Origin: Obrimoposthia wandeli
Lineage: Eukaryota
Assembly: GCA_977020255.1 (NCBI GenBank)
Contig: CDROCS010001101.1
Location: 434,001-498,000, forward strand
Length of the DNA: 64,000 nucleotides
Reading direction: 5' to 3'
Numbering within the stretch: the first letter of the stretch is position 1; every line of letters begins with the position of its first letter. The notes under the pieces were generated by a model. The model did not search any database. It was given only the letters and a program-made list of their open reading frames with translations, and was not told the origin of the DNA. Shown in pieces: positions 1-64,000 of this stretch. The translations under genes were made by a program, and so were the position numbers.

Positions 1-488
1 TTGGCGATTAAAGCCTTAGCTTGACCTACATCATTCGTCGTTTTAAGTTGCTCCGCTTTATCTTGAATACCCGCTAACGCCGCCATGTTTTCTTTATCAG
101 CGATAAAGCTAAATACACTGCGTAATGCCAACATAGCAACAATAATAACCAAGCCAGCAAAGCCTGCTGCCGCGAGCCAATGAAACGCTAATACACTTTG
201 AAAAATGCTGTAAATTTGCCATAGCGACATCACGCCAAAAATACTCGCGACACCAATCGCAAAGGATTTAAGACCTTTAATCGGTAGTGCTTCAAGTGTC
301 AGTCCACGGTAGCTGTCATCAACGGTATCTTCTGCGGTAATAGATGCAGGTACTTGGCTCAAATCATTATCAAGATCGGGCATAAATATTTTCGCTTCGC
401 GGCTCACAGTGGCAACACCATCATCGGCTTGCATATCGATGGTTTTACCTTGGCTACGTGTCGCGTTATCTACTGTCTGTTTGTTCAT
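1..488 (-). CDS. ycjF: YcjF/TIGR01620-family membrane protein, 5' part (runs off window)
   Basis: ATG at 488 overlaps the ycjX stop (ATGA). Open frame MNKQTVDNATRSQGK... has two hydrophobic segments and continues to position 1. ycjX-ycjF is a conserved pair. Not in the supplied ORF track. Confidence 0.8.
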   Translation of the reverse strand, partial: MNKQTVDNATRSQGKTIDMQADDGVATVSREAKIFMPDLDNDLSQVPASITAEDTVDDSYRGLTLEALPIKGLKSFAIGVASIFGVMSLWQIYSIFQSVLAFHWLAAAGFAGLVIIVAMLALRSVFSFIADKENMAALAGIQDKAEQLKTTNDVGQAKALIA

Positions 489-1942
489 AGGCATTTGTCC
501 CCTACTAATTCATTTAAAATACTATCAATACGAATGTGTGGTAATACATCTTGGTTACTAAACGACAATCCTTGTGGCGGATTTAACAAGGGTATTTGCC
601 AGTCTAAAAATGGCTGCCATTGTTCGCCTTCTGGTATACGTGTGGGTATGGTTGGGTGAATATAACCAATCGGCTTGCCATTCACACCACACCCAGCAAT
701 ACCGCGATCGCCTTGATGTTTTATCTCTTTAGAAGAGCGTACTGCTGCTGTCGCTTCACAAATGGGTTGCACGCCTTCATGCTGCGCACTTTTATAAGCT
801 TGTTTGACAATCACGCCCAATAATTGGCGTACGGCATCATGATCTTCACTCAATACCTGATCGATCTTAGTCGCAGCAAACACAACCTTGTCAATCTTAG
901 GTCTGAATAATTGCGAGAACCGATTTTGGCTACCATACGAAAAGCTCTCGGTAATACTGGTTAAGGCTTGGCGCATATCATCAAGATAATCAGGGCCAGC
1001 GTTTAAAGTATTTACTACATCCACCAGCACTAACTGGCGATCGATACGACTAAAGAAGTTTTTATAAAAAGGGTCTACTAACTCTTTCACATAGCCTTGA
1101 TAATTGCGCTGACAGTACTTGTAATAACTGTTTTCAGCGGCATCACTCAACGCATCGTCACTGTATTTATGACAACCAAGTAACGGCACGAAGCTTAACA
1201 GTTCGCTGTTTTCTACCGAGCCAGGCAATAAGAAACGCCCAGGTTGGATCAAGCTTAAACTACTGTGTTTATATTTACAGTCATGTAAGAACTGCACAAA
1301 CTTCGCGTTTAACGATTTCAATACGCTTTCGTCTACAACCGATAACGGATCTAACTGACTTAATTCGTCAAATAAAGGGCCCATTAGCTCACGTCGCGGT
1401 GATGCTTGATATTGTCCTTGGCACTGTTCACTCCAACGCGCAAAGCTCATCTCACGTAACGGTAAATCGAGTAACCATTCACCCGGATAATCACGGATTT
1501 CTAAAAACAAAGAAAATTGCTCTGCTTTTAACGGGTTTAAGCGTCGTCCAGCACGCGACAATCTCAATTCCAGTAAACAACCGCTACTATCTGTCGTTGA
1601 CGCGGGCCACTTTGCTTGTGCTTGCGTTAGGCTCTGGTAGTTCTTTTCATACGGGAATACCGGAATATTGGTATCTGCTAACGGGTGCATTTTCACGCCG
1701 AGCAGACGCTCACTCAATACCGGTGAAAAACCTGCCAAACTGGCTTTCTCATGGTGCATTAATTGATTAATTAAACTGGTGATAAAGGTCGATTTACCAC
1801 TTTTACTCAAGCCTGTAATACCGATACAAAAATAACGGTTCTGCAGCTTAGCAATACTCGCCAGCCCATCTTCTTTAAGGGACGTTGCTTTGCGGGATGC
1901 TTTGTTGATTAACTTGGAAAACTTTTTGTCTGAGTCTCGCAT
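485..1942 (-). CDS. ycjX: YcjX-family Ras-like GTPase/ATPase
   Basis: Walker A GLSKSGKS, DYPGEW motif, DRQLVLVD, ATKIDQ. Confidence 0.92.
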   Translation of the reverse strand: MRDSDKKFSKLINKASRKATSLKEDGLASIAKLQNRYFCIGITGLSKSGKSTFITSLINQLMHHEKASLAGFSPVLSERLLGVKMHPLADTNIPVFPYEKNYQSLTQAQAKWPASTTDSSGCLLELRLSRAGRRLNPLKAEQFSLFLEIRDYPGEWLLDLPLREMSFARWSEQCQGQYQASPRRELMGPLFDELSQLDPLSVVDESVLKSLNAKFVQFLHDCKYKHSSLSLIQPGRFLLPGSVENSELLSFVPLLGCHKYSDDALSDAAENSYYKYCQRNYQGYVKELVDPFYKNFFSRIDRQLVLVDVVNTLNAGPDYLDDMRQALTSITESFSYGSQNRFSQLFRPKIDKVVFAATKIDQVLSEDHDAVRQLLGVIVKQAYKSAQHEGVQPICEATAAVRSSKEIKHQGDRGIAGCGVNGKPIGYIHPTIPTRIPEGEQWQPFLDWQIPLLNPPQGLSFSNQDVLPHIRIDSILNELVGDKCL

Positions 1943-1976
1943 ATACCTACTTCATATATTAAAAGGAAGGAGCAAT

Positions 1977-2060
1977 TTATTATTACAAACAGCAGCACTT
2001 ATTATTACAAACAGCTGAACTTTACTATTACAAATAGCAGAGCTATACCATTACAAACAG
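1977..2060. repeat. Four imperfect direct repeats with core ATTACAAA(C/T)AG upstream of ycjX
   Basis: Cores start at 1982, 2004, 2028 and 2050 (spacing 22, 24, 22). Confidence 0.85.
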
Positions 2061-2154
2061 GCTAACTGTTACTCTTAACAATTAGTTTACTATAGATAAG
2101 AAGTATACCCAAACAAGCTGAATGGCAGATGAATAAAGGGATTAATGTTCAGCG

Positions 2155-3105
2155 TTACAGCCTTAAAGGCGAGATCGCTTTCCAACCATCGGTTTCTTTT
2201 TCTGCCAAGGCGAATTTGAAAGCATAACCAACATGGCCGGTTTTGATTCTTAGGTCTGTTGCAACTAATTGCCCTTCAACCTCTTCTAAACGAATAAAGC
2301 CATTGGTAAACCAATCAAGCGAAGTTAACGCTGGGGTCGTGACATCTATTACGCCAAAACCGAGATTTTGTTGTTCCGATATCGCTAACGTATTAGTCAG
2401 TACATTCAGGGTAACGTCATAATAAACACCGTCATCAACAACGACAGCTATCCACCAATTAAGGCTTGGATAAAGCGGAGAAAGGAATACTTTAGACGCA
2501 GGAATACCTTGTGCTTGTAAGGCTGCATCGACTTTATTCTGCATTTGGTTTTGTATTAATACACTCAATAACAAATAACCACTACTGAGCAGCAAGCCAA
2601 TATGATTAACCCACCTCGCCTTTTGCTTACTTTCATCACTATTTTTACTGCGCCATAAATAGACGCAACCAACTAATAACGGGATGGTATACAAGGGATC
2701 GATGACAAATATCGACGCGATAGAAATAGGGTGCCCGTCTAATGGCCAAAACAATTGCGTGCCATAGCTGGTAAATGCATCGAGCAGTGGATGTGTGATT
2801 AGCGTTAGACAACACAGCCAAAATAACCGTTGATTGGAAATTACATCGGTTTTGTATTTAAACCTGAGACTAAACTTAAGCACCGCAAAACAGATAAACG
2901 CAAAAGGAAATAGTACAAACAAGGAATGTGAGAAACTGCGGTGTTCGGTAAAGCTTGCAACAGCATCTGCGGCAGGCATAAATACATCTAAATCAGGTAA
3001 CGTGCCTAACACACCACCAATAACAATAGCACTGCGGCCAAGTTGCTTGTGGCCGATAGCTGCACCGATAGCGCCACCTAATACAATTTGTGTAACTGAA
3101 TCCAT
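2155..3105 (-). CDS. Inner-membrane metal-dependent hydrolase (YdjM/YbcI-like)
   Basis: MDSVTQ start, PDLD, HRSFSHS, HPLLDAFTSYG, IDPLYT motifs. Confidence 0.85.
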   Translation of the reverse strand: MDSVTQIVLGGAIGAAIGHKQLGRSAIVIGGVLGTLPDLDVFMPAADAVASFTEHRSFSHSLFVLFPFAFICFAVLKFSLRFKYKTDVISNQRLFWLCCLTLITHPLLDAFTSYGTQLFWPLDGHPISIASIFVIDPLYTIPLLVGCVYLWRSKNSDESKQKARWVNHIGLLLSSGYLLLSVLIQNQMQNKVDAALQAQGIPASKVFLSPLYPSLNWWIAVVVDDGVYYDVTLNVLTNTLAISEQQNLGFGVIDVTTPALTSLDWFTNGFIRLEEVEGQLVATDLRIKTGHVGYAFKFALAEKETDGWKAISPLRL

Positions 3106-3200
3106 GACTGTTCCTAACGTAAAGCTTTGAGTGCTATATTAAGTATATAGCTAAATTAATCGTATTTTATCTGCGAGGCAAGTTTTGGCGGGTTCTGATA

Positions 3201-3236
3201 AACAAAAATGGCTAAGGTCTCTCAACCTTAGCCATT
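3201..3236 (-). terminator. Rho-independent terminator after the DEAD-box gene
   Basis: 12-bp stem AATGGCTAAGGT/ACCTTAGCCATT followed by a T-run on the minus strand. Confidence 0.75.
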
Positions 3237-3261
3237 CATATAACTAATTTAGCGATTTTTC

Positions 3262-4563
3262 CTAACGAGCAGGTTTTGTATCTTTCTTCGCACGGTTATT
3301 GGTTTTCTTACCGTAAGAGCGATTTTTAGCACGACGTTTGTCATCGTTACGGCCATTGCCTTTACTTTGACCACCGCTATTACGACCATCATCAACAGGC
3401 TTGCTCAGGTCAGGTTCATAACCCGGTAACCATTGCGCCACTAAACGTGTATCAAGCAGTGTCTCAATTTCTTCTAACAACCAGTTTTCACCGATGCTAA
3501 CTAAAGACGTTGCAGTACCAGATAAACCAGCACGACCTGTACGGCCGATACGGTGAATGTAGTCTTCTGCTTTAAACGGTAATTCAAAGTTGATTACATG
3601 CTTAAGCTGTTCGATATCAAGACCACGTGCAGCAACATCTGTCGCCACTAATGCGCGTACTTTACCGGTTTTAAAATCTTCCAGACCACGTTCACGTGCG
3701 CCCTGTGATTTATCACCGTGTACCGCGATTGTCTTAATACCATCTTTACACATTTCTTTTGCTAGGCTATCTGCGCCCTGCTTAGTTCGCGTAAAGATAA
3801 GTACTTGACGCCAGTTGCGAGAACCAATCAAGTAAGACGTTAGTTCACGCTTACGATCGGTATCAACTGCGTAAAATATTTGCTCTACTTGTTCAGCTGC
3901 TGCATTACGCGTATCAACTTCAACTAATAATGGATCGTTTAACAAACCTTTGCTTAGCTTAAAGATCGCATCATCAAATGTCGCCGAGAACAACATCGTC
4001 TGACGTTTTTTCGGTAGGTGTTTTAAGATGCGGCGGATCTCTTCCATAAAGCCCATATCTAACATACGGTCGGCTTCATCGAATACAATCTTTTCAACAA
4101 ATTCAAGTGTTAGCGTTTCACGATCTAATAGATCAAGTAAACGACCAGGTGTTGCCACTAAAATGTCAGCACCTTGCGCCAGCGCTTTTACTTGTGGGTT
4201 AATGCTAACACCACCGTAAACAAGTTCTGCGGTTAGTTCGCTACCTTCGCTATACGTAACAAAGCTTTTGTGCACTTGCTGTGAAAGCTCACGTGTTGGT
4301 GTTAATACCAAAGCACGGATTTTCTTTTTACCAGTTTCTTCTGATGCGTTAGCCATTAGCTGCTGGATGATAGGTAATGCAAATGCAGCCGTTTTACCTG
4401 TACCAGTCTGTGCACCACCCATAATGTCACGCCCTTCCAGAATTGCTGGAATAGCCTGAGCTTGAATTGGTGTCGGCGTTTCATAGCCTAACTTGGTAAC
4501 AGTATTAATTAAATTTTGATTAAGATTTAAAGCAGAAAAACCCATAATGACCTTACTAAACAC
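3262..4563 (-). CDS. DEAD-box RNA helicase, RhlE-like (true start probably the MGFS Met)
   Basis: Q motif, AQTGTGKT, PTREL, TPGRL, DEAD, SAT, ARGLD, HRIGRTGR; basic C-terminal tail. Confidence 0.93.
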   Translation of the reverse strand: MFSKVIMGFSALNLNQNLINTVTKLGYETPTPIQAQAIPAILEGRDIMGGAQTGTGKTAAFALPIIQQLMANASEETGKKKIRALVLTPTRELSQQVHKSFVTYSEGSELTAELVYGGVSINPQVKALAQGADILVATPGRLLDLLDRETLTLEFVEKIVFDEADRMLDMGFMEEIRRILKHLPKKRQTMLFSATFDDAIFKLSKGLLNDPLLVEVDTRNAAAEQVEQIFYAVDTDRKRELTSYLIGSRNWRQVLIFTRTKQGADSLAKEMCKDGIKTIAVHGDKSQGARERGLEDFKTGKVRALVATDVAARGLDIEQLKHVINFELPFKAEDYIHRIGRTGRAGLSGTATSLVSIGENWLLEEIETLLDTRLVAQWLPGYEPDLSKPVDDGRNSGGQSKGNGRNDDKRRAKNRSYGKKTNNRAKKDTKPAR

Positions 4564-4703
4564 AACAAAAACGATATGTCGCGCAGTTTACCAGAACTCT
4601 TACAAGATTGCAGATAAACTAGTTGAAGCCATGATTTAAAGGATTTGGATAAGAAAGACTGGATATAAAAAAACCAACCGCATCAACGACTGGTTTCATT
4701 TAC

Positions 4704-4746
4704 AAAAAAACGCCCCCTTCATTCATACGAATATAAGGAGGCGTTT
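4704..4746 (-). terminator. Terminator of the nirBDC operon
   Basis: AAACGCC...GGCGTTT stem with a T-run on the minus strand. Confidence 0.6.
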
Positions 4747-4781
4747 ATCAGTTTTTAAACACGATGCTAATCACAACATGA

Positions 4782-5636
4782 TTATGCTTTAGCAGTTTTA
4801 CCTTTTGGTGCAGCAACTGGTGCGACGTCATCAGTTAATGCTGGCGCTGTTTTAGCATGCGTTAGATATAACGGAATACACGTGAACAGTAGACCACCAA
4901 CAAGGTTACCTAGTAGCGTTGGAATAAGGTTCCAATTTAACCAAGTAGCAATACCAACATCAGCACCTAACAACATACCCAGTGGGAATAAGAACATGTT
5001 AACAACAGCATGTTCAAATACTAACGAGAAGAAGATGAAGATTGGTAGCCACATTGCCGCAATTTTACCAGCCACAGTGCGAGCGGTCATATTACCAATA
5101 ACACCTAAACAAACCATCAGGTTACATAGAATACCTTTAACAAATACCGTGATCCAACCATCAAAACCATGTTCAGCATAACCAACAGTACGAGCCATCG
5201 TCGCGCCAATGAACTTTTGTCCTACGGCGCCAGCTTCAACACTGAAGTTAGTGGTAAATATAAGTGCGATAAGGAAAGCAACGATGAGTGAACCAATCAA
5301 GTTACCTAGACCAATAAAGCCCCAGCAACGCAGAATGCGACCCCAAGTAATACCGCTACGCTTATCAAATTTAGCCAATGGCGCAAGACCAAACACACCC
5401 GTTAACAGGTCATAACCCATTAAACTTAAAATACAAAAGCCGACAGGGAAAACTAACGCACCAACCAGGCCTACACCGGTTTGTACAATCGCCGTGATAG
5501 CAACTACAACGGCTAAAGAAAGAATAATACCAGCCATGGTGCCACGTAAAACAAGGTCCCTACTACTAGTGCGAATTTTAGCTTCGCCAACATCAATCAT
5601 GGTCTGAACAAATTCAGCAGGTTTTAAAGCAGACAT
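4782..5636 (-). CDS. nirC: Formate/nitrite transporter (FNT) family, probably a nitrite channel
   Basis: LLTG, KGILCNLMVCL, FEHAVVNM, GNLVGG FNT motifs; directly downstream of nirBD. Confidence 0.8.
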   Translation of the reverse strand: MSALKPAEFVQTMIDVGEAKIRTSSRDLVLRGTMAGIILSLAVVVAITAIVQTGVGLVGALVFPVGFCILSLMGYDLLTGVFGLAPLAKFDKRSGITWGRILRCWGFIGLGNLIGSLIVAFLIALIFTTNFSVEAGAVGQKFIGATMARTVGYAEHGFDGWITVFVKGILCNLMVCLGVIGNMTARTVAGKIAAMWLPIFIFFSLVFEHAVVNMFLFPLGMLLGADVGIATWLNWNLIPTLLGNLVGGLLFTCIPLYLTHAKTAPALTDDVAPVAAPKGKTAKA

Positions 5637-5731
5637 ATAAGAACTCCAAAAAGGTATTTAAAATAAAAATTATAAGAAAATGGTAAATAAATAAGAAAAA
5701 GGTAAATAATAAAGCAAATCGTATAGGAAAA

Positions 5732-5758
5732 GGTTCTAGCCTTTGGGTGGCTAGAACC
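5732..5758. terminator. Intercistronic hairpin between nirD and nirC
   Basis: GGTTCTAGCC-N7-GGCTAGAACC. Confidence 0.55.
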
Positions 5759-5798
5759 CTTGATCTATCAAATTTTTTCGTTATTCACTCAATACGTT

Positions 5799-6125
5799 TT
5801 AAGCATTAATCTCGACAGTATCTTTGTTCACACGTACTTTATACGTCGCCAGTGTCACCAAATCATTTTCTAAACACTGACCAGTCGCTAAGTTAAAGCG
5901 TTGCTTCTTCAGTGGGCTAGCCACCCAAAGCTCAGCATCATGTTCACAAATAAGACCGCGTGATAGCACGTTTGATTTCGCAAACGGGTCCATGTTGTCA
6001 ATGGCAAACAGTTCTTCGTTATCACGTGGACGGAAGATAGCAACTTGCTTACCGTTAACCAATGCACACACACCAGTATTAGCTGTGATGTCGTTTAGTT
6101 GGCAAACTTTAATCCATTTACTCAT
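5799..6125 (-). CDS. nirD: Nitrite reductase small subunit
   Basis: DPFAKSNVLSRG, VASPLKKQRFNL; 4-bp overlap with nirB. Confidence 0.95.
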   Translation of the reverse strand: MSKWIKVCQLNDITANTGVCALVNGKQVAIFRPRDNEELFAIDNMDPFAKSNVLSRGLICEHDAELWVASPLKKQRFNLATGQCLENDLVTLATYKVRVNKDTVEINA

Positions 6126-8668
6126 GCGTGCTCTCCCACTGTGATTGCGTATGTATCTTTTTCTGCCATAGTTGCTGGACGATGCTGGTCACGTGCAGTA
6201 ACAAAGCGTACGTTCTTGTCTTGCTCATCGCTGTTAATAAAGTGAGCGAAACGTTTTTGTTGCTCTTCACTTTCAACAACTTCAGACCATTCACATTTGA
6301 ATTCAGTGATCAGTTTGTTGATGTCTGTTTCAAGCTGTTCATTAATGCCCAGTTTGTCGTTAACAACCACTTCGCGTAAGTAATCAACGCCACCTTCTAA
6401 GTTGTCCATCCATACCGAAGTACGTTGTAACTTATCTGCTGTACGAACATAGAACATCATGAAACGGTCGATGTATTGCAGTAATGTCGCTTCATCTAAA
6501 TCTGATGCTAATAAATCAGCGTGACGCGGGTTCATACCACCGTTACCACACACATACATATTCCAACCAGAGTCTGTCGCAATAAGACCTAAATCTTTAC
6601 CCTGTGCTTCAGCACATTCACGGGTACAACCTGATACACCAAACTTCATTTTGTGTGGCGTACGAATACCTTTATAACGGTTTTCAAGTAACACACCTAA
6701 AGCAACACTGTCTTGCACACCAAAGCGGCACCAAGTGCTACCCACACATGTTTTAGCCATACGTAGTGCTTTTGCATACGCTTGACCCGTTTCATAACCC
6801 GCTGCAATCAACTTTTTCCAGATTGCCGGTAAGTCACCTTTGTGCGCACCAAATAAACCGATACGCTGCGCGCCGGTAATTTTAGTGTAAAGGCTATATT
6901 CTGCAGCAACTTCAGCCAGTACCAATAATGCTTGCGGCGTTACTTCACCACCAGCCATACGTGGAATAACTGAATAAGTACCGTCTTTTTGCATGTTACC
7001 TAAGAAGTTATCATTAGTATCTTGCAGGCCAACATTGTCACGACTTAATACATGGTCACCCCAGCAAGACGCTAAGATTGAACCAATAGTCGGTTTACAT
7101 ACTTCACAGCCGTAACCTTTACCGTATTTAGTCAGTAACTCATCAAACGTTTTGATGCCTTCAATGCGAATTAAGTGGAATAGCTCTTGGCGAGAATATT
7201 CAAAGTGTCCACATAAATGGTTTTTCACTTCAATACCTGATTTAGCCAGTTCCGAATTCAATACTTGGGTAATCAATGGCACACAACCACCACAACCTGT
7301 ACCCGCTTTGGTTACAGCTTTGATTTCGCCCATCGTCGTATGGCCATCAGCAACTGCCGCAGCAATCTTGCCTTTAGTCACATCAAAACAAGAACAAAGC
7401 ACAGCAGTATCAGGTAATGATTCAACGCCCATTGCTGGCTTATCACCACCAGCGTGTGCTGGTAAAATCAAGCTATCTGGATGTTCAGGCAAATCCATGT
7501 CGTTTAATTTAAGTTGTAATAGGCTACCGTAATCTGATGTATCACCGATTAATACTGCACCTAATAACTTCTTGCCGTCTTCAGAAACAATAATACGTTT
7601 GTATACTTCTTCTGTTTCATTAAGATAAACAAAGCTCTTACAACCAGGAGTACGCCCATTTGCATCGCCGATACTACCTACTTTCACACCAAGCAATTTC
7701 AGCTTAGCACTCATGTCAGCGCCTTCGAATGCGTTGTCGTTACCTAATAGATGGTCAACAGCAACTTGTGCCATTTTGTAACCTGGAGCAACCAAACCAA
7801 AGAATTGCTCATTCCAAGATGCACACTCACCGATTGCATAAACATCGCTATCACTCGTCACACAATGGTCACCAATAGTGATACCACCACGACGGCCAGT
7901 TGCTAAACCAGATTGATGTGCCAGTTTGTCTTGTGGGCGAATACCCGTTGAGAATACGATGAAATCAACTTCAAGCGAAGTGCCATCAGCAAACATCATG
8001 GTGTTACGTGCAGTTTCACCTTGAGCAACAATTTCTAAGGTGTTTTTACTGGTGTGCACTTGCACGCCCAGTTTTTCAATTTTCTTACGTAGTTGCTCAC
8101 CGCCTTCACGGTCAAGCTGTTCTGCCATTAATACCGGCGAGAACTCAATTACATGTGTTTCCACACCTAGTGCTTTCAACGCACCAGCAGCTTCAAGTCC
8201 TAATAAACCACCGCCGATAACAACACCGCTTTTACTGCGTTTCGCTGTCGCTTCGATAGTTTTTAAATCTTCGATAGTACGGTAAACAAAACAGTCTTTG
8301 CTTTCATTACCTTTAATTGGCGGCACCCAAGGTTTTGAACCTGTCGCCATTACTAACTTGTCGTACTTAATTTCACGACCTGAGTTTGAATAAATGATTT
8401 TCTGCGAACGATTAATGTTAATCGCACGTTCACCAATCAATACATTGATATTATGCTTGTCGTAAAAGCCTTCTTTTACTAACGATAATTCATCTGCAGT
8501 GTGGTGAGAGAAATAAGAAGAGAGGTGGACACGATCATAGGCAACGCGTGGTTCTTCACAAAACACGGTCACATCAAAATTTTCAATTTCTGCTTTTTCT
8601 ACTAAATCTTCGATGTAACGGTGGCCAACCATACCATTACCGATAATAACCAGTCTGACTTTGCTCAT
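6122..8668 (-). CDS. nirB: NADH-dependent nitrite reductase large subunit
   Basis: GNGMVG FAD motif, GGGLLGLE, BFD-like Cys motifs, KTCVGSTWC and SGCTREC siroheme/FeS ligands. Confidence 0.97.
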   Translation of the reverse strand: MSKVRLVIIGNGMVGHRYIEDLVEKAEIENFDVTVFCEEPRVAYDRVHLSSYFSHHTADELSLVKEGFYDKHNINVLIGERAININRSQKIIYSNSGREIKYDKLVMATGSKPWVPPIKGNESKDCFVYRTIEDLKTIEATAKRSKSGVVIGGGLLGLEAAGALKALGVETHVIEFSPVLMAEQLDREGGEQLRKKIEKLGVQVHTSKNTLEIVAQGETARNTMMFADGTSLEVDFIVFSTGIRPQDKLAHQSGLATGRRGGITIGDHCVTSDSDVYAIGECASWNEQFFGLVAPGYKMAQVAVDHLLGNDNAFEGADMSAKLKLLGVKVGSIGDANGRTPGCKSFVYLNETEEVYKRIIVSEDGKKLLGAVLIGDTSDYGSLLQLKLNDMDLPEHPDSLILPAHAGGDKPAMGVESLPDTAVLCSCFDVTKGKIAAAVADGHTTMGEIKAVTKAGTGCGGCVPLITQVLNSELAKSGIEVKNHLCGHFEYSRQELFHLIRIEGIKTFDELLTKYGKGYGCEVCKPTIGSILASCWGDHVLSRDNVGLQDTNDNFLGNMQKDGTYSVIPRMAGGEVTPQALLVLAEVAAEYSLYTKITGAQRIGLFGAHKGDLPAIWKKLIAAGYETGQAYAKALRMAKTCVGSTWCRFGVQDSVALGVLLENRYKGIRTPHKMKFGVSGCTRECAEAQGKDLGLIATDSGWNMYVCGNGGMNPRHADLLASDLDEATLLQYIDRFMMFYVRTADKLQRTSVWMDNLEGGVDYLREVVVNDKLGINEQLETDINKLITEFKCEWSEVVESEEQQKRFAHFINSDEQDKNVRFVTARDQHRPATMAEKDTYAITVGEHA

Positions 8669-8725
8669 AAGTATTCCTATATATTTATTATGTAGGTATT
8701 TTGAGGTATTACTTAAGGGATGAAC

Positions 8726-8739
8726 ATGACTTAGATCAA
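8726..8739 (-). promoter_or_regulatory. Probable FNR site at about -41.5 of the nirB promoter
   Basis: Minus strand TTGAT-CTAA-GTCAT versus consensus TTGAT-N4-ATCAA; centred 29.5 bp from a candidate -10 (CAAAAT, 8703-8698). Confidence 0.55.
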
Positions 8740-8880
8740 TTCTGAAGGCTGATATATGTGAACAAGATCAAATATGTGAAGTGAGACGTAATTTTATAAC
8801 GAAAAGTGGCATCCTCAGCAAGTGAGAGCCGACATAATGGCATTAATGTAATTAAAAAACAACAAAACTCACAATATAAA

Positions 8881-8896
8881 TACCCACAATGAGGTA
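8881..8896. promoter_or_regulatory. Possible NarP/NarL 7-2-7 site upstream of nirB
   Basis: TACCCAC-AA-TGAGGTA versus TACYYMT-N2-AKRRGTA (6/7 in each half). Confidence 0.45.
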
Positions 8897-8946
8897 TTTA
8901 TATTGTTTTTGTTATTTTATTACATCAGCCCTAATTAATAACTGAA

Positions 8947-11784
8947 TTACACTTTTTGGTAGATAGCCCGAAGCACGGCAACATCAACAGTATCCAATTG
9001 TTCCGTCTTTAAGTATTCAACGGCATATTTTTGGTAAATGCCATGTGTTAAAAACAGATCAAATACTGCTTCATCAAGATGGTCATCTTTAACCATAAAG
9101 GCCATGATTTTTAATGCTTGGCTTAGTTTCTTCGCTTCTTTATATGGCCTATCTGAAGCCGTTAATGCTTCAAAAATATCGGCGACAGCAATCATGCGAC
9201 CACCAATAGGGATCTCCTCGCCTTTTAGTTTTAACGGGTAACCTTGACCATTCATTTTCTCGTGATGGCTACCTGCAATAAGAGGGACATTTTTCAAATG
9301 TTCGGGATATACAATCTGATCCAACATTAAATAAGTTTGTACAATATGGTCGTTAATATTGTATCGTTCTTCCGCTGTTAACGTGCCAGCTTGAACACCC
9401 AGATTATGTAACTCCCCCCGATTAAATTGATAAGCAGGTTTGGCCATTTTGAAATGACGTTTACCTTGCGTATTTTGCGTTGGTTCGACTTCCCATTCAG
9501 ATAAATGCTCAACATTGTCAACTAATACACGCTCAACAGCAGGTAAACTAGCATGGCGACCAGCCTTTTTAGCTAACGCTTGTTGCGAAATGCCAATATC
9601 ATCAGGTAACGTTCTTGTCCAAGTACGTAAAGAAATCTCAGCCAACCTTTCTATCTTCTCAGGCACTAAGAATTCATAGCCAGTATTACAGCTCGCAACA
9701 AATGCAAATTCATTATTCAATTCATCTTTGAGTGCATTACAACGAGCCAATGAATCAGCAGTATCACCACCCTCCGCGATAGATTGCCAATACACAATAT
9801 CAGCATCACGCTTTAATACTTCATAACGCATACGTATTTCATGAATACGATCGTAGACAGTTTCTAATTTAGTGGCTTTATCCATTACATAATCAGGTGT
9901 CGTTACCTTACCGCAGTCATGCAACCACGCAGCCACTAATAACTCTTCCTTGTTTTTAGACGTTAACGAAAAGTTTGAGAATGTATCAGTATCTACGTCC
10001 GCAGCATTTGCGATCAGTTCAGTGATCTTAGGAACTCGTTGACAATGCCCGCCTGTATACGGAGATTTTTTATCTAGCGCAGCCGCCGTCATTTTTACAA
10101 ATGAATGAAATAGCGCCTGCTGTTCATGTTCTTTCTCTAAATGTTCTAAGACGATTTCATTAAAACCGATGAAGTTTCTAACAAGACTAATTCGGTTATG
10201 CGTACAACTCGATATCTCACCATTAAAACCAATCACCAAAGCACCCACATTTTGCTCTTTCCGATTCATTAATGGAATAATAAATCCCCTTTTACAAGGC
10301 CCTGTTGCAAAGATAATACTGGCTTCTTTTTCAGATAAAACATGCACATGTTCATCTAATACCGCCTGATTATTCTGCAGTAACTGGGGGAAATCAAACT
10401 CAGGTAATGAACTTGAATTAGCGCTAAGGTGAAACGCCTCTCTGTTAACGCGGTTATTAATAAACAACTGGCAACTATTGGCCGATAAAATTGCAGAGGT
10501 TTGATCTACAATTGATGCTGATAATTCCTCAGGTTTAGATGATCGAGCGACATTATATAAATTATTAAAGAAATCTGTTAATACGCTTTCCATCAACATC
10601 ATCGTGTCATTAAGTTGATCAATTTCAACAATATTAGATACTTTGTATTCTTTACGGCGGTATTCAAAACGTTGGATATTAATCAGCGATTTGTTTAAAT
10701 AAATAAGCGGCTTTGCAATTCGTCTTGTTGATAAGATACTCACGATAAAGAAAAATAACGTCAGAAACAGCATGTTTTTCATATTGAAATGGGAATTTAA
10801 ATAGCTCGATTTAGCTAAGAACTCTTCCTCTTTTAAGCTATTAATCAAATAGACCTTATGGCCATTACCAATATCAAGTGGCGTGATCATAACTCGAGAC
10901 AAGACTTTGTTTAGTGTTAGCGATTTCAATGTTGTCACACCTATCGGGAAATCACCCATATTATCTAATGCATGATTTAAATCGGGTGCAGTCAGGTTAA
11001 ATCCCCCTGATTTTTCAAACGAAGTAAGCACCCTGTTACTCGCGATAACTTCTTTTGTCGATGCGAGCAAATAGGTAAGCGAATTTTTAGAGTATTGCAT
11101 ATGTTGAAGCAGCGCTGTCAGTGACTGAGAATCAAAGTCCGCAGCTAACACACGTTTACCATCCAAGGTTCGGCGTGAAAATGTAAAACCTAAACGCCCT
11201 GATGGATAAAAACGATATGGGTCAGAAATAAAGATTTTATCGTCGTCGCGGGTATTTTTGAACCATGCTCTAGTTCGTGGATCATAATGACTGCTGGCAT
11301 AAGTGGCAGACGATATAACCTTCAATGTATTACTTAATATAATACGTTGCTGTGGGCCATCAATATCATTAAAGCTAAGACTAAACGCAGCATTATCAGG
11401 CATATCTGGGTAGGTATTACGCATTTGTGTTGATACACGGTAGATATAAACAGACTGCCCTTGTTCATTCGCTGAATATAAGGATGTAATAAATGGATTT
11501 TTGTTTAACGTGGTGGTGATTGCAGCCAGCCACTGAAAATCTTGACGATCACTATTGATAAGATCTGATAATATCAGCGTATCAAGCAAAGTTACCACGG
11601 GGTTAGAAACCTGCTTAATCGTTACTTTCAAAGTACGAGTGAAATTTTTTACATTCTCAGTCGAGAAAAGCGCCTTTTCTGATTCTAGATGGCTTACACC
11701 AGCCACAATAGTCGCTAAGCTAAACATGCTAAATAATAAAATAAAAACAACTGATATATAAGTTCTGAACGAAATGGGTTTCAT
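8947..11784 (-). CDS. Membrane HD-GYP phosphodiesterase (Cache-HAMP-GAF-like-HD-GYP), paralogue 1
   Basis: Two TM segments, YDPRTRAWF Cache motif, HCQRV, WLHDCGK, HHEKMNGQGYP. Confidence 0.9.
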   Translation of the reverse strand: MKPISFRTYISVVFILLFSMFSLATIVAGVSHLESEKALFSTENVKNFTRTLKVTIKQVSNPVVTLLDTLILSDLINSDRQDFQWLAAITTTLNKNPFITSLYSANEQGQSVYIYRVSTQMRNTYPDMPDNAAFSLSFNDIDGPQQRIILSNTLKVISSATYASSHYDPRTRAWFKNTRDDDKIFISDPYRFYPSGRLGFTFSRRTLDGKRVLAADFDSQSLTALLQHMQYSKNSLTYLLASTKEVIASNRVLTSFEKSGGFNLTAPDLNHALDNMGDFPIGVTTLKSLTLNKVLSRVMITPLDIGNGHKVYLINSLKEEEFLAKSSYLNSHFNMKNMLFLTLFFFIVSILSTRRIAKPLIYLNKSLINIQRFEYRRKEYKVSNIVEIDQLNDTMMLMESVLTDFFNNLYNVARSSKPEELSASIVDQTSAILSANSCQLFINNRVNREAFHLSANSSSLPEFDFPQLLQNNQAVLDEHVHVLSEKEASIIFATGPCKRGFIIPLMNRKEQNVGALVIGFNGEISSCTHNRISLVRNFIGFNEIVLEHLEKEHEQQALFHSFVKMTAAALDKKSPYTGGHCQRVPKITELIANAADVDTDTFSNFSLTSKNKEELLVAAWLHDCGKVTTPDYVMDKATKLETVYDRIHEIRMRYEVLKRDADIVYWQSIAEGGDTADSLARCNALKDELNNEFAFVASCNTGYEFLVPEKIERLAEISLRTWTRTLPDDIGISQQALAKKAGRHASLPAVERVLVDNVEHLSEWEVEPTQNTQGKRHFKMAKPAYQFNRGELHNLGVQAGTLTAEERYNINDHIVQTYLMLDQIVYPEHLKNVPLIAGSHHEKMNGQGYPLKLKGEEIPIGGRMIAVADIFEALTASDRPYKEAKKLSQALKIMAFMVKDDHLDEAVFDLFLTHGIYQKYAVEYLKTEQLDTVDVAVLRAIYQKV

Positions 11785-11956
11785 TGGTAATACGATTAAT
11801 CTATAAAGAATATTATGTATTTATTGTATTACCAAACGGATAAACAGCGAACATTTAACATCTAAATTACCAGTACGCTTACAAAACAATAAAGTAAATG
11901 CTCTATAAGCAAACTAAGCGTCGACAAAAAAAACACCTACTTTAATTACGGAATTA

Positions 11957-14794
11957 TTAGGATAAATAGATATTTCTTAGTGCAACAACATCAACAAAAT
12001 CCAACTGCTCTACCTTTAAGAATTCGTCAGCGTATTGTTGATAGATGCCTTGCGTTAAAAATAGATCAAATACATCGCCATCAAGGTGCTCATCTTTAAC
12101 CATAAACGCCATGATTTTCAGTGAATGACTTAAGGTTTTCGCAGCTTTGTATGGACGGTCACATGCCGTTAGCGCTTCAAATACATCTGCAACGGCAATC
12201 ATACGACCACCGATTGGGATCTCTTCGCCTTTTAACTGCAGTGGATAGCCTTGACCATTCATTTTTTCATGATGACTGCCAGCGATAAGCGGTACATTCT
12301 TCAAGTGTTCTGGGTACGGTAGCTGATCCAGCATAAGGTAGGTTTGTACTATATGGTCATTAATGTTGTAACGTTCTTCAGGGGTTAACGTACCGCTTTT
12401 AATCATTAAGTTATGCAGCTCACCACGATTATAACGGTGTTCTGGCTGGACCATTTTAAAGTCGCGTTTACTGTTTGCTTGTAACTGCTTTTTCTCTTCC
12501 CAAACAAATAAATGCTCCGGTTTGTCGGCAAGGATCTTCTCAGTAATCGGCAATGTCTTATTGGCATGACGCTTTTTCGCTGATTCTTGTTGTGATACGC
12601 CAATATCATCAGGTAAGGTACGTAACCAAGTACGCTCACCAATTTCTGCTAAACGCTGTTGTTTTTCTGGATCTAAGAACTCACTGCCCGGATTACAACT
12701 GGCTATAAAGGCGAATTCTTCATCAAGTTCTTGTTTCACATTGTCACAAATTTGTTGCGCCTGAACAGCATCTATCCCCTCAGCAATCGACTGCCAATAA
12801 ACGACCTCGGCATCACGTTTCAATACTTCATAACGCATACGAATTTCATGAATACGGTCGTAAATCGTTTCTAACTTAGTCGCCTTATCCATCACATAAT
12901 CAGGTGTTGTGACTTTACCACAGTCATGTAACCATGCCGCGACGAGTAACTCTTCCCAGCCTTTTGACGTTAATGAAAAGTCTGAAAACTTATCCGTATC
13001 AGCGGCGGCGGCTTTAGCTAACATCTCGGTGATCTTTGGCACTCGTTGGCAATGCCCACCAGTGTAAGGTGATTTTATATCAACCGCCGTTGCCGTCATT
13101 TCAACAAATGATAAGAATAATTTACGCTGCTCATCCACTTTCTCTAAATGCTCTAATACTATCTCATTAAAGCCAATGAATTCACGCACAAAGCGTAAAC
13201 GATTACGCGTATCATCAGTGATATCAAGGGTAAAGCCGATCAATAGCGCGCCAGTATTATCATTATTACGATTGAATAATGGAATAATAAAACCTGAGTG
13301 GCATGACATGTCCGTAAAGATCTGATCAGCTTCGTCAGCCGTTAGTTCATAGATGGACTGTGTAAAAGCCTCGGGATTATGGTCGTATAAACACTGTAAG
13401 TTGAAATCACTGGTCGTACCCGACTTAGCAGACAGTGTAAACACATCACGGCTATCGGGGGTATTGGTAAATAACTGGCAATCATCCGCCGATAAGATCT
13501 CTTTTACTTGCGTTACAATGGATTCAGACAGCTCTTCGGGGCGTGACGTGCGTGCAACATTACGTAAATTATTAAAGAAATCTAATAATACATTTTCCAT
13601 CAAGCCCATCGCTTCATTTAACTTATCAACTTCTTGAATATGGGAAGCTTGATAACGTTTACGTTGAAAGCGAAAGCGTTGAATGTTCTCGATAGAATCA
13701 GTTAAATAAGTCAGTGGACTCGCTATACGGCGAGCAATATACAGCACAATAATGAATGAGATAATAACCGAAATAATTGAAATTGTAATAAGGTCGTTAC
13801 GCAGATTTGATGACGTTTCAAACAAGTCATCATGCGATACAAAGTTAACCACACGCAGCATACTATTATCTGCAAGCGTCAACGGGGATATCATTAACTC
13901 CCACGTTTTACCTTGCCAAACAACGGTTTTTGCCGATTGCCTCGTTGTATTTTCGGCCTCAAATTCCTTAACCAGTTTATCAAACTCAAGATCCTTCGCG
14001 GTAAATAAATCCTTACCCATCATTAGCGAGAACAGTTGATTACTGCCAATAATTTGCGAGTCAGTATTGAGTAAGAAGATATTAGAATTAGTCGAAAATT
14101 CAAAATACTGTACTAATTTAGTCAATTTATCTAAGGTAAGATCGACACCAATAACGGCATCGCCAGTACGTGTCTTACGTGAGAAAGTAATACCATCTTG
14201 CGCCGGGTTAGAGAAATTATATGGCCCAGTCATGTAGATTTGGTCATTGTTTTTTACTTCATTATACCAAACCCGTTCACGCGGATCATAATCACTGCTA
14301 ATGTGCAGTTCTTTCATCAATGTCATATTTAAATCGTAAAACTGAATACGCTGCGCGCCGAGAGTATAATAACGCACCATTAAGCGAGCATCGACAGGCG
14401 CTGATAATGTTTGTTTGATGTTTAGATCATGCAGCGGTTGAAACAGAAAAGCACTGCCATCTTCTTTACCAAAATACATCGAATCGAGATACTGATTTTT
14501 TTCCAGTATCTCAGTCATTGCACCAAGCCAAAGGGGATCAGGCGTACCCACATCACGAGCAGTAAACTGTCCCATCGCTAACGTGTTTAATAATGAACTG
14601 AGTGGAGAGGTTACCTTCTCAATTTTAACAGACAATTCTTCCGCGTAATTGGTCACGATATCTTTCGATAAGGTGGTTGATATTTCTTGTGAATGCTGGA
14701 CACTCACATAGATTAACGCGCCACTCAGCAAAGATATGATCGAAATAAATATACTTGCTATATATCGCCTAAATGACATCGACTTAATTATCAA
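11957..14794 (-). CDS. Membrane HD-GYP phosphodiesterase, paralogue 2 (start possibly ATG 14779)
   Basis: Same architecture; YDPRERVWY, WLHDCGK, HHEKMNGQGYP. Confidence 0.9.
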   Translation of the reverse strand: MIIKSMSFRRYIASIFISIISLLSGALIYVSVQHSQEISTTLSKDIVTNYAEELSVKIEKVTSPLSSLLNTLAMGQFTARDVGTPDPLWLGAMTEILEKNQYLDSMYFGKEDGSAFLFQPLHDLNIKQTLSAPVDARLMVRYYTLGAQRIQFYDLNMTLMKELHISSDYDPRERVWYNEVKNNDQIYMTGPYNFSNPAQDGITFSRKTRTGDAVIGVDLTLDKLTKLVQYFEFSTNSNIFLLNTDSQIIGSNQLFSLMMGKDLFTAKDLEFDKLVKEFEAENTTRQSAKTVVWQGKTWELMISPLTLADNSMLRVVNFVSHDDLFETSSNLRNDLITISIISVIISFIIVLYIARRIASPLTYLTDSIENIQRFRFQRKRYQASHIQEVDKLNEAMGLMENVLLDFFNNLRNVARTSRPEELSESIVTQVKEILSADDCQLFTNTPDSRDVFTLSAKSGTTSDFNLQCLYDHNPEAFTQSIYELTADEADQIFTDMSCHSGFIIPLFNRNNDNTGALLIGFTLDITDDTRNRLRFVREFIGFNEIVLEHLEKVDEQRKLFLSFVEMTATAVDIKSPYTGGHCQRVPKITEMLAKAAAADTDKFSDFSLTSKGWEELLVAAWLHDCGKVTTPDYVMDKATKLETIYDRIHEIRMRYEVLKRDAEVVYWQSIAEGIDAVQAQQICDNVKQELDEEFAFIASCNPGSEFLDPEKQQRLAEIGERTWLRTLPDDIGVSQQESAKKRHANKTLPITEKILADKPEHLFVWEEKKQLQANSKRDFKMVQPEHRYNRGELHNLMIKSGTLTPEERYNINDHIVQTYLMLDQLPYPEHLKNVPLIAGSHHEKMNGQGYPLQLKGEEIPIGGRMIAVADVFEALTACDRPYKAAKTLSHSLKIMAFMVKDEHLDGDVFDLFLTQGIYQQYADEFLKVEQLDFVDVVALRNIYLS

Positions 14795-15012
14795 ACCACT
14801 ACACTTCCATCTGTTAAAGTGCCGCTATAATAAGCTTTCATTACCGTTAAAGATATTAAATAACGGCTCTAAATCGCATAAACATAGTTTCTATATTGCT
14901 TTTTATAAAACGATAATATTTCATTTTATAATTCAGTTCATGATATAAAACGGTTCACTTTATGATGTCGCGAGTACAGCTAAAACTAGCTTTTTAGCTA
15001 ACGGCTGTACGC

Positions 15013-17853
15013 TTAGTTTGATTTTAATATCGTTTTAATGGCGCATATATCGACCTTATCAATCTGCGACTCGGCTAAGTACTCATCAGCATATTGTTGA
15101 TAGATACCTTGAGTAATAAACAACTCGAATAAATCTGTATCTAACTCACCATTTTTGACCATCCAGGCCATAATAAGTAATGACTCATTTAACGTTTTTG
15201 CTTGTTTATATGGCCGTTCAGCAGTCGTCAAAGCTTCAAATATATCGGCGATGGCAATCATCCGCCCACCAAGCGGGATCTCCTCACCTTTCATTTTCAG
15301 TGGGTAGCCATTTCCATTAAGTTTTTCGTGATGAGAACCAGCAATAAGCGGCACATTTTTTAAGTGCTCTGGATAGGGTAATTGATCTAGCATCAGGTAT
15401 GTTTGAATCGCATGATCGTTAACATTATAGCGTTCCTCTGCTGTTAATGTTCCACTCGTCACACGCAGGTTATGTAACTCACCGCGATTATATTGATGCT
15501 CGGGTTTGATTAAGGTGAATTCACGTTTACTCTGTGATTCTAACCTTTTACTTTCTTGCCAAGGATATAAATGCGCTTGTTTATCTGCCAATAATGATTC
15601 AGTGGTCGGTAACACCTGTGTCGTCGTATCCGCTTTATCTAATGCTTCTTGCGATAAGCCGATATTATCGGGCAGCGTACGTTGCCAAGTACGGCTGGCG
15701 ATCTTCTCTAAGCGCGCTATCGATTCAGGCTGTAAGCTTTCATGGCCAATGTTACACTGGGCAATAAATTCAAATTCGCTTTCTAGCAGCGCCTTTTGTT
15801 CATCGCAAGTTGCTTGTGCAATCAGTTTATCTTGTCCTTGGGCAACCGCTTTCCAATAGGCTATATCAGCATCACGTTTAAGCACTTCATAACGCATTCT
15901 CACCTCATGAATGCGGTCATAAATCGTTTCAAGTTTAGTGGCTTTGTCCATGACATAATCGGGGCTTGTCACTTTACCGCAGTCATGTAACCACGCAGCA
16001 ACCAGTAACTCGTCCCACCCTTCTTCTGTTAATGAAAAGTCATGAAATGCTTGCTTGTCTTGCTCTGCGGCTTTGGCGATCATTTTGGTGATTTTCGGGA
16101 CCCGTTGGCAGTGTGCTCCGGTATAAGGAGACTTAATATCAACCGACGTCGCCATCATTTCCACAAACGAATGAAATAACGCACGTTGCTCATGCTCTTG
16201 TTCAAGTTGTTCCAGCATAATTTCATTAAAGGCTAAAAACTCACGCACAAAATGAATACGCTCTCGAGAAGATATTTTGATATGACTGTTAAAGCCAATC
16301 ACTAACACGCCCACGCGCACATCCGCACGATTCAGCAGTGGAATAATAAAACCTCTAGTACAGTCCGAATCTAAAAATACCAGATTACTATCATTAACCT
16401 CTAGCTCATAAATTTCATCGGTAAAAATAGCCTTGTTATGGGCGTACAGTGCTTGCACATTAAAAGGAGTAACTGAGTCTGAATTGGCCGTCATTTTAAA
16501 TGCATCACGATCCGCGGGAGAGTTGACAAACAATTGGCATACATCACAGCCAAGAATCGCTTTTGCTTGCGTTACCATCGACGTAGATAGCTGTTCAGAT
16601 TCTGTCGAGCGGGCAATATCCCTGAGATTTTGAAAGAAGTCGACCAGCACACTTTCCATCGAATTCATGGCTTCATTCAAATCATTAATATCGTTAATGT
16701 GTGATTTTCGATATACCTTACGTTTAAAGCTAAATCGCTGAATGTTTTCAACAGATTTGGTCAGGTAAGTCAGTGGTTTAGCTATTTTTTCTGTCATAGC
16801 TAGAATAATAAGAAAAGAAATGAATACAGTAATTAAAGAAATAACGATCAGTTCGTTTCGCAGTATTGATGAGCCATATAATAGATCTTTATAAGCGACA
16901 AAGTTAACGAGGTACAACACATCAAGGCTACTTATTTCAAGCGGAGTGACCACAAGTTCCCAGTTTTGTCCTTGCCAAAATATGGTACTAAACAAGGTTT
17001 GCTCTACTTTAATATCATTAAAGTCAGGTAAGAACTCGGCAATTTCAAGTTCTTCCGCGGTGAACAGTTCCTCACCATTTATTAACGCCAGTTCTTGATT
17101 ACTTGAAATAATACGCTTTGAAGCGGTGAGCAATAATACCTTAGAATTATCTGAATATTCTAAATTCTGAATAATATCGGTGAGTGAACCTAAGGTGAAA
17201 TCGACTGCGATAACCCCTTGTTTATTTTCCAACATTCTTGAGAACGTAATACCAATACGACGCGAAAAATAGAAAGCGTAAGGTTCTGCCATGTGAATAT
17301 CCATATCACCTTTGGCATTCTTGAACCAATCACGCGTACGAGGATCGTAATAATTATTGTGCAAGCGTTTCGAACCGATACGGCGCATCTGCTGATCAAA
17401 ATAGATTGAACGTTGTTGACCATTATTAAGATTAATCTCGAGCATCAGCACCGTAATATCTGGCGCCGCATAACGTAACCGATCAGCTTCACTATGCATA
17501 GAACGAATAAGGTAAGAGTTACCATTATTATTACCAATATAAAACGAGGCGATATGTTTATTTTTAGAGAGTAGCATATGCATCATCTCTAACCATTCGG
17601 TAGGCTGCTCATTAAATTCTTTTTCAGTAAAACCTGTCTTTGCTAAGGCATTAAGCAAAGTAATGAGTGGTGTCGACAATTCATCTAATTCGACTTTCAG
17701 TTCATTGGAATAATTTTTGACGATATCTTTAGATAAAGAAACCGATACCGACTGGGAATGTTCGACACTCACATAAATAAGCACAGCACTAAGCAATGAT
17801 GCTATAGAAAGAAAAACACCTGAAATATACCAGCGAAATGAAACTGAACGCAT
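15013..17853 (-). CDS. Membrane HD-GYP phosphodiesterase, paralogue 3 (start reassigned to MRSVSF)
   Basis: Same architecture; YDPRTRDWF, WLHDCGK, HHEKLNGNGYP; this start aligns with the paralogues' N-termini. Confidence 0.88.
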   Translation of the reverse strand: MRSVSFRWYISGVFLSIASLLSAVLIYVSVEHSQSVSVSLSKDIVKNYSNELKVELDELSTPLITLLNALAKTGFTEKEFNEQPTEWLEMMHMLLSKNKHIASFYIGNNNGNSYLIRSMHSEADRLRYAAPDITVLMLEINLNNGQQRSIYFDQQMRRIGSKRLHNNYYDPRTRDWFKNAKGDMDIHMAEPYAFYFSRRIGITFSRMLENKQGVIAVDFTLGSLTDIIQNLEYSDNSKVLLLTASKRIISSNQELALINGEELFTAEELEIAEFLPDFNDIKVEQTLFSTIFWQGQNWELVVTPLEISSLDVLYLVNFVAYKDLLYGSSILRNELIVISLITVFISFLIILAMTEKIAKPLTYLTKSVENIQRFSFKRKVYRKSHINDINDLNEAMNSMESVLVDFFQNLRDIARSTESEQLSTSMVTQAKAILGCDVCQLFVNSPADRDAFKMTANSDSVTPFNVQALYAHNKAIFTDEIYELEVNDSNLVFLDSDCTRGFIIPLLNRADVRVGVLVIGFNSHIKISSRERIHFVREFLAFNEIMLEQLEQEHEQRALFHSFVEMMATSVDIKSPYTGAHCQRVPKITKMIAKAAEQDKQAFHDFSLTEEGWDELLVAAWLHDCGKVTSPDYVMDKATKLETIYDRIHEVRMRYEVLKRDADIAYWKAVAQGQDKLIAQATCDEQKALLESEFEFIAQCNIGHESLQPESIARLEKIASRTWQRTLPDNIGLSQEALDKADTTTQVLPTTESLLADKQAHLYPWQESKRLESQSKREFTLIKPEHQYNRGELHNLRVTSGTLTAEERYNVNDHAIQTYLMLDQLPYPEHLKNVPLIAGSHHEKLNGNGYPLKMKGEEIPLGGRMIAIADIFEALTTAERPYKQAKTLNESLLIMAWMVKNGELDTDLFELFITQGIYQQYADEYLAESQIDKVDICAIKTILKSN

Positions 17854-18215
17854 GCCTTGCCAACCCGTAAATAGAAAATGTATTAACCTGTCTAGAATAA
17901 CCTGTAAATGCCAGCCCGCATATGACGCTTTGGTAATAAGAGTCAAATCCATAAACTTGAATAATCATATTTATACAGTCATAAACCAAAGGTATTTCCA
18001 GGCTAAAAAAAGCGTATCTCCGATTAATTAAAACTATGTTTCGTTTAAAATTCAATCTGTTAAGCATAGCCACAATATAGCTTACTCAACATAACACCCT
18101 TGCTCATCCGTCCAGATAAAAAGCACCATTAATCAGTTGATTTTTCATTACGACAAATAAATTTCGCTAACCGCCCGTAAGAAATTACACGTAGTTACGA
18201 ATGAAAGACATTAAT

Positions 18216-18231
18216 AGTGACGTAGATCACA
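18216..18231. promoter_or_regulatory. CRP site upstream of the glycogen operon
   Basis: AGTGA-CGTAGA-TCACA, 9/10 match to TGTGA-N6-TCACA. Confidence 0.65.
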
Positions 18232-18381
18232 AAAAACCGACTGTGAACTTTAAATAAGCTCAAAAAACGACAATAATACCCCCATATGAATACTCATTTA
18301 GTTAGGTTCGCTTGATTTTTACAGCTAAACGAAACTTGATTTAAGTTATTGAGATATGCGACATATAACAAGGAAGATAAC

Positions 18382-18702
18382 ATGTTAAAAAAGCGTTTTT
18401 TTAAGACCAAGGCAGAAGCCGATGTCACCTTTGAATTCGCCTGTGATGCTACCCCAACATTGATGAGTGGTGATACGGTCGAATTATTCGCCGACTTTAA
18501 TCAGTGGCAAGCATTACCAATGAAATTTATCAAAAAAGACAAAGTCTTCCGCACCAAGGTTCGTTTACCAGAAAATAAACAATTTCACTTTCGTTACTTA
18601 ATTAACAGTAATGAATGGCAAAACGATCATAAAGCTGATTTATATTTACCTAATGCTTACGGTACTGAAAATAGCGTTGTATCAACGTTACGTACTACAT
18701 AA
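18382..18702 (+). CDS. Small CBM48 / isoamylase early-set-like glycogen-binding protein
   Basis: MLKKRFFKTK start after RBS AAGGAAG; FADFNQW, FRYLIN, WQND, NAYGTENSV. Confidence 0.82.
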   Translation: MLKKRFFKTKAEADVTFEFACDATPTLMSGDTVELFADFNQWQALPMKFIKKDKVFRTKVRLPENKQFHFRYLINSNEWQNDHKADLYLPNAYGTENSVVSTLRTT

Positions 18703-18737
18703 ATAGCTAATCAATACGTTTAAATCCAGGATGGATC

Positions 18738-21041
18738 ATGAGTGATATTTCGACTACAGCAACAATTTCAAGTACTGCAGCTAAAACCTCGAGTACTGCA
18801 GCTAAAACCTCGAGATCTGTAACAATAGAACCTAACGCAGAAACACGCTTTAACAATGAAATAAATGCGCTTAATCAAGGTCGATTTTATGACCCGTTTG
18901 CTTTTTTAGGTCCACATAAAATAAGTAAAAATGAATACGAATTAAAAGTATTTATTCCCGGCGCTCAGCACGTTTATTATCAAGACAAAAACCAGCAGTT
19001 ACGTTATCAACGTGTCGGCAACAGCGATCTATTTATACTTAACCTATCCGCTAAACAATATAATGCTAATTATAAATTAACCATCGCCTACCCGTTTTCA
19101 ACGGTGACAGAACAAGACCCGTATAAGTTCTCATCAACCCTAGATCAAAATGCTGTTTACCTGTTTAACGAAGGTACGTTAGAGCAAGCCCAACGACATC
19201 TAGGCGCGCATTGGACCATCACAGATAATGTTGAAGGCGTACGCTTTACAGTCTGGGCACCAAACGCCACTTCAGTAAGCTTAATTGGTAACTTTAACCA
19301 ATGGAATATCACGCGTCATCCAATGCGTAAGCATCTTGGTGCTGGCATTTGGGAAATTTTCATTGCTGATATCGCCGACTCTGATGAAGATAACAATTAC
19401 AAATTTAGTATTATCACCGAAAGTGGTGAACGCTTAGAAAAAGCCGACCCTTTTGCTTCGTCAATGCAATTACGTCCACAAACAGCATCGTGTGTACCAA
19501 CGAAGACAACGTCTGCGACTTGGCAGCAATCTCCAGCGAAAGCTTGGACACAGCGCGCTGAACGCAACGCTATAGACGCACCGATCACTATCTATGAGGT
19601 CCACGCGGGCTCTTGGAAACGTGACGAGAACAACCAATTTTTAAGCTACAAAGCGTTATCAGAACAACTTGTACCTTATGTGAAAGAGCTTGGTTTTACC
19701 CACATTCAATTAATGCCAATCAGTGAATTTCCGTTTGACGGTTCTTGGGGTTACCAACCTGTTGGCTTATTTGCGCCAACCAGTCGTTTTGGTAGCTTGG
19801 CTGATTTCCAATTCTTTGTTGATGCCTGTCATGCAGCCAACATCGGTTTATTAATCGATTGGGTACCGGGACACTTCCCTGCTGATGACCACGGTTTAGC
19901 GCAATTTGATGGCTCTCACCTATTTGAACATGCGGATAAACGTCAAGGTTTCCATCCTGATTGGAATACCCACATCTTTAATTATGATCGTGCAGAAGTA
20001 CAAAGTTTCTTAATTTCTAATGCCCTAGCTTGGTTTGATAACTTTGCTATTGATGGTCTGCGTGTTGATGCCGTTGCGTCTATGCTGTATCTCGATTACA
20101 GCCGTAAAGAAGGTGAATGGATCCCGAATGAACACGGTGGCCGTGAAAACCTTGGCGCGATTGAATTATTAAAACAAGTGAATCAACGTTGTTATAAAAA
20201 CCACCCAGGCATCATGATGGTTGCAGAAGAATCAACAGCTTGGCCTGGTGTGACTAACTTTGTCGACCAAGGTGGCCTTGGTTTTGGTTACAAGTGGAAC
20301 ATGGGTTGGATGAATGACAGCTTAGAATACATGAGCTGTGACCCACTCTACCGCCAACATCACCACCATGAAATGACATTCTCATTGGCTTACGCATTTA
20401 GCGAAAACTTTATCTTACCGTTAAGCCACGACGAAGTTGTACACGGTAAAGGTTCATTGCTTAACAAGATGCCGGGCGATGATTGGCAGAAGTTTGCTAA
20501 TTTACGCGCTTATTACGGTTTCATGTGGGCGCACCCAGGTAAGAAGTTGTTATTTATGGGTTGTGAGTTTGGTCAACGTGCAGAATGGAATCACGACCAA
20601 TCACTAGACTGGCATTTACTTGAGCAATCACCACACCAAGGTGTGCAAGATCTCATAAAAACATTAAATAACAATTACTGTCATCAAACTGCCTTGTTTG
20701 AGTTAGACACTGATCACCAAGGCTTTGATTGGATAGATGCAAGCAACGCTGAACAGTCAGTATTTAGTTTCTTACGTTACAGCAAAGCAAAAGAAGAGCA
20801 TGTTGCCGTGGTATCGAACATGACACCAGCGTGCCAACCACATTACCGCATTGGTGTACCGAGTCTTGCCGAATATGAAGTATTAGTAAATACCGATGAT
20901 AGCCAATTTGGCGGCAGCGGTTTTGCAACGCAGACAAGCTACACAGCTGAGAGCATTGAATGGCAAGGCTTTAAACAAAGCATCTGTATCGCGCTACCAC
21001 CGTTATCAACGGTATACCTAGCGCCAAAGACAAATAGATAA
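18738..21041 (+). CDS. glgB: 1,4-alpha-glucan branching enzyme
   Basis: YEVHAGSW, WGYQP, DWVPGHF, RVDAVASM, EEST, SHDEVVHGK. Confidence 0.96.
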   Translation: MSDISTTATISSTAAKTSSTAAKTSRSVTIEPNAETRFNNEINALNQGRFYDPFAFLGPHKISKNEYELKVFIPGAQHVYYQDKNQQLRYQRVGNSDLFILNLSAKQYNANYKLTIAYPFSTVTEQDPYKFSSTLDQNAVYLFNEGTLEQAQRHLGAHWTITDNVEGVRFTVWAPNATSVSLIGNFNQWNITRHPMRKHLGAGIWEIFIADIADSDEDNNYKFSIITESGERLEKADPFASSMQLRPQTASCVPTKTTSATWQQSPAKAWTQRAERNAIDAPITIYEVHAGSWKRDENNQFLSYKALSEQLVPYVKELGFTHIQLMPISEFPFDGSWGYQPVGLFAPTSRFGSLADFQFFVDACHAANIGLLIDWVPGHFPADDHGLAQFDGSHLFEHADKRQGFHPDWNTHIFNYDRAEVQSFLISNALAWFDNFAIDGLRVDAVASMLYLDYSRKEGEWIPNEHGGRENLGAIELLKQVNQRCYKNHPGIMMVAEESTAWPGVTNFVDQGGLGFGYKWNMGWMNDSLEYMSCDPLYRQHHHHEMTFSLAYAFSENFILPLSHDEVVHGKGSLLNKMPGDDWQKFANLRAYYGFMWAHPGKKLLFMGCEFGQRAEWNHDQSLDWHLLEQSPHQGVQDLIKTLNNNYCHQTALFELDTDHQGFDWIDASNAEQSVFSFLRYSKAKEEHVAVVSNMTPACQPHYRIGVPSLAEYEVLVNTDDSQFGGSGFATQTSYTAESIEWQGFKQSICIALPPLSTVYLAPKTNR
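18771..18814 (+). repeat. Perfect 21-bp tandem duplication in the glgB 5' end
   Basis: AGTACTGCAGCTAAAACCTCG x2, encoding STAAKTS twice. Confidence 0.95.
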
Positions 21042-21086
21042 CCCCAAATAACTAATTCGCCCAAATGTCATAATAAAGGAAGTTAT

Positions 21087-23585
21087 ATGTCATTAAAAAA
21101 ACAAAAATCTAAAACAAACAAAGTTTGTAAATTAGAGACAAAAAATGGGCCAGTGGTAAATGCCAGCACTTTGCCTGAAGATTTAAAGCGTCATTTCCAT
21201 TACACCCTAGGGCGTGATGAAGTTGGTGAGTCACCGCAATATTTATATCATGCGCTTGCACTAACAATCCGTGACCGCCTGATGGAAAAATCACGCGCGA
21301 CCAAGAAACTACAGCAAGCACAACCTACTCGTCGCGCAGCTTATCTATCATTAGAATTTTTGATGGGGCGTGCATTAGGTAACGCAGTATTAAATCTTGA
21401 TTTAGAAGACAGCGTACGTAAAGGACTTAACCAATACAGCAGCGAATTAGAAACAATTGCTGATTCTGAGCACGATGCTGGTCTAGGTAACGGTGGTCTA
21501 GGTCGTCTAGCTGCGTGTTTCCTTGATAGTTGCGCAAGCTTAGCCTTACCAGTTACTGGTTATGGCATCCGTTATGAATACGGCATGTTTAACCAAAGCA
21601 TTGAAAATGGTCATCAAATAGAGCATCCAGACAACTGGCTACGCGATGGACATCCTTGGGAAGTAGCAGCACCAGAACATAGCCGCCGCGTTAAATTCTT
21701 CGGTCGTGTAGAAACTTATCAAGACAAAGAAGGCCAAACACATCACCAATGGGTTGGTACAGAAGACGTACTTGCTGTGCCATATGATGTGCCAGTACCG
21801 GGTTATCAAAACGGTATTGTTAATACGTTACGTTTATGGAAATCAGCGGCAACAGATGAATTTGATCTAGGTGAATTCAACGCCGGTAGTTATACCGAAG
21901 CCGTTGCACGTAAAAACTTAGCTGAACAAATCACCATGGTATTGTATCCAAACGATGCCAGTGAAAACGGTAAAGAACTGCGTTTACGTCAGCAATACTT
22001 CCTCACTTCAGCTAGCTTACAAGACATTATGGCTGAATGGGTAAAAGTACACGGTAGCGACTTTACTGATTTTGCTAAGTACCACGTATTCCAACTTAAC
22101 GATACTCACCCAAGTGTGGCTGTTGCTGAGTTAATGCGTCTATTACTGGATGAGCATGATTTAGATTGGGATGCTGCATGGCAGATCACCACATCGACGA
22201 TGGCTTATACCAACCATACGCTATTGCCTGAAGCATTAGAAAAATGGTCTGTGCGTTTATTCTCACACCTATTACCGCGTGTACTGGAAATCATTTTTGA
22301 AATCAACGCACGATTCTTAACGGAAGTAGCTTGCCAATGGCCTGGTGATGTTGACAAGCAACGCGCATTGTCAATTATCGAAGAAGGCGATGACCCACAA
22401 GTACGCATGGCTTACCTTGCAATCGTGGGCAGTTTCTCGGTAAACGGCGTTGCAGCATTGCATACCCAACTACTGAGCGAAGGCTTGTTTAACGACTTCT
22501 ATCAGTTGACGCCAAACAAATTTAATAACAAAACCAATGGTGTTACCCCACGCCGCTGGTTAGCACATTGTAATCCAAAACTGAGCGAATTAATTACCGA
22601 TAAAATTGGTAACAATTGGACACGTGATTTAAGCGAGATCAGTAAGCTACGTCGTTACTACGACAACGATCAATTTCACGCTCAATGGCAAGACGTTAAA
22701 CAGCATAACAAGCAACAACTTGCTGATTTAGTGAAAGAAGCTTGTGGTGTTGAATTCGATACCAACATGATGTTTGACGTGCAAGTTAAACGTATGCACG
22801 AATACAAACGTCAACTACTGAATATCATGCATGTTATCCATCTTTATGACCGCATTCGTCGTGGTGATACTGAAGGCATGACGCCACGCTGTGTATTAAT
22901 TGGTGGTAAAGCCGCGCCGGGTTACTTCATTGCTAAGTTAACGATTAAGTTAATCAACAATGTCGCAGCAACGATCAACGCCGACCCGCTAGCACAACCT
23001 TGGTTACGTGTTGCTTTCTTACCGAACTACAACGTTACCGCGATGGAAACGATTTGTGCGGCAACCGACTTGTCAGAACAGATCTCGACTGCAGGTAAAG
23101 AAGCGTCTGGTACTGGCAACATGAAATTCATGATGAACGGCGCTGCTACTATCGGTACGTTAGATGGTGCCAACATTGAAATTCGTGATGCGGTTGGTGC
23201 AGATAACTTCTTCTTGTTTGGTGCACGCAGCGAGCAAGTAGCCGCAATTCGCGAACACTACAACCCAGCACAGATTATTGCTAATGACAGTAACTTGAAT
23301 AACGTCATGGCATTACTTAACAGTAACCATTTCAACTTGTTTGAACATGGCTTATTCCAACCATTAATTGACTCTATTTTGAATGAGCATGACCAATGGT
23401 TAGTGGCGCACGATTTCGCCGATTACTGTAAAGCACAACAAGCTGCTGCGCTTGTTTATCAAGACAAAGAAGCGTGGACACGATTAAGCATTTTAAATAC
23501 AGCTGCAAGTGGTTCGTTCTCAAGTGACCGTACCATTAATGAATACAACAACGACATCTGGAACCTTACACCACTGAGTGTGTAA
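21087..23585 (+). CDS. glgP: Glycogen/starch phosphorylase
   Basis: GNGGLGRLAAC, LRQQYF, QLNDTHP, NKTNGVTPRRW, EASGTGNMK (PLP lysine). Confidence 0.95.
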   Translation: MSLKKQKSKTNKVCKLETKNGPVVNASTLPEDLKRHFHYTLGRDEVGESPQYLYHALALTIRDRLMEKSRATKKLQQAQPTRRAAYLSLEFLMGRALGNAVLNLDLEDSVRKGLNQYSSELETIADSEHDAGLGNGGLGRLAACFLDSCASLALPVTGYGIRYEYGMFNQSIENGHQIEHPDNWLRDGHPWEVAAPEHSRRVKFFGRVETYQDKEGQTHHQWVGTEDVLAVPYDVPVPGYQNGIVNTLRLWKSAATDEFDLGEFNAGSYTEAVARKNLAEQITMVLYPNDASENGKELRLRQQYFLTSASLQDIMAEWVKVHGSDFTDFAKYHVFQLNDTHPSVAVAELMRLLLDEHDLDWDAAWQITTSTMAYTNHTLLPEALEKWSVRLFSHLLPRVLEIIFEINARFLTEVACQWPGDVDKQRALSIIEEGDDPQVRMAYLAIVGSFSVNGVAALHTQLLSEGLFNDFYQLTPNKFNNKTNGVTPRRWLAHCNPKLSELITDKIGNNWTRDLSEISKLRRYYDNDQFHAQWQDVKQHNKQQLADLVKEACGVEFDTNMMFDVQVKRMHEYKRQLLNIMHVIHLYDRIRRGDTEGMTPRCVLIGGKAAPGYFIAKLTIKLINNVAATINADPLAQPWLRVAFLPNYNVTAMETICAATDLSEQISTAGKEASGTGNMKFMMNGAATIGTLDGANIEIRDAVGADNFFLFGARSEQVAAIREHYNPAQIIANDSNLNNVMALLNSNHFNLFEHGLFQPLIDSILNEHDQWLVAHDFADYCKAQQAAALVYQDKEAWTRLSILNTAASGSFSSDRTINEYNNDIWNLTPLSV

Positions 23586-23681
23586 CGCCCTGAACACAAT
23601 TTATTAAGTGGTTTATGTCAATGATGATTTAAGCCACTTTATATAAACCGAATTCCGACAAAAAGCTTATGGAGAAGTAAT

Positions 23682-25010
23682 ATGTCACAAGGTGCACATC
23701 GTTATATTAGTAACTTAACTAAAGATACTTACGCCCTTATCCTTGCCGGTGGCCGAGGCAGTCGTTTACATGAGTTAACTGATTGGCGCGCAAAACCAGC
23801 GGTATTTTTCGGTGGTAAATTCCGCATCATCGATTTCCCATTATCTAATTGCATTAACTCTGGGATCCGCCGTGTTGGTATTGCAACACAGTACAAATCA
23901 CATTCATTAATCCGTCACGTAAACCGTGGTTGGGGACACTTCAAGAAAGAATTGTCTGAATCTGTAGAGATTTTACCGGCATCACAGCGTTACGGTAACG
24001 ACTGGTATTCAGGTACTGCTGACGCGGTATTCCAAAACATGGATATCATCCGTGCAGAAATGCCGAAATACGTACTGATTTTATCAGGTGACCATGTATA
24101 CCGTATGGATTACGGTGATCTGATCGCTAAACACGTAGAAAACGGCGCAGACATGACGGTATGTTGCATCGAAGTACCAACGGAAGAAGCCGCAGGTCAA
24201 TTTGGTGTAATGACGGTTGATGGCGATAATCGCGTTAAAGCGTTTGATGAAAAACCAGCACAACCAAACGAGATCCCGGGTAAACCAGGTCAATGTTTAG
24301 CATCAATGGGCAACTATGTATTTAATACTGAGTTCCTATTCGAACAGTTAGAAAAAGATGCAACACGCGAAACATCAGACCGTGACTTTGGTAATGACAT
24401 CATTCCATCAATCATTGAAGGCAGTGACGTATTTGCATTCCCATTCAGCGACCCTGATAGCGACAAACAACCGTACTGGCGCGATGTAGGTACACTGGAT
24501 TCATTCTGGGAAGCGAACATGGAATTGGTTACACCAGAACCACAGCTGAACCTTTATGATTCAAGCTGGCCGATTTGGACGTACCAAGAGCAACTACCAC
24601 CAGCAAAATTCGTGTTTGATGACGATGAACGTCGCGGCATGGCTGTTGATTCAACAGTATCAGGTGGTTGCATCATCTCTGGCTCTACAATCCGTAAGTC
24701 ACTGTTATTCTCTAACGTGCACGTACATTCATATTCAACGATTGAAGAGTCGGTTATTTTACCGGGTGCTGATATCGGTGAGAGCTGTCAATTACGCCGC
24801 ACTATCGTTGACAGTAAATGTGTACTACCTGCTGGTTTAATCGTTGGCCATGATAAAGAGCAAGATATTGCTAATGGCTTCCGTGTTTCACCAAAAGGTA
24901 TCACGCTAGTGACTTCAGACATGCTGAAATTTATGGCTGCGAAACAAGCCAAAGAAGCATTAGAAAAAGCCACAGAACAAGCTGTAGAAAAAGATGTAGC
25001 ACTCGTTTAA
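23682..25010 (+). CDS. glgC: Glucose-1-phosphate adenylyltransferase
   Basis: [32 protein letters not shown]. Confidence 0.97.
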
Positions 25011-25050
25011 ATAATAACGTTTCTCAATTCTTTATAAACAGCATTTGATA

Positions 25051-25084
25051 AGCAATAAGTCACTTAACTAAGTGACTTATTGCT
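25051..25084. repeat. Perfect 16-bp inverted repeat with a 2-nt loop between glgC and glgA
   Basis: AGCAATAAGTCACTTA-AC-TAAGTGACTTATTGCT. Confidence 0.9.
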
Positions 25085-25181
25085 ATTTTTGTTTTATAAC
25101 TTTAGTTCTACGAATACATCTAATTTTACCAGTACATCTAATAACACAACTTTACTATTCTGCTTTAAGGACAATTTATTC

Positions 25182-26747
25182 ATGCATGTTTTAATGATAG
25201 CAGCCGAAAATGATGCAATACCAGGTGCTAAAGTTGGTGGCGTTGCTGACGTCGTTCGCGATTTACCCCAAGCCTTACCAGCCCATGATGTAAGTGTTGA
25301 TGTTGTGATCCCTGATTATGGCCATTACGCTGCCAAGTTTGAATCTCGTCAACTGGCAAGTGTCGATGTTGAATTTGCAGGCCAAACAGAAACCGTTACC
25401 TTGTTCGAGCTGTTCTTTCCTGAAACACAAAATAAAGTGCGTCAGTTTGTTGTCCAACACCCGCTATTTTCTCAAGGTGGCAGTGTTTACAGCCACGACG
25501 AAGGCAACCGCCCTTTCGCCACTGATGCAACTAAATACGCGCTATTTAACCTTGCTGTATGCCAACTGCTTATCGAGTCGAAATTAACGCGACCTGATGT
25601 ATTACATTTACACGACTGGCACAGCGCAACAGTTGCGGTATTAAGCGAATACGCACCGCAGTATAAACAGCTGGCTAGTATTCATACCGTTTACACAGTA
25701 CACAACATTGCTTTGCAAGGCATCCGCCCATTTGCAGACGATGAATCAAGTTTACGCCATTGGTTCCCTACCCTTAATTTTGATCAAAGCCGTATTTGCG
25801 ATCCGCGTTATACCCATTGTTATAACCCAATGCGCGCTGGTATCAATCTAGCGAATAAAGTTCATGTGGTATCGCCTACTTACGCTGAAGAAGTATTACA
25901 CGCTAGCGATGCGGCGAATGGTTTCTTTGGTGGTGAAGGCCTAGAACAAGATTTAACGGCAGCCAAACAACAAGGTCGTTTAGTCGGTATTTTAAATGGC
26001 TGTGAGTACACAGACACGGTCAGTAAGAAACGCGCTAAAAAGCCCGCGTTAAGTACCTTTATCGCACCAGCACAACAGCAAGTTAAGCGTTGGTTAGCAC
26101 AATCTGCGCACCTAAAAACGGTTCATTACCTTGCTAACGAGCAAATTAATAACTGGAACAGCCAAGCACCCTTCTCTGATTTCTTGGTGACAAGTATTGG
26201 TCGTTTAACCGATCAAAAAGCACTGTTGTTACGTCAACCTTATCAAGGTAAAACCGTATTGTCGGTATTGCTTGATGATCTTGCTCGCGTCAATGGTCGC
26301 ATGATTATTCTTGGTTCGGGTGATACCCAGATTGAATTTGAATTCATGCAGCTAATGGCAAGTCATGACAATTTCTTATTCTTGAATGGTTATGGCCAAG
26401 CGTTATCTGATCAGATGTATCTACATGGTGATCTGTTCTTGATGCCAAGCTCGTTTGAACCTTGTGGTATCAGCCAGATGTTAGCAATGCGTGACGGTCA
26501 ACCTTGCCTAGTGCACGCGGTTGGTGGTTTGAAAGACACGGTTCAGCATTTAGAAAATGGCTTTAGCTTTAACGGTTCATCACTGCAAGAGCAGAGCGAT
26601 AACTTAATTGCTGCGTTTAATGATGCGATCAAGCTTCACGCAAGCAAGCCGAAGACATGGGCTAAGATTGCCGACAACGCCAAGTCAGCTCGTTTCAGCT
26701 GGCAAGAAAGTACTAAACAGTACCTAGAACTGCTTTATACGCACTAA
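25182..26747 (+). CDS. glgA: Glycogen synthase (start reassigned to MHVLMIAAE)
   Basis: KVGGVADV ADP-glucose motif, LHLHDWH, TVHNI, PSSFEPCG, VGGLKDTV. Confidence 0.92.
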   Translation: MHVLMIAAENDAIPGAKVGGVADVVRDLPQALPAHDVSVDVVIPDYGHYAAKFESRQLASVDVEFAGQTETVTLFELFFPETQNKVRQFVVQHPLFSQGGSVYSHDEGNRPFATDATKYALFNLAVCQLLIESKLTRPDVLHLHDWHSATVAVLSEYAPQYKQLASIHTVYTVHNIALQGIRPFADDESSLRHWFPTLNFDQSRICDPRYTHCYNPMRAGINLANKVHVVSPTYAEEVLHASDAANGFFGGEGLEQDLTAAKQQGRLVGILNGCEYTDTVSKKRAKKPALSTFIAPAQQQVKRWLAQSAHLKTVHYLANEQINNWNSQAPFSDFLVTSIGRLTDQKALLLRQPYQGKTVLSVLLDDLARVNGRMIILGSGDTQIEFEFMQLMASHDNFLFLNGYGQALSDQMYLHGDLFLMPSSFEPCGISQMLAMRDGQPCLVHAVGGLKDTVQHLENGFSFNGSSLQEQSDNLIAAFNDAIKLHASKPKTWAKIADNAKSARFSWQESTKQYLELLYTH

Positions 26748-26877
26748 TATATTGAGTGTTTAAACAGTTACGTGTTTAAACAGTTCTCTATATGTGGATA
26801 AAAAGTAATAAAAAACCACCCTGCTTACGTATTTAGTAACTTGGTGGTTTTTTATTATCTTCAGAATACCTGAACGC

Positions 26878-26910
26878 AAAAGGCGCCATTTATATTAAAT
26901 GGCGCCTTTT
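26878..26910. terminator. Bidirectional terminator between the convergent glgA and dcuA
   Basis: AAAAGGCGCCATTTA-TAT-TAAATGGCGCCTTTT. Confidence 0.8.
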
Positions 26911-26994
26911 TTCGTTTAGTCTAATTTTAGCTTTCGTTAACTATCTTCTCACTAACTCTCTTTCACTAACTCTCTTTTAGCTTAGCCGTTCTAA

Positions 26995-28296
26995 TTAAAG
27001 AATAAGCCCGCCAAATACAAAGCCAAGTGCAACAGACGTTGAAATAGTCGCGACACCAGGAATGAAGAATGGGTGGTTAAAGACTAAGTTACCAATACGT
27101 GTTGAGCCGGTATCATCCATCTCTACCGCGGCAAGCAATGTCGGGTAAGTTGGTAATACAAACAGCGCACTTACAGCAGCAAAAGAAGCCACCGCCGTAA
27201 TAGGTGCAACGCCAATCGCAAGTGCTGCAGGCATCAATGCGGTTGTTGTTGCACCTTGAGAATAAAGTAACATTGAAGCAAAGAATAACACTACTGCTAA
27301 CATCCACGGATATTGCTCAAGGATACTCGCTGAGAACTCTTTGATGTCACCGATGTGAGCCGACACAAACGTATCACCCAACCAAGCAACACCCAACACA
27401 CACACACAAGCACTCATGCCTGATTTGAATGTCGCCGCGTTAGCAATTTGCGATGCATCAATCTTAGTGAAAGTCACAATGCACGCAGCAGCAGTCAGCA
27501 TTAACGCCATAATCGCTTCGTTACGTCCAATTGTTGGATTTTCAATAAGACCCACACTACCACTGATCATCGTTGCATAAGCGACAACAGCCACAATAGC
27601 GGCGCAGAAAATATAAACAGATGTTTTGGCTGTCGGTAAAATTTCACGTTTACCTTCACCGTTCATTTTAATCAGACCCTTTGCAAGGCGGTCTTGATAT
27701 ACAGGATCGTCTTTTAGTTCACAGCCTAAGTAGTTTGCAACAAATGCACCGACCATACACGCTAAGAATGTTGACGGAATACAAACCGCTAATAGCGATA
27801 AGTAATCAACACCAAGTGGCTCAAGAATACCTGAGAAGAATACTACTGCGGCTGATATTGGTGACGCAGTAATAGCAATTTGAGACGCAACAACAGCAAT
27901 AGACAAAGGACGCGATGGACGAATACCTTGTTCTTTTGCTACTTCAGCAATCACCGGCAGTGTCGAAAACGCCGTGTGACCCGTACCCGCTAGCACTGTC
28001 ATGAAATAAGTCACGATTGGTGCGTAGAAAGTAATGCGTTTTGGGTTTTTACGTAGAAACTTTTCAGCTAAATCAACTAGCCAATCCATACCACCAGCCA
28101 CTTGCATTGCTGCAATCGCGGTGATAACTGACATGATGATTAAAATAACATCGATAGGGATAGATCCCGCATCGAGACCTAAGATCATGGTTAAGACAAG
28201 TACGCCCGCACCACCAGCAAACCCGATACCAATACCACCAATACGTGCACCTAAATAGATGAACAGTAGTACGACAAAAAGTTGTACAGCAATCAT
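26995..28296 (-). CDS. dcuA: Anaerobic C4-dicarboxylate transporter
   Basis: GARIGGIGIG, ASPISAA, PTYPT motifs; aspA-dcuA synteny. Confidence 0.88.
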   Translation of the reverse strand: MIAVQLFVVLLFIYLGARIGGIGIGFAGGAGVLVLTMILGLDAGSIPIDVILIIMSVITAIAAMQVAGGMDWLVDLAEKFLRKNPKRITFYAPIVTYFMTVLAGTGHTAFSTLPVIAEVAKEQGIRPSRPLSIAVVASQIAITASPISAAVVFFSGILEPLGVDYLSLLAVCIPSTFLACMVGAFVANYLGCELKDDPVYQDRLAKGLIKMNGEGKREILPTAKTSVYIFCAAIVAVVAYATMISGSVGLIENPTIGRNEAIMALMLTAAACIVTFTKIDASQIANAATFKSGMSACVCVLGVAWLGDTFVSAHIGDIKEFSASILEQYPWMLAVVLFFASMLLYSQGATTTALMPAALAIGVAPITAVASFAAVSALFVLPTYPTLLAAVEMDDTGSTRIGNLVFNHPFFIPGVATISTSVALGFVFGGLIL

Positions 28297-28528
28297 AGTA
28301 AACTCCGATTAAGATTAAAAAATATGCGATAGGTAAATCTGTGTTTGTCGAAAACAGACCGCTACTCAGTTAACCGTGTTGTCCGTATTTTGACTCGCTG
28401 GGTTTACCGTTCAATCGTTGACGCATTTGCGCTCGTTTATATCACAAGCGCAAGATTAAACGGTACTCCTAACAGGATTAACATTGCGAACGATCAATAT
28501 ATTTTCAACTTGATTCGTCCAACGCTTA

Positions 28529-29992
28529 TTAAATAGCTTTCGTGTAACGCTGCCCTGTGTATTTAGGCTTCATTAGGTTTTCGATAGAGAATATTTCATC
28601 TAACTCAGCTTCAGACAATAACCCACGTTCCAATACCACTTCACGTACATTTTTACCTGTTTGAGCACAGATTTTACCAATCACATCGCCTTCATGATGA
28701 CCAATAAACGGATTTAGATACGTGATAATACCAATTGAATTTAACACGAAGTCTTGGCATACCTTGCGATTAGCAGTAATGCCTTTAACGCATTTGTCTT
28801 GTAGTGTGAAACACGCATTTTCTAATAACGATAATGATTCAAACAGGCATTGACCAATCACAGGTTCCATTACGTTTAACTGTAATTGACCCGCTTCAGC
28901 CGCCATAGTGATGGTGATGTCGTTACCACATACTTTAAATGCAACTTGGTTAACTACTTCTGGGATTACTGGGTTTACTTTTGCTGGCATAATTGATGAA
29001 CCAGCTTGCATTTCAGGTAGGTTAATTTCGTTTAAACCAGTACGCGGTCCCGAAGAAAGTAGACGTAAGTCGTTACAGATTTTAGATAGTTTCACAGCCA
29101 AACGTTTTAAGCCGCTCGACAACATAACATACGCGCCACAGTCAGACGTTGCTTCGACTAAATCTTCTGCAGGTACAAATGCATGACCCGTAATTTCAGC
29201 TAACTTTTCAATCGCCAGTGCTGAATAACCGATTGGTGAGTTTAAGCCAGTACCGATTGCTGTTGCGCCAAGGTTGATTTCAAGCAGTAATTCTTGGCAG
29301 CGGTTAATACTTCTGATTTCTTCTTTTAACGTGATACCAAAAGCGTGGAATTCTTGACCCAGTGTCATTGGTACAGCGTCTTGTAATTGCGTACGGCCCA
29401 TTTTCAATACGTCGTTAAACTCTTCAGCTTTGTCTAAAAAGGTTTCGCTTAATGATGTTAGTGCTACTAATACAGCATTACTGCGTTCGAACAAGGCAAC
29501 ACGGAAGCCAGTAGGATAAGCATCATTGGTACTTTGGCTTTTATTCACGTGGTCATTTGGGTTGATGTGGTTATAAGCACCTTTAGCATGGCCCATCTGC
29601 TCTAACGCGATATTAGCGATAACTTCGTTGGTGTTCATGTTTACTGATGTACCCGCGCCACCTTGGAATGCATCAACGGGGAATTGATTATAAAATTTGT
29701 CACTTGCTAGCAATGTATTACACGCGTTAACAATCGCGTCACTGATTTCTTCTGGAATAGTACCCAGAATACCATTTGCTAATGCCGCTGCTTTTTTGGT
29801 TTTTACCATGCCGCGTACAAACTCAGGACAATCGCCAATCTTCTCCTTGCTGATTTTAAAATTTTCCATTGCGCGTAATGTGTGAATACCATAGTAAGCG
29901 TGCGCAGGTATTTGTTTTACGCCGAGTAAATCAGTTTCTAGGCGAGTTTCTAGATGTGTGTCTAAGGTAAGATCGGTTGTTAATACTGTCAT
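28529..29992 (-). CDS. aspA: Aspartate ammonia-lyase
   Basis: [29 protein letters not shown]. Confidence 0.96.
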
Positions 29993-30273
29993 AAGTACAC
30001 TCTGCTAATTGATTTTTGTTTAAAGGATATATAAAGAATATGAGTGGATAATACGTTCTATTTTTTTTAATAAAGCGTGTTTCGATCACCTTTTAAAAAC
30101 AAAAGCTTACGAAAGTGAAGAATGTTTTTTTCGGCCTCTGAATCAGCATGTTTTATCTATTTTTATAATAGATTCCACCACAAATACCTCTTTATGGCTA
30201 GTGGATCGATATATCCTTAAATAATCAATAAAGTATTAGTTTTGAATTAATGCGTGTGTTTTATGAACTTTAT

Positions 30274-30313
30274 GGGGTTCGAGGGGTGGATTGGTATGAA
30301 AAACAGGATTAAG
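30274..30313 (+). mobile_element. Possible degenerate Tn3-family terminal inverted repeat (solo)
   Basis: GGGGTTCGAGGG...TGG...GAAAAAC...TTAAG, 40 bp, at the left edge of the accessory region. Confidence 0.3.
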
Positions 30314-30393
30314 TAGTGGATGGATAGCATTATTGCGCATGTAGTGATTGGCTAAACTTATACAGCCACCAGCTGTAACTCTGTTTGGAAAAA

Positions 30394-30441
30394 TTCGGCT
30401 TAGTGTGTGCTAAGCCGAAATTGGACATGAATGGCTTAGAG
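30394..30441. repeat. GGCTTAG-family element, copy A
   Basis: TTCGGCTTAG-TGTGTG-CTAAGCCGAA, then ATTGGACATGAAT-GGCTTAGAG. Confidence 0.85.
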
Positions 30442-30493
30442 TTGAAAATTTAAATTGTACAGTTCACATTACATAAAGTATGATTAAATTGAG

Positions 30494-30630
30494 ATTAAGA
30501 CCTTGTTTAGGCATGAGCAACGCTGTCACTAAGTACCTACTTTGCACTTAATCACTAAATATCTACAAACCAAAAATGTAATATCAGATAATCCTCAAAA
30601 CGGAAGGCATAAAGTTTAAAACAGTGTAAT
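30494..30630 (-). mobile_element. Decayed Vibrio-type (VXR-like) attC site
   Basis: Minus strand CATTTTTGGTTTG...TTTAGTGATTAAG...TTAGTGACAGCGTTGCTCATGCCTAAACAAGGTCTTA resembles long Vibrionaceae attC repeats; R' core is mutated. Confidence 0.6.
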
Positions 30631-30635
30631 GCTCA

Positions 30636-30669
30636 ACAAAGCCTTCAGTCTTTACACAGAAGGCTTTGT
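30636..30669. terminator. Hairpin downstream of the DUF4041 gene
   Basis: ACAAAGCCTTC-N12-GAAGGCTTTGT. Confidence 0.6.
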
Positions 30670-30679
30670 GCTAGTGATA

Positions 30680-32140
30680 TTAGGCAGCTAACCGCTCTTG
30701 AAGACGAAGGCTTTCATAATAGTCTTCAGCTAAAGCCGTCATCTTAAACTCAACATCCATTCCATCAATATTATCAACAGCCTCTTTTATAGAGTCGAGA
30801 TCCACCTGAAAGAATTCCTTCCTAAGATTTACAGCATTAACCCTTAATGATGTAAATGTTCTATGTAGAGCAGTTTCAAGTGCAGGTGCATCCTCAGCAT
30901 ATATCATGGCATGCACATCGAATGGGAACGGCACACTTGCATCACCTAGCTCTTTGACACGATCCATCGGCTCTAAACGCCGAGTCATACCTATTTTGTA
31001 TACATCCTCTCCGAATGAGCCAATATTACTAATTACATACACATGGCCCTTTCGAGTTTGCTGAGCCATACTTTTCGCTCGATTTTCTTTAGCTTCAGCG
31101 TCGAGTAATTGCTGCTCAAGTTGAGTTATACGTAGCTCTGCAATTACCCTTTCATTTTCAGAAATTCCTGATAGCTCTTTTCGTGCCTTATCTAACAAAT
31201 CCCTATACATTTTTTCTTCTTTTTCAGCTTCAGCAACGACTCGTTCATACTCTTTAATAGCACGTTGTTCCTCTCTTATTTGCTCTTTTATTAACCTTTG
31301 CTCTGCTATTTCTTCTTGCTTCTTCAATGTATATTGATATTGGAGCTTGCACTCTTCAAATTTCAGTTCCACATAACTTATGTCGAACCCACATTCCAAT
31401 GTTGCAGCCGATTTTTCAAGAGTATTCGCAAGCTTTTCTATGCGTTCTAAAGTTCGACCGAAACTACTTGGGCTAACTTTACCTATAAGAAAATCACATT
31501 CTGTATTAAATGCTGTTAGCATCAACTTAACTTGACCGCTCAGAATCTTTTTGTTGAACGATTTGTCATTTGAAATGATTGTTGTGCCAGGGTAAGTGAC
31601 AGCCTTTTTCTCTTTAATCATTTCTTTCTGCTGAACCCTGACATCTTTAATCTCCTCAGTAAACCTAACTGAAGTTTCATAGAGATAATCAGGAATTTCA
31701 AAATGGCCACATGATGTATATTCATCCAAGCGAGAATATAAATCTAACATCCCCATTAATTCTGCCTGCTCCGCACCAAGATTGGATAAACTTAACACAA
31801 GTTTTTCTTCATCAACTTTTAACTTACAAATCGCTGAAGTATGTAATTGAACACTCTCTAATAACTGTTTTTCACTTTTCTTAAGTTCTTGTAATTCAAC
31901 AGTCTCAATTCGCACACGATCTAGTTCTTTGGTTTGAGCATTCAATTCATTTAGAGTCAACGTCAACTTTTCTTGTGCTTGAGCGAATGCTTCATCAAGA
32001 CTTTTATATGTATCGAGCTTTGTATTAACATTATTTTTGTATTCATTTAGTTTTCTATTGAAATGGCTCTTAGTGATTAAATAGCTAGCAATTATTACTG
32101 ACACTGCAACCGCTATAACGATCAGGAGGTTGTTATCCAT
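30680..32140 (-). CDS. DUF4041 + T5orf172/GIY-YIG-like domain protein with N-terminal TM and coiled coils
   Basis: GHVYVISNIGSFGEDVYKIGMTRRLEPMDRVKELGDASVPFPFDVHAMI...LETALH. Confidence 0.85.
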   Translation of the reverse strand: MDNNLLIVIAVAVSVIIASYLITKSHFNRKLNEYKNNVNTKLDTYKSLDEAFAQAQEKLTLTLNELNAQTKELDRVRIETVELQELKKSEKQLLESVQLHTSAICKLKVDEEKLVLSLSNLGAEQAELMGMLDLYSRLDEYTSCGHFEIPDYLYETSVRFTEEIKDVRVQQKEMIKEKKAVTYPGTTIISNDKSFNKKILSGQVKLMLTAFNTECDFLIGKVSPSSFGRTLERIEKLANTLEKSAATLECGFDISYVELKFEECKLQYQYTLKKQEEIAEQRLIKEQIREEQRAIKEYERVVAEAEKEEKMYRDLLDKARKELSGISENERVIAELRITQLEQQLLDAEAKENRAKSMAQQTRKGHVYVISNIGSFGEDVYKIGMTRRLEPMDRVKELGDASVPFPFDVHAMIYAEDAPALETALHRTFTSLRVNAVNLRKEFFQVDLDSIKEAVDNIDGMDVEFKMTALAEDYYESLRLQERLAA

Positions 32141-32144
32141 ATGA

Positions 32145-32492
32145 CTACCTTAGTACTGCATTAATAAATTGTTTACGTAGAGAAGCTCTTTCAGAGCACC
32201 TATCAATGTATTCTTCTTGGGCACCGATAAGTGAATCTTTGAACTGCTGCTTTACTTTAGCGATATTTATTTTTTCCGATTTTTTAGCTCGATTAGCCCT
32301 ATCTTTTTCTGCACGTATCGCATCACGCTCCATCTCTCTTAATAGCTTCTGATGTTCTCTCTCAGATTTAGCCTGCTCTCTTGCTATTGCTTTTTGCCTA
32401 CGATCACTATCTCTGGCAGCTTGCTTGCCAGCTTTATCAATGGCCTTAACAACTTTAACCGCTAACCTTAAACCGTTACCTTTTCTAGCCAA
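32145..32492 (-). CDS. Small basic coiled-coil hypothetical protein in an operon with the DUF4041 gene (probable TTG start)
   Basis: Strong RBS AAGGAGGAG before TTG at 32492; 4-bp gap to the next gene. Confidence 0.7.
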   Translation of the reverse strand: MARKGNGLRLAVKVVKAIDKAGKQAARDSDRRQKAIAREQAKSEREHQKLLREMERDAIRAEKDRANRAKKSEKINIAKVKQQFKDSLIGAQEEYIDRCSERASLRKQFINAVLR

Positions 32493-32756
32493 CGTCTCCT
32501 CCTTAATTCCTATAACTGATTCCACTATGTAAGCACACTTACCCATTCAAATTCCACGTGCTACATAGCAAAACAAAAAACATTGATAAAATGCTAATAA
32601 ACTACAACAAAATCAAAAAACTTACCCACACCCTTCGGTTTCACATATCCAAATCAAACATAACGTTGAACAAAGCGACTGAATCTTCAATTTAAATTTA
32701 AATGTGCCAGAAATGAAATAATGTCACAGATTGTAGTGCCGTACGTAAAGGCATTT

Positions 32757-32789
32757 TTGAACATAAACGGCTTAGTGCTTATGCCTCAA
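32757..32789. repeat. GGCTTAG-family element, copy D
   Basis: TTGAACATAAACGGCTTAGTGCTTATGCCTCAA; 27/33 identical to copy E. Confidence 0.75.
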
Positions 32790-32833
32790 TAAGGACGTTT
32801 TACATTACTGAAATGTATGCTCAAAAAAGAGAT

Positions 32834-32923
32834 TTCTAATTTTCAAGGTGTGAGATAATCGCCACCCAAGCTTGAATTGAGTATGCCAAACGTTGGGAGC
32901 CATTTTTCAATGCTATGTTAAAA
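32834..32923 (-). mobile_element. Internally deleted Vibrio-type attC remnant
   Basis: Begins at the SEC-C gene stop: TTTTAAC-ATAGC-ATTGAAAA...CCCAACGTTTGGCAT...CTCACACCTT; R' degenerate. Confidence 0.65.
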
Positions 32924-34036
32924 ATTTATTTTCGTAATAGCTTCAACATCCCACCCTGAAAAATCAACACCGTCGTCAACCAAGACTGTTTCTGGTTTGA
33001 ACTCAAATGGATTGACCCCAGTCATGATAAGACTTTGAATTTTATCTTTCTGAGACTTGGATAAACTGTCCCACCATGAAGGTGAAGTAAATGTATTTTC
33101 TGCAACGCCATAGAAAAAACGTACTAATTTTCCAAAAATATTTAATTGATCTCCAGCAAGCAATGTGTTGATAAAACCTTCAACAATCGCCTCACCTTTT
33201 AGCCAACTAAAGGCTGCATAGCCTTTTCCATCACTAGAAAATGAATTAAACACTAAGTACTCAGGTATAACAGAAAGGTCACCTAAATCCTGAATTAGGC
33301 TACCATCAAAATCCGAAACTGGAGCGACAATAGACGATACAGCAACAGGAATTGAACTAGATGACTCAATAACTAGATGACACATTTCATTCGTTGCTTT
33401 ACCTAACAATTGAGTATCAAGCTTATTCTTGAATTCACTTAACTCATCAATTGCAGTTTGTACACCCAGTTGGTTATCAGCCGCAAACTTTTGAATAAGG
33501 AGCTGGTCTATTGGTTGCTTGCCTTTATCTCCAATTTTTAACAACTCAGAACTAATAAGACTACCTTCTTTTGCATACAACTCTTTCGCTACCGAACGAT
33601 ACATTAAAGCAAAACACTGTTCTTCTTCATTAGCAAACGGGCGATCCTCAACGCAAGCGAATAAGGACTTATCATGAATGGAGCAAAAACCTTTAAATGT
33701 AGATGCTTGATTTACGCCTATTTTTTCGGGGATCAATTTACCTTCATGTTTGAATAAATTCGCGAGGTTTATCTTCAACCCCAGCACATGATTAGTATCA
33801 TCAGCAATTTCGATCAAGCTACCACTTTTAGATATAGTGTGTGCATTGATTATTTTTTTACTACATTCACCTTTTAGTTCGCTAGGTACATAACAACATT
33901 TCCTTTGTGCAATTTTATTTGAATGACTTATTGCTTCACCTTTTGTGATTGATTTTTCACTCTCTCGCCCATAATGACAGTGCTTGTATTTCTTTCCTGA
34001 TTTGCACCAGCACTTTTTATTTCTACCTATTTTCAT
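32918..34036 (-). CDS. SEC-C motif protein with an uncharacterised Cys/His-containing body (start reassigned to MKIGRN)
   Basis: KIGRNKKCWCKSGKKYKHCH; then CSKKIINAHTISK and FCSIHDK. Confidence 0.8.
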   Translation of the reverse strand: MKIGRNKKCWCKSGKKYKHCHYGRESEKSITKGEAISHSNKIAQRKCCYVPSELKGECSKKIINAHTISKSGSLIEIADDTNHVLGLKINLANLFKHEGKLIPEKIGVNQASTFKGFCSIHDKSLFACVEDRPFANEEEQCFALMYRSVAKELYAKEGSLISSELLKIGDKGKQPIDQLLIQKFAADNQLGVQTAIDELSEFKNKLDTQLLGKATNEMCHLVIESSSSIPVAVSSIVAPVSDFDGSLIQDLGDLSVIPEYLVFNSFSSDGKGYAAFSWLKGEAIVEGFINTLLAGDQLNIFGKLVRFFYGVAENTFTSPSWWDSLSKSQKDKIQSLIMTGVNPFEFKPETVLVDDGVDFSGWDVEAITKINF

Positions 34037-34074
34037 GATACAGCACCTACATCTTAAGAGTGAACTCAACAAAT

Positions 34075-34117
34075 TTATAACGTATTTATCTCGCGTCAAT
34101 TAGAGCGTTTGTTATTT
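34075..34117 (-). mobile_element. Truncated short attC-like site
   Basis: AAATAAC-AAACG-CTCTAATT...GTTATAA, 38 bp before the SEC-C start codon. Confidence 0.5.
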
Positions 34118-34292
34118 GAACAATATGGGTTGTGACCTTCGCAGGGTGATCCAGACACCCCATACTAAACCAACCTTCTTCAGGCTTTGCATTGTCAGGA
34201 TGCGTGCGTAGCGAGTGCCAGTATGGCTTGTCCTTGACAATATGAATTCTGATGAAACAATGACCAAATTGGCGTATTCTAATTGACGCCAA
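34086..34292 (-). pseudogene. 68-codon ORF, possibly a truncated cassette gene
   Basis: GC-richer than its flanks, ends inside the attC-like site, no RBS recognised. Confidence 0.3.
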
Positions 34293-34548
34293 GTTGGCTT
34301 TCTAGTTGTCGTCTTATACGTATTTACCTAATTCCATATAATACCTAAAAATCACCATAATTAAATGACTACATAATTAATTATTGTTTAATAACAATTT
34401 AATACAGTGACTTATAGAGATTCGTATAAATAATCATGAAATACATATGTAACCTATAGATGAACAGCTTACCTAAATCTCTATTTACAAATAAAGTCAA
34501 TATAGGTCTGTTAAAGTTACTAAATATTTATCAATAGCACTCATAAGT

Positions 34549-34645
34549 AAATGTATGGAAAATCGATATGAGAATATTGTGAATGAGTGATCGCTCTAAG
34601 TAAGAAAGGGGCAAATTCGGTTTAGCGCTATTGCACTAAGCCGAA
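34549..34645. repeat. GGCTTAG-family element, long form, copy B
   Basis: 44/52 ungapped identity to copy C over the left part; hairpin TTCGGTTTAG...CTAAGCCGAA. Confidence 0.9.
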
Positions 34646-34695
34646 CATTACTCTGTTACCTTTACCCAACTTATATGCCACATACTTATTCCTTA

Positions 34696-34720
34696 ATATA
34701 ACGCCCTTTTATGCTTATAT
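34696..34720 (-). mobile_element. Collapsed attC-like remnant
   Basis: ATATAAG-CATAAAAGGGC-GTTATAT at the DUF4238-like gene stop; only the R boxes remain. Confidence 0.4.
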
Positions 34721-35821
34721 TACGACCAACTGTGGTTCACTTGGGCTATAGTGAACATCTTTGTTTTTTTCCTGATGCTTTAAGTAACTCTCAACGTCTT
34801 TAAGTTCATATGGAGTATAAATTGTATTGGTATGGCCTATATTCCCCATACTAATACAACTACTAATATTATCCATATAGTCGTGAGATACTCTAAATAT
34901 ATTTATCTTATCGGAACTTCTTACTTTCATCTTCTCAGGTACCACACTAAACACATCTAAGGTAGAGTTATAATATTCATGTTTACCAATAGAAAAACTT
35001 ATGGCTAAGTTATGAGCTAACGGTAAAAAATTTAAGTTGTTGTTGGTGTTGATAATAAAAATGCTCGGACAAATTGTAAAAACAGGTCTAAGTTCGGTGC
35101 TGTGAAAATCATAACCTGTATGATAAATACCTGTAATATAGAATTTATTAAACATTGTATTTCTTAAACGGCCGAGATAACTAAACAGAGATGGTAAATA
35201 TTTAGCTTCCGCTAGCATTGATAGAGTAAATAGTGCTCTACACTTATCGTAAACTTCGGTCGAAGAATTAACTACTTTAACCATCTTTTTAAATAAAGGT
35301 TCTTCGAAATGCTTTTTAACATTATCCGGTGGGTTTAGAATTGAATTCTTAATATTACCGAAATTTTCAACCATATCTTCGAGCATCGGCGGTAAAATGT
35401 CATCCTTACCTTCCATTTTATTCTGTGGATTATTTAGCCCTAAGATCATCTGTATAACCATGAAGTTTTGCATAATTTCTAATGCACATGGTTTGCCTTC
35501 TAGATTTAATAGGTTTTCGAACTTGTGATCATGAACTAATTCATTAAATAAAATAGAAGTACCTCTTTCATAATCAGATAGCTCACTCTCAATATCAAAA
35601 GGTTTGCCACTTATTGAACAGATTAACTTAAAACAATCTTTACTTATTGCTACAGAAGATATTGGAAGTGGAATTTCTTTTATGTCATTTTTATCTTCAG
35701 AATGATAAACGGTATGGCACCATACTCTTTGCTTATCTTTGTTGTGAGCAGCTGTGTCATCACTTCTAAAGTTTCTTAATACCCATTGAGATAAAACATG
35801 TTGATTTTTAGTATATTTCAT
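34715..35821 (-). CDS. DUF4238-like protein (start reassigned to MKYTKNQH)
   Basis: N-terminal KNQHVLSQWVLRNF resembles the DUF4238 HxVP/SxxxLxxF motif; RBS-like AAGAGGTG. Confidence 0.65.
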   Translation of the reverse strand: MKYTKNQHVLSQWVLRNFRSDDTAAHNKDKQRVWCHTVYHSEDKNDIKEIPLPISSVAISKDCFKLICSISGKPFDIESELSDYERGTSILFNELVHDHKFENLLNLEGKPCALEIMQNFMVIQMILGLNNPQNKMEGKDDILPPMLEDMVENFGNIKNSILNPPDNVKKHFEEPLFKKMVKVVNSSTEVYDKCRALFTLSMLAEAKYLPSLFSYLGRLRNTMFNKFYITGIYHTGYDFHSTELRPVFTICPSIFIINTNNNLNFLPLAHNLAISFSIGKHEYYNSTLDVFSVVPEKMKVRSSDKINIFRVSHDYMDNISSCISMGNIGHTNTIYTPYELKDVESYLKHQEKNKDVHYSPSEPQLVVI

Positions 35822-35839
35822 AACACCTCTTGGAGATAA

Positions 35840-35952
35840 GCATAACGCCGTAAACAACTTCGCATAAATTTTTCAATGTTTTTACTGACTTTGTTTTTAG
35901 CAAAAAACTGCGATAAGCTACACACCCTATTGATTTTAAATGTCATTATTGT
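35840..35952 (-). mobile_element. Decayed attC-like site
   Basis: Ends in GGC-GTTATGC about 20 bp before the next ATG; begins at the previous stop; internal T/A-run symmetry; R'' degenerate. Confidence 0.45.
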
Positions 35953-35954
35953 AT

Positions 35955-36359
35955 TTAACCACGACTCTTTACGTCGACATTCTTAGTATTTTCTTGGTGA
36001 GTAAGTGTTGATGTAATAAAACTCTTAATATCCGAAGAGTAGACGCCACCGAGTAACGCAAGACAACCTAGCAAAGTATATTTGCAAGCTTCCAAAATCA
36101 AAGGTTTAACAAGCCATTCTTTGGCCGATTTGTTACCGTAAGAGTTATCTATATTACTCAATTTTAGCTTACTAAAATTGAGTAATTCTTTACCCTTTTT
36201 CGTCAATGAAAGGTTCTTATAGAAAACTTCCCCATCAACTACTTCCTCTTCACCATAAACATGGCCTTTTTCAACAGCATCCCAAATTGAGCCTTCATAA
36301 GACATTCGATGTGCTCTTTTTAGGGACCCGTTATCTATCTCGTCTAGATATTTAAACAT
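35955..36359 (-). CDS. Hypothetical cassette-like protein with one TM segment
   Basis: 134-aa AT-rich ORF between two attC-like sites. Confidence 0.7.
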   Translation of the reverse strand: MFKYLDEIDNGSLKRAHRMSYEGSIWDAVEKGHVYGEEEVVDGEVFYKNLSLTKKGKELLNFSKLKLSNIDNSYGNKSAKEWLVKPLILEACKYTLLGCLALLGGVYSSDIKSFITSTLTHQENTKNVDVKSRG

Positions 36360-36361
36360 GG

Positions 36362-36457
36362 GTCACTCAACTTAAACGGACAAAAATTGTTGGTTATAAC
36401 GCGGAACCAATCTGAAATTAACTAGCTGTTTTTATTATATTTAAAGCGCTTATTATA
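36362..36457 (-). mobile_element. Decayed attC site (about 95 bp)
   Basis: Minus strand TTATAAT-AAGC-GCTTTAAA...AAAAACAGCTAGTTA...TAACCAACAATTTTTGTCCG-TTTAAGT; L''/L' pair with one extra base; most mismatches become G.T pairs on the bottom strand. Confidence 0.65.
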
Positions 36458-37076
36458 AAGATGGCACACCAATGGCTTCCCGCAAATTATTAGTTAGCTC
36501 ACGTTTTATCAGAGGAACTGTCTTAGCTAATTCACTAGCCTCTTTTTTCTTTTCGAAGATTTCTTCAACTTGCCCCTCGACGAAATACCCTGTATTCGCG
36601 AGCCTATTCTCTGCACTACGATGTCCATCAAAACTCCAAAATGCATCGTTTAATAAAACACCGATCAATGAGTCGATATTTTCTGGTACCAGTATTTGAT
36701 TTCTTTCATAATACGAACGTAACTCTCGATAGGCGGTTTCAAAGCGTTCATAAATTGGAGAGTTTCCTGTTGCATAGTTAATAGCATTAAACAGCTCTCT
36801 GTCTACATCAACTATTTTTGTATAGAGTTCAACTAATACCTCTGATTGACGCTCGTACACACCAGCAACCTTGACTCGATAACGCAGGTTTTCATTTTCT
36901 AGGTTTTCTTTATGGTTATGTAAATCAGTATCAAGCCTATTTTTTAGCTTTAATTCATATTCTTTTTGCTTCGATTTAAACCAACTATCAATAAGGTACT
37001 TTGATAGATAAGTCATGACACCTAGAACTGATGCCGGAGCCATGATTAATACAAGAATTGCTTCAAATTTTTCCAA
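36453..37076 (-). CDS. Hypothetical protein with N-terminal TM and coiled coil (TTG start)
   Basis: 207-aa ORF whose stop overlaps an attC-like site. Confidence 0.7.
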   Translation of the reverse strand: MEKFEAILVLIMAPASVLGVMTYLSKYLIDSWFKSKQKEYELKLKNRLDTDLHNHKENLENENLRYRVKVAGVYERQSEVLVELYTKIVDVDRELFNAINYATGNSPIYERFETAYRELRSYYERNQILVPENIDSLIGVLLNDAFWSFDGHRSAENRLANTGYFVEGQVEEIFEKKKEASELAKTVPLIKRELTNNLREAIGVPSL

Positions 37077-37410
37077 TTTCGACTCTATCTCAAAAGTTTT
37101 AAAACATTTGTATAACAGGACTCTCGATTTCCCAAATTAATTCACCTCAATAAAAGTAGATTAATTACATGCTTATAGGAAAATGAACCGTCCTGTAAAG
37201 TATTTATTTAGTCTTATAATTTATATACAAGGCTAGCTATGTAATTGAGTATATTGACATTAATTCTAGGCTACAAGATAAACCTGACTACCTTTTAACA
37301 AATTGAGACTGCGTTCACCGAAATACCAATAACACTGTATAAAATCAGCCTATCTAGTCTTTTTCATTACACATAAGTAGGATTAACTTAGTTGGTAAAT
37401 TTTACATGAT

Positions 37411-37505
37411 AAAATGTATGGTAAATCGACATGAACATATTGTGAGTGAGTAACAGCTCTAAGCCAAAAGGGGGGCAAGTTCAGCTTAGAGTTAGTGGCT
37501 AAGCC
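37411..37505. repeat. GGCTTAG-family element, long form, copy C
   Basis: AAATGTATGG...CTCTAAGCC-AAAAGGGGGGCAAG-TTCAGCTTAG-N9-CTAAGCC. Confidence 0.9.
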
Positions 37506-37604
37506 ATAGCTGTACAGAACCTTGTTAGCGTATTTATATACTTATTCAGATAAGCTTTGTATTAGTCCCTTTAATCAAGAGGCCAAACTCAGTCTGCCAC
37601 TACA

Positions 37605-37871
37605 CTATAGTTCTGGCTTTATTTTGGTGTGGCAATATCGACAAATAATAGCTTCTACTTTTATTAATTCACCACACGAACTGCATTTTTTCTGTCCGTT
37701 ATTCTCTAACATTTTGGTGTTGTCGCCTTTCATTAATAAAACTAATAATCCCATTATAATCGGAGATACAATCAGTGAACCGACAAATATGATTAGGTAG
37801 CTATGCCCTTTAGATTTACCATAAGAAGCGACTACGAATGAAAGAAGAAACCAAACGAGTACTATTATCAT
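37605..37871 (-). CDS. Small membrane protein with a C-terminal zinc ribbon
   Basis: Two TM segments, then CSSCGELIKVEAIICRYC. Confidence 0.8.
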   Translation of the reverse strand: MIIVLVWFLLSFVVASYGKSKGHSYLIIFVGSLIVSPIIMGLLVLLMKGDNTKMLENNGQKKCSSCGELIKVEAIICRYCHTKIKPEL

Positions 37872-38194
37872 ATAATTACCTTTGATGATGTTATTACAAT
37901 TTTTACACTACTATTTTTGAATATCTTGAGGTTTACATCATCATCTTCGTCTTTCTTAATCCTTTTCATAAGTCTGATTACTAGAACGTTGGTTGATAAT
38001 ATGGTCTTTTAAATCTCGATATACACCGAAATAAGATAATGATTAATATTATAAATATTTATAATTTCAAAAGTATATCGTTTGGGGTTTAATTATTCTA
38101 AACGAAATATTCCTCTTAAGTTTTATCCCGCACATTATTTAAACTGAGTCGCAATATCGTTCGTGTGGGCAGTTTTGAGTTAGCTCGGCTAGCT

Positions 38195-38215
38195 AGATTG
38201 AGATTGAGATTGAGA
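38195..38215. repeat. Short tandem repeat (AGATTG)x3
   Basis: Read directly from the sequence. Confidence 0.85.
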
Positions 38216-38318
38216 CTAACACTGGCATCATTTGTTATTCGGCCCTTCAATTAGGTGACCACTACCACTACAAAAATATAGAGAAATAAGTATTACGATA
38301 ATACATATAATAATCTTT

Positions 38319-39227
38319 TTACTTATCCCAATAACCTGCACCGTCACCTAACTTATGGCTAATGAACTCTATGAATACTCTTACTTTTTCAGGAAGGTGT
38401 TTTCTCTCTGGATAAACGGCATATATTGCATGTTTTGGTAGAGTATATTCATCCATAAATGTAATTAATCTTTGAGATTTCAAGTGCTCTGCAACGATAA
38501 AGGTTGGCATTTGGCAAATACCTAATCCATTCAATAATACCTCAGAGATAGCATCACTATTATTCACGATAAAATTGCCTTTAGGCTCTAGTTTTAGCTT
38601 TTTATTGTCTTTGTAAAAAGTCCATTCCGCTCCGCCCTGAAATAGACTGTAATTTATGCAATTGTGATGAGATAAATCTTCTGGGTTTGATGGTGTTCCG
38701 TGTTTTTCAAGGTATTCAGGCGATGCACAGAGTACACTTTTACAATCAACAAGTTTTTTGGCAATCAACGAAGAATTTTCAAGTTCACCAATACGGATCC
38801 CGACATCATAACCGCCCTCAACTAAGCTTACGACTCGATCATCCATACTCAAGATAACCTTCACATCAGGGTACAAATCTAAGAACTCCTTTATGTAAGG
38901 CACGATATGTAATCGTGTAAAAGTCATCGGAGCATTTATTTTTAAGGTGCCTTTAGGTATGCCTTGCAGATTATGCAACGCAGCAAAACCTTCGCTTGCA
39001 ATAGCGACAGCATTCCTAGCATAATCCGAAAATCGTTCGCCCGCTTCAGTTAGCACCAGGCTTCTGGTCGTACGATTAAATAATCGCACGCCTAGATTAT
39101 CTTCTAAAACCGATATCCTTTTACTTACCGCTGATTTTGTCATACCCAATTTTTCCGCTGCTGACGAGAAGCTACCCCTTTCTACTACAGCAACAAACAC
39201 TGGTATTGCCGAAAAATTATCTTTCAT
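38319..39227 (-). CDS. LysR-family regulator (CrgA-like)
   Basis: GSFSSAAEKLGMTKSAVSKRISVLE, LFNRTTRSL. Confidence 0.93.
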   Translation of the reverse strand: MKDNFSAIPVFVAVVERGSFSSAAEKLGMTKSAVSKRISVLEDNLGVRLFNRTTRSLVLTEAGERFSDYARNAVAIASEGFAALHNLQGIPKGTLKINAPMTFTRLHIVPYIKEFLDLYPDVKVILSMDDRVVSLVEGGYDVGIRIGELENSSLIAKKLVDCKSVLCASPEYLEKHGTPSNPEDLSHHNCINYSLFQGGAEWTFYKDNKKLKLEPKGNFIVNNSDAISEVLLNGLGICQMPTFIVAEHLKSQRLITFMDEYTLPKHAIYAVYPERKHLPEKVRVFIEFISHKLGDGAGYWDK

Positions 39228-39322
39228 ATTGTCAACTTTTACTCACCAATGAATATCTAAACTAGATATTATCATTTCTTTGGTAACCAATTAAAGTACT
39301 CCCAAACAATGGAGAGTAAAAA

Positions 39323-39784
39323 ATGAAAAATATAAACAGATATTCGATATTGGCTATTGTCGGAGGGGGCTTATTGGCTCTAATGATTAATATCAATAGC
39401 CAACTCGCGTTAGAAACATCCGCAATCAACGCATCATGGATTGCACATGGCCTAGGGAGTCTACTGGCATTCGGACTTTATCATGTGGTTAAGAAAACTG
39501 TCGGGTCACCACCTTCATCAATGAAAGGTGATATACCTAAATTATACTACTTAGGTGGATTACCTGGCGCATTTACCGTCATTCTCGCTTCCGTAACTGT
39601 TAATAGCGTTATCGGCTTATCAGGAACACTAGCATTGGGATTAATTGGACAATTAGTCTGCTCTATTCTTTGTGAGGCATTGGGACTATTCGGACTAGAA
39701 AAAAGGACATTCACTCTTATTGAACTACTGCCTATCTCCTTGGTTATTTTCGGTTCAATACTCATTATTTCACTGAGGTATTAA
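39323..39784 (+). CDS. DMT-superfamily transporter subunit (YdcZ/DUF606-like)
   Basis: Five hydrophobic segments, YLGGLPGAF; divergent from LysR. Confidence 0.8.
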   Translation: MKNINRYSILAIVGGGLLALMININSQLALETSAINASWIAHGLGSLLAFGLYHVVKKTVGSPPSSMKGDIPKLYYLGGLPGAFTVILASVTVNSVIGLSGTLALGLIGQLVCSILCEALGLFGLEKRTFTLIELLPISLVIFGSILIISLRY

Positions 39785-39785
39785 A

Positions 39786-40229
39786 ATGACATTTTATATT
39801 CTAATAGCATTATTAAATGGATTTTGTATCGCGATAAGTCGCATATTGAACGGACAACTAGCCAGCTATTGTGGTGCATTTAAGGCTTCATATGTAAATC
39901 ATATAATAGGTTTTGTGTTCCTTTCAATTGTCATGATTTTATTACTTGAACCTCCACAACTTTCAAATGGTTCAAACATGTGGGTTTATCTCGGTGGCTT
40001 TATCGGCGCTTTTTATGTGGCCATTAATAGTCTTGTCATGAGTCATCTGGGTTCGACGAATACAATGGTTTTGGTTATTGGAGGGCAAATGTGCTTCGGA
40101 TTACTTTTGGATTCATCGACAAATTCACTCAGCGAATTATTCATCAAAGTACTGGGTGTTATGTCTATCGTCATAGGGGTATATTTAAAACAAGCCATAC
40201 AACACAAGCGCACACGTCTTTCGTCTTAA
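39786..40229 (+). CDS. DMT-superfamily transporter subunit (YdcZ/DUF606-like)
   Basis: YLGGFIGA, GQMCFGLLLD; paired with the preceding paralogue. Confidence 0.8.
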   Translation: MTFYILIALLNGFCIAISRILNGQLASYCGAFKASYVNHIIGFVFLSIVMILLLEPPQLSNGSNMWVYLGGFIGAFYVAINSLVMSHLGSTNTMVLVIGGQMCFGLLLDSSTNSLSELFIKVLGVMSIVIGVYLKQAIQHKRTRLSS

Positions 40230-40311
40230 TTTGAGGGTAGTATTTTATAATAAAAGCCACTTATACCTGATAAAGCTAGGTTACCGATTTACTCGTGGAA
40301 TGTCCCATCAC

Positions 40312-40418
40312 AAAATATATGGTAAACCAATATGAGCAAACGTGAGTAAGTCGGAACTCTAACAAGCTTTGGGTAAAATTCAACTTAGCCTTTAACTTAT
40401 GACCAAAAGACTAAGTTG
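40312..40418. repeat. GGCTTAG-family element, long form, diverged copy F
   Basis: 38/52 identity to the left part of copy C; hairpin arms changed to CAACTTAG/CTAAGTTG. Confidence 0.7.
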
Positions 40419-40450
40419 TTAGATCTTAATTTTATTATTCTAATCTAGCT

Positions 40451-41212
40451 TTACTTCACCGCTACGATGGTTTGAAAGCCGCCACTATTACTTGATTCTT
40501 CAATGCTAAAACCAACCACTGCAAGTTGCTCCTCTACCCACTCGGCAGAGAGTCTGATCTTACGGTAGCAACTTTTATTAAGTACCCATGAATTCTGTTT
40601 TTTGATGTAAACAATGTCATGTATCTTAACGGTTTCAGGCTCGTATTCTAAGAAACAGGTAAAGATGATGTTCTCATCACTTCTCACCGGAATAAACCGT
40701 TCTGTGTCTTTAAGTTCAGCAGATAAGTCACGAAAAGTAAGAATTAACTTCCCCCCCGTTTCAAGCGAACTGAATGAATCCTGGAATATAGTTAAAGCAT
40801 CCTGCTTCGATTTTAGATGCGTGATGGTATCTGTCATACAGACAATCAATTCACACGGACTACTGAGATGATCCTTGAAATTTAAAATATCATCATTGAT
40901 AGTCGTAATAGATTTATTTGTTGCAATAGATGGCATAGTCACAAGAGACTGAGCTGTCGCATTAGCCCTTAATTCATCCAACAGTTTTTGACTAAGATCT
41001 ATCGCAGTGACATTAAAACCGAGTTCAGCCAAAGGGATTGATTGAAAGCCAGAACCTGCACCTAAATCCAGCGCAATACCCGAGGATGAGGGTGCAATGT
41101 GTCTATTTTTAAAGAAGGCTAAATTACTATTTTTTGCTTCATCGAATCCCCCCATTAACCATGTATACACATCAGATAATAAGCTTTCATAATGCTCTTC
41201 AACACTCACCAT
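40451..41212 (-). CDS. Class I SAM-dependent methyltransferase
   Basis: ALDLGAGSG motif I, VTAIDLS. Confidence 0.88.
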   Translation of the reverse strand: MVSVEEHYESLLSDVYTWLMGGFDEAKNSNLAFFKNRHIAPSSSGIALDLGAGSGFQSIPLAELGFNVTAIDLSQKLLDELRANATAQSLVTMPSIATNKSITTINDDILNFKDHLSSPCELIVCMTDTITHLKSKQDALTIFQDSFSSLETGGKLILTFRDLSAELKDTERFIPVRSDENIIFTCFLEYEPETVKIHDIVYIKKQNSWVLNKSCYRKIRLSAEWVEEQLAVVGFSIEESSNSGGFQTIVAVK

Positions 41213-41374
41213 TGGTACTGCTCCTGCAGGTAATAACTAACACTCCTAAATAGGTAGTTAACATTACAATACATTGCCTGTAATTAGTAGAGTTACTTAA
41301 GCTGAATATATTCATGATAATGTCACCATTAATGCGTTACTATCCATTCAGGCATAGATAAAAACTGAAATATT

Positions 41375-43075
41375 ATGATGAAAAAGAATAAGCCAGTTAA
41401 AATAACACTGGCGCATATAAATGATACGCACTCTTACTTTGAACCTCAGTCACTGCAGTTACAGCTGAACATTGACGGTAAAATAATATCGCCTTATGTC
41501 AGCAATGGCGGTTTCTCTCGTATCGCCACGCGCGCTAAACAGCTTAAAGCGAGCGCGCTACAGAACAACCGTGACTTTATATTTGTCCACGCTGGCGATT
41601 GCTTTCAAGGCACGCTGTATTTCTCGCTGTTCAAAGGGAAAGCCAATTCCGATATGCTTAACGCATTAGGCATTGATGTCATGACCATTGGTAATCATGA
41701 ACTCGATATGGGTAATGAGCCAGTGGCTGAATTTTTAGATCGTATTGAGTTTCCACTACTCGCTGGTAACTGGGATCTGACTAACGAATTAACAACCAAG
41801 TCGCATTATTTAAAGGGTCGCCCTAACTTACTCTCTTATCAACCAGAGCAGCAGACTGCTCGTTGGATGACACGCGTTGTCGATGGCGAGTCTGTGGCAA
41901 TATTCGGAGTGTCACTGGATAAGATGGCCGATATAGCCAATGTCGATCCAGATACGCCATTTGTTAATGCCATTGAAACGGCTATAAATACTGTGCGCGC
42001 TATTCGAGAGTCAGGGATTAATAAGATCATATTATTAAGTCACCTTGGTTTTACTGGTGATTGTGAACTAGCAGAGAAAGTGGATGGCATCAGCTTGATT
42101 GTCGGTGGTCATAGTCACAACCTGCTAGGGGATTTCAGCGACTTAGGACTGAAAAAAGAAGCTGAATACGGACATCAAGTTAATGGTACTTATATCGTGC
42201 AAGCAGGATTCCATTCACAGGCGCTTGGTCACTGTGAAATTGATTTCGCCGCCGATGGTTCAGTTAGTACTTTCAAAGGCAAAAATGAACTGCTAATTGG
42301 TCGCCGACTCTGTACGAATGCAAGCCTGCTAACAACCAATGACGATGCAATTCATGCACAGGCTAGCCTGTACCTCATGCAACATGAAAACGTGGTGATA
42401 TGTAAAAAAGATCCACAACTACAAAGTTTGCTACAGGATAAGTACATACCACGAGTGCGCGAACTGCAAAGTACAGTGATCGCTAACTTAACAAAAGATA
42501 TGCGTCACATCCGCATTCCCGATCAACAAGGTGGCAGTGAGATAGTCCCGTTAGTAGCCGAATCGTTTGCCCATATGATGAATAAAGACGGGCATCAAAT
42601 AGACTTTGCCATTCATAATGCCGGTGGTGTAAGAACGTCGCTATTCCAAGGTAATATTTCAATTTGTGATATCGCAGGCAAGCTACTGCCCTTTGCCGTT
42701 CCTATCGGTGTTTATCACATCAAAGGCAAATATATAGCACAGGCACTCGAAGGCGCGATCAACAACGCAACCAATAATGGCGTAATAGGCACAGGTTCGG
42801 GCAGCTACCCTTATACATATAACTTGGATTTTAACTATCACGCGCAGCGCCCTCTTGGTCAACGTATTACTGGACTCATGATTAATACTGCGCAAGATGG
42901 CTGGGTGGATATTGACGATGACAAGCATTATTACGGCAGCTCTTCCGCTTATACCATGAAAGGTAAGGAAGGTTATGAAGCACTGACGATGATGGAAGGT
43001 GACGGGATTGTGAGCCACCATTCTATGGCAGATTGCTTCATTGATTTTCTTCAAAATGTGCCGAACAGGCTATAA
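41375..43075 (+). CDS. Bifunctional metallophosphoesterase/5'-nucleotidase (UshA-like), no signal peptide
   Basis: NDTHS, GDCFQG, GNHE, GGHSH, NAGGVR. Confidence 0.88.
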   Translation: MMKKNKPVKITLAHINDTHSYFEPQSLQLQLNIDGKIISPYVSNGGFSRIATRAKQLKASALQNNRDFIFVHAGDCFQGTLYFSLFKGKANSDMLNALGIDVMTIGNHELDMGNEPVAEFLDRIEFPLLAGNWDLTNELTTKSHYLKGRPNLLSYQPEQQTARWMTRVVDGESVAIFGVSLDKMADIANVDPDTPFVNAIETAINTVRAIRESGINKIILLSHLGFTGDCELAEKVDGISLIVGGHSHNLLGDFSDLGLKKEAEYGHQVNGTYIVQAGFHSQALGHCEIDFAADGSVSTFKGKNELLIGRRLCTNASLLTTNDDAIHAQASLYLMQHENVVICKKDPQLQSLLQDKYIPRVRELQSTVIANLTKDMRHIRIPDQQGGSEIVPLVAESFAHMMNKDGHQIDFAIHNAGGVRTSLFQGNISICDIAGKLLPFAVPIGVYHIKGKYIAQALEGAINNATNNGVIGTGSGSYPYTYNLDFNYHAQRPLGQRITGLMINTAQDGWVDIDDDKHYYGSSSAYTMKGKEGYEALTMMEGDGIVSHHSMADCFIDFLQNVPNRL

Positions 43076-43178
43076 ATCAGTAACACATAAAACGATATAG
43101 TAATAACAAATAAGGCAGCCACGATATCTTCGTTGGCTGCCTTTATAATGTTAACACTTGGCTATTTTTCAAGTGTTT

Positions 43179-43991
43179 TTATTTAGCAAGCTCTGCGGCT
43201 GTATCAACAAAGATACCTTGAATATCTTTTGCTTCACGCTCAGTCTGCCCACCATGTTTTAGGAACGCGCCAATAATAGCTGCCGTTTTATTTTCTTTGG
43301 CGCGGTCCAAGAAGTAACGTAATTCCAATTCAGCCCCGGCATTTTCATCGACAATCGACGCTGCAATAATTTCCTTGTACATCACTATGTCGCGAATTTC
43401 TAACTGACTGATAACACCAGTAACTTGTGCTAAGAAATCGGCCATTTCTGCTTTCGGCACATACTGAGTAATGATGTTCAATGCCTCAGCTTGTTGCGCA
43501 GTAAAATCATTCCCTAACAACAGTGCCTGCAATGCTTTACCTTTACCGAGTCTTCTCGCAAATTGCACTGCACCTTGACCACCAGTAGGAATGTTCACAT
43601 GTACCTCTGGCTGTGCAAATGCTGAGTTTTCAGTACCGTAAGCAAGGTCACAAGCCATTACAAATTCATTACCGCCGCCACGTGCCACACCGTCTACAGC
43701 GGCAATCGAAAGTTGTTTCATCGCTTTGATATTTGTGATCATATGATTAAACTCGATAGAGGCAGCCTGTCCACCTTGAGTTCCGTTGATCACGTTCAAA
43801 TCTAAATGCGCTAGAAAGAATGTTTCGTGAAGAGATTTAAACACCACGATTTTAGTTTCTCGATCATCTTTTAACGATAAAACAAAGGCATTAACTTCAT
43901 TGATAAGATCTATCGTTAACACGTTTACAGGTGGGTTATTGATAGTAACGGTTGCAATGCCATTGTTGTGAATGATTGATAATTTGTTCAT
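43179..43991 (-). CDS. Enoyl-CoA hydratase/isomerase-family protein
   Basis: NNPPVNVL, GGGNEFVMACD, PEV. Confidence 0.9.
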   Translation of the reverse strand: MNKLSIIHNNGIATVTINNPPVNVLTIDLINEVNAFVLSLKDDRETKIVVFKSLHETFFLAHLDLNVINGTQGGQAASIEFNHMITNIKAMKQLSIAAVDGVARGGGNEFVMACDLAYGTENSAFAQPEVHVNIPTGGQGAVQFARRLGKGKALQALLLGNDFTAQQAEALNIITQYVPKAEMADFLAQVTGVISQLEIRDIVMYKEIIAASIVDENAGAELELRYFLDRAKENKTAAIIGAFLKHGGQTEREAKDIQGIFVDTAAELAK

Positions 43992-44125
43992 GGGTATTCC
44001 TCATTTATCTAAACGGGCTGTATTCGCTGCAGCCCTTCATGTGTTGCTACTATAATATTGTTGTTAGCGAAGAAAAATGCTTAAATAAGCACATCATTGG
44101 TGCCAAAAATGCAACAAAGGAATAT

Positions 44126-45076
44126 ATGGACTTATCTAGCCAATTATTACTGTTACTTGAAGTGGTCGAACTTGGTTCATTTACTAAAGTGGCCGATCAA
44201 AGAAATGTCGACAGATCGGTGATATCGAAACAGATAACCCGTTTAGAGCTCGACCTTGATGTACGTTTACTCAATCGGACCACACGCTCGCTCTCTTTAA
44301 CCGCACCGGGCAATGAAATGGTCAAGCAAGCCAAATTATTACGTACTCTGCTAAATGATACCCACAGACTAGCGCAAAATTATCATGCCGAGCCCAGAGG
44401 CGTATTGCGGATCACCAGTTCGACTTTGTTTGGTCGCCAGTATGTGCAACAAGCCGTATCCGTGTTTCAACAAAAGTACCCTGAGGTTAATGTTGAATTA
44501 CGCTTAGAAGATCGCTTTATCGATATGGTAAGTGAGGGCTTTGATATTGGTTTTCGTATCGGAAAACCGAAAAACTCGAATCTCATCACCCGTAAAATAG
44601 CCCGCAACAGATTACTGATTGTCGCCTCGCCAGCGTTCATTAAACAACACGGTAAGATTGACACTATTGCACAGTTAGAAACCTTACCCGCTGCGGTCTA
44701 CGCTGCCCCTGGATTGTTAATTGACAAATTTACCTACCTCGATGCCAATAAAGAACCTAAGAATTTACAATTGAATGTCGCTTACAAAGTAAATGATGTA
44801 GAAATGGTGGTTAAAACGGCGGTATCAGGGAATATGCTCGCTGTAGCAACAGCGCAGATGATAGAAAATGAAGTTATCGAGGGTAAACTAATCCCCATAA
44901 TGACAGACCTTAATCTCGATGATTTTGGTACTTTTTATGCCGTATATCCCCACAGAGATGCACCAATAAAAACGAAATTGTTCATTGACACACTTAAAGT
45001 TATCGTAGGTGAAGATGTGCCAGTATGGGAGCAGAATATTCCTGATTTTGAACACATGTATGGTCGTAAAAAATAG
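44126..45076 (+). CDS. LysR-family regulator (start reassigned to MDLSSQL)
   Basis: GSFTKVA...SVISKQITRLE, LLNRTTRSL; RBS AAAGGAA. Confidence 0.9.
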   Translation: MDLSSQLLLLLEVVELGSFTKVADQRNVDRSVISKQITRLELDLDVRLLNRTTRSLSLTAPGNEMVKQAKLLRTLLNDTHRLAQNYHAEPRGVLRITSSTLFGRQYVQQAVSVFQQKYPEVNVELRLEDRFIDMVSEGFDIGFRIGKPKNSNLITRKIARNRLLIVASPAFIKQHGKIDTIAQLETLPAAVYAAPGLLIDKFTYLDANKEPKNLQLNVAYKVNDVEMVVKTAVSGNMLAVATAQMIENEVIEGKLIPIMTDLNLDDFGTFYAVYPHRDAPIKTKLFIDTLKVIVGEDVPVWEQNIPDFEHMYGRKK

Positions 45077-45156
45077 CGGCATTAGCTGGGTATTAAAGAC
45101 AGTATAAAAATGAGATTCGCGCCAGCATAAAACAGGATGATTATGTAGCTGACATG

Positions 45157-45201
45157 CACTAAGCCAATGTTGAACATGGTGGCTTAGTGTTTATGCGTCA
45201 A
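45157..45201. repeat. GGCTTAG-family element, copy E
   Basis: CACTAAGCCA-ATGTTGAACATGG-TGGCTTAGTG (perfect 10-bp arms), followed by TTTATGCGTCAA. Confidence 0.8.
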
Positions 45202-45265
45202 GAGACAATGCTCGCATGATAGAAAGCAGGGGAAAATTGAGAGTAACACTTAAACGAGGTGTGTC

Positions 45266-45631
45266 TTAGCTATCAACTGGATTTGCTGTTAATTCAGGTT
45301 CAAATTCGTATTGTGCATAACGGGCGATGCAAGCATCTAATAAAGCCTCGTCATCATAAAATTCACAAACCATTTCAGCAATTGTATGCAATGCATCTCG
45401 GTCTTCACTGTGAATCGTAAACATCAGTGTTTCTTCACCAAAAGTTAGTTTTTCTAATAAGCTTGGGTTCTTTTCTGAAAGCATATTTTCTATTAACAAC
45501 GCCCAATCTTCACCATCGCCCAAAAAGTCATGAGATTCAAACGCTTTCCATTTTAAATCACTTAGCATCAGGCTAAGGTCGCGTTTGAAAGTTGAAAACT
45601 GAAATGGGTGGAAAACATTTACTTGCTTCAT
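45266..45631 (-). CDS. Imm51-like immunity protein
   Basis: FLGDGEDWALL...PSLLEKLTFGEETLMFTIHSED resembles the Imm51 FEGNGYDW...FDPEAxMF pattern. Confidence 0.65.
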   Translation of the reverse strand: MKQVNVFHPFQFSTFKRDLSLMLSDLKWKAFESHDFLGDGEDWALLIENMLSEKNPSLLEKLTFGEETLMFTIHSEDRDALHTIAEMVCEFYDDEALLDACIARYAQYEFEPELTANPVDS

Positions 45632-45840
45632 AATATCTCTCTAATCTGAGTGGAATAGTCAATAAATAACTTCCCCAAACAAAGCAAGAAGTTAGACTAT
45701 CTCCACCCTACTCTTTGTATTTTAATTAAATGATAGCTACATCATGTTTTGTCTTATTACCGTTGAAAATGGCACATTAAACAGCGTTATTTATAATATT
45801 TGTGAGCACCGTTATTTATGAACAGAAAACGTTTCCTTCG

Positions 45841-47061
45841 TTAAAACTCCAATTTACCGGGGTTTCTACTGCGTAAATTAGTAAAAGTACTCATCTCGAC
45901 TTGATGATGTGCTAACCAGTAAGGTAAATGCTGTCTGTCGAATACATGCGATTTATTCATCATATCAAACACGCTAAACGCCTTACCCTGCGCAAGTGCC
46001 GCGCCTAAGATGCTTCGATCTAAAATAGCCACGTTATCGATATCTTCAATAAGTGCATTTTTAATATGGACGGTATTCATATCCCAATTAAATGTTTCTA
46101 TTATTTTTTTGGTGACTAGCCCTTCAAACTTCTCAATGATTGCCGGTAGATACTCAAGTTTAGGGGTCACATCCGCACAAGAGAAATACTCATCTCTCAT
46201 CTTTTTCTCTTTATAATCCATCATGACTCGCGTTAACGCCTCGTCAAAACTCGATGTAAAATTGTTGGCAATAATAAACAGGCCAATCGATCTCATCATG
46301 CCAAGTAAAATACCGATGTCCGGTTCTTTATAGTCGACATCAGCCAGTCTCATTCTGGTCACATTGGCAGTACTGACTGCAAATTGCCAGACTTTAGGCA
46401 CCATGATTTTAGTATTTTTATCTGACCATTTTAATAGCTGTTTTGACATCATCACAGGAAAAATCATTCGGCAACTTTCAATACCAATAAAGCCAATCGC
46501 TGTTTTAGGATCTCGAATATTCCTAACTTTTTGACCTTTTTTCTCACAAAACTTATCGTTATTAACCAAATCTAAAATACTGTTCGATAACGCATTGCTT
46601 AACGTACACAGGTTGCCAAGTTTAGTGAAATCAAGGCTCGCTCCATATGCAAAAGAAGCAAACTCTTCAAAATATGGTGTGCCGATAATGAGTTGACTAG
46701 GATCTGCGTCATTTAATTTTTGAGATAACACCGCTTCAGCAGCTTCAATCACAACCTCTGACACGACTTTATAGCGTTCCTGCCGAGTCTCTGCATCCAG
46801 CCTTCTTTCTTTAACACGGTCTTGCTCGCATTCCAATAGGATCCGTTGTTGTTCTGCAACGCGTTCACTTTCATGCAAGATAACTGAGTCACAAAAATCT
46901 GATTCCCGGCTTAATAAATGATCTACATCTTTTTGATGGACTAAATACCGTTGGCTAACAAGCCATTTTGTGAATCTTGATTTTACTTTGTCACTGATAT
47001 TTTCAGCATCATCAAGTCCCGATTGTCTATAACGCTTTTCGGTATAAATCGACTTTTTCAT
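45841..47061 (-). CDS. HDOD-domain protein
   Basis: IRDPKTAIGFIG, VWQFAV, ILLGMMRSIG HDOD-like segments. Confidence 0.75.
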   Translation of the reverse strand: MKKSIYTEKRYRQSGLDDAENISDKVKSRFTKWLVSQRYLVHQKDVDHLLSRESDFCDSVILHESERVAEQQRILLECEQDRVKERRLDAETRQERYKVVSEVVIEAAEAVLSQKLNDADPSQLIIGTPYFEEFASFAYGASLDFTKLGNLCTLSNALSNSILDLVNNDKFCEKKGQKVRNIRDPKTAIGFIGIESCRMIFPVMMSKQLLKWSDKNTKIMVPKVWQFAVSTANVTRMRLADVDYKEPDIGILLGMMRSIGLFIIANNFTSSFDEALTRVMMDYKEKKMRDEYFSCADVTPKLEYLPAIIEKFEGLVTKKIIETFNWDMNTVHIKNALIEDIDNVAILDRSILGAALAQGKAFSVFDMMNKSHVFDRQHLPYWLAHHQVEMSTFTNLRSRNPGKLEF

Positions 47062-47323
47062 TAAAACAAATTCCTGTGTTCCGGTGATTTTTTAAATGCA
47101 AATATCCCAGGCGGTCACCCAAAACACTACTTGGCTTTGGTCATGACTCAAAGCGAAGATAATAACCGACCATTTTAACTTATTTATCTCTCGTTAAGTA
47201 AGTTAAATAACCCAAAGAGTTCGACCAATGAGTGATCATCTTGATCGTATAGCGAACACCCAATGAACTAACCTATTGCATGATGGTCTACTCGTTACTA
47301 TGCTAGTTATCAATAGTGATGAG

Positions 47324-47338
47324 ATATAGTAATTAAAG
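47324..47338 (+). promoter_or_regulatory. Ter-like motif in the tus leader
   Basis: ATATAGTAATTAAAG, 12/15 match to the E. coli Ter core ATGTTGTAACTAAAG; same orientation as TerB before E. coli tus. Confidence 0.35.
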
Positions 47339-47381
47339 ATAGCAGCTGAAAGTAGTAATCACATGAAAAATAGGAGGATAC

Positions 47382-48248
47382 ATGACTGACATTAAAAGTT
47401 TATTTGATCAACTCACGGTTAACCTACAACAACTAGAAAAGCTATTTTCTACAACGAAAGCCGTACAGGCATTGGTCAGCAGGATCCCTTGTGTGATTAA
47501 AGGCCAAGAGCAAGCTGTCATAAACCAGATCACGCCCGAGTTAAGCACTGACATGCTAGCCATGAAATTGGCTGCTGAAGCGTTCCAAGACATCCACATT
47601 AAGCACCCTTTTTCACAAAAGTCAGCTCGACGTTATGTGGGGGTTATTCACCTACACCCTGAGCATCAAAACACAGCAAAAATTGTGCTATTGATTAAAG
47701 CGATAAATACCCTTAAAGCAGATATTGAACATGCGGTTGTCAACGAAAATGAATCACGTCAGGCTCGATTCAACGCGATCCACGACAATTGCCCAGGTAT
47801 CATGACAGTGCATTTATATCGCAAGATCCATTGTTTAGAAAACGAGAGTGTAAAGTCAGTCCGCTTTAGCTGGCAGCGTAAAGATTCATTACACCAACCC
47901 GACAAGCTAAAGTTGTTAGGAGAAATTAACGCAGAAAAAGAAAGAGCAACGCTAGATAATCAGCTTGCCTTAGACCAGCTACAGCAAAAAGTAACGTCAA
48001 CACCCGAGCAGGATTTACGTATTCGCAGGCCTGTCAAAGTACAACCAGCGGCAAATATAGTAAGAGCTTCTGGCTTAAAGACAGTCACAGCACCGTTACC
48101 AATAATTATAGTGCAGAAGGAGATGTTAGAGGCAAATGCAGTGATGGAATTTGTCGCGTCTCAGGTACGTAAACAACGATCGGATAAACGCAAAAATACC
48201 TTATTAGGTACAATATCAGGTCACACTATTGAAAAAATAGCGCTTTAA
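47382..48248 (+). CDS. tus: DNA replication terminus site-binding protein
   Basis: Colinear with E. coli Tus: SQKSARRYVGVI, INTLKADIEH, ARFNAIHDNCPG, VRFSWQRK, LRIRRPVKVQP. Confidence 0.87.
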   Translation: MTDIKSLFDQLTVNLQQLEKLFSTTKAVQALVSRIPCVIKGQEQAVINQITPELSTDMLAMKLAAEAFQDIHIKHPFSQKSARRYVGVIHLHPEHQNTAKIVLLIKAINTLKADIEHAVVNENESRQARFNAIHDNCPGIMTVHLYRKIHCLENESVKSVRFSWQRKDSLHQPDKLKLLGEINAEKERATLDNQLALDQLQQKVTSTPEQDLRIRRPVKVQPAANIVRASGLKTVTAPLPIIIVQKEMLEANAVMEFVASQVRKQRSDKRKNTLLGTISGHTIEKIAL

Positions 48249-48263
48249 ATAAAACCAGTGTAA

Positions 48264-48527
48264 TTAGAACCAAGGACGGTTTTCTAGTACATAATCTCGC
48301 TCAAACTCTACTTCTGATTTAAGCAAGTAGATGACAAATTCGACCAAAGCTATCATGGCAATTACCATCGACGGTAAACCTAAGAAAACAGAGCCAAAGA
48401 TAAACAGCACTAACATACAAAGACCTTGTCTGTTGTAGCCTAGATAAAACTTATGTGCCCCAAGAACCCCAAAGAAAAATGCTAATAATACAGCACCCAT
48501 TTTCTTTGATTTTACAGCCCTGTTCAT
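48264..48527 (-). CDS. TM2-domain membrane protein (start reassigned to MNRAVK)
   Basis: LLAFFFGVLGAHKFYLG; RBS AAGGGAG. Confidence 0.85.
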   Translation of the reverse strand: MNRAVKSKKMGAVLLAFFFGVLGAHKFYLGYNRQGLCMLVLFIFGSVFLGLPSMVIAMIALVEFVIYLLKSEVEFERDYVLENRPWF

Positions 48528-48944
48528 AACTAACTCCCTTAGAAATATATAAGTCGCTAAATTATCACACAAATATCCACAATAAAACCAAAATGACAGG
48601 TGGTTGTATTTTTGTTCTAAATCAATAATGTATAATAAAAACAACAATAGTTATTGAATAAACTTTAAAGTAAAGCAGATTATTGTCGAATCAGTATATT
48701 TATATATTATTTACAAACAATATATAAATACGTTTTATCTTATAAAAACATAAGTTCTGTAAGATTTTATCATTAGTGGTTAGTTTATCCGCAAAACGCA
48801 TTAAACATTTGTTTAAATGATCAATAAAATTTCCATTAACATATTGATTATTTTAAATAAAGCAATGTGATTTTGGACTTAATTAAGTATACTTGTTATA
48901 TTAGTGTGAATTAAATTAATAATAAAGTAACACGGGGATAATGT

Positions 48945-49364
48945 ATGAAAGTAAGAGACATAATGGCAAGCAATGTAATTTGTATCAGCCATAAAGCCAG
49001 TTTAAAAGACGCACATGAACTAATGCAAACGCGTGGCGTACGTCACTTACCTGTTATCTCCGAAACTGATGGCAGTTTAGTTGGTGTGCTCACGCATAAA
49101 AAGATGATCAGTGCTGTCATGTCCATGATCAATAAATACGGTACAGATGCACTGGCGAGAAAAGAACGTGGTCAGTTAATTGAAGACTTGATGGAAACCG
49201 ATTTTCAAAAGCTAACGGAAGATGAGCCATTGAAAGTAGTGGTTGAATACTTCATTGACAATAAACTTGGCTGTCTACCGGTTATTGATAATGAAAATAA
49301 CGTGATTGGTATTCTGACTTCATCTGATTTTGTTAAATTATGTTCACACTTACTTAATCGTTAA
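48945..49364 (+). CDS. Stand-alone CBS-pair protein
   Basis: VRHLPV, LVGVLT, LGCLPV, IGILTSSD. Confidence 0.9.
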   Translation: MKVRDIMASNVICISHKASLKDAHELMQTRGVRHLPVISETDGSLVGVLTHKKMISAVMSMINKYGTDALARKERGQLIEDLMETDFQKLTEDEPLKVVVEYFIDNKLGCLPVIDNENNVIGILTSSDFVKLCSHLLNR

Positions 49365-49387
49365 TCGTTAATCGTTAATCGTTAATC
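49354..49387. repeat. (TTAATCG)x4 plus a partial copy, spanning the CBS gene stop
   Basis: Read directly from the sequence. Confidence 0.95.
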
Positions 49388-49452
49388 ACAATAGGCTGCC
49401 CTCCTTGGCCAGCCTATCACCGCTATTTACTTTTATGATGAGCCTGCAACTA

Positions 49453-50748
49453 TTACGCTTGCGTGCTACGTGAATAACGACCTGCAATTGTAGCGCCAGT
49501 CAGTGCTGTGATTGATGAAATCAACATAATGATCACCACAGGTTGTACCGCTCCCATACTAATAAACGCGGATAACGCACTCACCGTGCCACCCACTGTA
49601 TATTGCGTTGCGCCTAATACTGCCGAAGCAGATCCTGCATTACGACCAAAGCGTTTCATAAAACAAGCACTGGCATTTGATATCACCGCGCCATTAGCTG
49701 AAATCGAAATAACAAAGCCAGCGACTGTTACATATAACGCATCAGGGGCCACGATAGATGCCGTTACTAAGATAATACCACCAAGTACTTGTAAGCTTAA
49801 AAAGGCTTTTAATAATGACTCAGGTTCGAATCTCGCTAACAAAAATGAATTCGCACGGTTAACAACAACCAAACCGCAAATATTAGCAAAGAACAACAGT
49901 GAAAATTGGTGAGGTGTTTGTCCAAAAACTTCCATATACATCATAGAAGCGTTGGTTAAAAAGATCATCATGACCGAATAAGCAAAAGCTTGTGCGACCA
50001 TAAAACCTAATGCCCCTTTTTCACTAAACACCGACAACAAACCAATCTTTGCTTGAACCTCATCAGGTTTTTTATCGGCAGGATCTTCCGACAATACGAC
50101 AGCCACTTTCTTCGTCGTCTTTGGCATAAAGCGCATAACCAGAATAGCCACCAGCACCGCCATGATTGCCAGGGTATAAAAGATCCAACGCCAATCCGCT
50201 ATCGACATAATGACGGTGCCCACAGTGGGCGCTATCGACGGCGCGATCATCATAATCAGCGCGATCAATGAGAATAATTTAGCGGCTTCTTTACCACTGC
50301 ATGTATCGCGGATCGTTGCAGGTACACCGACCACGGCCATACCGCCACCGATAGCCTGTATTACACGCCAAAACCACAAGACTTCAATCTGTGTTGCCGT
50401 CGTTAACAACAGACTCGCAACTGCAAACACAGCCAAACCAGCAATCATGGCGTAACTACGACCTTTTTTATCAGACAAGGGGCCACCGATTAACTGCCCT
50501 ATCGCGAGACCAAAAATATATAAACTAACCGTAACTGACATCAACGAAATATCAACGTCCATTGCTTTTGCCATTGTCGGCATTGCCGGTAAATAACTAT
50601 CAATGGTGAATGGAGTTAATGCGAAAACAGCAGCCAAGGTTAATATTAACGTCTTACTCATTTTTCCAGCTGTGTCTTTGGTCGCATCTGTTTTACTGTC
50701 GATCGAAACCGCATTCATATTGATTGAGGGGGTATTTTGTTGTGTCAT
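49453..50748 (-). CDS. Bcr/CflA-family MFS multidrug transporter
   Basis: IDSYLPAMP, GPLSDKKGR, APSIAP. Confidence 0.9.
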   Translation of the reverse strand: MTQQNTPSINMNAVSIDSKTDATKDTAGKMSKTLILTLAAVFALTPFTIDSYLPAMPTMAKAMDVDISLMSVTVSLYIFGLAIGQLIGGPLSDKKGRSYAMIAGLAVFAVASLLLTTATQIEVLWFWRVIQAIGGGMAVVGVPATIRDTCSGKEAAKLFSLIALIMMIAPSIAPTVGTVIMSIADWRWIFYTLAIMAVLVAILVMRFMPKTTKKVAVVLSEDPADKKPDEVQAKIGLLSVFSEKGALGFMVAQAFAYSVMMIFLTNASMMYMEVFGQTPHQFSLLFFANICGLVVVNRANSFLLARFEPESLLKAFLSLQVLGGIILVTASIVAPDALYVTVAGFVISISANGAVISNASACFMKRFGRNAGSASAVLGATQYTVGGTVSALSAFISMGAVQPVVIIMLISSITALTGATIAGRYSRSTQA

Positions 50749-50763
50749 TATCTCGCCTTATTT

Positions 50764-50810
50764 TATCTTTCCGGAAAGATAGTAGCTAGACTTTAACTTT
50801 CTAGCAAGAT
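50764..50810. promoter_or_regulatory. Candidate MarR operators
   Basis: Perfect 18-bp palindrome TATCTTTCCGGAAAGATA (50764-50781) and a 12/16 copy AACTTTCTAGCAAGAT (50795-50810). Confidence 0.6.
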
Positions 50811-50870
50811 ATATTATTGATTATCTGACAAAGACAGGGATCTGTTACCCTTCACATGGAATTATAAAAC

Positions 50871-51362
50871 ATGGCAAACGACATTACTGACATAGTAAAA
50901 ATGATGGAAACTAACTGGCCTGAATGTGCTGAAACCGTTTCACCAGCATTGTTACGATTACTGCAAGTGAACAATCTATGTAGTCAGCAAATGGAAACAT
51001 TGATAGGGAGTCATGAATTACAACGTGCTGAATTTGGTGTGTTAGCGACATTAAGACGTAGCCCAATGCCCTACTGCCTATCACCAACGGCATTATATCA
51101 AGCGATGATATTCAGTTCAGGTGGGCTAACTAAGGTACTAAATCGTTTAAGCCAATCTGAGTTGATTGCTAGAATTGATAACCCGGAAGATAAACGCAGT
51201 AAATTGGTACTACTCACCAGTAAAGGCAAGCAGTTAATCGAAACTGTCATGCCCGAGTTGCACCAACAAGAAAAAAGTACTTTCAGTGTATTATCTGCAG
51301 ATGAGTTACAGCTACTCGATTCACTGATGCAACGAGTATTAGCAGGACATAACGACACTTAA
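50871..51362 (+). CDS. MarR-family regulator
   Basis: LSPTAL, SSGGLTKVLNRL, DKRSKLVLLTSKG. Confidence 0.92.
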   Translation: MANDITDIVKMMETNWPECAETVSPALLRLLQVNNLCSQQMETLIGSHELQRAEFGVLATLRRSPMPYCLSPTALYQAMIFSSGGLTKVLNRLSQSELIARIDNPEDKRSKLVLLTSKGKQLIETVMPELHQQEKSTFSVLSADELQLLDSLMQRVLAGHNDT

Positions 51363-51388
51363 CGATACTTAACGACAATAGGCGTAAC

Positions 51389-51913
51389 TTAAAAAGCATT
51401 CATCGTCATTGCTGCATTAGCATGATTTAGTACCTGTAATGCAGGCAATGATGGCATAGTTGCAGTATCGACGTTGTTTTTAACAAACAAAGACACCGGA
51501 AACTGTTTGGATGCGGCAAAATAAATCGACAGTAATTGTAAGCCATCATCCTGATGTAGAGGTTGAGCTTCTAATGCTAACGCCTCGAGTTTATCCGCAT
51601 TTTCTAACCAAGTCAGAAAACCGTTAAAATCATCTTCCAGTACTTCATCACTGGTAAAACTAATACGTAAAAAATCCAATTCAAGAAACGACCACAGCGG
51701 CTCGATTTCTGACGCATCACATATATCAACCTCGATATTAATACCATTAATACAATGGCCATAATGGCTGAGATGACTGATCTGGCTAATATCACTAGCC
51801 TGCTTGGTATTCGCTATATTAATTTTTGCGTTTGGCGTTTGCTTTAATAGGGTTTCCACTTCTTGGGTGGTTGGCACGTATTCAAACATGACTTCTCTGC
51901 GGGGCGATTCCAT
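51389..51913 (-). CDS. Acidic hypothetical protein
   Basis: 174-aa ORF; no family recognised. Confidence 0.6.
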   Translation of the reverse strand: MESPRREVMFEYVPTTQEVETLLKQTPNAKINIANTKQASDISQISHLSHYGHCINGINIEVDICDASEIEPLWSFLELDFLRISFTSDEVLEDDFNGFLTWLENADKLEALALEAQPLHQDDGLQLLSIYFAASKQFPVSLFVKNNVDTATMPSLPALQVLNHANAAMTMNAF

Positions 51914-52142
51914 TGCAATACCTTCTTATTCTTATCCATATGAACTGTATTTTATCGAGCTTGAGTATATTTATAATATTTGACGATCTAGACACTCTGT
52001 CTCATTCACTAGACTATTACATATATAAAATACGGTAAATATATCGTTTGCAAAAAACATGCGCTATACGACATAAAAATGGAAATAAAGAGGTAGTTTT
52101 GTGATACCACTTATATACGCTCTATACATAATTAATTTGAAA

Positions 52143-52745
52143 TCACTTCGCTATTTTACGTAATACTTTCTTCAACCAATTGCGCTTTTTCAATACTAAT
52201 TCAACCTTGATAATTTTCTTCAATTTTCGCGCATTGATCGTACCCGCCAATATACGGATATCTGTACTATCAACAATCTCTTCTCTGCTGATTAAAGTAA
52301 AACGAGAGTTTCGTGGTAACAAATACTCAGTAGCAACTTGCTGTTTTAACGCTTGATATTTAGCAACGCAACTGCCTTTGGGACATCTGATAACCAGATA
52401 ATAGGCATCTGTATCAGCACTTCTATGGTGCTCATTGAAATACCGTCCTAGGCAAGTATTTTTATCCAAGCCAGACAGAAAACCTTTATATTCGCCGCCT
52501 TGTAACAAAGGCTGTATACCATCACCATAACAAGCGCGATGTAGTATCACTTCCGAGGATAATTTAGCTTTTAAGGTCAGGTTATCTAGGTGCTGTAAAT
52601 GCAATTGAAAGCGTTTTGGGGTATTTTCACTGCTCTTCAATTTATGATTAAGGTCGTAAGAAAAGCTGCTGTTATTAGCCGTACCTGATTGGTAAGCTTG
52701 AAAAGATTCTTGCTCTTTTTGCGTTAAACTATGAAAAAATGTCAT
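52143..52745 (-). CDS. ADP-ribosyltransferase of the VIP2/C3 (R-S-E) type, putative
   Basis: AYQSG, YDLNHKLK, LHRA, GFLS, LVIRCPKG, TEYLLPRNSRF appear in the canonical order; RBS AGGGGG. Confidence 0.7.
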   Translation of the reverse strand: MTFFHSLTQKEQESFQAYQSGTANNSSFSYDLNHKLKSSENTPKRFQLHLQHLDNLTLKAKLSSEVILHRACYGDGIQPLLQGGEYKGFLSGLDKNTCLGRYFNEHHRSADTDAYYLVIRCPKGSCVAKYQALKQQVATEYLLPRNSRFTLISREEIVDSTDIRILAGTINARKLKKIIKVELVLKKRNWLKKVLRKIAK

Positions 52746-52964
52746 CCTGCCCCCTAAGCTAAAATTAAATATTCAGCCTCGGAGTATTACAGTATTGAAT
52801 TTTAAGCACTATATCGTTTTTGTTAAAATAATGCTAAATGATATATTTTACAAAATAAAATAGATATTTATTAACATGCTTAACAAATACCTATTTAGAG
52901 ATGGTTAATATAGCCTAATTCGACATAGCTCGAAATAAAATAGGATAGGATAGAATCGAATAAA

Positions 52965-53966
52965 CTAAAGTGATGAACCGCCGTGTAAGATCTGTTCCAT
53001 GACCCAACTTGTGTGTAACGCGGTTTTACCACTGGATGGATGTGCGACATCATTAACTAGCTGCTCACGTATATTGGCAACATGATGTAATTGAATATTT
53101 TCGGGATTAGCGATGACGAATTCTTGGCGTTGACTTAAGGTTTGTAAAACGATCTCCGCTTCGTCAAACACTGAAAAGCTTATTTCGCCTTTACTGCCCG
53201 TGATAACAACACGGTCTTCGCGTGTGCAGCCGCCAAAATTCCAACTACCGATACCCGTCACGCCACTTTTATGCTGCCAGCATGCGGTTACCGCATCTAA
53301 CGATGAATACAGGCCCTGCTGATTGGTTCCTAGGCCTTTAACAATATCAAAGTCACCGAGTAAATAAGCAAACAAATCGAGGCCATGGCTAGCAAGATCA
53401 TCAAAATAGCCACCAGCAGCAACATCTTTATCTGTACGCCAGTTAAACTCGCCCGATAAGTCTAATGCATTAGCGGGTTTATTCAGAAATGCATTAATGG
53501 TTCTGACTTGGCCAATTTCACCAGACTCAAGTAACGCTTTTACTTTGTTAAAGCGTGGTAATGAACGACGGTAATAAGCTACAAACAGCGGTAATCCCTG
53601 GGCTTCAAAGGCATCCACTATTGCTAGGCTATCGGCGTAACTCGGCGCTAGCGGTTTTTCAATACAACAAGGCTTACCTGCGGCTGCAACTTGTAAGGCA
53701 TAAAATTTATGACTGTCGGGTGGTGTGGCGATATACACAGCATCAATATTATCGTTGTTAATAATATCTGCCGCGTCAGAAGAATAGGCTTTCACCTGGT
53801 GGCGTAACGCGTAGTCTGCAGCAAGTTCAAGATCACGGCGCATAACTGCGGAAAGTTCGAAACCCGCTGTTTTTTGATAGGCAGGGCCACTTTTTAGTTC
53901 TGTTACCGAACCGCAACCAATAATACCCCAGCGAATAGGTGCTGACTCCACGCTCTTGTTCTGCAT
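52965..53966 (-). CDS. Gfo/Idh/MocA oxidoreductase
   Basis: WGIIGCG, YIATPPDSH, CIEKP. Confidence 0.92.
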   Translation of the reverse strand: MQNKSVESAPIRWGIIGCGSVTELKSGPAYQKTAGFELSAVMRRDLELAADYALRHQVKAYSSDAADIINNDNIDAVYIATPPDSHKFYALQVAAAGKPCCIEKPLAPSYADSLAIVDAFEAQGLPLFVAYYRRSLPRFNKVKALLESGEIGQVRTINAFLNKPANALDLSGEFNWRTDKDVAAGGYFDDLASHGLDLFAYLLGDFDIVKGLGTNQQGLYSSLDAVTACWQHKSGVTGIGSWNFGGCTREDRVVITGSKGEISFSVFDEAEIVLQTLSQRQEFVIANPENIQLHHVANIREQLVNDVAHPSSGKTALHTSWVMEQILHGGSSL

Positions 53967-54103
53967 AATCTATCCATTACATCAAATGATAAAAACCAAA
54001 TCGTAATATAGGTGATTAATATAGATAAGAAAAGCACATACACGTGAAAGAAACGGATATAGAAAGAAAAATATAATATGGGAGATTGATTTATAATTTG
54101 GAC

Positions 54104-54147
54104 GTTGAAATATTGAATGTTGAATGTTGAATGTTGAATGTTGAAAT
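54104..54147. repeat. (TTGAATG)x4 flanked by GTTGAAAT
   Basis: Read directly from the sequence. Confidence 0.95.
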
Positions 54148-54211
54148 AGGCTGCACACATACGTTCATGCATACAACCTCAGCGCTGTTACTCAGGACTG
54201 CTTATAAAACG

Positions 54212-54931
54212 TTAAACAGTTAATGTCTGTAAACGTTTCAATGCAGCGTCAACACCAACATCAATTTGCTTGGTGCCAGCCAGATAACGTTCGCGGAAAA
54301 CATCAAACCAGCAAGATAGAATGTCTGCATTTAATGCTTCACCATGATGCCCTAATACCAATGACGCTACTTCTGCAGTCGCCAGTTGATTTTCTTTCGA
54401 AGCCTTACGGATCTGATACTGTGAAACCTTATCAGGATCAAATGAGATCACCGGGATATCTTGCAACCAAGGGCTCTTCTTAAACATCTTCTTCGCTTCG
54501 CGCCAGCTACCATCCAATAAGATATATAACGGACGTTTACCCGGCTCAAGCGTTAACGCTCCGGTTTGTACTCTCTCACGCTCCAGTACGTACTCTTCAG
54601 GGAAGATAACGAAGGGCTGCCAGCAATCGGTATTGATAATGTCGATCATCTCTTGATTAGGCTCTGTACGTGACCATTGATAGGCAAACGTGTCTTCAAT
54701 AACATCGGCGATCAAACGGCCGGTATTACTAGGCTTAATCATTTCATAATCAAACATCACCAGCATGAAACCAGCTGTAGACTTAACCAGTGGGCTATGA
54801 TCACAAATACAGAATTGTTTGCCAAGCATGCAATATTCACAACGAATTAATTTGCCACCACGGGCCAGAAAAGGTTTGGTGCTGTCAGCGAGACGTTTTA
54901 TTGCTAAACGATGGACATTATGAATGCGCAT
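54212..54931 (-). CDS. tapT: DTW-domain tRNA-uridine aminocarboxypropyltransferase (YfiP-like)
   Basis: CEYCMLGKQFCIC, KPSNTGRL, LDGSW, ATAE. Confidence 0.82.
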   Translation of the reverse strand: MRIHNVHRLAIKRLADSTKPFLARGGKLIRCEYCMLGKQFCICDHSPLVKSTAGFMLVMFDYEMIKPSNTGRLIADVIEDTFAYQWSRTEPNQEMIDIINTDCWQPFVIFPEEYVLERERVQTGALTLEPGKRPLYILLDGSWREAKKMFKKSPWLQDIPVISFDPDKVSQYQIRKASKENQLATAEVASLVLGHHGEALNADILSCWFDVFRERYLAGTKQIDVGVDAALKRLQTLTV

Positions 54932-54977
54932 TAAAGGGATACCAGGTTAAAATAATTGCTAAATTGCAGATAAAAAA

Positions 54978-55036
54978 ATGACCTAGTACCAAGTCCTATC
55001 ACCACCGTCGTGGGACAATACTTGCTACTAGGTCAT
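54978..55036 (-). terminator. Long hairpin terminator
   Basis: ATGACCTAGTA...TACTAGGTCAT with inner stems and a T-run on the minus strand. Confidence 0.6.
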
Positions 55037-55066
55037 TGACATAATTAGGTACGCGTCAAGCGTTAC

Positions 55067-55666
55067 TTAATTATGGTGCTTACGATCTTCCAATTCAGAC
55101 TTAGTCGCTCGAACCTGACGCATAAAGAAATTAGCCATAGATGCAGCAGCAGGTTTCTTTTCTGGCGCTGGTACTTTTGACGTAATTACACGCGGTTTTG
55201 GTGGCGCAACAGGAGCCGCAGCAACAACAGGTCTTGCAACTTCAGGCTTAATAGCTGATGTTGCAGTCGCATGTACAGGGCGAACCTGATTCGTCGCAAA
55301 TTGTGACGATGTTACATGCTGTCTTTGTTGTATTTGCTGTGCTTGTTGTTGCAATCCATGCCCTTCCGCTTGCGGACGAGTTCTGATCACTTCTATCGAG
55401 TAAAGTTTACTTGAGATAGAATTTGTAGACTGTGAAACTTGTTCACGACGTAAACGTTCACCCGTCGATTTGAATTCTTGGTATTGTACTGCTAACCAAT
55501 TCTTCAAATGCATTAACATACCCGCTTCAACTAATTCGAGACAAGTTCTGTTATTGTACTCGACTAGTTTAGTTTCTGAAAAATATGTCTTGGCTTCTGC
55601 TTCTGAGCCGATGCGTTCGACTAGTTCGAACCATGTTGATAAACCTAAAACTGTGTAATGACTCAT
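55067..55666 (-). CDS. Hypothetical protein with a Q/A/P-rich low-complexity C-terminal half
   Basis: 199-aa ORF with RBS AAGGTAG and a downstream terminator. Confidence 0.7.
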   Translation of the reverse strand: MSHYTVLGLSTWFELVERIGSEAEAKTYFSETKLVEYNNRTCLELVEAGMLMHLKNWLAVQYQEFKSTGERLRREQVSQSTNSISSKLYSIEVIRTRPQAEGHGLQQQAQQIQQRQHVTSSQFATNQVRPVHATATSAIKPEVARPVVAAAPVAPPKPRVITSKVPAPEKKPAAASMANFFMRQVRATKSELEDRKHHN

Positions 55667-56087
55667 TGTCTACCTTGCAGATAACCGGCTACATTTTAGT
55701 AGCTTTCTGTAAAAATTAGGAGGCGGATTCTATACCTTTGTAGCCGAAATTAAAAGCATATTTACGAAAAAAACCTAAAAAGAATGTGTTAACTCATAAA
55801 TATGCACTTTCAACTTCATTTAGACTAGACTAAATTAAATTTTTAGTGTTGCAAGTGATCAAAAAAATAACATTATTTTTTTGCCTTACTGACACGCATA
55901 AATGAGTAAGGCTATTTCAACCCTGTTTTTCAACGTAAATTGCGAATGGAGAATGGTGACTCTTAAATAGAGAGTAATAGAAAATAATAGACAGTATTGA
56001 GTATAAAATAGAGGATCTTGATTGCGATTTAATATTGCTAATGTAAAATCCTGCCAACTAAATGCGTATCTATAAGGAAATACCTAT

Positions 56088-56804
56088 ATGTCTGATTGTC
56101 TATCCCCCCTTACTCCGCAACAGTACGCTGTTGAAGTATATATAGGTCAAGTTAAGCAAAGTTATGGTTTCATGACGGCTATTGATAAGCAGTCTGTGAG
56201 CAACAGTATCTACCTTTCTGTGCATGGGCTTAAAGATGACGAGACTGCCGATGAAAAATACCACGGTGGCCTTGAGCGTGCTTTACACCAATACCCTGCC
56301 GAGCATTACACATTTTGGCAGCAAGCATTTACAGATAGAACAGACAAGCAACCTCTATTTTCAGCACCAGGTATGGGCGAAAATATAAGTGCGTTAGGCA
56401 TGACGGAAGAAAATGTTTGTATTGGCGATCAATACCAATGGGGCGAGGCAATTATCGAAGTAAGCCAACCTCGCCTGCCGTGTTTTAATCTTAATACCCG
56501 TTGGGATGTCGCGGACATTTCAGTACAGATGCAAGATCTCAGCCTTTGTGGCTGGTTATATCGTGTGATCAAGCCGGGTATGGTGAATCAAGGTGATGCA
56601 CTCATCCACATTAAACGTTTAGCGCCTGCGACAACGGTGAAACAAGTCTGTGAACTGTTCTTCAATGCACCATTGAACAACGAGAACCTAACAACCTTGA
56701 TTGAAATGCCTGCGTTGTCACCGTACTGGGGCGAAACAGCTAAGACGCGATTAGCCACCAATACGGTAGAGAATTGGAACTTTAGATTATTAGATCACGC
56801 TTAA
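56088..56804 (+). CDS. MOSC-domain protein (YiiM-like)
   Basis: HGGLERALHQY, GENIS, SQPRLPCFNL, GWLYRV. Confidence 0.9.
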   Translation: MSDCLSPLTPQQYAVEVYIGQVKQSYGFMTAIDKQSVSNSIYLSVHGLKDDETADEKYHGGLERALHQYPAEHYTFWQQAFTDRTDKQPLFSAPGMGENISALGMTEENVCIGDQYQWGEAIIEVSQPRLPCFNLNTRWDVADISVQMQDLSLCGWLYRVIKPGMVNQGDALIHIKRLAPATTVKQVCELFFNAPLNNENLTTLIEMPALSPYWGETAKTRLATNTVENWNFRLLDHA

Positions 56805-56838
56805 TCACGCGTTATCACTACTCATTTATGTCAGCAAG

Positions 56839-56991
56839 CTATGAAGCATCCACTTTTAATAATTCCATGACCATTAATTTTCGGATCACGCTGACATACA
56901 TGACATTAATACCTGCTAATTTTGCGACTGCTGTTAAGGCGTGGCCTTCACGTAATAATTGTACTGTGTGCTCTACTTGTTCTTTTTTCAT
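56839..56991 (-). CDS. 50-aa HTH-like small protein (start reassigned to MKKEQ)
   Basis: RBS AGGAAA; LLREGHALTAVAKLAGINVMYV HTH-like pattern. Confidence 0.6.
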   Translation of the reverse strand: MKKEQVEHTVQLLREGHALTAVAKLAGINVMYVSVIRKLMVMELLKVDAS

Positions 56992-57357
56992 TATATTTCC
57001 TAACTCGGTTACAACTAAACTAGATAAAATATGGTTATATAAAATTTCACATAGAACCATACATTGCTTTATCAAATGACATTGCCGACTAATATAAAGA
57101 CCAATTGAAAATTAAACTGTCCACTATGGGACACTTGTATTCAGTTTTTATAAACTATGTAAAATAACAACAGATAAAAAGTGCATGAATAGCGTTAAAA
57201 TAACCACCAACATTGACCGTTAGCACTTGCCATAGTTCCACGCTTAGCTTACCCTCTGACTATCGTTTAACAGTATATTTTATGATTTTTAAAGACATTA
57301 AATATCACCGAAAAACAACCACCCAATTAGATAAAATGAATAAGAACAAGGCGTAGT

Positions 57358-58800
57358 ATGGATAACAATTCTAATAAAGCAGCTGCTGACCAAGCCACTT
57401 TTTACTGGCACGATTACGAGACTTTTGGGTTAAGCCCATCGCTTGATCGCCCTTCTCAATTTGCTGGTATTCGCACCGACATGGACTTTAACGTGATCGG
57501 CGAACCCGATATGTTTTATTGCCGTCAATCTGATGATTACCTGCCTTCGCCAGAAGCTGCCATGATCACGGGTATTACGCCACAAAAGACCCAAGCAGAA
57601 GGTGTCACTGAAGCTGAATTCAGTAAACGTATTGAAGCCCAGTTCAGCCAGAAAAATACCTGTATTATCGGTTACAACAACATTCGCTTTGATGATGAAG
57701 TCACACGTAATATCTTTTATCGTAACTTCCACGACCCGTATGCACATACGTGGAAAGACGGTAACTCTCGTTGGGATATCATCGACTTAATGCGCGCTTG
57801 TTATGCATTGCGCCCAGAAGGCATTGTATGGCCAGAAAACGATGATGGCCTGCCAAGCATGCGTCTTGAACTGTTAACCAAAGCCAATGGTATCGAACAT
57901 GCCAACGCCCACGATGCAACATCAGACGTGTACGCGACGATTGCTATGGCCAAACTGGTTAAAGATAAACAGCCAAAATTATTCGATTTCTTATTTAACC
58001 TACGTAACAAGCGTAAAGTTGAATCATTGATTGATATCATCAACATGACACCATTAGTACACGTAAGTGGCATGTTTGGTGCCGATCGCGGCTTTACAAG
58101 TTGGGTTGTGCCACTGGCTTGGCATCCAACTAACAATAACGCCGTGATCGTAGCTGACTTAGCACAAGACATTACGCCGTTATTAGAACTAAGCTCTGAT
58201 GAACTACGTGAGCGTCTGTATACGCCAAGAAAAGAACTCGGTGACTTAGCCCCTATCCCACTGAAACTTATTCATATCAATAAGTGCCCAGTGCTAGCGC
58301 CAGCTAAAACATTATTACCTGAAAATGCAGAACGCTTAGGCATAGATCGTAACGCCTGTTTAGCCAACCTAAAACGCTTGAAAGAAAGCAAAGTACTACG
58401 TGAAAATGTGGTAGGTGTGTATCAGGTAGAACGTGAATATCCAAAAACGAACAATGTTGATGCGATGATTTATGATGGTTTCTTTAGCGCAGGTGATAAA
58501 GCTAACTTTGAGATCTTACGTGAAACCGCACCAGAGCAATTAGCTGGACTCAAGCTTAAAATCAGTGATGAACGTTTTAACGAATTGTTCTTCCGTTATC
58601 GCGCACGTAACTTCCCGCATTTACTGTCAATGCCAGAGCAACAAAAGTGGCTTAATCATTGCCGTACCGTGCTAGAAGACAGCGCACCGGCTTACTTTGC
58701 CCGCTTAGATGCTCTCGCCATTGAAAATAGCCATGACGAACGTAAGATGAAACTGTTACAACAATTGTATCTCTACGGTCAGAAGATCATTGGTGCCTAA
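57358..58800 (+). CDS. sbcB: Exodeoxyribonuclease I
   Basis: WHDYETFG, GYNNIRFDDE, AHDATSDV, INKCP. Confidence 0.97.
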   Translation: MDNNSNKAAADQATFYWHDYETFGLSPSLDRPSQFAGIRTDMDFNVIGEPDMFYCRQSDDYLPSPEAAMITGITPQKTQAEGVTEAEFSKRIEAQFSQKNTCIIGYNNIRFDDEVTRNIFYRNFHDPYAHTWKDGNSRWDIIDLMRACYALRPEGIVWPENDDGLPSMRLELLTKANGIEHANAHDATSDVYATIAMAKLVKDKQPKLFDFLFNLRNKRKVESLIDIINMTPLVHVSGMFGADRGFTSWVVPLAWHPTNNNAVIVADLAQDITPLLELSSDELRERLYTPRKELGDLAPIPLKLIHINKCPVLAPAKTLLPENAERLGIDRNACLANLKRLKESKVLRENVVGVYQVEREYPKTNNVDAMIYDGFFSAGDKANFEILRETAPEQLAGLKLKISDERFNELFFRYRARNFPHLLSMPEQQKWLNHCRTVLEDSAPAYFARLDALAIENSHDERKMKLLQQLYLYGQKIIGA

Positions 58801-58837
58801 CGATAGATGTAGACAATAGATGTAGAAAGTAGATGAA

Positions 58838-58885
58838 AAAAAAGCCTGTTAGTCACTTTTAATAAGTTAACTAACAGGCTTTTTT
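58838..58885. terminator. Bidirectional terminator between sbcB and asmA
   Basis: AAAAAAGCCTGTTAG...CTAACAGGCTTTTTT. Confidence 0.8.
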
Positions 58886-58906
58886 ATTGTAACGAACAGT
58901 TAAATA

Positions 58907-60871
58907 TTAAAAGAGTCTATTAAGCTCTTTAAAAAACTTACCTTTAAGTTCATCTTTTTTCTCATCTGAACCAAGATACTTGTCCACCAGCTTATCTTTT
59001 TCTTTTTCAGCAAGTTGTTTGGTAATCGAACCAAAATCAACCTTAATACTTGGTGCTGCAAAACTGCCTTTTACATCAATTGGTAAACGTAAGTCTCGAA
59101 CTTCTTTCATTGTTGAACTCGATTGACCACCAATATTCTCAGCTACCGAGCCATTGAACGTGAAATCAAGCTTCTCACGCATCAAGTCTGCATAACCTTT
59201 ACCATCAACTTTGATCGCAGGTGAAGCCAAGTCAATCTTCGTTGATGTTAGCTTACCCGAGCCCAGTTTGAAGTTTGCCACCATTGCACTAAAGTCTGTT
59301 TGTTCAGTTTCATCAGCAGTTGTCTCTGATTTGCTGCTAAACATGGCAATCGCTTTACGCACTTCTTGCGCTACGTTAACCCCTAACACCGCACCATCAG
59401 TGAAGCTAGTATTGATTGTGCCCTTGGTCGCCGATTTAAGCTTAGTCGTAGTCAGACCTTTACCGCTTATGCGTACATCGACATCAACTAAGCCAGTGAG
59501 CATTTTCTTACCCGCTGCGATTGTAACAATTTTCTCTGATTGTACTTTTTCCAATGTGCTGTTCATATTGAAAGTCGCAGGTTGCTTGTTACTGTCTAAT
59601 AACGCTTTCACCATTAACTTACCTTCATACAAATCTGAAGATAGTTTAGTGAGTTGTAATACACCATCTTTAAGCTCACTTTCTAGCTTAATATTATCCA
59701 AGACATATTCGCCCTGTTTAATCTGCGTGATGGTTAATGTGCCTTTTTGATTAACACTTGATAAAGCACTTAGATCTGGTTCAACTTCTGCGTTCGAGTT
59801 TGTCGCTGCAGATTTAGTCGTCGCCGTCTGTTTAGCCTTGCCGCTTGCTGCTACTGAGCCATCTTTTGCTTTAACAGGCTCACTCTTAGGTAACCAGTCG
59901 TCAACAACCAGAGCATTCATTGCCAAATTATATTCTAAGCTTGGTTTAGCAAATACATCTACAGCCAAATCACCCGTGATAGTCAGTTCATCAACATCGA
60001 GTTTAAGCCCTGCTAATGTCATTTTTTTGTAAGCATTATCGTATGTCATGTCACCTTGCAATGAAATATTCATTTCTGGGCGCGGTAACATAGAGCCGGT
60101 TAGTGCCAACTTATTATCCAGTTGTGCTAATTTGATCTGGCTAAGTTGCTCATCAATAGTCAGTATCATGCTGGTGTTTAACTTAGCCGTTAACTCATTA
60201 GTACGGTAATTCGCTGCTAATGTAATAGTAACAGGCTTGTCGAAGGCAAATTCACCAACGGTTAAACTGCTGTCAGACAATTTATGATAAGTACCATCTT
60301 GACGATTATTCAATGATAATTGGGCATTGGTAATACTTACACCCTCCACTACAAACTGATATTCGCTTTTAGCGAGTTCACCTTCAGGCGTGACTTTAAT
60401 CGCTTGAATATCTTCATTAGTGATTACGGGTGCTTGTGATTCGGTGTCTACTGATGGTTCTGCTGGCGGTGCTAATGTCGCGAGTAACTCATCCATATTG
60501 TTACGACCATCAGCTAACGTTTCCACATTAACGGTTAAGCCATCCACTTGTACGTTTGTGACGACGATCGTTTTAGTAAATAGTGACATCAGCTCAACAG
60601 CTGCATGCACATTATTCACTTCGATTTGTTTAGAGTCTGCATATTCATGTTTATTAAATAAGGTAACCTTGCCTAATTCAAATCCAATTTGTGGATAAAA
60701 TGTAAGATTCAAATCACCTTCAATCGTCACATCTTGCTTTGTGAATTGTTTTGCTTGCTCAACCAAATTATCCTTAATTAATTCTTCATTAACGAAGAAT
60801 TTAATGGCAATAAAACCAGCGATAAAAATTATCGCAATGAGTCCGCCAATACCGAGCAGTACTTTTTTCAT
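58907..60871 (-). CDS. asmA: AsmA-family protein
   Basis: N-terminal TM, I.GDLNLTFYP, GAVLGVN, TDFS, GKGYADL; near dcd/udk. Confidence 0.85.
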   Translation of the reverse strand: MKKVLLGIGGLIAIIFIAGFIAIKFFVNEELIKDNLVEQAKQFTKQDVTIEGDLNLTFYPQIGFELGKVTLFNKHEYADSKQIEVNNVHAAVELMSLFTKTIVVTNVQVDGLTVNVETLADGRNNMDELLATLAPPAEPSVDTESQAPVITNEDIQAIKVTPEGELAKSEYQFVVEGVSITNAQLSLNNRQDGTYHKLSDSSLTVGEFAFDKPVTITLAANYRTNELTAKLNTSMILTIDEQLSQIKLAQLDNKLALTGSMLPRPEMNISLQGDMTYDNAYKKMTLAGLKLDVDELTITGDLAVDVFAKPSLEYNLAMNALVVDDWLPKSEPVKAKDGSVAASGKAKQTATTKSAATNSNAEVEPDLSALSSVNQKGTLTITQIKQGEYVLDNIKLESELKDGVLQLTKLSSDLYEGKLMVKALLDSNKQPATFNMNSTLEKVQSEKIVTIAAGKKMLTGLVDVDVRISGKGLTTTKLKSATKGTINTSFTDGAVLGVNVAQEVRKAIAMFSSKSETTADETEQTDFSAMVANFKLGSGKLTSTKIDLASPAIKVDGKGYADLMREKLDFTFNGSVAENIGGQSSSTMKEVRDLRLPIDVKGSFAAPSIKVDFGSITKQLAEKEKDKLVDKYLGSDEKKDELKGKFFKELNRLF

Positions 60872-61504
60872 CCTGAAACCACCTTATAAAAATACATCTT
60901 AATCAATAATGATAGCCTATTGACTACAATACCAACGCTATCTTGCTTAAGAATATCATGTAATTAGCAGAAAGCTGAAAGATTCACCATAAAATATCTT
61001 AACGTATTAAATAATGACTAATCGGTAATTCTATATTGCCTCGCATGTAACCATAGTGTGAGGTAACGAAACTGTTCGCTTAACATCCGTTTACAATTCG
61101 CTTAAAAAACAAACTTTAAATACATATTGAAATAACCGCGCCATTTAATCTTTATTCATAAATATAGCCAAAAGCCGATTGAGCAATCACAATTACTGCA
61201 TATCTACCGAATATCGAGATATAAAACTAGAAAAAACATACTATTCAATATAAAAACCACACTTTAAAACCTATTTATGTGATGCAAAACACCTAAAATA
61301 TCATAAAAAACTTTATTTCCATGACAGCTGACACAGTGTGTTAATAATATGTTTCTAAGATGTATGTTCGCAGTTACTATCTCCAACAATTGAGTGAATG
61401 ACAGCTATTAATGCCACTACTCAGCGCAATATAAATGGAATATGGGTGCTGCACTGTTATACCAACCTGGTTTTATGTGTAGACCCTATAAAGGGAAATA
61501 TTTG

Positions 61505-62896
61505 ATGAAAGATAATAATATTTACGCTGAATCAGCGCGTGAAATAAAAAATACCAACTCAGGTAATAAATCATTACTGCGATTTCTAATACCCTCGTTA
61601 ATCGGTTTATTTTTATTCATGACACCGATGAGCTATGAAGGCCAAATGACGATCCCGGTGGCTATTCTAGCTAAAGCATTATTGGCGTTATTGGATGGTT
61701 ATCTGCTTAACATCATCACGGTAATCATTTCGTTCATGGCTGTAGCCTCAACTTTGGCAGTGTTGATTAAGCCGACCTTTATCACTGAACGTGCATTTCT
61801 GAAAGAATTATTCATGCCTACACCACTTTGGTTAATCGTCAGATTGGTCAGCGCCGTGTTTACGATCGCCACCGTTTTTCAAATCGGTCCTGAATATATT
61901 TGGAATGCCAATACAGGTGGTCTGGTACTTAATGACTTATTGCCGACCCTATTCGCAGTATTCATCTTTGCTGGTTTGTTATTACCACTATTACTTAACT
62001 TTGGTTTATTGGAATTGTGCGGTGCGTTATGTACTAAAATCATGCGCCCTATCTTCAACCTACCAGGTCGTTCAGCAGTAGACTGTATTGCCTCTTGGTT
62101 AGGCGATGGCAGTGTGGGTATCTTATTAACGGATAAGCAATACCAAGAGAAGTTTTATACCCAGCGTGAAGCTGCCGTTGTTGGCACTACCTTCTCAGCC
62201 GTATCAATTACGTTTAGCTTGGTGGTTATTGCTCAGGTTAATTTAGAGCAATACTTCTTGCCTTACTATATGGCGATCACGTTATCAGGTATCATCGCTG
62301 CTATCATAGTGCCGAAGTTGCCGCCCTTGTGTTGGAAAAAAGACATCTATATTGATGGCTCTCCGAAAAAACACGATTTAGAAGCTATCCCAGCTGGTCA
62401 CACTGTTTTCTCATGGGGTATTGATCAAGCAGTTGATCGCGCATCAAAAGTAACATCATACAAAACAGTATTTATCGAAGGCCTGAAAAACGCGACACAC
62501 ATGGTATTCGGTATCTTACCTGTGGTAATGGCTATCGGTACTGTCGGCTTGCTTATCGCTGAGTACACATCGGTATTTTCCGTACTTGGTAAACCGTTTA
62601 TGTATTACCTTGATTTCATGAACGTACCAGAAGCTGCACTGGCATCTGAATCGTTAGTGGTTGGTTTTGCCGATATGTTTGTACCAAGTATTCTTGCTAC
62701 ATCGATGGAAAGTGATATGACGCGATTCATCATTGCTGGTGTATCAGTATCGCAACTTATCTATATGTCTGAAGTTGGCGCATTATTATTGGGCAGTAAA
62801 ATTCCGGTAAACATCGTCGATTTATTTATTATTTTCGTACTGCGTACCATCATCACATTACCTATCATCACAGGTGTGGCACATCTTATCTTTTAA
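61505..62896 (+). CDS. YjiH-family nucleoside-recognition (Gate) domain transporter (probable start MKDNN)
   Basis: PGRSAVDCIASWLG, FSAVS, GFADMFVP, YMSEVG. Confidence 0.82.
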   Translation: MKDNNIYAESAREIKNTNSGNKSLLRFLIPSLIGLFLFMTPMSYEGQMTIPVAILAKALLALLDGYLLNIITVIISFMAVASTLAVLIKPTFITERAFLKELFMPTPLWLIVRLVSAVFTIATVFQIGPEYIWNANTGGLVLNDLLPTLFAVFIFAGLLLPLLLNFGLLELCGALCTKIMRPIFNLPGRSAVDCIASWLGDGSVGILLTDKQYQEKFYTQREAAVVGTTFSAVSITFSLVVIAQVNLEQYFLPYYMAITLSGIIAAIIVPKLPPLCWKKDIYIDGSPKKHDLEAIPAGHTVFSWGIDQAVDRASKVTSYKTVFIEGLKNATHMVFGILPVVMAIGTVGLLIAEYTSVFSVLGKPFMYYLDFMNVPEAALASESLVVGFADMFVPSILATSMESDMTRFIIAGVSVSQLIYMSEVGALLLGSKIPVNIVDLFIIFVLRTIITLPIITGVAHLIF

Positions 62897-62947
62897 GTTG
62901 AAATGTTGATGTACTAAACGTAAGAAATAGAAAGAAACGTAAGACAA

Positions 62948-62984
62948 AAAAATGCCCATCACTATCACAGTGATGGGCATTTTT
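62948..62984. terminator. Bidirectional terminator between the yjiH-like gene and dcd
   Basis: AAAAATGCCCATCACT-N5-AGTGATGGGCATTTTT. Confidence 0.82.
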
Positions 62985-63051
62985 GTATTTGGATTAACAC
63001 TATATCAAGCATTGATTAAAGACAATACTTAGAGACAATGCTTAGAGACAA

Positions 63052-63654
63052 CTAAGCGTTTTGATTGTCGTTATCGTCTTGGTTAATACGACTTGAATCA
63101 GCACCATGTTGGTTTTTATACTTAGCGTCTTTACGTTGATTGTAAGGACGTGCAGCAGGTGCAGTCAGTGTTTCAAAGTTTAACGCGGCAATCGTCATTT
63201 TCGGACGTAATGCCAACGGTAATTTACCACTGTTATAAAATTCAAGTACGATACGGCCAGACCAGCCTGGATCAATACGATGTGCAGTAACATGCACCAT
63301 CAGACCCAAACGCGCTAATGACGAACGTCCATCTAACCAACCAACGATGTCTGCTGGTAGGGTTACTTTTTCAAATGTCACAGATAAAGCAAATTCACCT
63401 GGGTGCAAAATAAATGCTTCGCCGTCAGGTATAACAATTTCATCACTCATGACTTTATCAAGTTGGATAGCCACTTCTTCTTTGGGGCCACTCAAATCAA
63501 TATAAGGCGCATTGTGTGCTTGAAATACTCGGAATTCATGACCTAAAGTAACATCAACACTTACACCGCTAATTTTACTTTGGTCAGGTTTTGGTTCAAT
63601 CGTAATTCGACCATCATCTAAGTATTTTTCAATATCTGTATCGCACAGGCGCAT
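63052..63654 (-). CDS. dcd: dCTP deaminase
   Basis: [26 protein letters not shown]. Confidence 0.97.
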
Positions 63655-63683
63655 TTTATCTCTCTTTAATAGATGCTGTGTTA

Positions 63684-64000
63684 TTAGTCATTTAATAACT
63701 GACAAATTTTTGCTTTTAATGTATCAATCGCAAAACGGTTCTTCCCACCACGTGGCACAATAAGATCTGCATATTGTTTTGATGGTTCAATGAACTGTAG
63801 GAACATTGGACGTACCGTATCATTATATTGTTCAATAACCGATTCCATTGTTCTGCCACGTTCTGCAACATCACGTTGTAAACGTCGAACAAAACAAATA
63901 TCTAACGGTGTATCCATAAATACACTTGCGTGAATAATGTTACGGATAGTTGGATCTGTCAGTAATAAAATACCTTCTAAAATGATCACTTTCTTCGGTG
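63684..64000 (-). CDS. udk: Uridine kinase, 3' part (runs off window)
   Basis: [37 protein letters not shown]. Confidence 0.95.

What the first reader, a model, noticed from the sequence alone, without database searches (positions are those of the whole stretch)
30394..45201. Unexplained six-copy GGCTTAG/CTAAGCC element family with recombination-site-like architecture
Seen: six non-coding copies. B (34549), C (37411) and F (40312) are about 100-bp direct repeats (B/C 44/52 and C/F 38/52 identical over the left part), spaced 2863 and 2901 bp apart. A (30394), D (32757) and E (45157) carry the right-hand core in the opposite orientation (D/E 27/33). The fullest copies consist of an inverted pair of arms around a short spacer (A: 10-6-10, TTCGGCTTAG-N6-CTAAGCCGAA) plus a third arm 16-17 bp away. 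Established: an inverted core plus accessory direct repeats is how tyrosine-recombinase sites such as integron attI and the Tn4430 TnpI site are organised. Inference: these could be scars or targets of an undescribed site-specific mobilisation system acting in trans, since no recombinase is encoded in this window. An operator family or structured RNA is also possible.
Basis: partly seen in the sequence, partly recalled or inferred. Interest (0 to 1): 0.82.

Follow-up and report, generated by a model that had tools for sequence, protein, structure and literature searches.

The report
Repeat marking integron-like cassette junctions
The six "GGCTTAG" copies belong to a roughly 200-base hairpin-forming repeat found in every Moritella-family genome searched; it sits at the joints between swappable gene blocks and most likely acts as an unusual integron-type recombination site, which would make it a variant of a known system and not a new one.

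Summary
The six copies are real and far beyond chance. However, all six point the same way: the "opposite orientation" of A, D and E is an artefact of the element's palindromy.

The full element is about 200 bp:
- a left module;
- an outer arm, CTCTAA(G/C);
- a conserved GGGGCAAA spacer;
- the inner hairpin GGCTTAG-loop-CTAAGCC;
- a conserved TGGACA spacer;
- an outer arm, (C/G)TTAGAG;
- a right module.

The window comes from a Moritella-like bacterium, on a contig of a 1.35 Gb mixed assembly. A covariance model finds at least 13 copies in that assembly and 1-15 in each of 13/13 Moritellaceae genomes. It finds one copy in 138 other genomes of the order.

Copies lie about 100 nt 3' of genes, often in co-oriented arrays with different cargo in each genome. 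Three observations tie them to integron-type cassette arrays that lack an integrase (CALIN-like):
- homology between genomes repeatedly breaks just after CTCTAA;
- the right module ends at a TAAC core, followed by attC-like DNA;
- one of those stretches is 90% identical to the qnrVC6 cassette attC.

The palindrome is not a canonical attC. It was not found in the 20 kb searched beside IntI in four genomes, and it occurs in IntI-less genomes. Best reading (about 0.45): a lineage-specific, non-canonical attC-like junction module or gene-less cassette.

The parts
30340..30499 (+). Copy A. Degenerate left module; outer-left arm CTGTAAC 30373-30379; inner hairpin 30394-30419 (10-6-10); outer-right arm GGCTTAGAG 30433-30441; right module ending GAGATTAAG at 30491-30499.
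   Evidence: R1 83.8 bits, E 7e-18; ssDNA fold z -5.0; also reads as a terminator on the - strand.
30496..30545 (+). Decayed attC-like stretch abutting A's right module. It resembles the first 45 nt of the qnrVC6-type attC, but its core reads TAAG instead of TAAC.
   Evidence: alignment; (nhmmer E 0.85, weak).
32745..32836 (+). Copy D. Right half only: spacer TTGAACAT 32757-32764, outer-right arm GGCTTAG 32769-32775, and the right module.
   Evidence: 27/33 identical to E. R1 does not detect it.
32845..32920 (+). VCR-like attC of the cassette that ends with the SEC-C gene (32918-34099, - strand). It belongs to the same family as six attC sites beside IntI in a Moritella genome and as the qnrVC6 cassette attC.
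   Evidence: (nhmmer E 1e-8 to 2e-8).
34549..34672 (+). Copy B. Left module 34549-34592; outer-left arm CTCTAAG 34594-34600; inner hairpin 34616-34645; outer-right arm decayed (CTGTTACC).
   Evidence: 77.5 bits; z -1.3.
37103..37463 (+). Non-coding module of about 360 nt to the left of copy C. It includes C's left module and CTCTAA. It is conserved at 75-95% in three other Moritellaceae genomes whose genes on both sides differ.
   Evidence: no conserved ORF.
37411..37535 (+). Copy C. Left module; outer-left arm CTCTAAG 37457-37463; inner hairpin 37482-37505; outer-right arm of the other class (CTTGTTAGCG), so the element is chimeric.
   Evidence: 74.9 bits; z -0.15.
40312..40424 (+). Copy F. 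Left module; CTCTAAC 40357-40363; inner hairpin AACTTAG-22 nt-CTAAGTT 40382-40417; GTTAGAT 40418-40424 directly after it (spacer lost).
   Evidence: R1 12 bits, weak; passes a crude attC-shape filter.
45152..45247 (+). Copy E. Right half only: CACTAAGCCA 45157-45166, 13-nt spacer, TGGCTTAGTG 45180-45189, then the right module ending GAGAGTAAC (TAAC at 45244-45247), 19 nt before the stop of the Imm51 gene.
   Evidence: 15.3 bits; z -5.0.
30680..45631 (-). Variable cargo between the copies: T5orf172/DUF4041 (30680-32140), SEC-C (32918-34099), DUF4238-like (34715-35857), two unknowns, a LysR gene with ydcZ pair, a methyltransferase (40451-41212), Imm51 (45266-45631). Five of the six copies lie 3' of a - strand gene in this list; C follows the 88-aa zinc-ribbon ORF at 37605-37871, which is not in the list.
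   Evidence: None of these genes is shared with the syntenic locus of genome G009.

Best explanation
The GGCTTAG elements are the junction modules of integrase-less, integron-type gene-cassette arrays (CALIN-like), plus solo relics of such arrays, in a Moritella-like bacterium.

Read in the direction of the genes, each module:
- begins exactly at the crossover core of a preceding attC (G|TTA...);
- runs through a 60-100 nt non-coding right module;
- then forms a nested palindrome of about 80 nt, CTCTAA(C/G) ... GGCTTAG-loop-CTAAGCC ... (G/C)TTAGAG.

In the three clearest of the informative comparisons the flanks change between genomes at the palindrome's distal box. That is the position where integron cassettes are joined.

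The most likely mechanism is that the palindrome folds out of one DNA strand as a non-canonical attC-like site, effectively the attC of a gene-less mini-cassette. It would then be recombined in trans by an integron integrase. Many copies, including B, C, D, E and F here, have since decayed.

Shown here: anatomy, distribution, array context, adjacency to attC, breakpoint positions.
Inferred: folding in vivo, the acting enzyme, and whether the elements are still active.
For: 1. Arrays. Co-oriented gene(s)+element units occur in at least 6 loci of 5 genomes and in metagenome contigs, some with single-ORF units of 735 and 1120 bp. In 39 of 57 copies the neighbour on the right is a gene on the opposite strand, at a median of 105 nt from its stop.

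2. Variable cargo. The G000 and G009 loci share their flanks but none of the genes between the elements. A metallo-beta-lactamase-fold cassette flanked by elements is shared at 89% identity by G009 and G001, in different surroundings.

3. Breakpoints. In three independent groups, left-flank homology ends immediately after CTCTAA. Right-flank homology starts at or near it in the MFS group.

4. Link to attC. In at least 6 copies the class-1 right module ends ...GAGAT|TAAC followed by diverse attC-like DNA at a fixed +44 nt. L084:1633-1680 is about 90% identical to the attC of the qnrVC6 cassette in class 1 integrons on 55 plasmids. D is followed by a full attC of the family that lies beside IntI in G004.

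5. Arm sequences. Outer arms read CTCTAAC (15 copies, plus variants) and GTTAG.. in about half of the copies. This is the integron inverse-core/core type.

6. Pairing. The inner stem is paired in 95% of cells, with compensatory variants GAGTTAG/CTAACTC and GAGTCAG/CTGACTC. The whole structure exceeds all 500 shuffles and all slid controls. Intact copies fold at z -3.5 to -5.

7. No strand bias. G-U and A-C mismatches number 64 and 69. This gives no sign that the structure forms in an RNA read from one particular strand.

8. Enzyme available. IntI scoring above the curated cut-off is present in 6 of 13 Moritellaceae genomes and on 4 contigs of this assembly.

9. Precedent. CALINs, and cassettes inserted away from att sites, are documented (PMC4889954; bioRxiv 10.1101/2022.09.11.507474).
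Against: - No R1 match in 80 kb directly beside IntI in four genomes, even with filters off. In the five complete genomes with IntI, the elements lie 180 kb or more from intI.
- Elements occur in all 13 genomes, whereas IntI occurs in 6, and copy number shows no positive link to IntI.
- The palindrome is not a canonical attC. About half of the arms read AAG/CTT where attC sites have the conserved AAC/GTT. The two stems are separated by 14-17 nt conserved unpaired stretches on each side, where an attC has a short central spacer. The G/C pair next to the crossover does not covary (27 matched, 20 mismatched).
- A conserved left module of about 55 nt continues beyond the putative crossover in more than half of the copies. 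Integron cassettes do not show this.
- Units have 250-400 nt leaders and sometimes several genes in both orientations.
- Not all breakpoints coincide. One lies in the inner loop (L113/L140) and one to the right of the element (A/L110).
- Many copies are solo, between ordinary genes such as oppC, an MFS transporter and a lipase chaperone.
Confidence: 0.45

Rival explanations
1. A REP/ERIC-like intergenic repeat: a host-maintained or MITE-like hairpin element. It would be transcribed within 3' untranslated regions, where it affects termination, mRNA stability or insulation. The mosaic flanks would come from homologous recombination between dispersed copies, not from a site-specific enzyme.
For: - Low-copy, dispersed and intergenic; 3' of genes with a moderate orientation bias (39:18); many solo copies between ordinary genes.
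- Present in all 13 genomes regardless of any recombinase family tested.
- The central sequence, including the unpaired stretches and the loop, is strongly conserved across species.
- Linkage along the element is only local, i.e. the copies are mosaics.
- Breakpoints are not all at one position.
- Copy A qualifies as an intrinsic terminator on the gene strand.
Against: - It does not explain why the right module stops exactly at a TAAC core followed by attC-like DNA at a fixed distance.
- It does not explain why three independent homology breaks fall right after CTCTAA.
- Only 1 of the 6 window copies passes the terminator scan.
- No G-U over A-C excess on either strand.
- No Rfam match.
- No target-site duplications or sharp termini were seen on the left side.
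Confidence: 0.25
2. Recombination sites of a cassette system distinct from integrons. The whole element of about 200 bp would be a large site with a core near CTCTAA| and accessory arms on both sides, like attP or cer/psi. It would be used by a trans-acting recombinase conserved in all Moritellaceae (for example XerC/XerD or an unrecognised enzyme), so that tandem integration rebuilds a full hybrid site at every junction.
For: - Conserved sequence lies on both sides of the mapped breakpoint, as expected for a site with a central crossover. An attC does not show this.
- Elements are present in IntI-less genomes and were never found in IntI-proximal arrays.
- There are four 7-bp arms in alternating orientation, with conserved 14-17 bp spacers.
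- The inner-left arm is tandemly duplicated in 5 copies.
Against: - No recombinase gene lies next to any array or solo copy examined.
- Y1 transposases occur in 2 of 13 genomes and IS110 in 5 of 13, none of them co-located with the element.
- The dif-like match in the left module is no better than chance matches elsewhere in the window.
- The variable inner loop (6-22 nt, up to 47 with duplications) argues against a double-stranded core with fixed spacing.
- Physical linkage to bona fide attC cores points to the integron system.
Confidence: 0.15
3. A family of paralogous small-RNA genes or operator sites. The left module would carry a promoter or operator (the conserved TATGGnAAAT and the ATATGA..CATAT inverted repeat) and the nested hairpins would be the RNA body or protein-binding sites.
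For: - The left module has conserved promoter-like and palindromic motifs.
- The unpaired stretches GGGGCAAA and TGGACA are conserved.
- A non-coding leader of about 360 nt is conserved across species next to copy C.
Against: - No Rfam match even at E<=5.
- No U-tract after the hairpin on the + strand.
- The promoter scan finds no more sites than in shuffled sequence.
- No strand-specific G-U signal.
- No RNA runs are available.
- Partial copies (D, E; G001_e1) lack the left module altogether.
Confidence: 0.1

Closest known systems
Integron attC sites in clusters lacking an integrase (CALIN), and single scattered attC sites (Cury et al. 2016, PMC4889954; Loot et al., bioRxiv 10.1101/2022.09.11.507474)
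   Same: - Imperfect palindrome of about 80 nt after each gene unit.
- Co-oriented arrays spaced less than 4 kb apart, with no integrase nearby.
- Outer boxes CTCTAAC/GTTAGAG in half of the copies.
- Junctions at the distal box.
- Direct adjacency to genuine attC cores.
- Solo copies elsewhere in the genome.
   Different: - AAG/CTT in place of AAC/GTT in about half of the copies.
- Conserved unpaired stretches of 14-17 nt between the two stems, where an attC has a short spacer.
- A conserved module of about 55 nt beyond the crossover.
- Long leaders and multi-gene units.
- Not found in the 20 kb searched beside IntI.
Species-specific attC families of sedentary chromosomal integrons, such as the Vibrio cholerae repeats (from my own knowledge)
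   Same: A lineage-restricted repeat, highly conserved in sequence, that punctuates arrays of accessory genes, defence genes and genes of unknown function.
   Different: - Those repeats lie in one large array next to intI, and their paired R and L boxes are close together.
- The GGCTTAG family is scattered over several small arrays and solo sites.
- A different attC family (qnrVC6-like) occupies the IntI-proximal array in Moritella.
ERIC/IRU, REP/BIME and Correia-type intergenic repeats (from my own knowledge)
   Same: Hairpin-forming repeats of 100-200 bp, 3' of genes, genus- or family-specific, with partial and mosaic copies.
   Different: - Copy number is far lower (1-15 per genome).
- The copies cluster in co-oriented arrays with variable cargo.
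- The right end coincides with an attC core.
- No RAYT/Y1 transposase is present in 11 of 13 genomes.
Complex tyrosine-recombinase sites with accessory arms (lambda attP, cer/psi, integron attI, the Tn4430 TnpI site).
   Same: A core with inverted arms plus extra repeats, and conserved DNA on both sides of the mapped junction.
   Different: - No cognate recombinase is adjacent.
- The loop or spacer of the inner pair varies from 6 to 22 nt, which suits a folded strand better than a duplex core.
- The dif-like similarity is not significant.

Membership tests
Integron attC site | Inverse core R'' (..AAC) and core R' (GTT..) at the two ends of an imperfect palindrome | tested here: inconclusive
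   Left arm: CTCTAAC in 15 copies against CTCTAAG in 14. Right arm: GTTAG.. in about 11 copies against CTTAG.. in about 18. The feature is met in roughly half of the copies. In the window only F has both boxes.
Integron attC site | Length within the known attC range and folding of a single strand | tested here: met
   The span from box to box is 68-106 nt. Intact copies fold as ssDNA at z -3.5 to -5, with 0 of 200 shuffles as stable. B, C and F do not fold better than shuffles.
Integron attC site | L box close to the R box across a short unpaired central spacer, with extra-helical bases (Fig. 2 of PMC4889954) | tested here: not met
   The second stem lies 14-17 nt from the outer stem on both sides, and these stretches are conserved and unpaired. 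No consistent bulged bases were seen.
Integron attC site | Cassette junction (crossover) in the box distal to the gene | tested here: inconclusive
   Three groups break right after CTCTAA. One breaks 8-10 nt further in, one in the inner loop, and one to the right of the element.
Integron attC site | Recognised by IntegronFinder's attC covariance model and recombined by IntI | not testable with these tools
CALIN (cluster of attC sites lacking an integron integrase) | At least two sites on one strand less than 4 kb apart with no intI nearby (PMC4889954) | tested here: met
   If the elements count as attC-like: A, D, B, C and F lie 2.4, 1.8, 2.9 and 2.9 kb apart on one strand. There is one bona fide attC at 32845-32920. 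No IntI is present in the window.
REP/BIME with RAYT, or IS200/IS605 ends | Co-occurrence with a Y1 (HUH) transposase | tested here: not met
   PF01797 is present in 2 of 13 Moritellaceae genomes, while the element is in 13 of 13.
IS110/IS1111 element or its non-coding RNA | Adjacent DEDD transposase | tested here: not met
   PF01548 is present in 5 of 13 genomes and is never next to an R1 match; the nearest is 4.4 kb away and is a fragment.
XerC/XerD site (dif, IMEX, pdif module) | 11-6-11 site matching the dif consensus | tested here: not met
   The best match in the left module is 14 of 22 arm positions, no better than unrelated places in the window. No match of 19/28 or better exists anywhere in the window.
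Intrinsic terminator | G+C-rich stem, short loop, U-tract | tested here: not met
   Only copy A passes, on the - strand. The number of terminator-like sites in the region equals that in shuffles.
Any Rfam family | Match at the gathering score | tested here: not met
   No match in the window at the gathering score, and nothing at the six copies at E<=5.
MITE | Terminal inverted repeats, target-site duplication, presence/absence polymorphism with sharp ends | tested here: inconclusive
   The right end is sharp (TAAC). The left end fades over about 55-190 nt and differs between subfamilies. No duplication was seen. No empty orthologous site could be examined.

The most novel reading that the evidence does not exclude
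The elements are the sites of a cassette-shuffling system that does not depend on the integron integrase. In this reading a folded four-arm site of about 200 bp, present in every Moritellaceae genome, has its crossover next to CTCTAA and conserved arms on both sides. It would be used by a host-wide or still unrecognised recombinase, and it has intermingled with true integron cassettes.
Probability: 0.13. Interest if true: 0.8.

Novelty: new variant of a known kind. Interest (0 to 1): 0.45.

Why it matters
Integrase-less cassette clusters are common, but how they arise and whether they are still mobile is open. Here a single, easily recognised repeat marks the joints of such clusters across a whole bacterial family, including genomes without an integron integrase. 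Its shape departs from the textbook attC in three ways: two stems far apart, conserved unpaired stretches, and AAG/CTT cores.

- If an integron integrase recombines it, the range of substrates that integron searches should look for becomes wider.
- If it does not, the family points to another way of assembling gene arrays.

The qnrVC6 link also places a clinically spread resistance cassette's attC in the same family as the repeats of a Moritella chromosomal integron.

Tried and rejected
- **Rfam.** Searches at the gathering score and at E<=5 gave nothing at the copies. There are no tRNA or tmRNA genes.
- **Canonical terminator.** Only copy A qualifies.
- **dif/XerCD site in the left module.** The similarity is not above chance. 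A resemblance to Ter (Tus-binding) sites, checked by eye, is poor; it was pursued only because tus lies at 47382-48248.
- **Canonical attC beside IntI.** There are no R1 matches in four IntI-proximal 20-kb stretches, even with filters off.
- **HUH (Y1) and IS110 transposases.** Neither co-occurs with the element.
- **Adjacent recombinases.** None among 50 proteins scanned. IntI tblastn on 43 metagenome contigs and on the window was negative.
- **Phage carriage.** No exact core match in viral contigs.
- **Expression.** No RNA runs hold this DNA.
- **Small ORFs.** The element's left part has a 6-codon ORF in B and C that is not kept in F. The 360-nt leader has no conserved ORF.
- **Crude attC-shape scan of the whole window.** Too unspecific to be useful.
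- **Replichore-linked orientation.** Suggestive in five complete genomes, but it cannot be separated from gene-strand bias, so it was not pursued.

Full report
**Observation**

The motif GGCTTAG/CTAAGCC occurs 11 times in the window against 4.75 expected. None of 100 shuffles reaches 11, and nine of the eleven lie at the six named places.

- A is TTCGGCTTAG-TGTGTG-CTAAGCCGAA with a third arm 13 nt further on.
- B, C and F share a left part of about 50 nt (about 43-44/52 and 38/52 identical), with starts 2862 and 2901 bp apart. D and E share 27 of 33 positions.

What does not hold is the orientation. A full copy on another contig of the same assembly (L003/L084) shows two nested stems: outer CTCTAAGC/GCTTAGAG and inner TTCGGTTAGCG/CGCTAAACCG. 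All four arms carry the same 7-mer in alternating orientation. Aligned in the + orientation, E and D match the right half of A and of L084 (inner-right arm, spacer, outer-right arm, right module), so all six copies point the same way.

**Anatomy**

From 59 copies the element is about 200 bp. It consists of:
- a left module (..ACATnAnnAAATnTATGGnAAATCGATATGAnnATATTGTGAnTGAGTAA..);
- the outer-left arm CTCTAA(G/C);
- a conserved unpaired stretch GGGGCAAAT;
- the inner hairpin GGCTTAG-CGTTATTGCA-CTAAGCC;
- a conserved stretch ..CTGGACA..;
- the outer-right arm (C/G)TTAGAG;
- one of at least two right modules of 60-100 nt.

The inner stem is paired in 95% of cells and has compensatory variants (GAGTTAG/CTAACTC, GAGTCAG/CTGACTC). 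The whole structure exceeds all 500 shuffles and every slid control.

Intact copies fold as single strands at z -3.5 to -5. B, C and F do not fold better than shuffles, so they are decayed.

G-U and A-C mismatches are equally frequent, 64 against 69. There is thus no sign that one particular strand is read as RNA.

**Source and distribution**

The window is part of contig C1101 of a 1.35 Gb, 6912-contig assembly. Its AspA is 91% identical to that of Moritella sp. JT01. A tus gene lies at 47382-48248.

A covariance model, R1, gives these counts:
- at least 13 copies on many contigs of the assembly;
- 1-15 copies in each of 13/13 Moritellaceae genomes;
- one match in 138 other genomes of the order;
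- about 25 further copies on marine metagenome contigs.

Nothing matches in Rfam, in viral contigs or, for the core of the element, in plasmids.

**Context**

In 39 of 57 copies the neighbour on the element's right is a gene on the opposite strand, ending a median of 105 nt away. All six window copies follow this rule.

Copies often form co-oriented arrays of gene(s)+element. Some have single-ORF units of 735 and 1120 bp.

Cargo differs between genomes. The window and genome G009 share flanking genes (three ~940-aa paralogues, dcuA-aspA, a 5'-nucleotidase) but none of the genes between the elements.

Cargo genes are varied: T5orf172/DUF4041, SEC-C, DUF4238-like, Imm51, methyltransferase, metallo-beta-lactamase fold, a MoxR-vWA system, MFS transporters, dehydrogenases, GGDEF/EAL proteins.

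No recombinase lies beside any array or solo copy examined (the same calls).

**Junctions**

All-against-all comparison of the flanks and alignments gave the following.
- In three independent groups (C/L131/L101/L132; L121/L141/L115; L089/L142) the left flank and left module are shared up to CTCTAA, and similarity drops immediately after it.
- In a group of seven copies that share an MFS gene on the right, homology begins at or near that box.
- One cassette with a metallo-beta-lactamase-fold gene, flanked by elements, is shared at 89% identity by two species in different surroundings.
- There are exceptions. One break lies in the inner loop (L113/L140). One lies to the right of the element (A and its orthologue in G004, which share aspA, its leader and the whole palindrome).
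- Linkage between variable columns is only local, and the G/C pair next to CTCTAA does not covary (27 matched, 20 mismatched). The copies are therefore mosaics.

**Link to integrons**

A blastn search of a full copy against plasmids hit 55 records over 48 nt at about 90% identity. The matched stretch lies just beyond the element's right module. In the plasmids it is the attC of the qnrVC6 cassette, inside class 1 integrons.

A profile built from it finds six sites beside IntI in Moritella genome G004. In the window it finds a full site at 32845-32920, directly right of D.

In at least six copies the class-1 right module ends ...GAGAT|TAAC, followed by diverse attC-like DNA starting at a fixed +44 nt. 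A and E keep decayed versions of this.

Read in gene direction, the element therefore begins exactly at the crossover core of a preceding attC. About half of the outer arms read CTCTAAC...GTTAGAG.

IntI scoring above the curated cut-off is present in 6 of 13 Moritellaceae genomes and on four contigs of this assembly.

Earlier notes of this scan had read the same stretch as a decayed, integrase-less cassette array with attC remnants next to the GGCTTAG elements. My tests agree with that.

**Why it is not simply an attC**

- The stems are 14-17 nt apart, with conserved unpaired sequence between them.
- Half of the cores read AAG/CTT.
- A conserved left module continues beyond the putative crossover.
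- Units have long leaders.
- No R1 match lies in 80 kb beside IntI in four genomes.
- The elements occur in the seven IntI-less genomes as well.
- Y1 and IS110 transposases do not co-occur with it either.
- A dif-like match in the left module is no better than chance.

**Verdict**

The copies are real and belong to a lineage-specific repeat that marks the joints of integron-type cassette arrays and their relics. The most likely mechanism, at about 0.45, is a non-canonical attC-like site, or gene-less mini-cassette, recombined in trans by an integron integrase. Most of the window copies are now decayed.

The rivals are:
- a REP/ERIC-like structured repeat reshuffled by homologous recombination (0.25);
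- a separate recombination system with a large two-armed site (0.15);
- a small-RNA or operator family (0.1).

The known frame (CALIN, attC families of chromosomal integrons; PMC4889954) covers most of what is seen. The architecture is the new part.

Noticed in passing
L084:1633-1680 (G000:C5369); L158 (G004) 284-405, 2129-2248, 3168-3289, 7946-8047, 8509-8628, 16551-16652: The attC of the qnrVC6 quinolone-resistance cassette, carried by class 1 integrons on 55 Pseudomonas, Vibrio, Aeromonas, Shewanella and Acinetobacter plasmids, belongs to the same repeat family as the attC sites beside IntI in a Moritella chromosome. It is 90% identical over 48 nt to a site in this assembly.
   Followed up: partly
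window 37103-37463: A non-coding stretch of about 360 nt is conserved at 75-95% in four Moritellaceae species, although the genes on both sides differ. It has no conserved ORF and no Rfam match. Its left end has an attC-shaped inverted repeat (TATAACAGGAC...GTCCTGTAAAG). It may be a gene-less cassette or an unknown RNA.
   Followed up: partly
L140:2143-2266, L141:9810-9914, L131:1501-1606, L133:1501-1602, L114:1501-1603: In five copies the inner-left arm plus half of the loop (GGCTTAG and 7-9 further nt) is tandemly duplicated or triplicated inside the hairpin. This rearrangement recurs and has no explanation so far.
   Followed up: no
whole assembly G000: The 1.35 Gb, 6912-contig assembly holds several bacterial genomes. 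Four integron integrases above the cut-off lie on different contigs (C253, C5466, C2866 with an internal TAG, and C666). Two copies of the same MFS gene+element locus, 93% identical, lie on C5562 and C506.
   Followed up: no
window 47382-48248: A tus gene (Ter protein, Pfam E 9e-44) places the window near the replication terminus. GC skew is negative across the whole window. In five complete Moritellaceae genomes the elements lie in the middle third of the chromosome coordinates.
   Followed up: partly
window 30680-32140, 32918-34099, 34715-35857, 45266-45631: The cargo between the copies looks like defence or immunity genes: T5orf172/DUF4041, a SEC-C-motif protein, a DUF4238-like protein, and an orphan Imm51 immunity protein with no toxin gene next to it.
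   Followed up: no
G010:C1:2021842-2026102 and G013:C1:1149353-1166660: IS110-family transposase genes lie inside the cassette arrays next to IntI in two Moritellaceae genomes, as expected for the attC-targeting IS1111 group. The IntI of G010 carries an internal TGA.
   Followed up: no
window 26995-29992 compared with L135 9401-12405: The dcuA-aspA pair sits on opposite sides of the cassette array and the 5'-nucleotidase gene in this genome and in G009, so the block has moved relative to the array. It has ordinary terminators and no element downstream of dcuA.
   Followed up: partly
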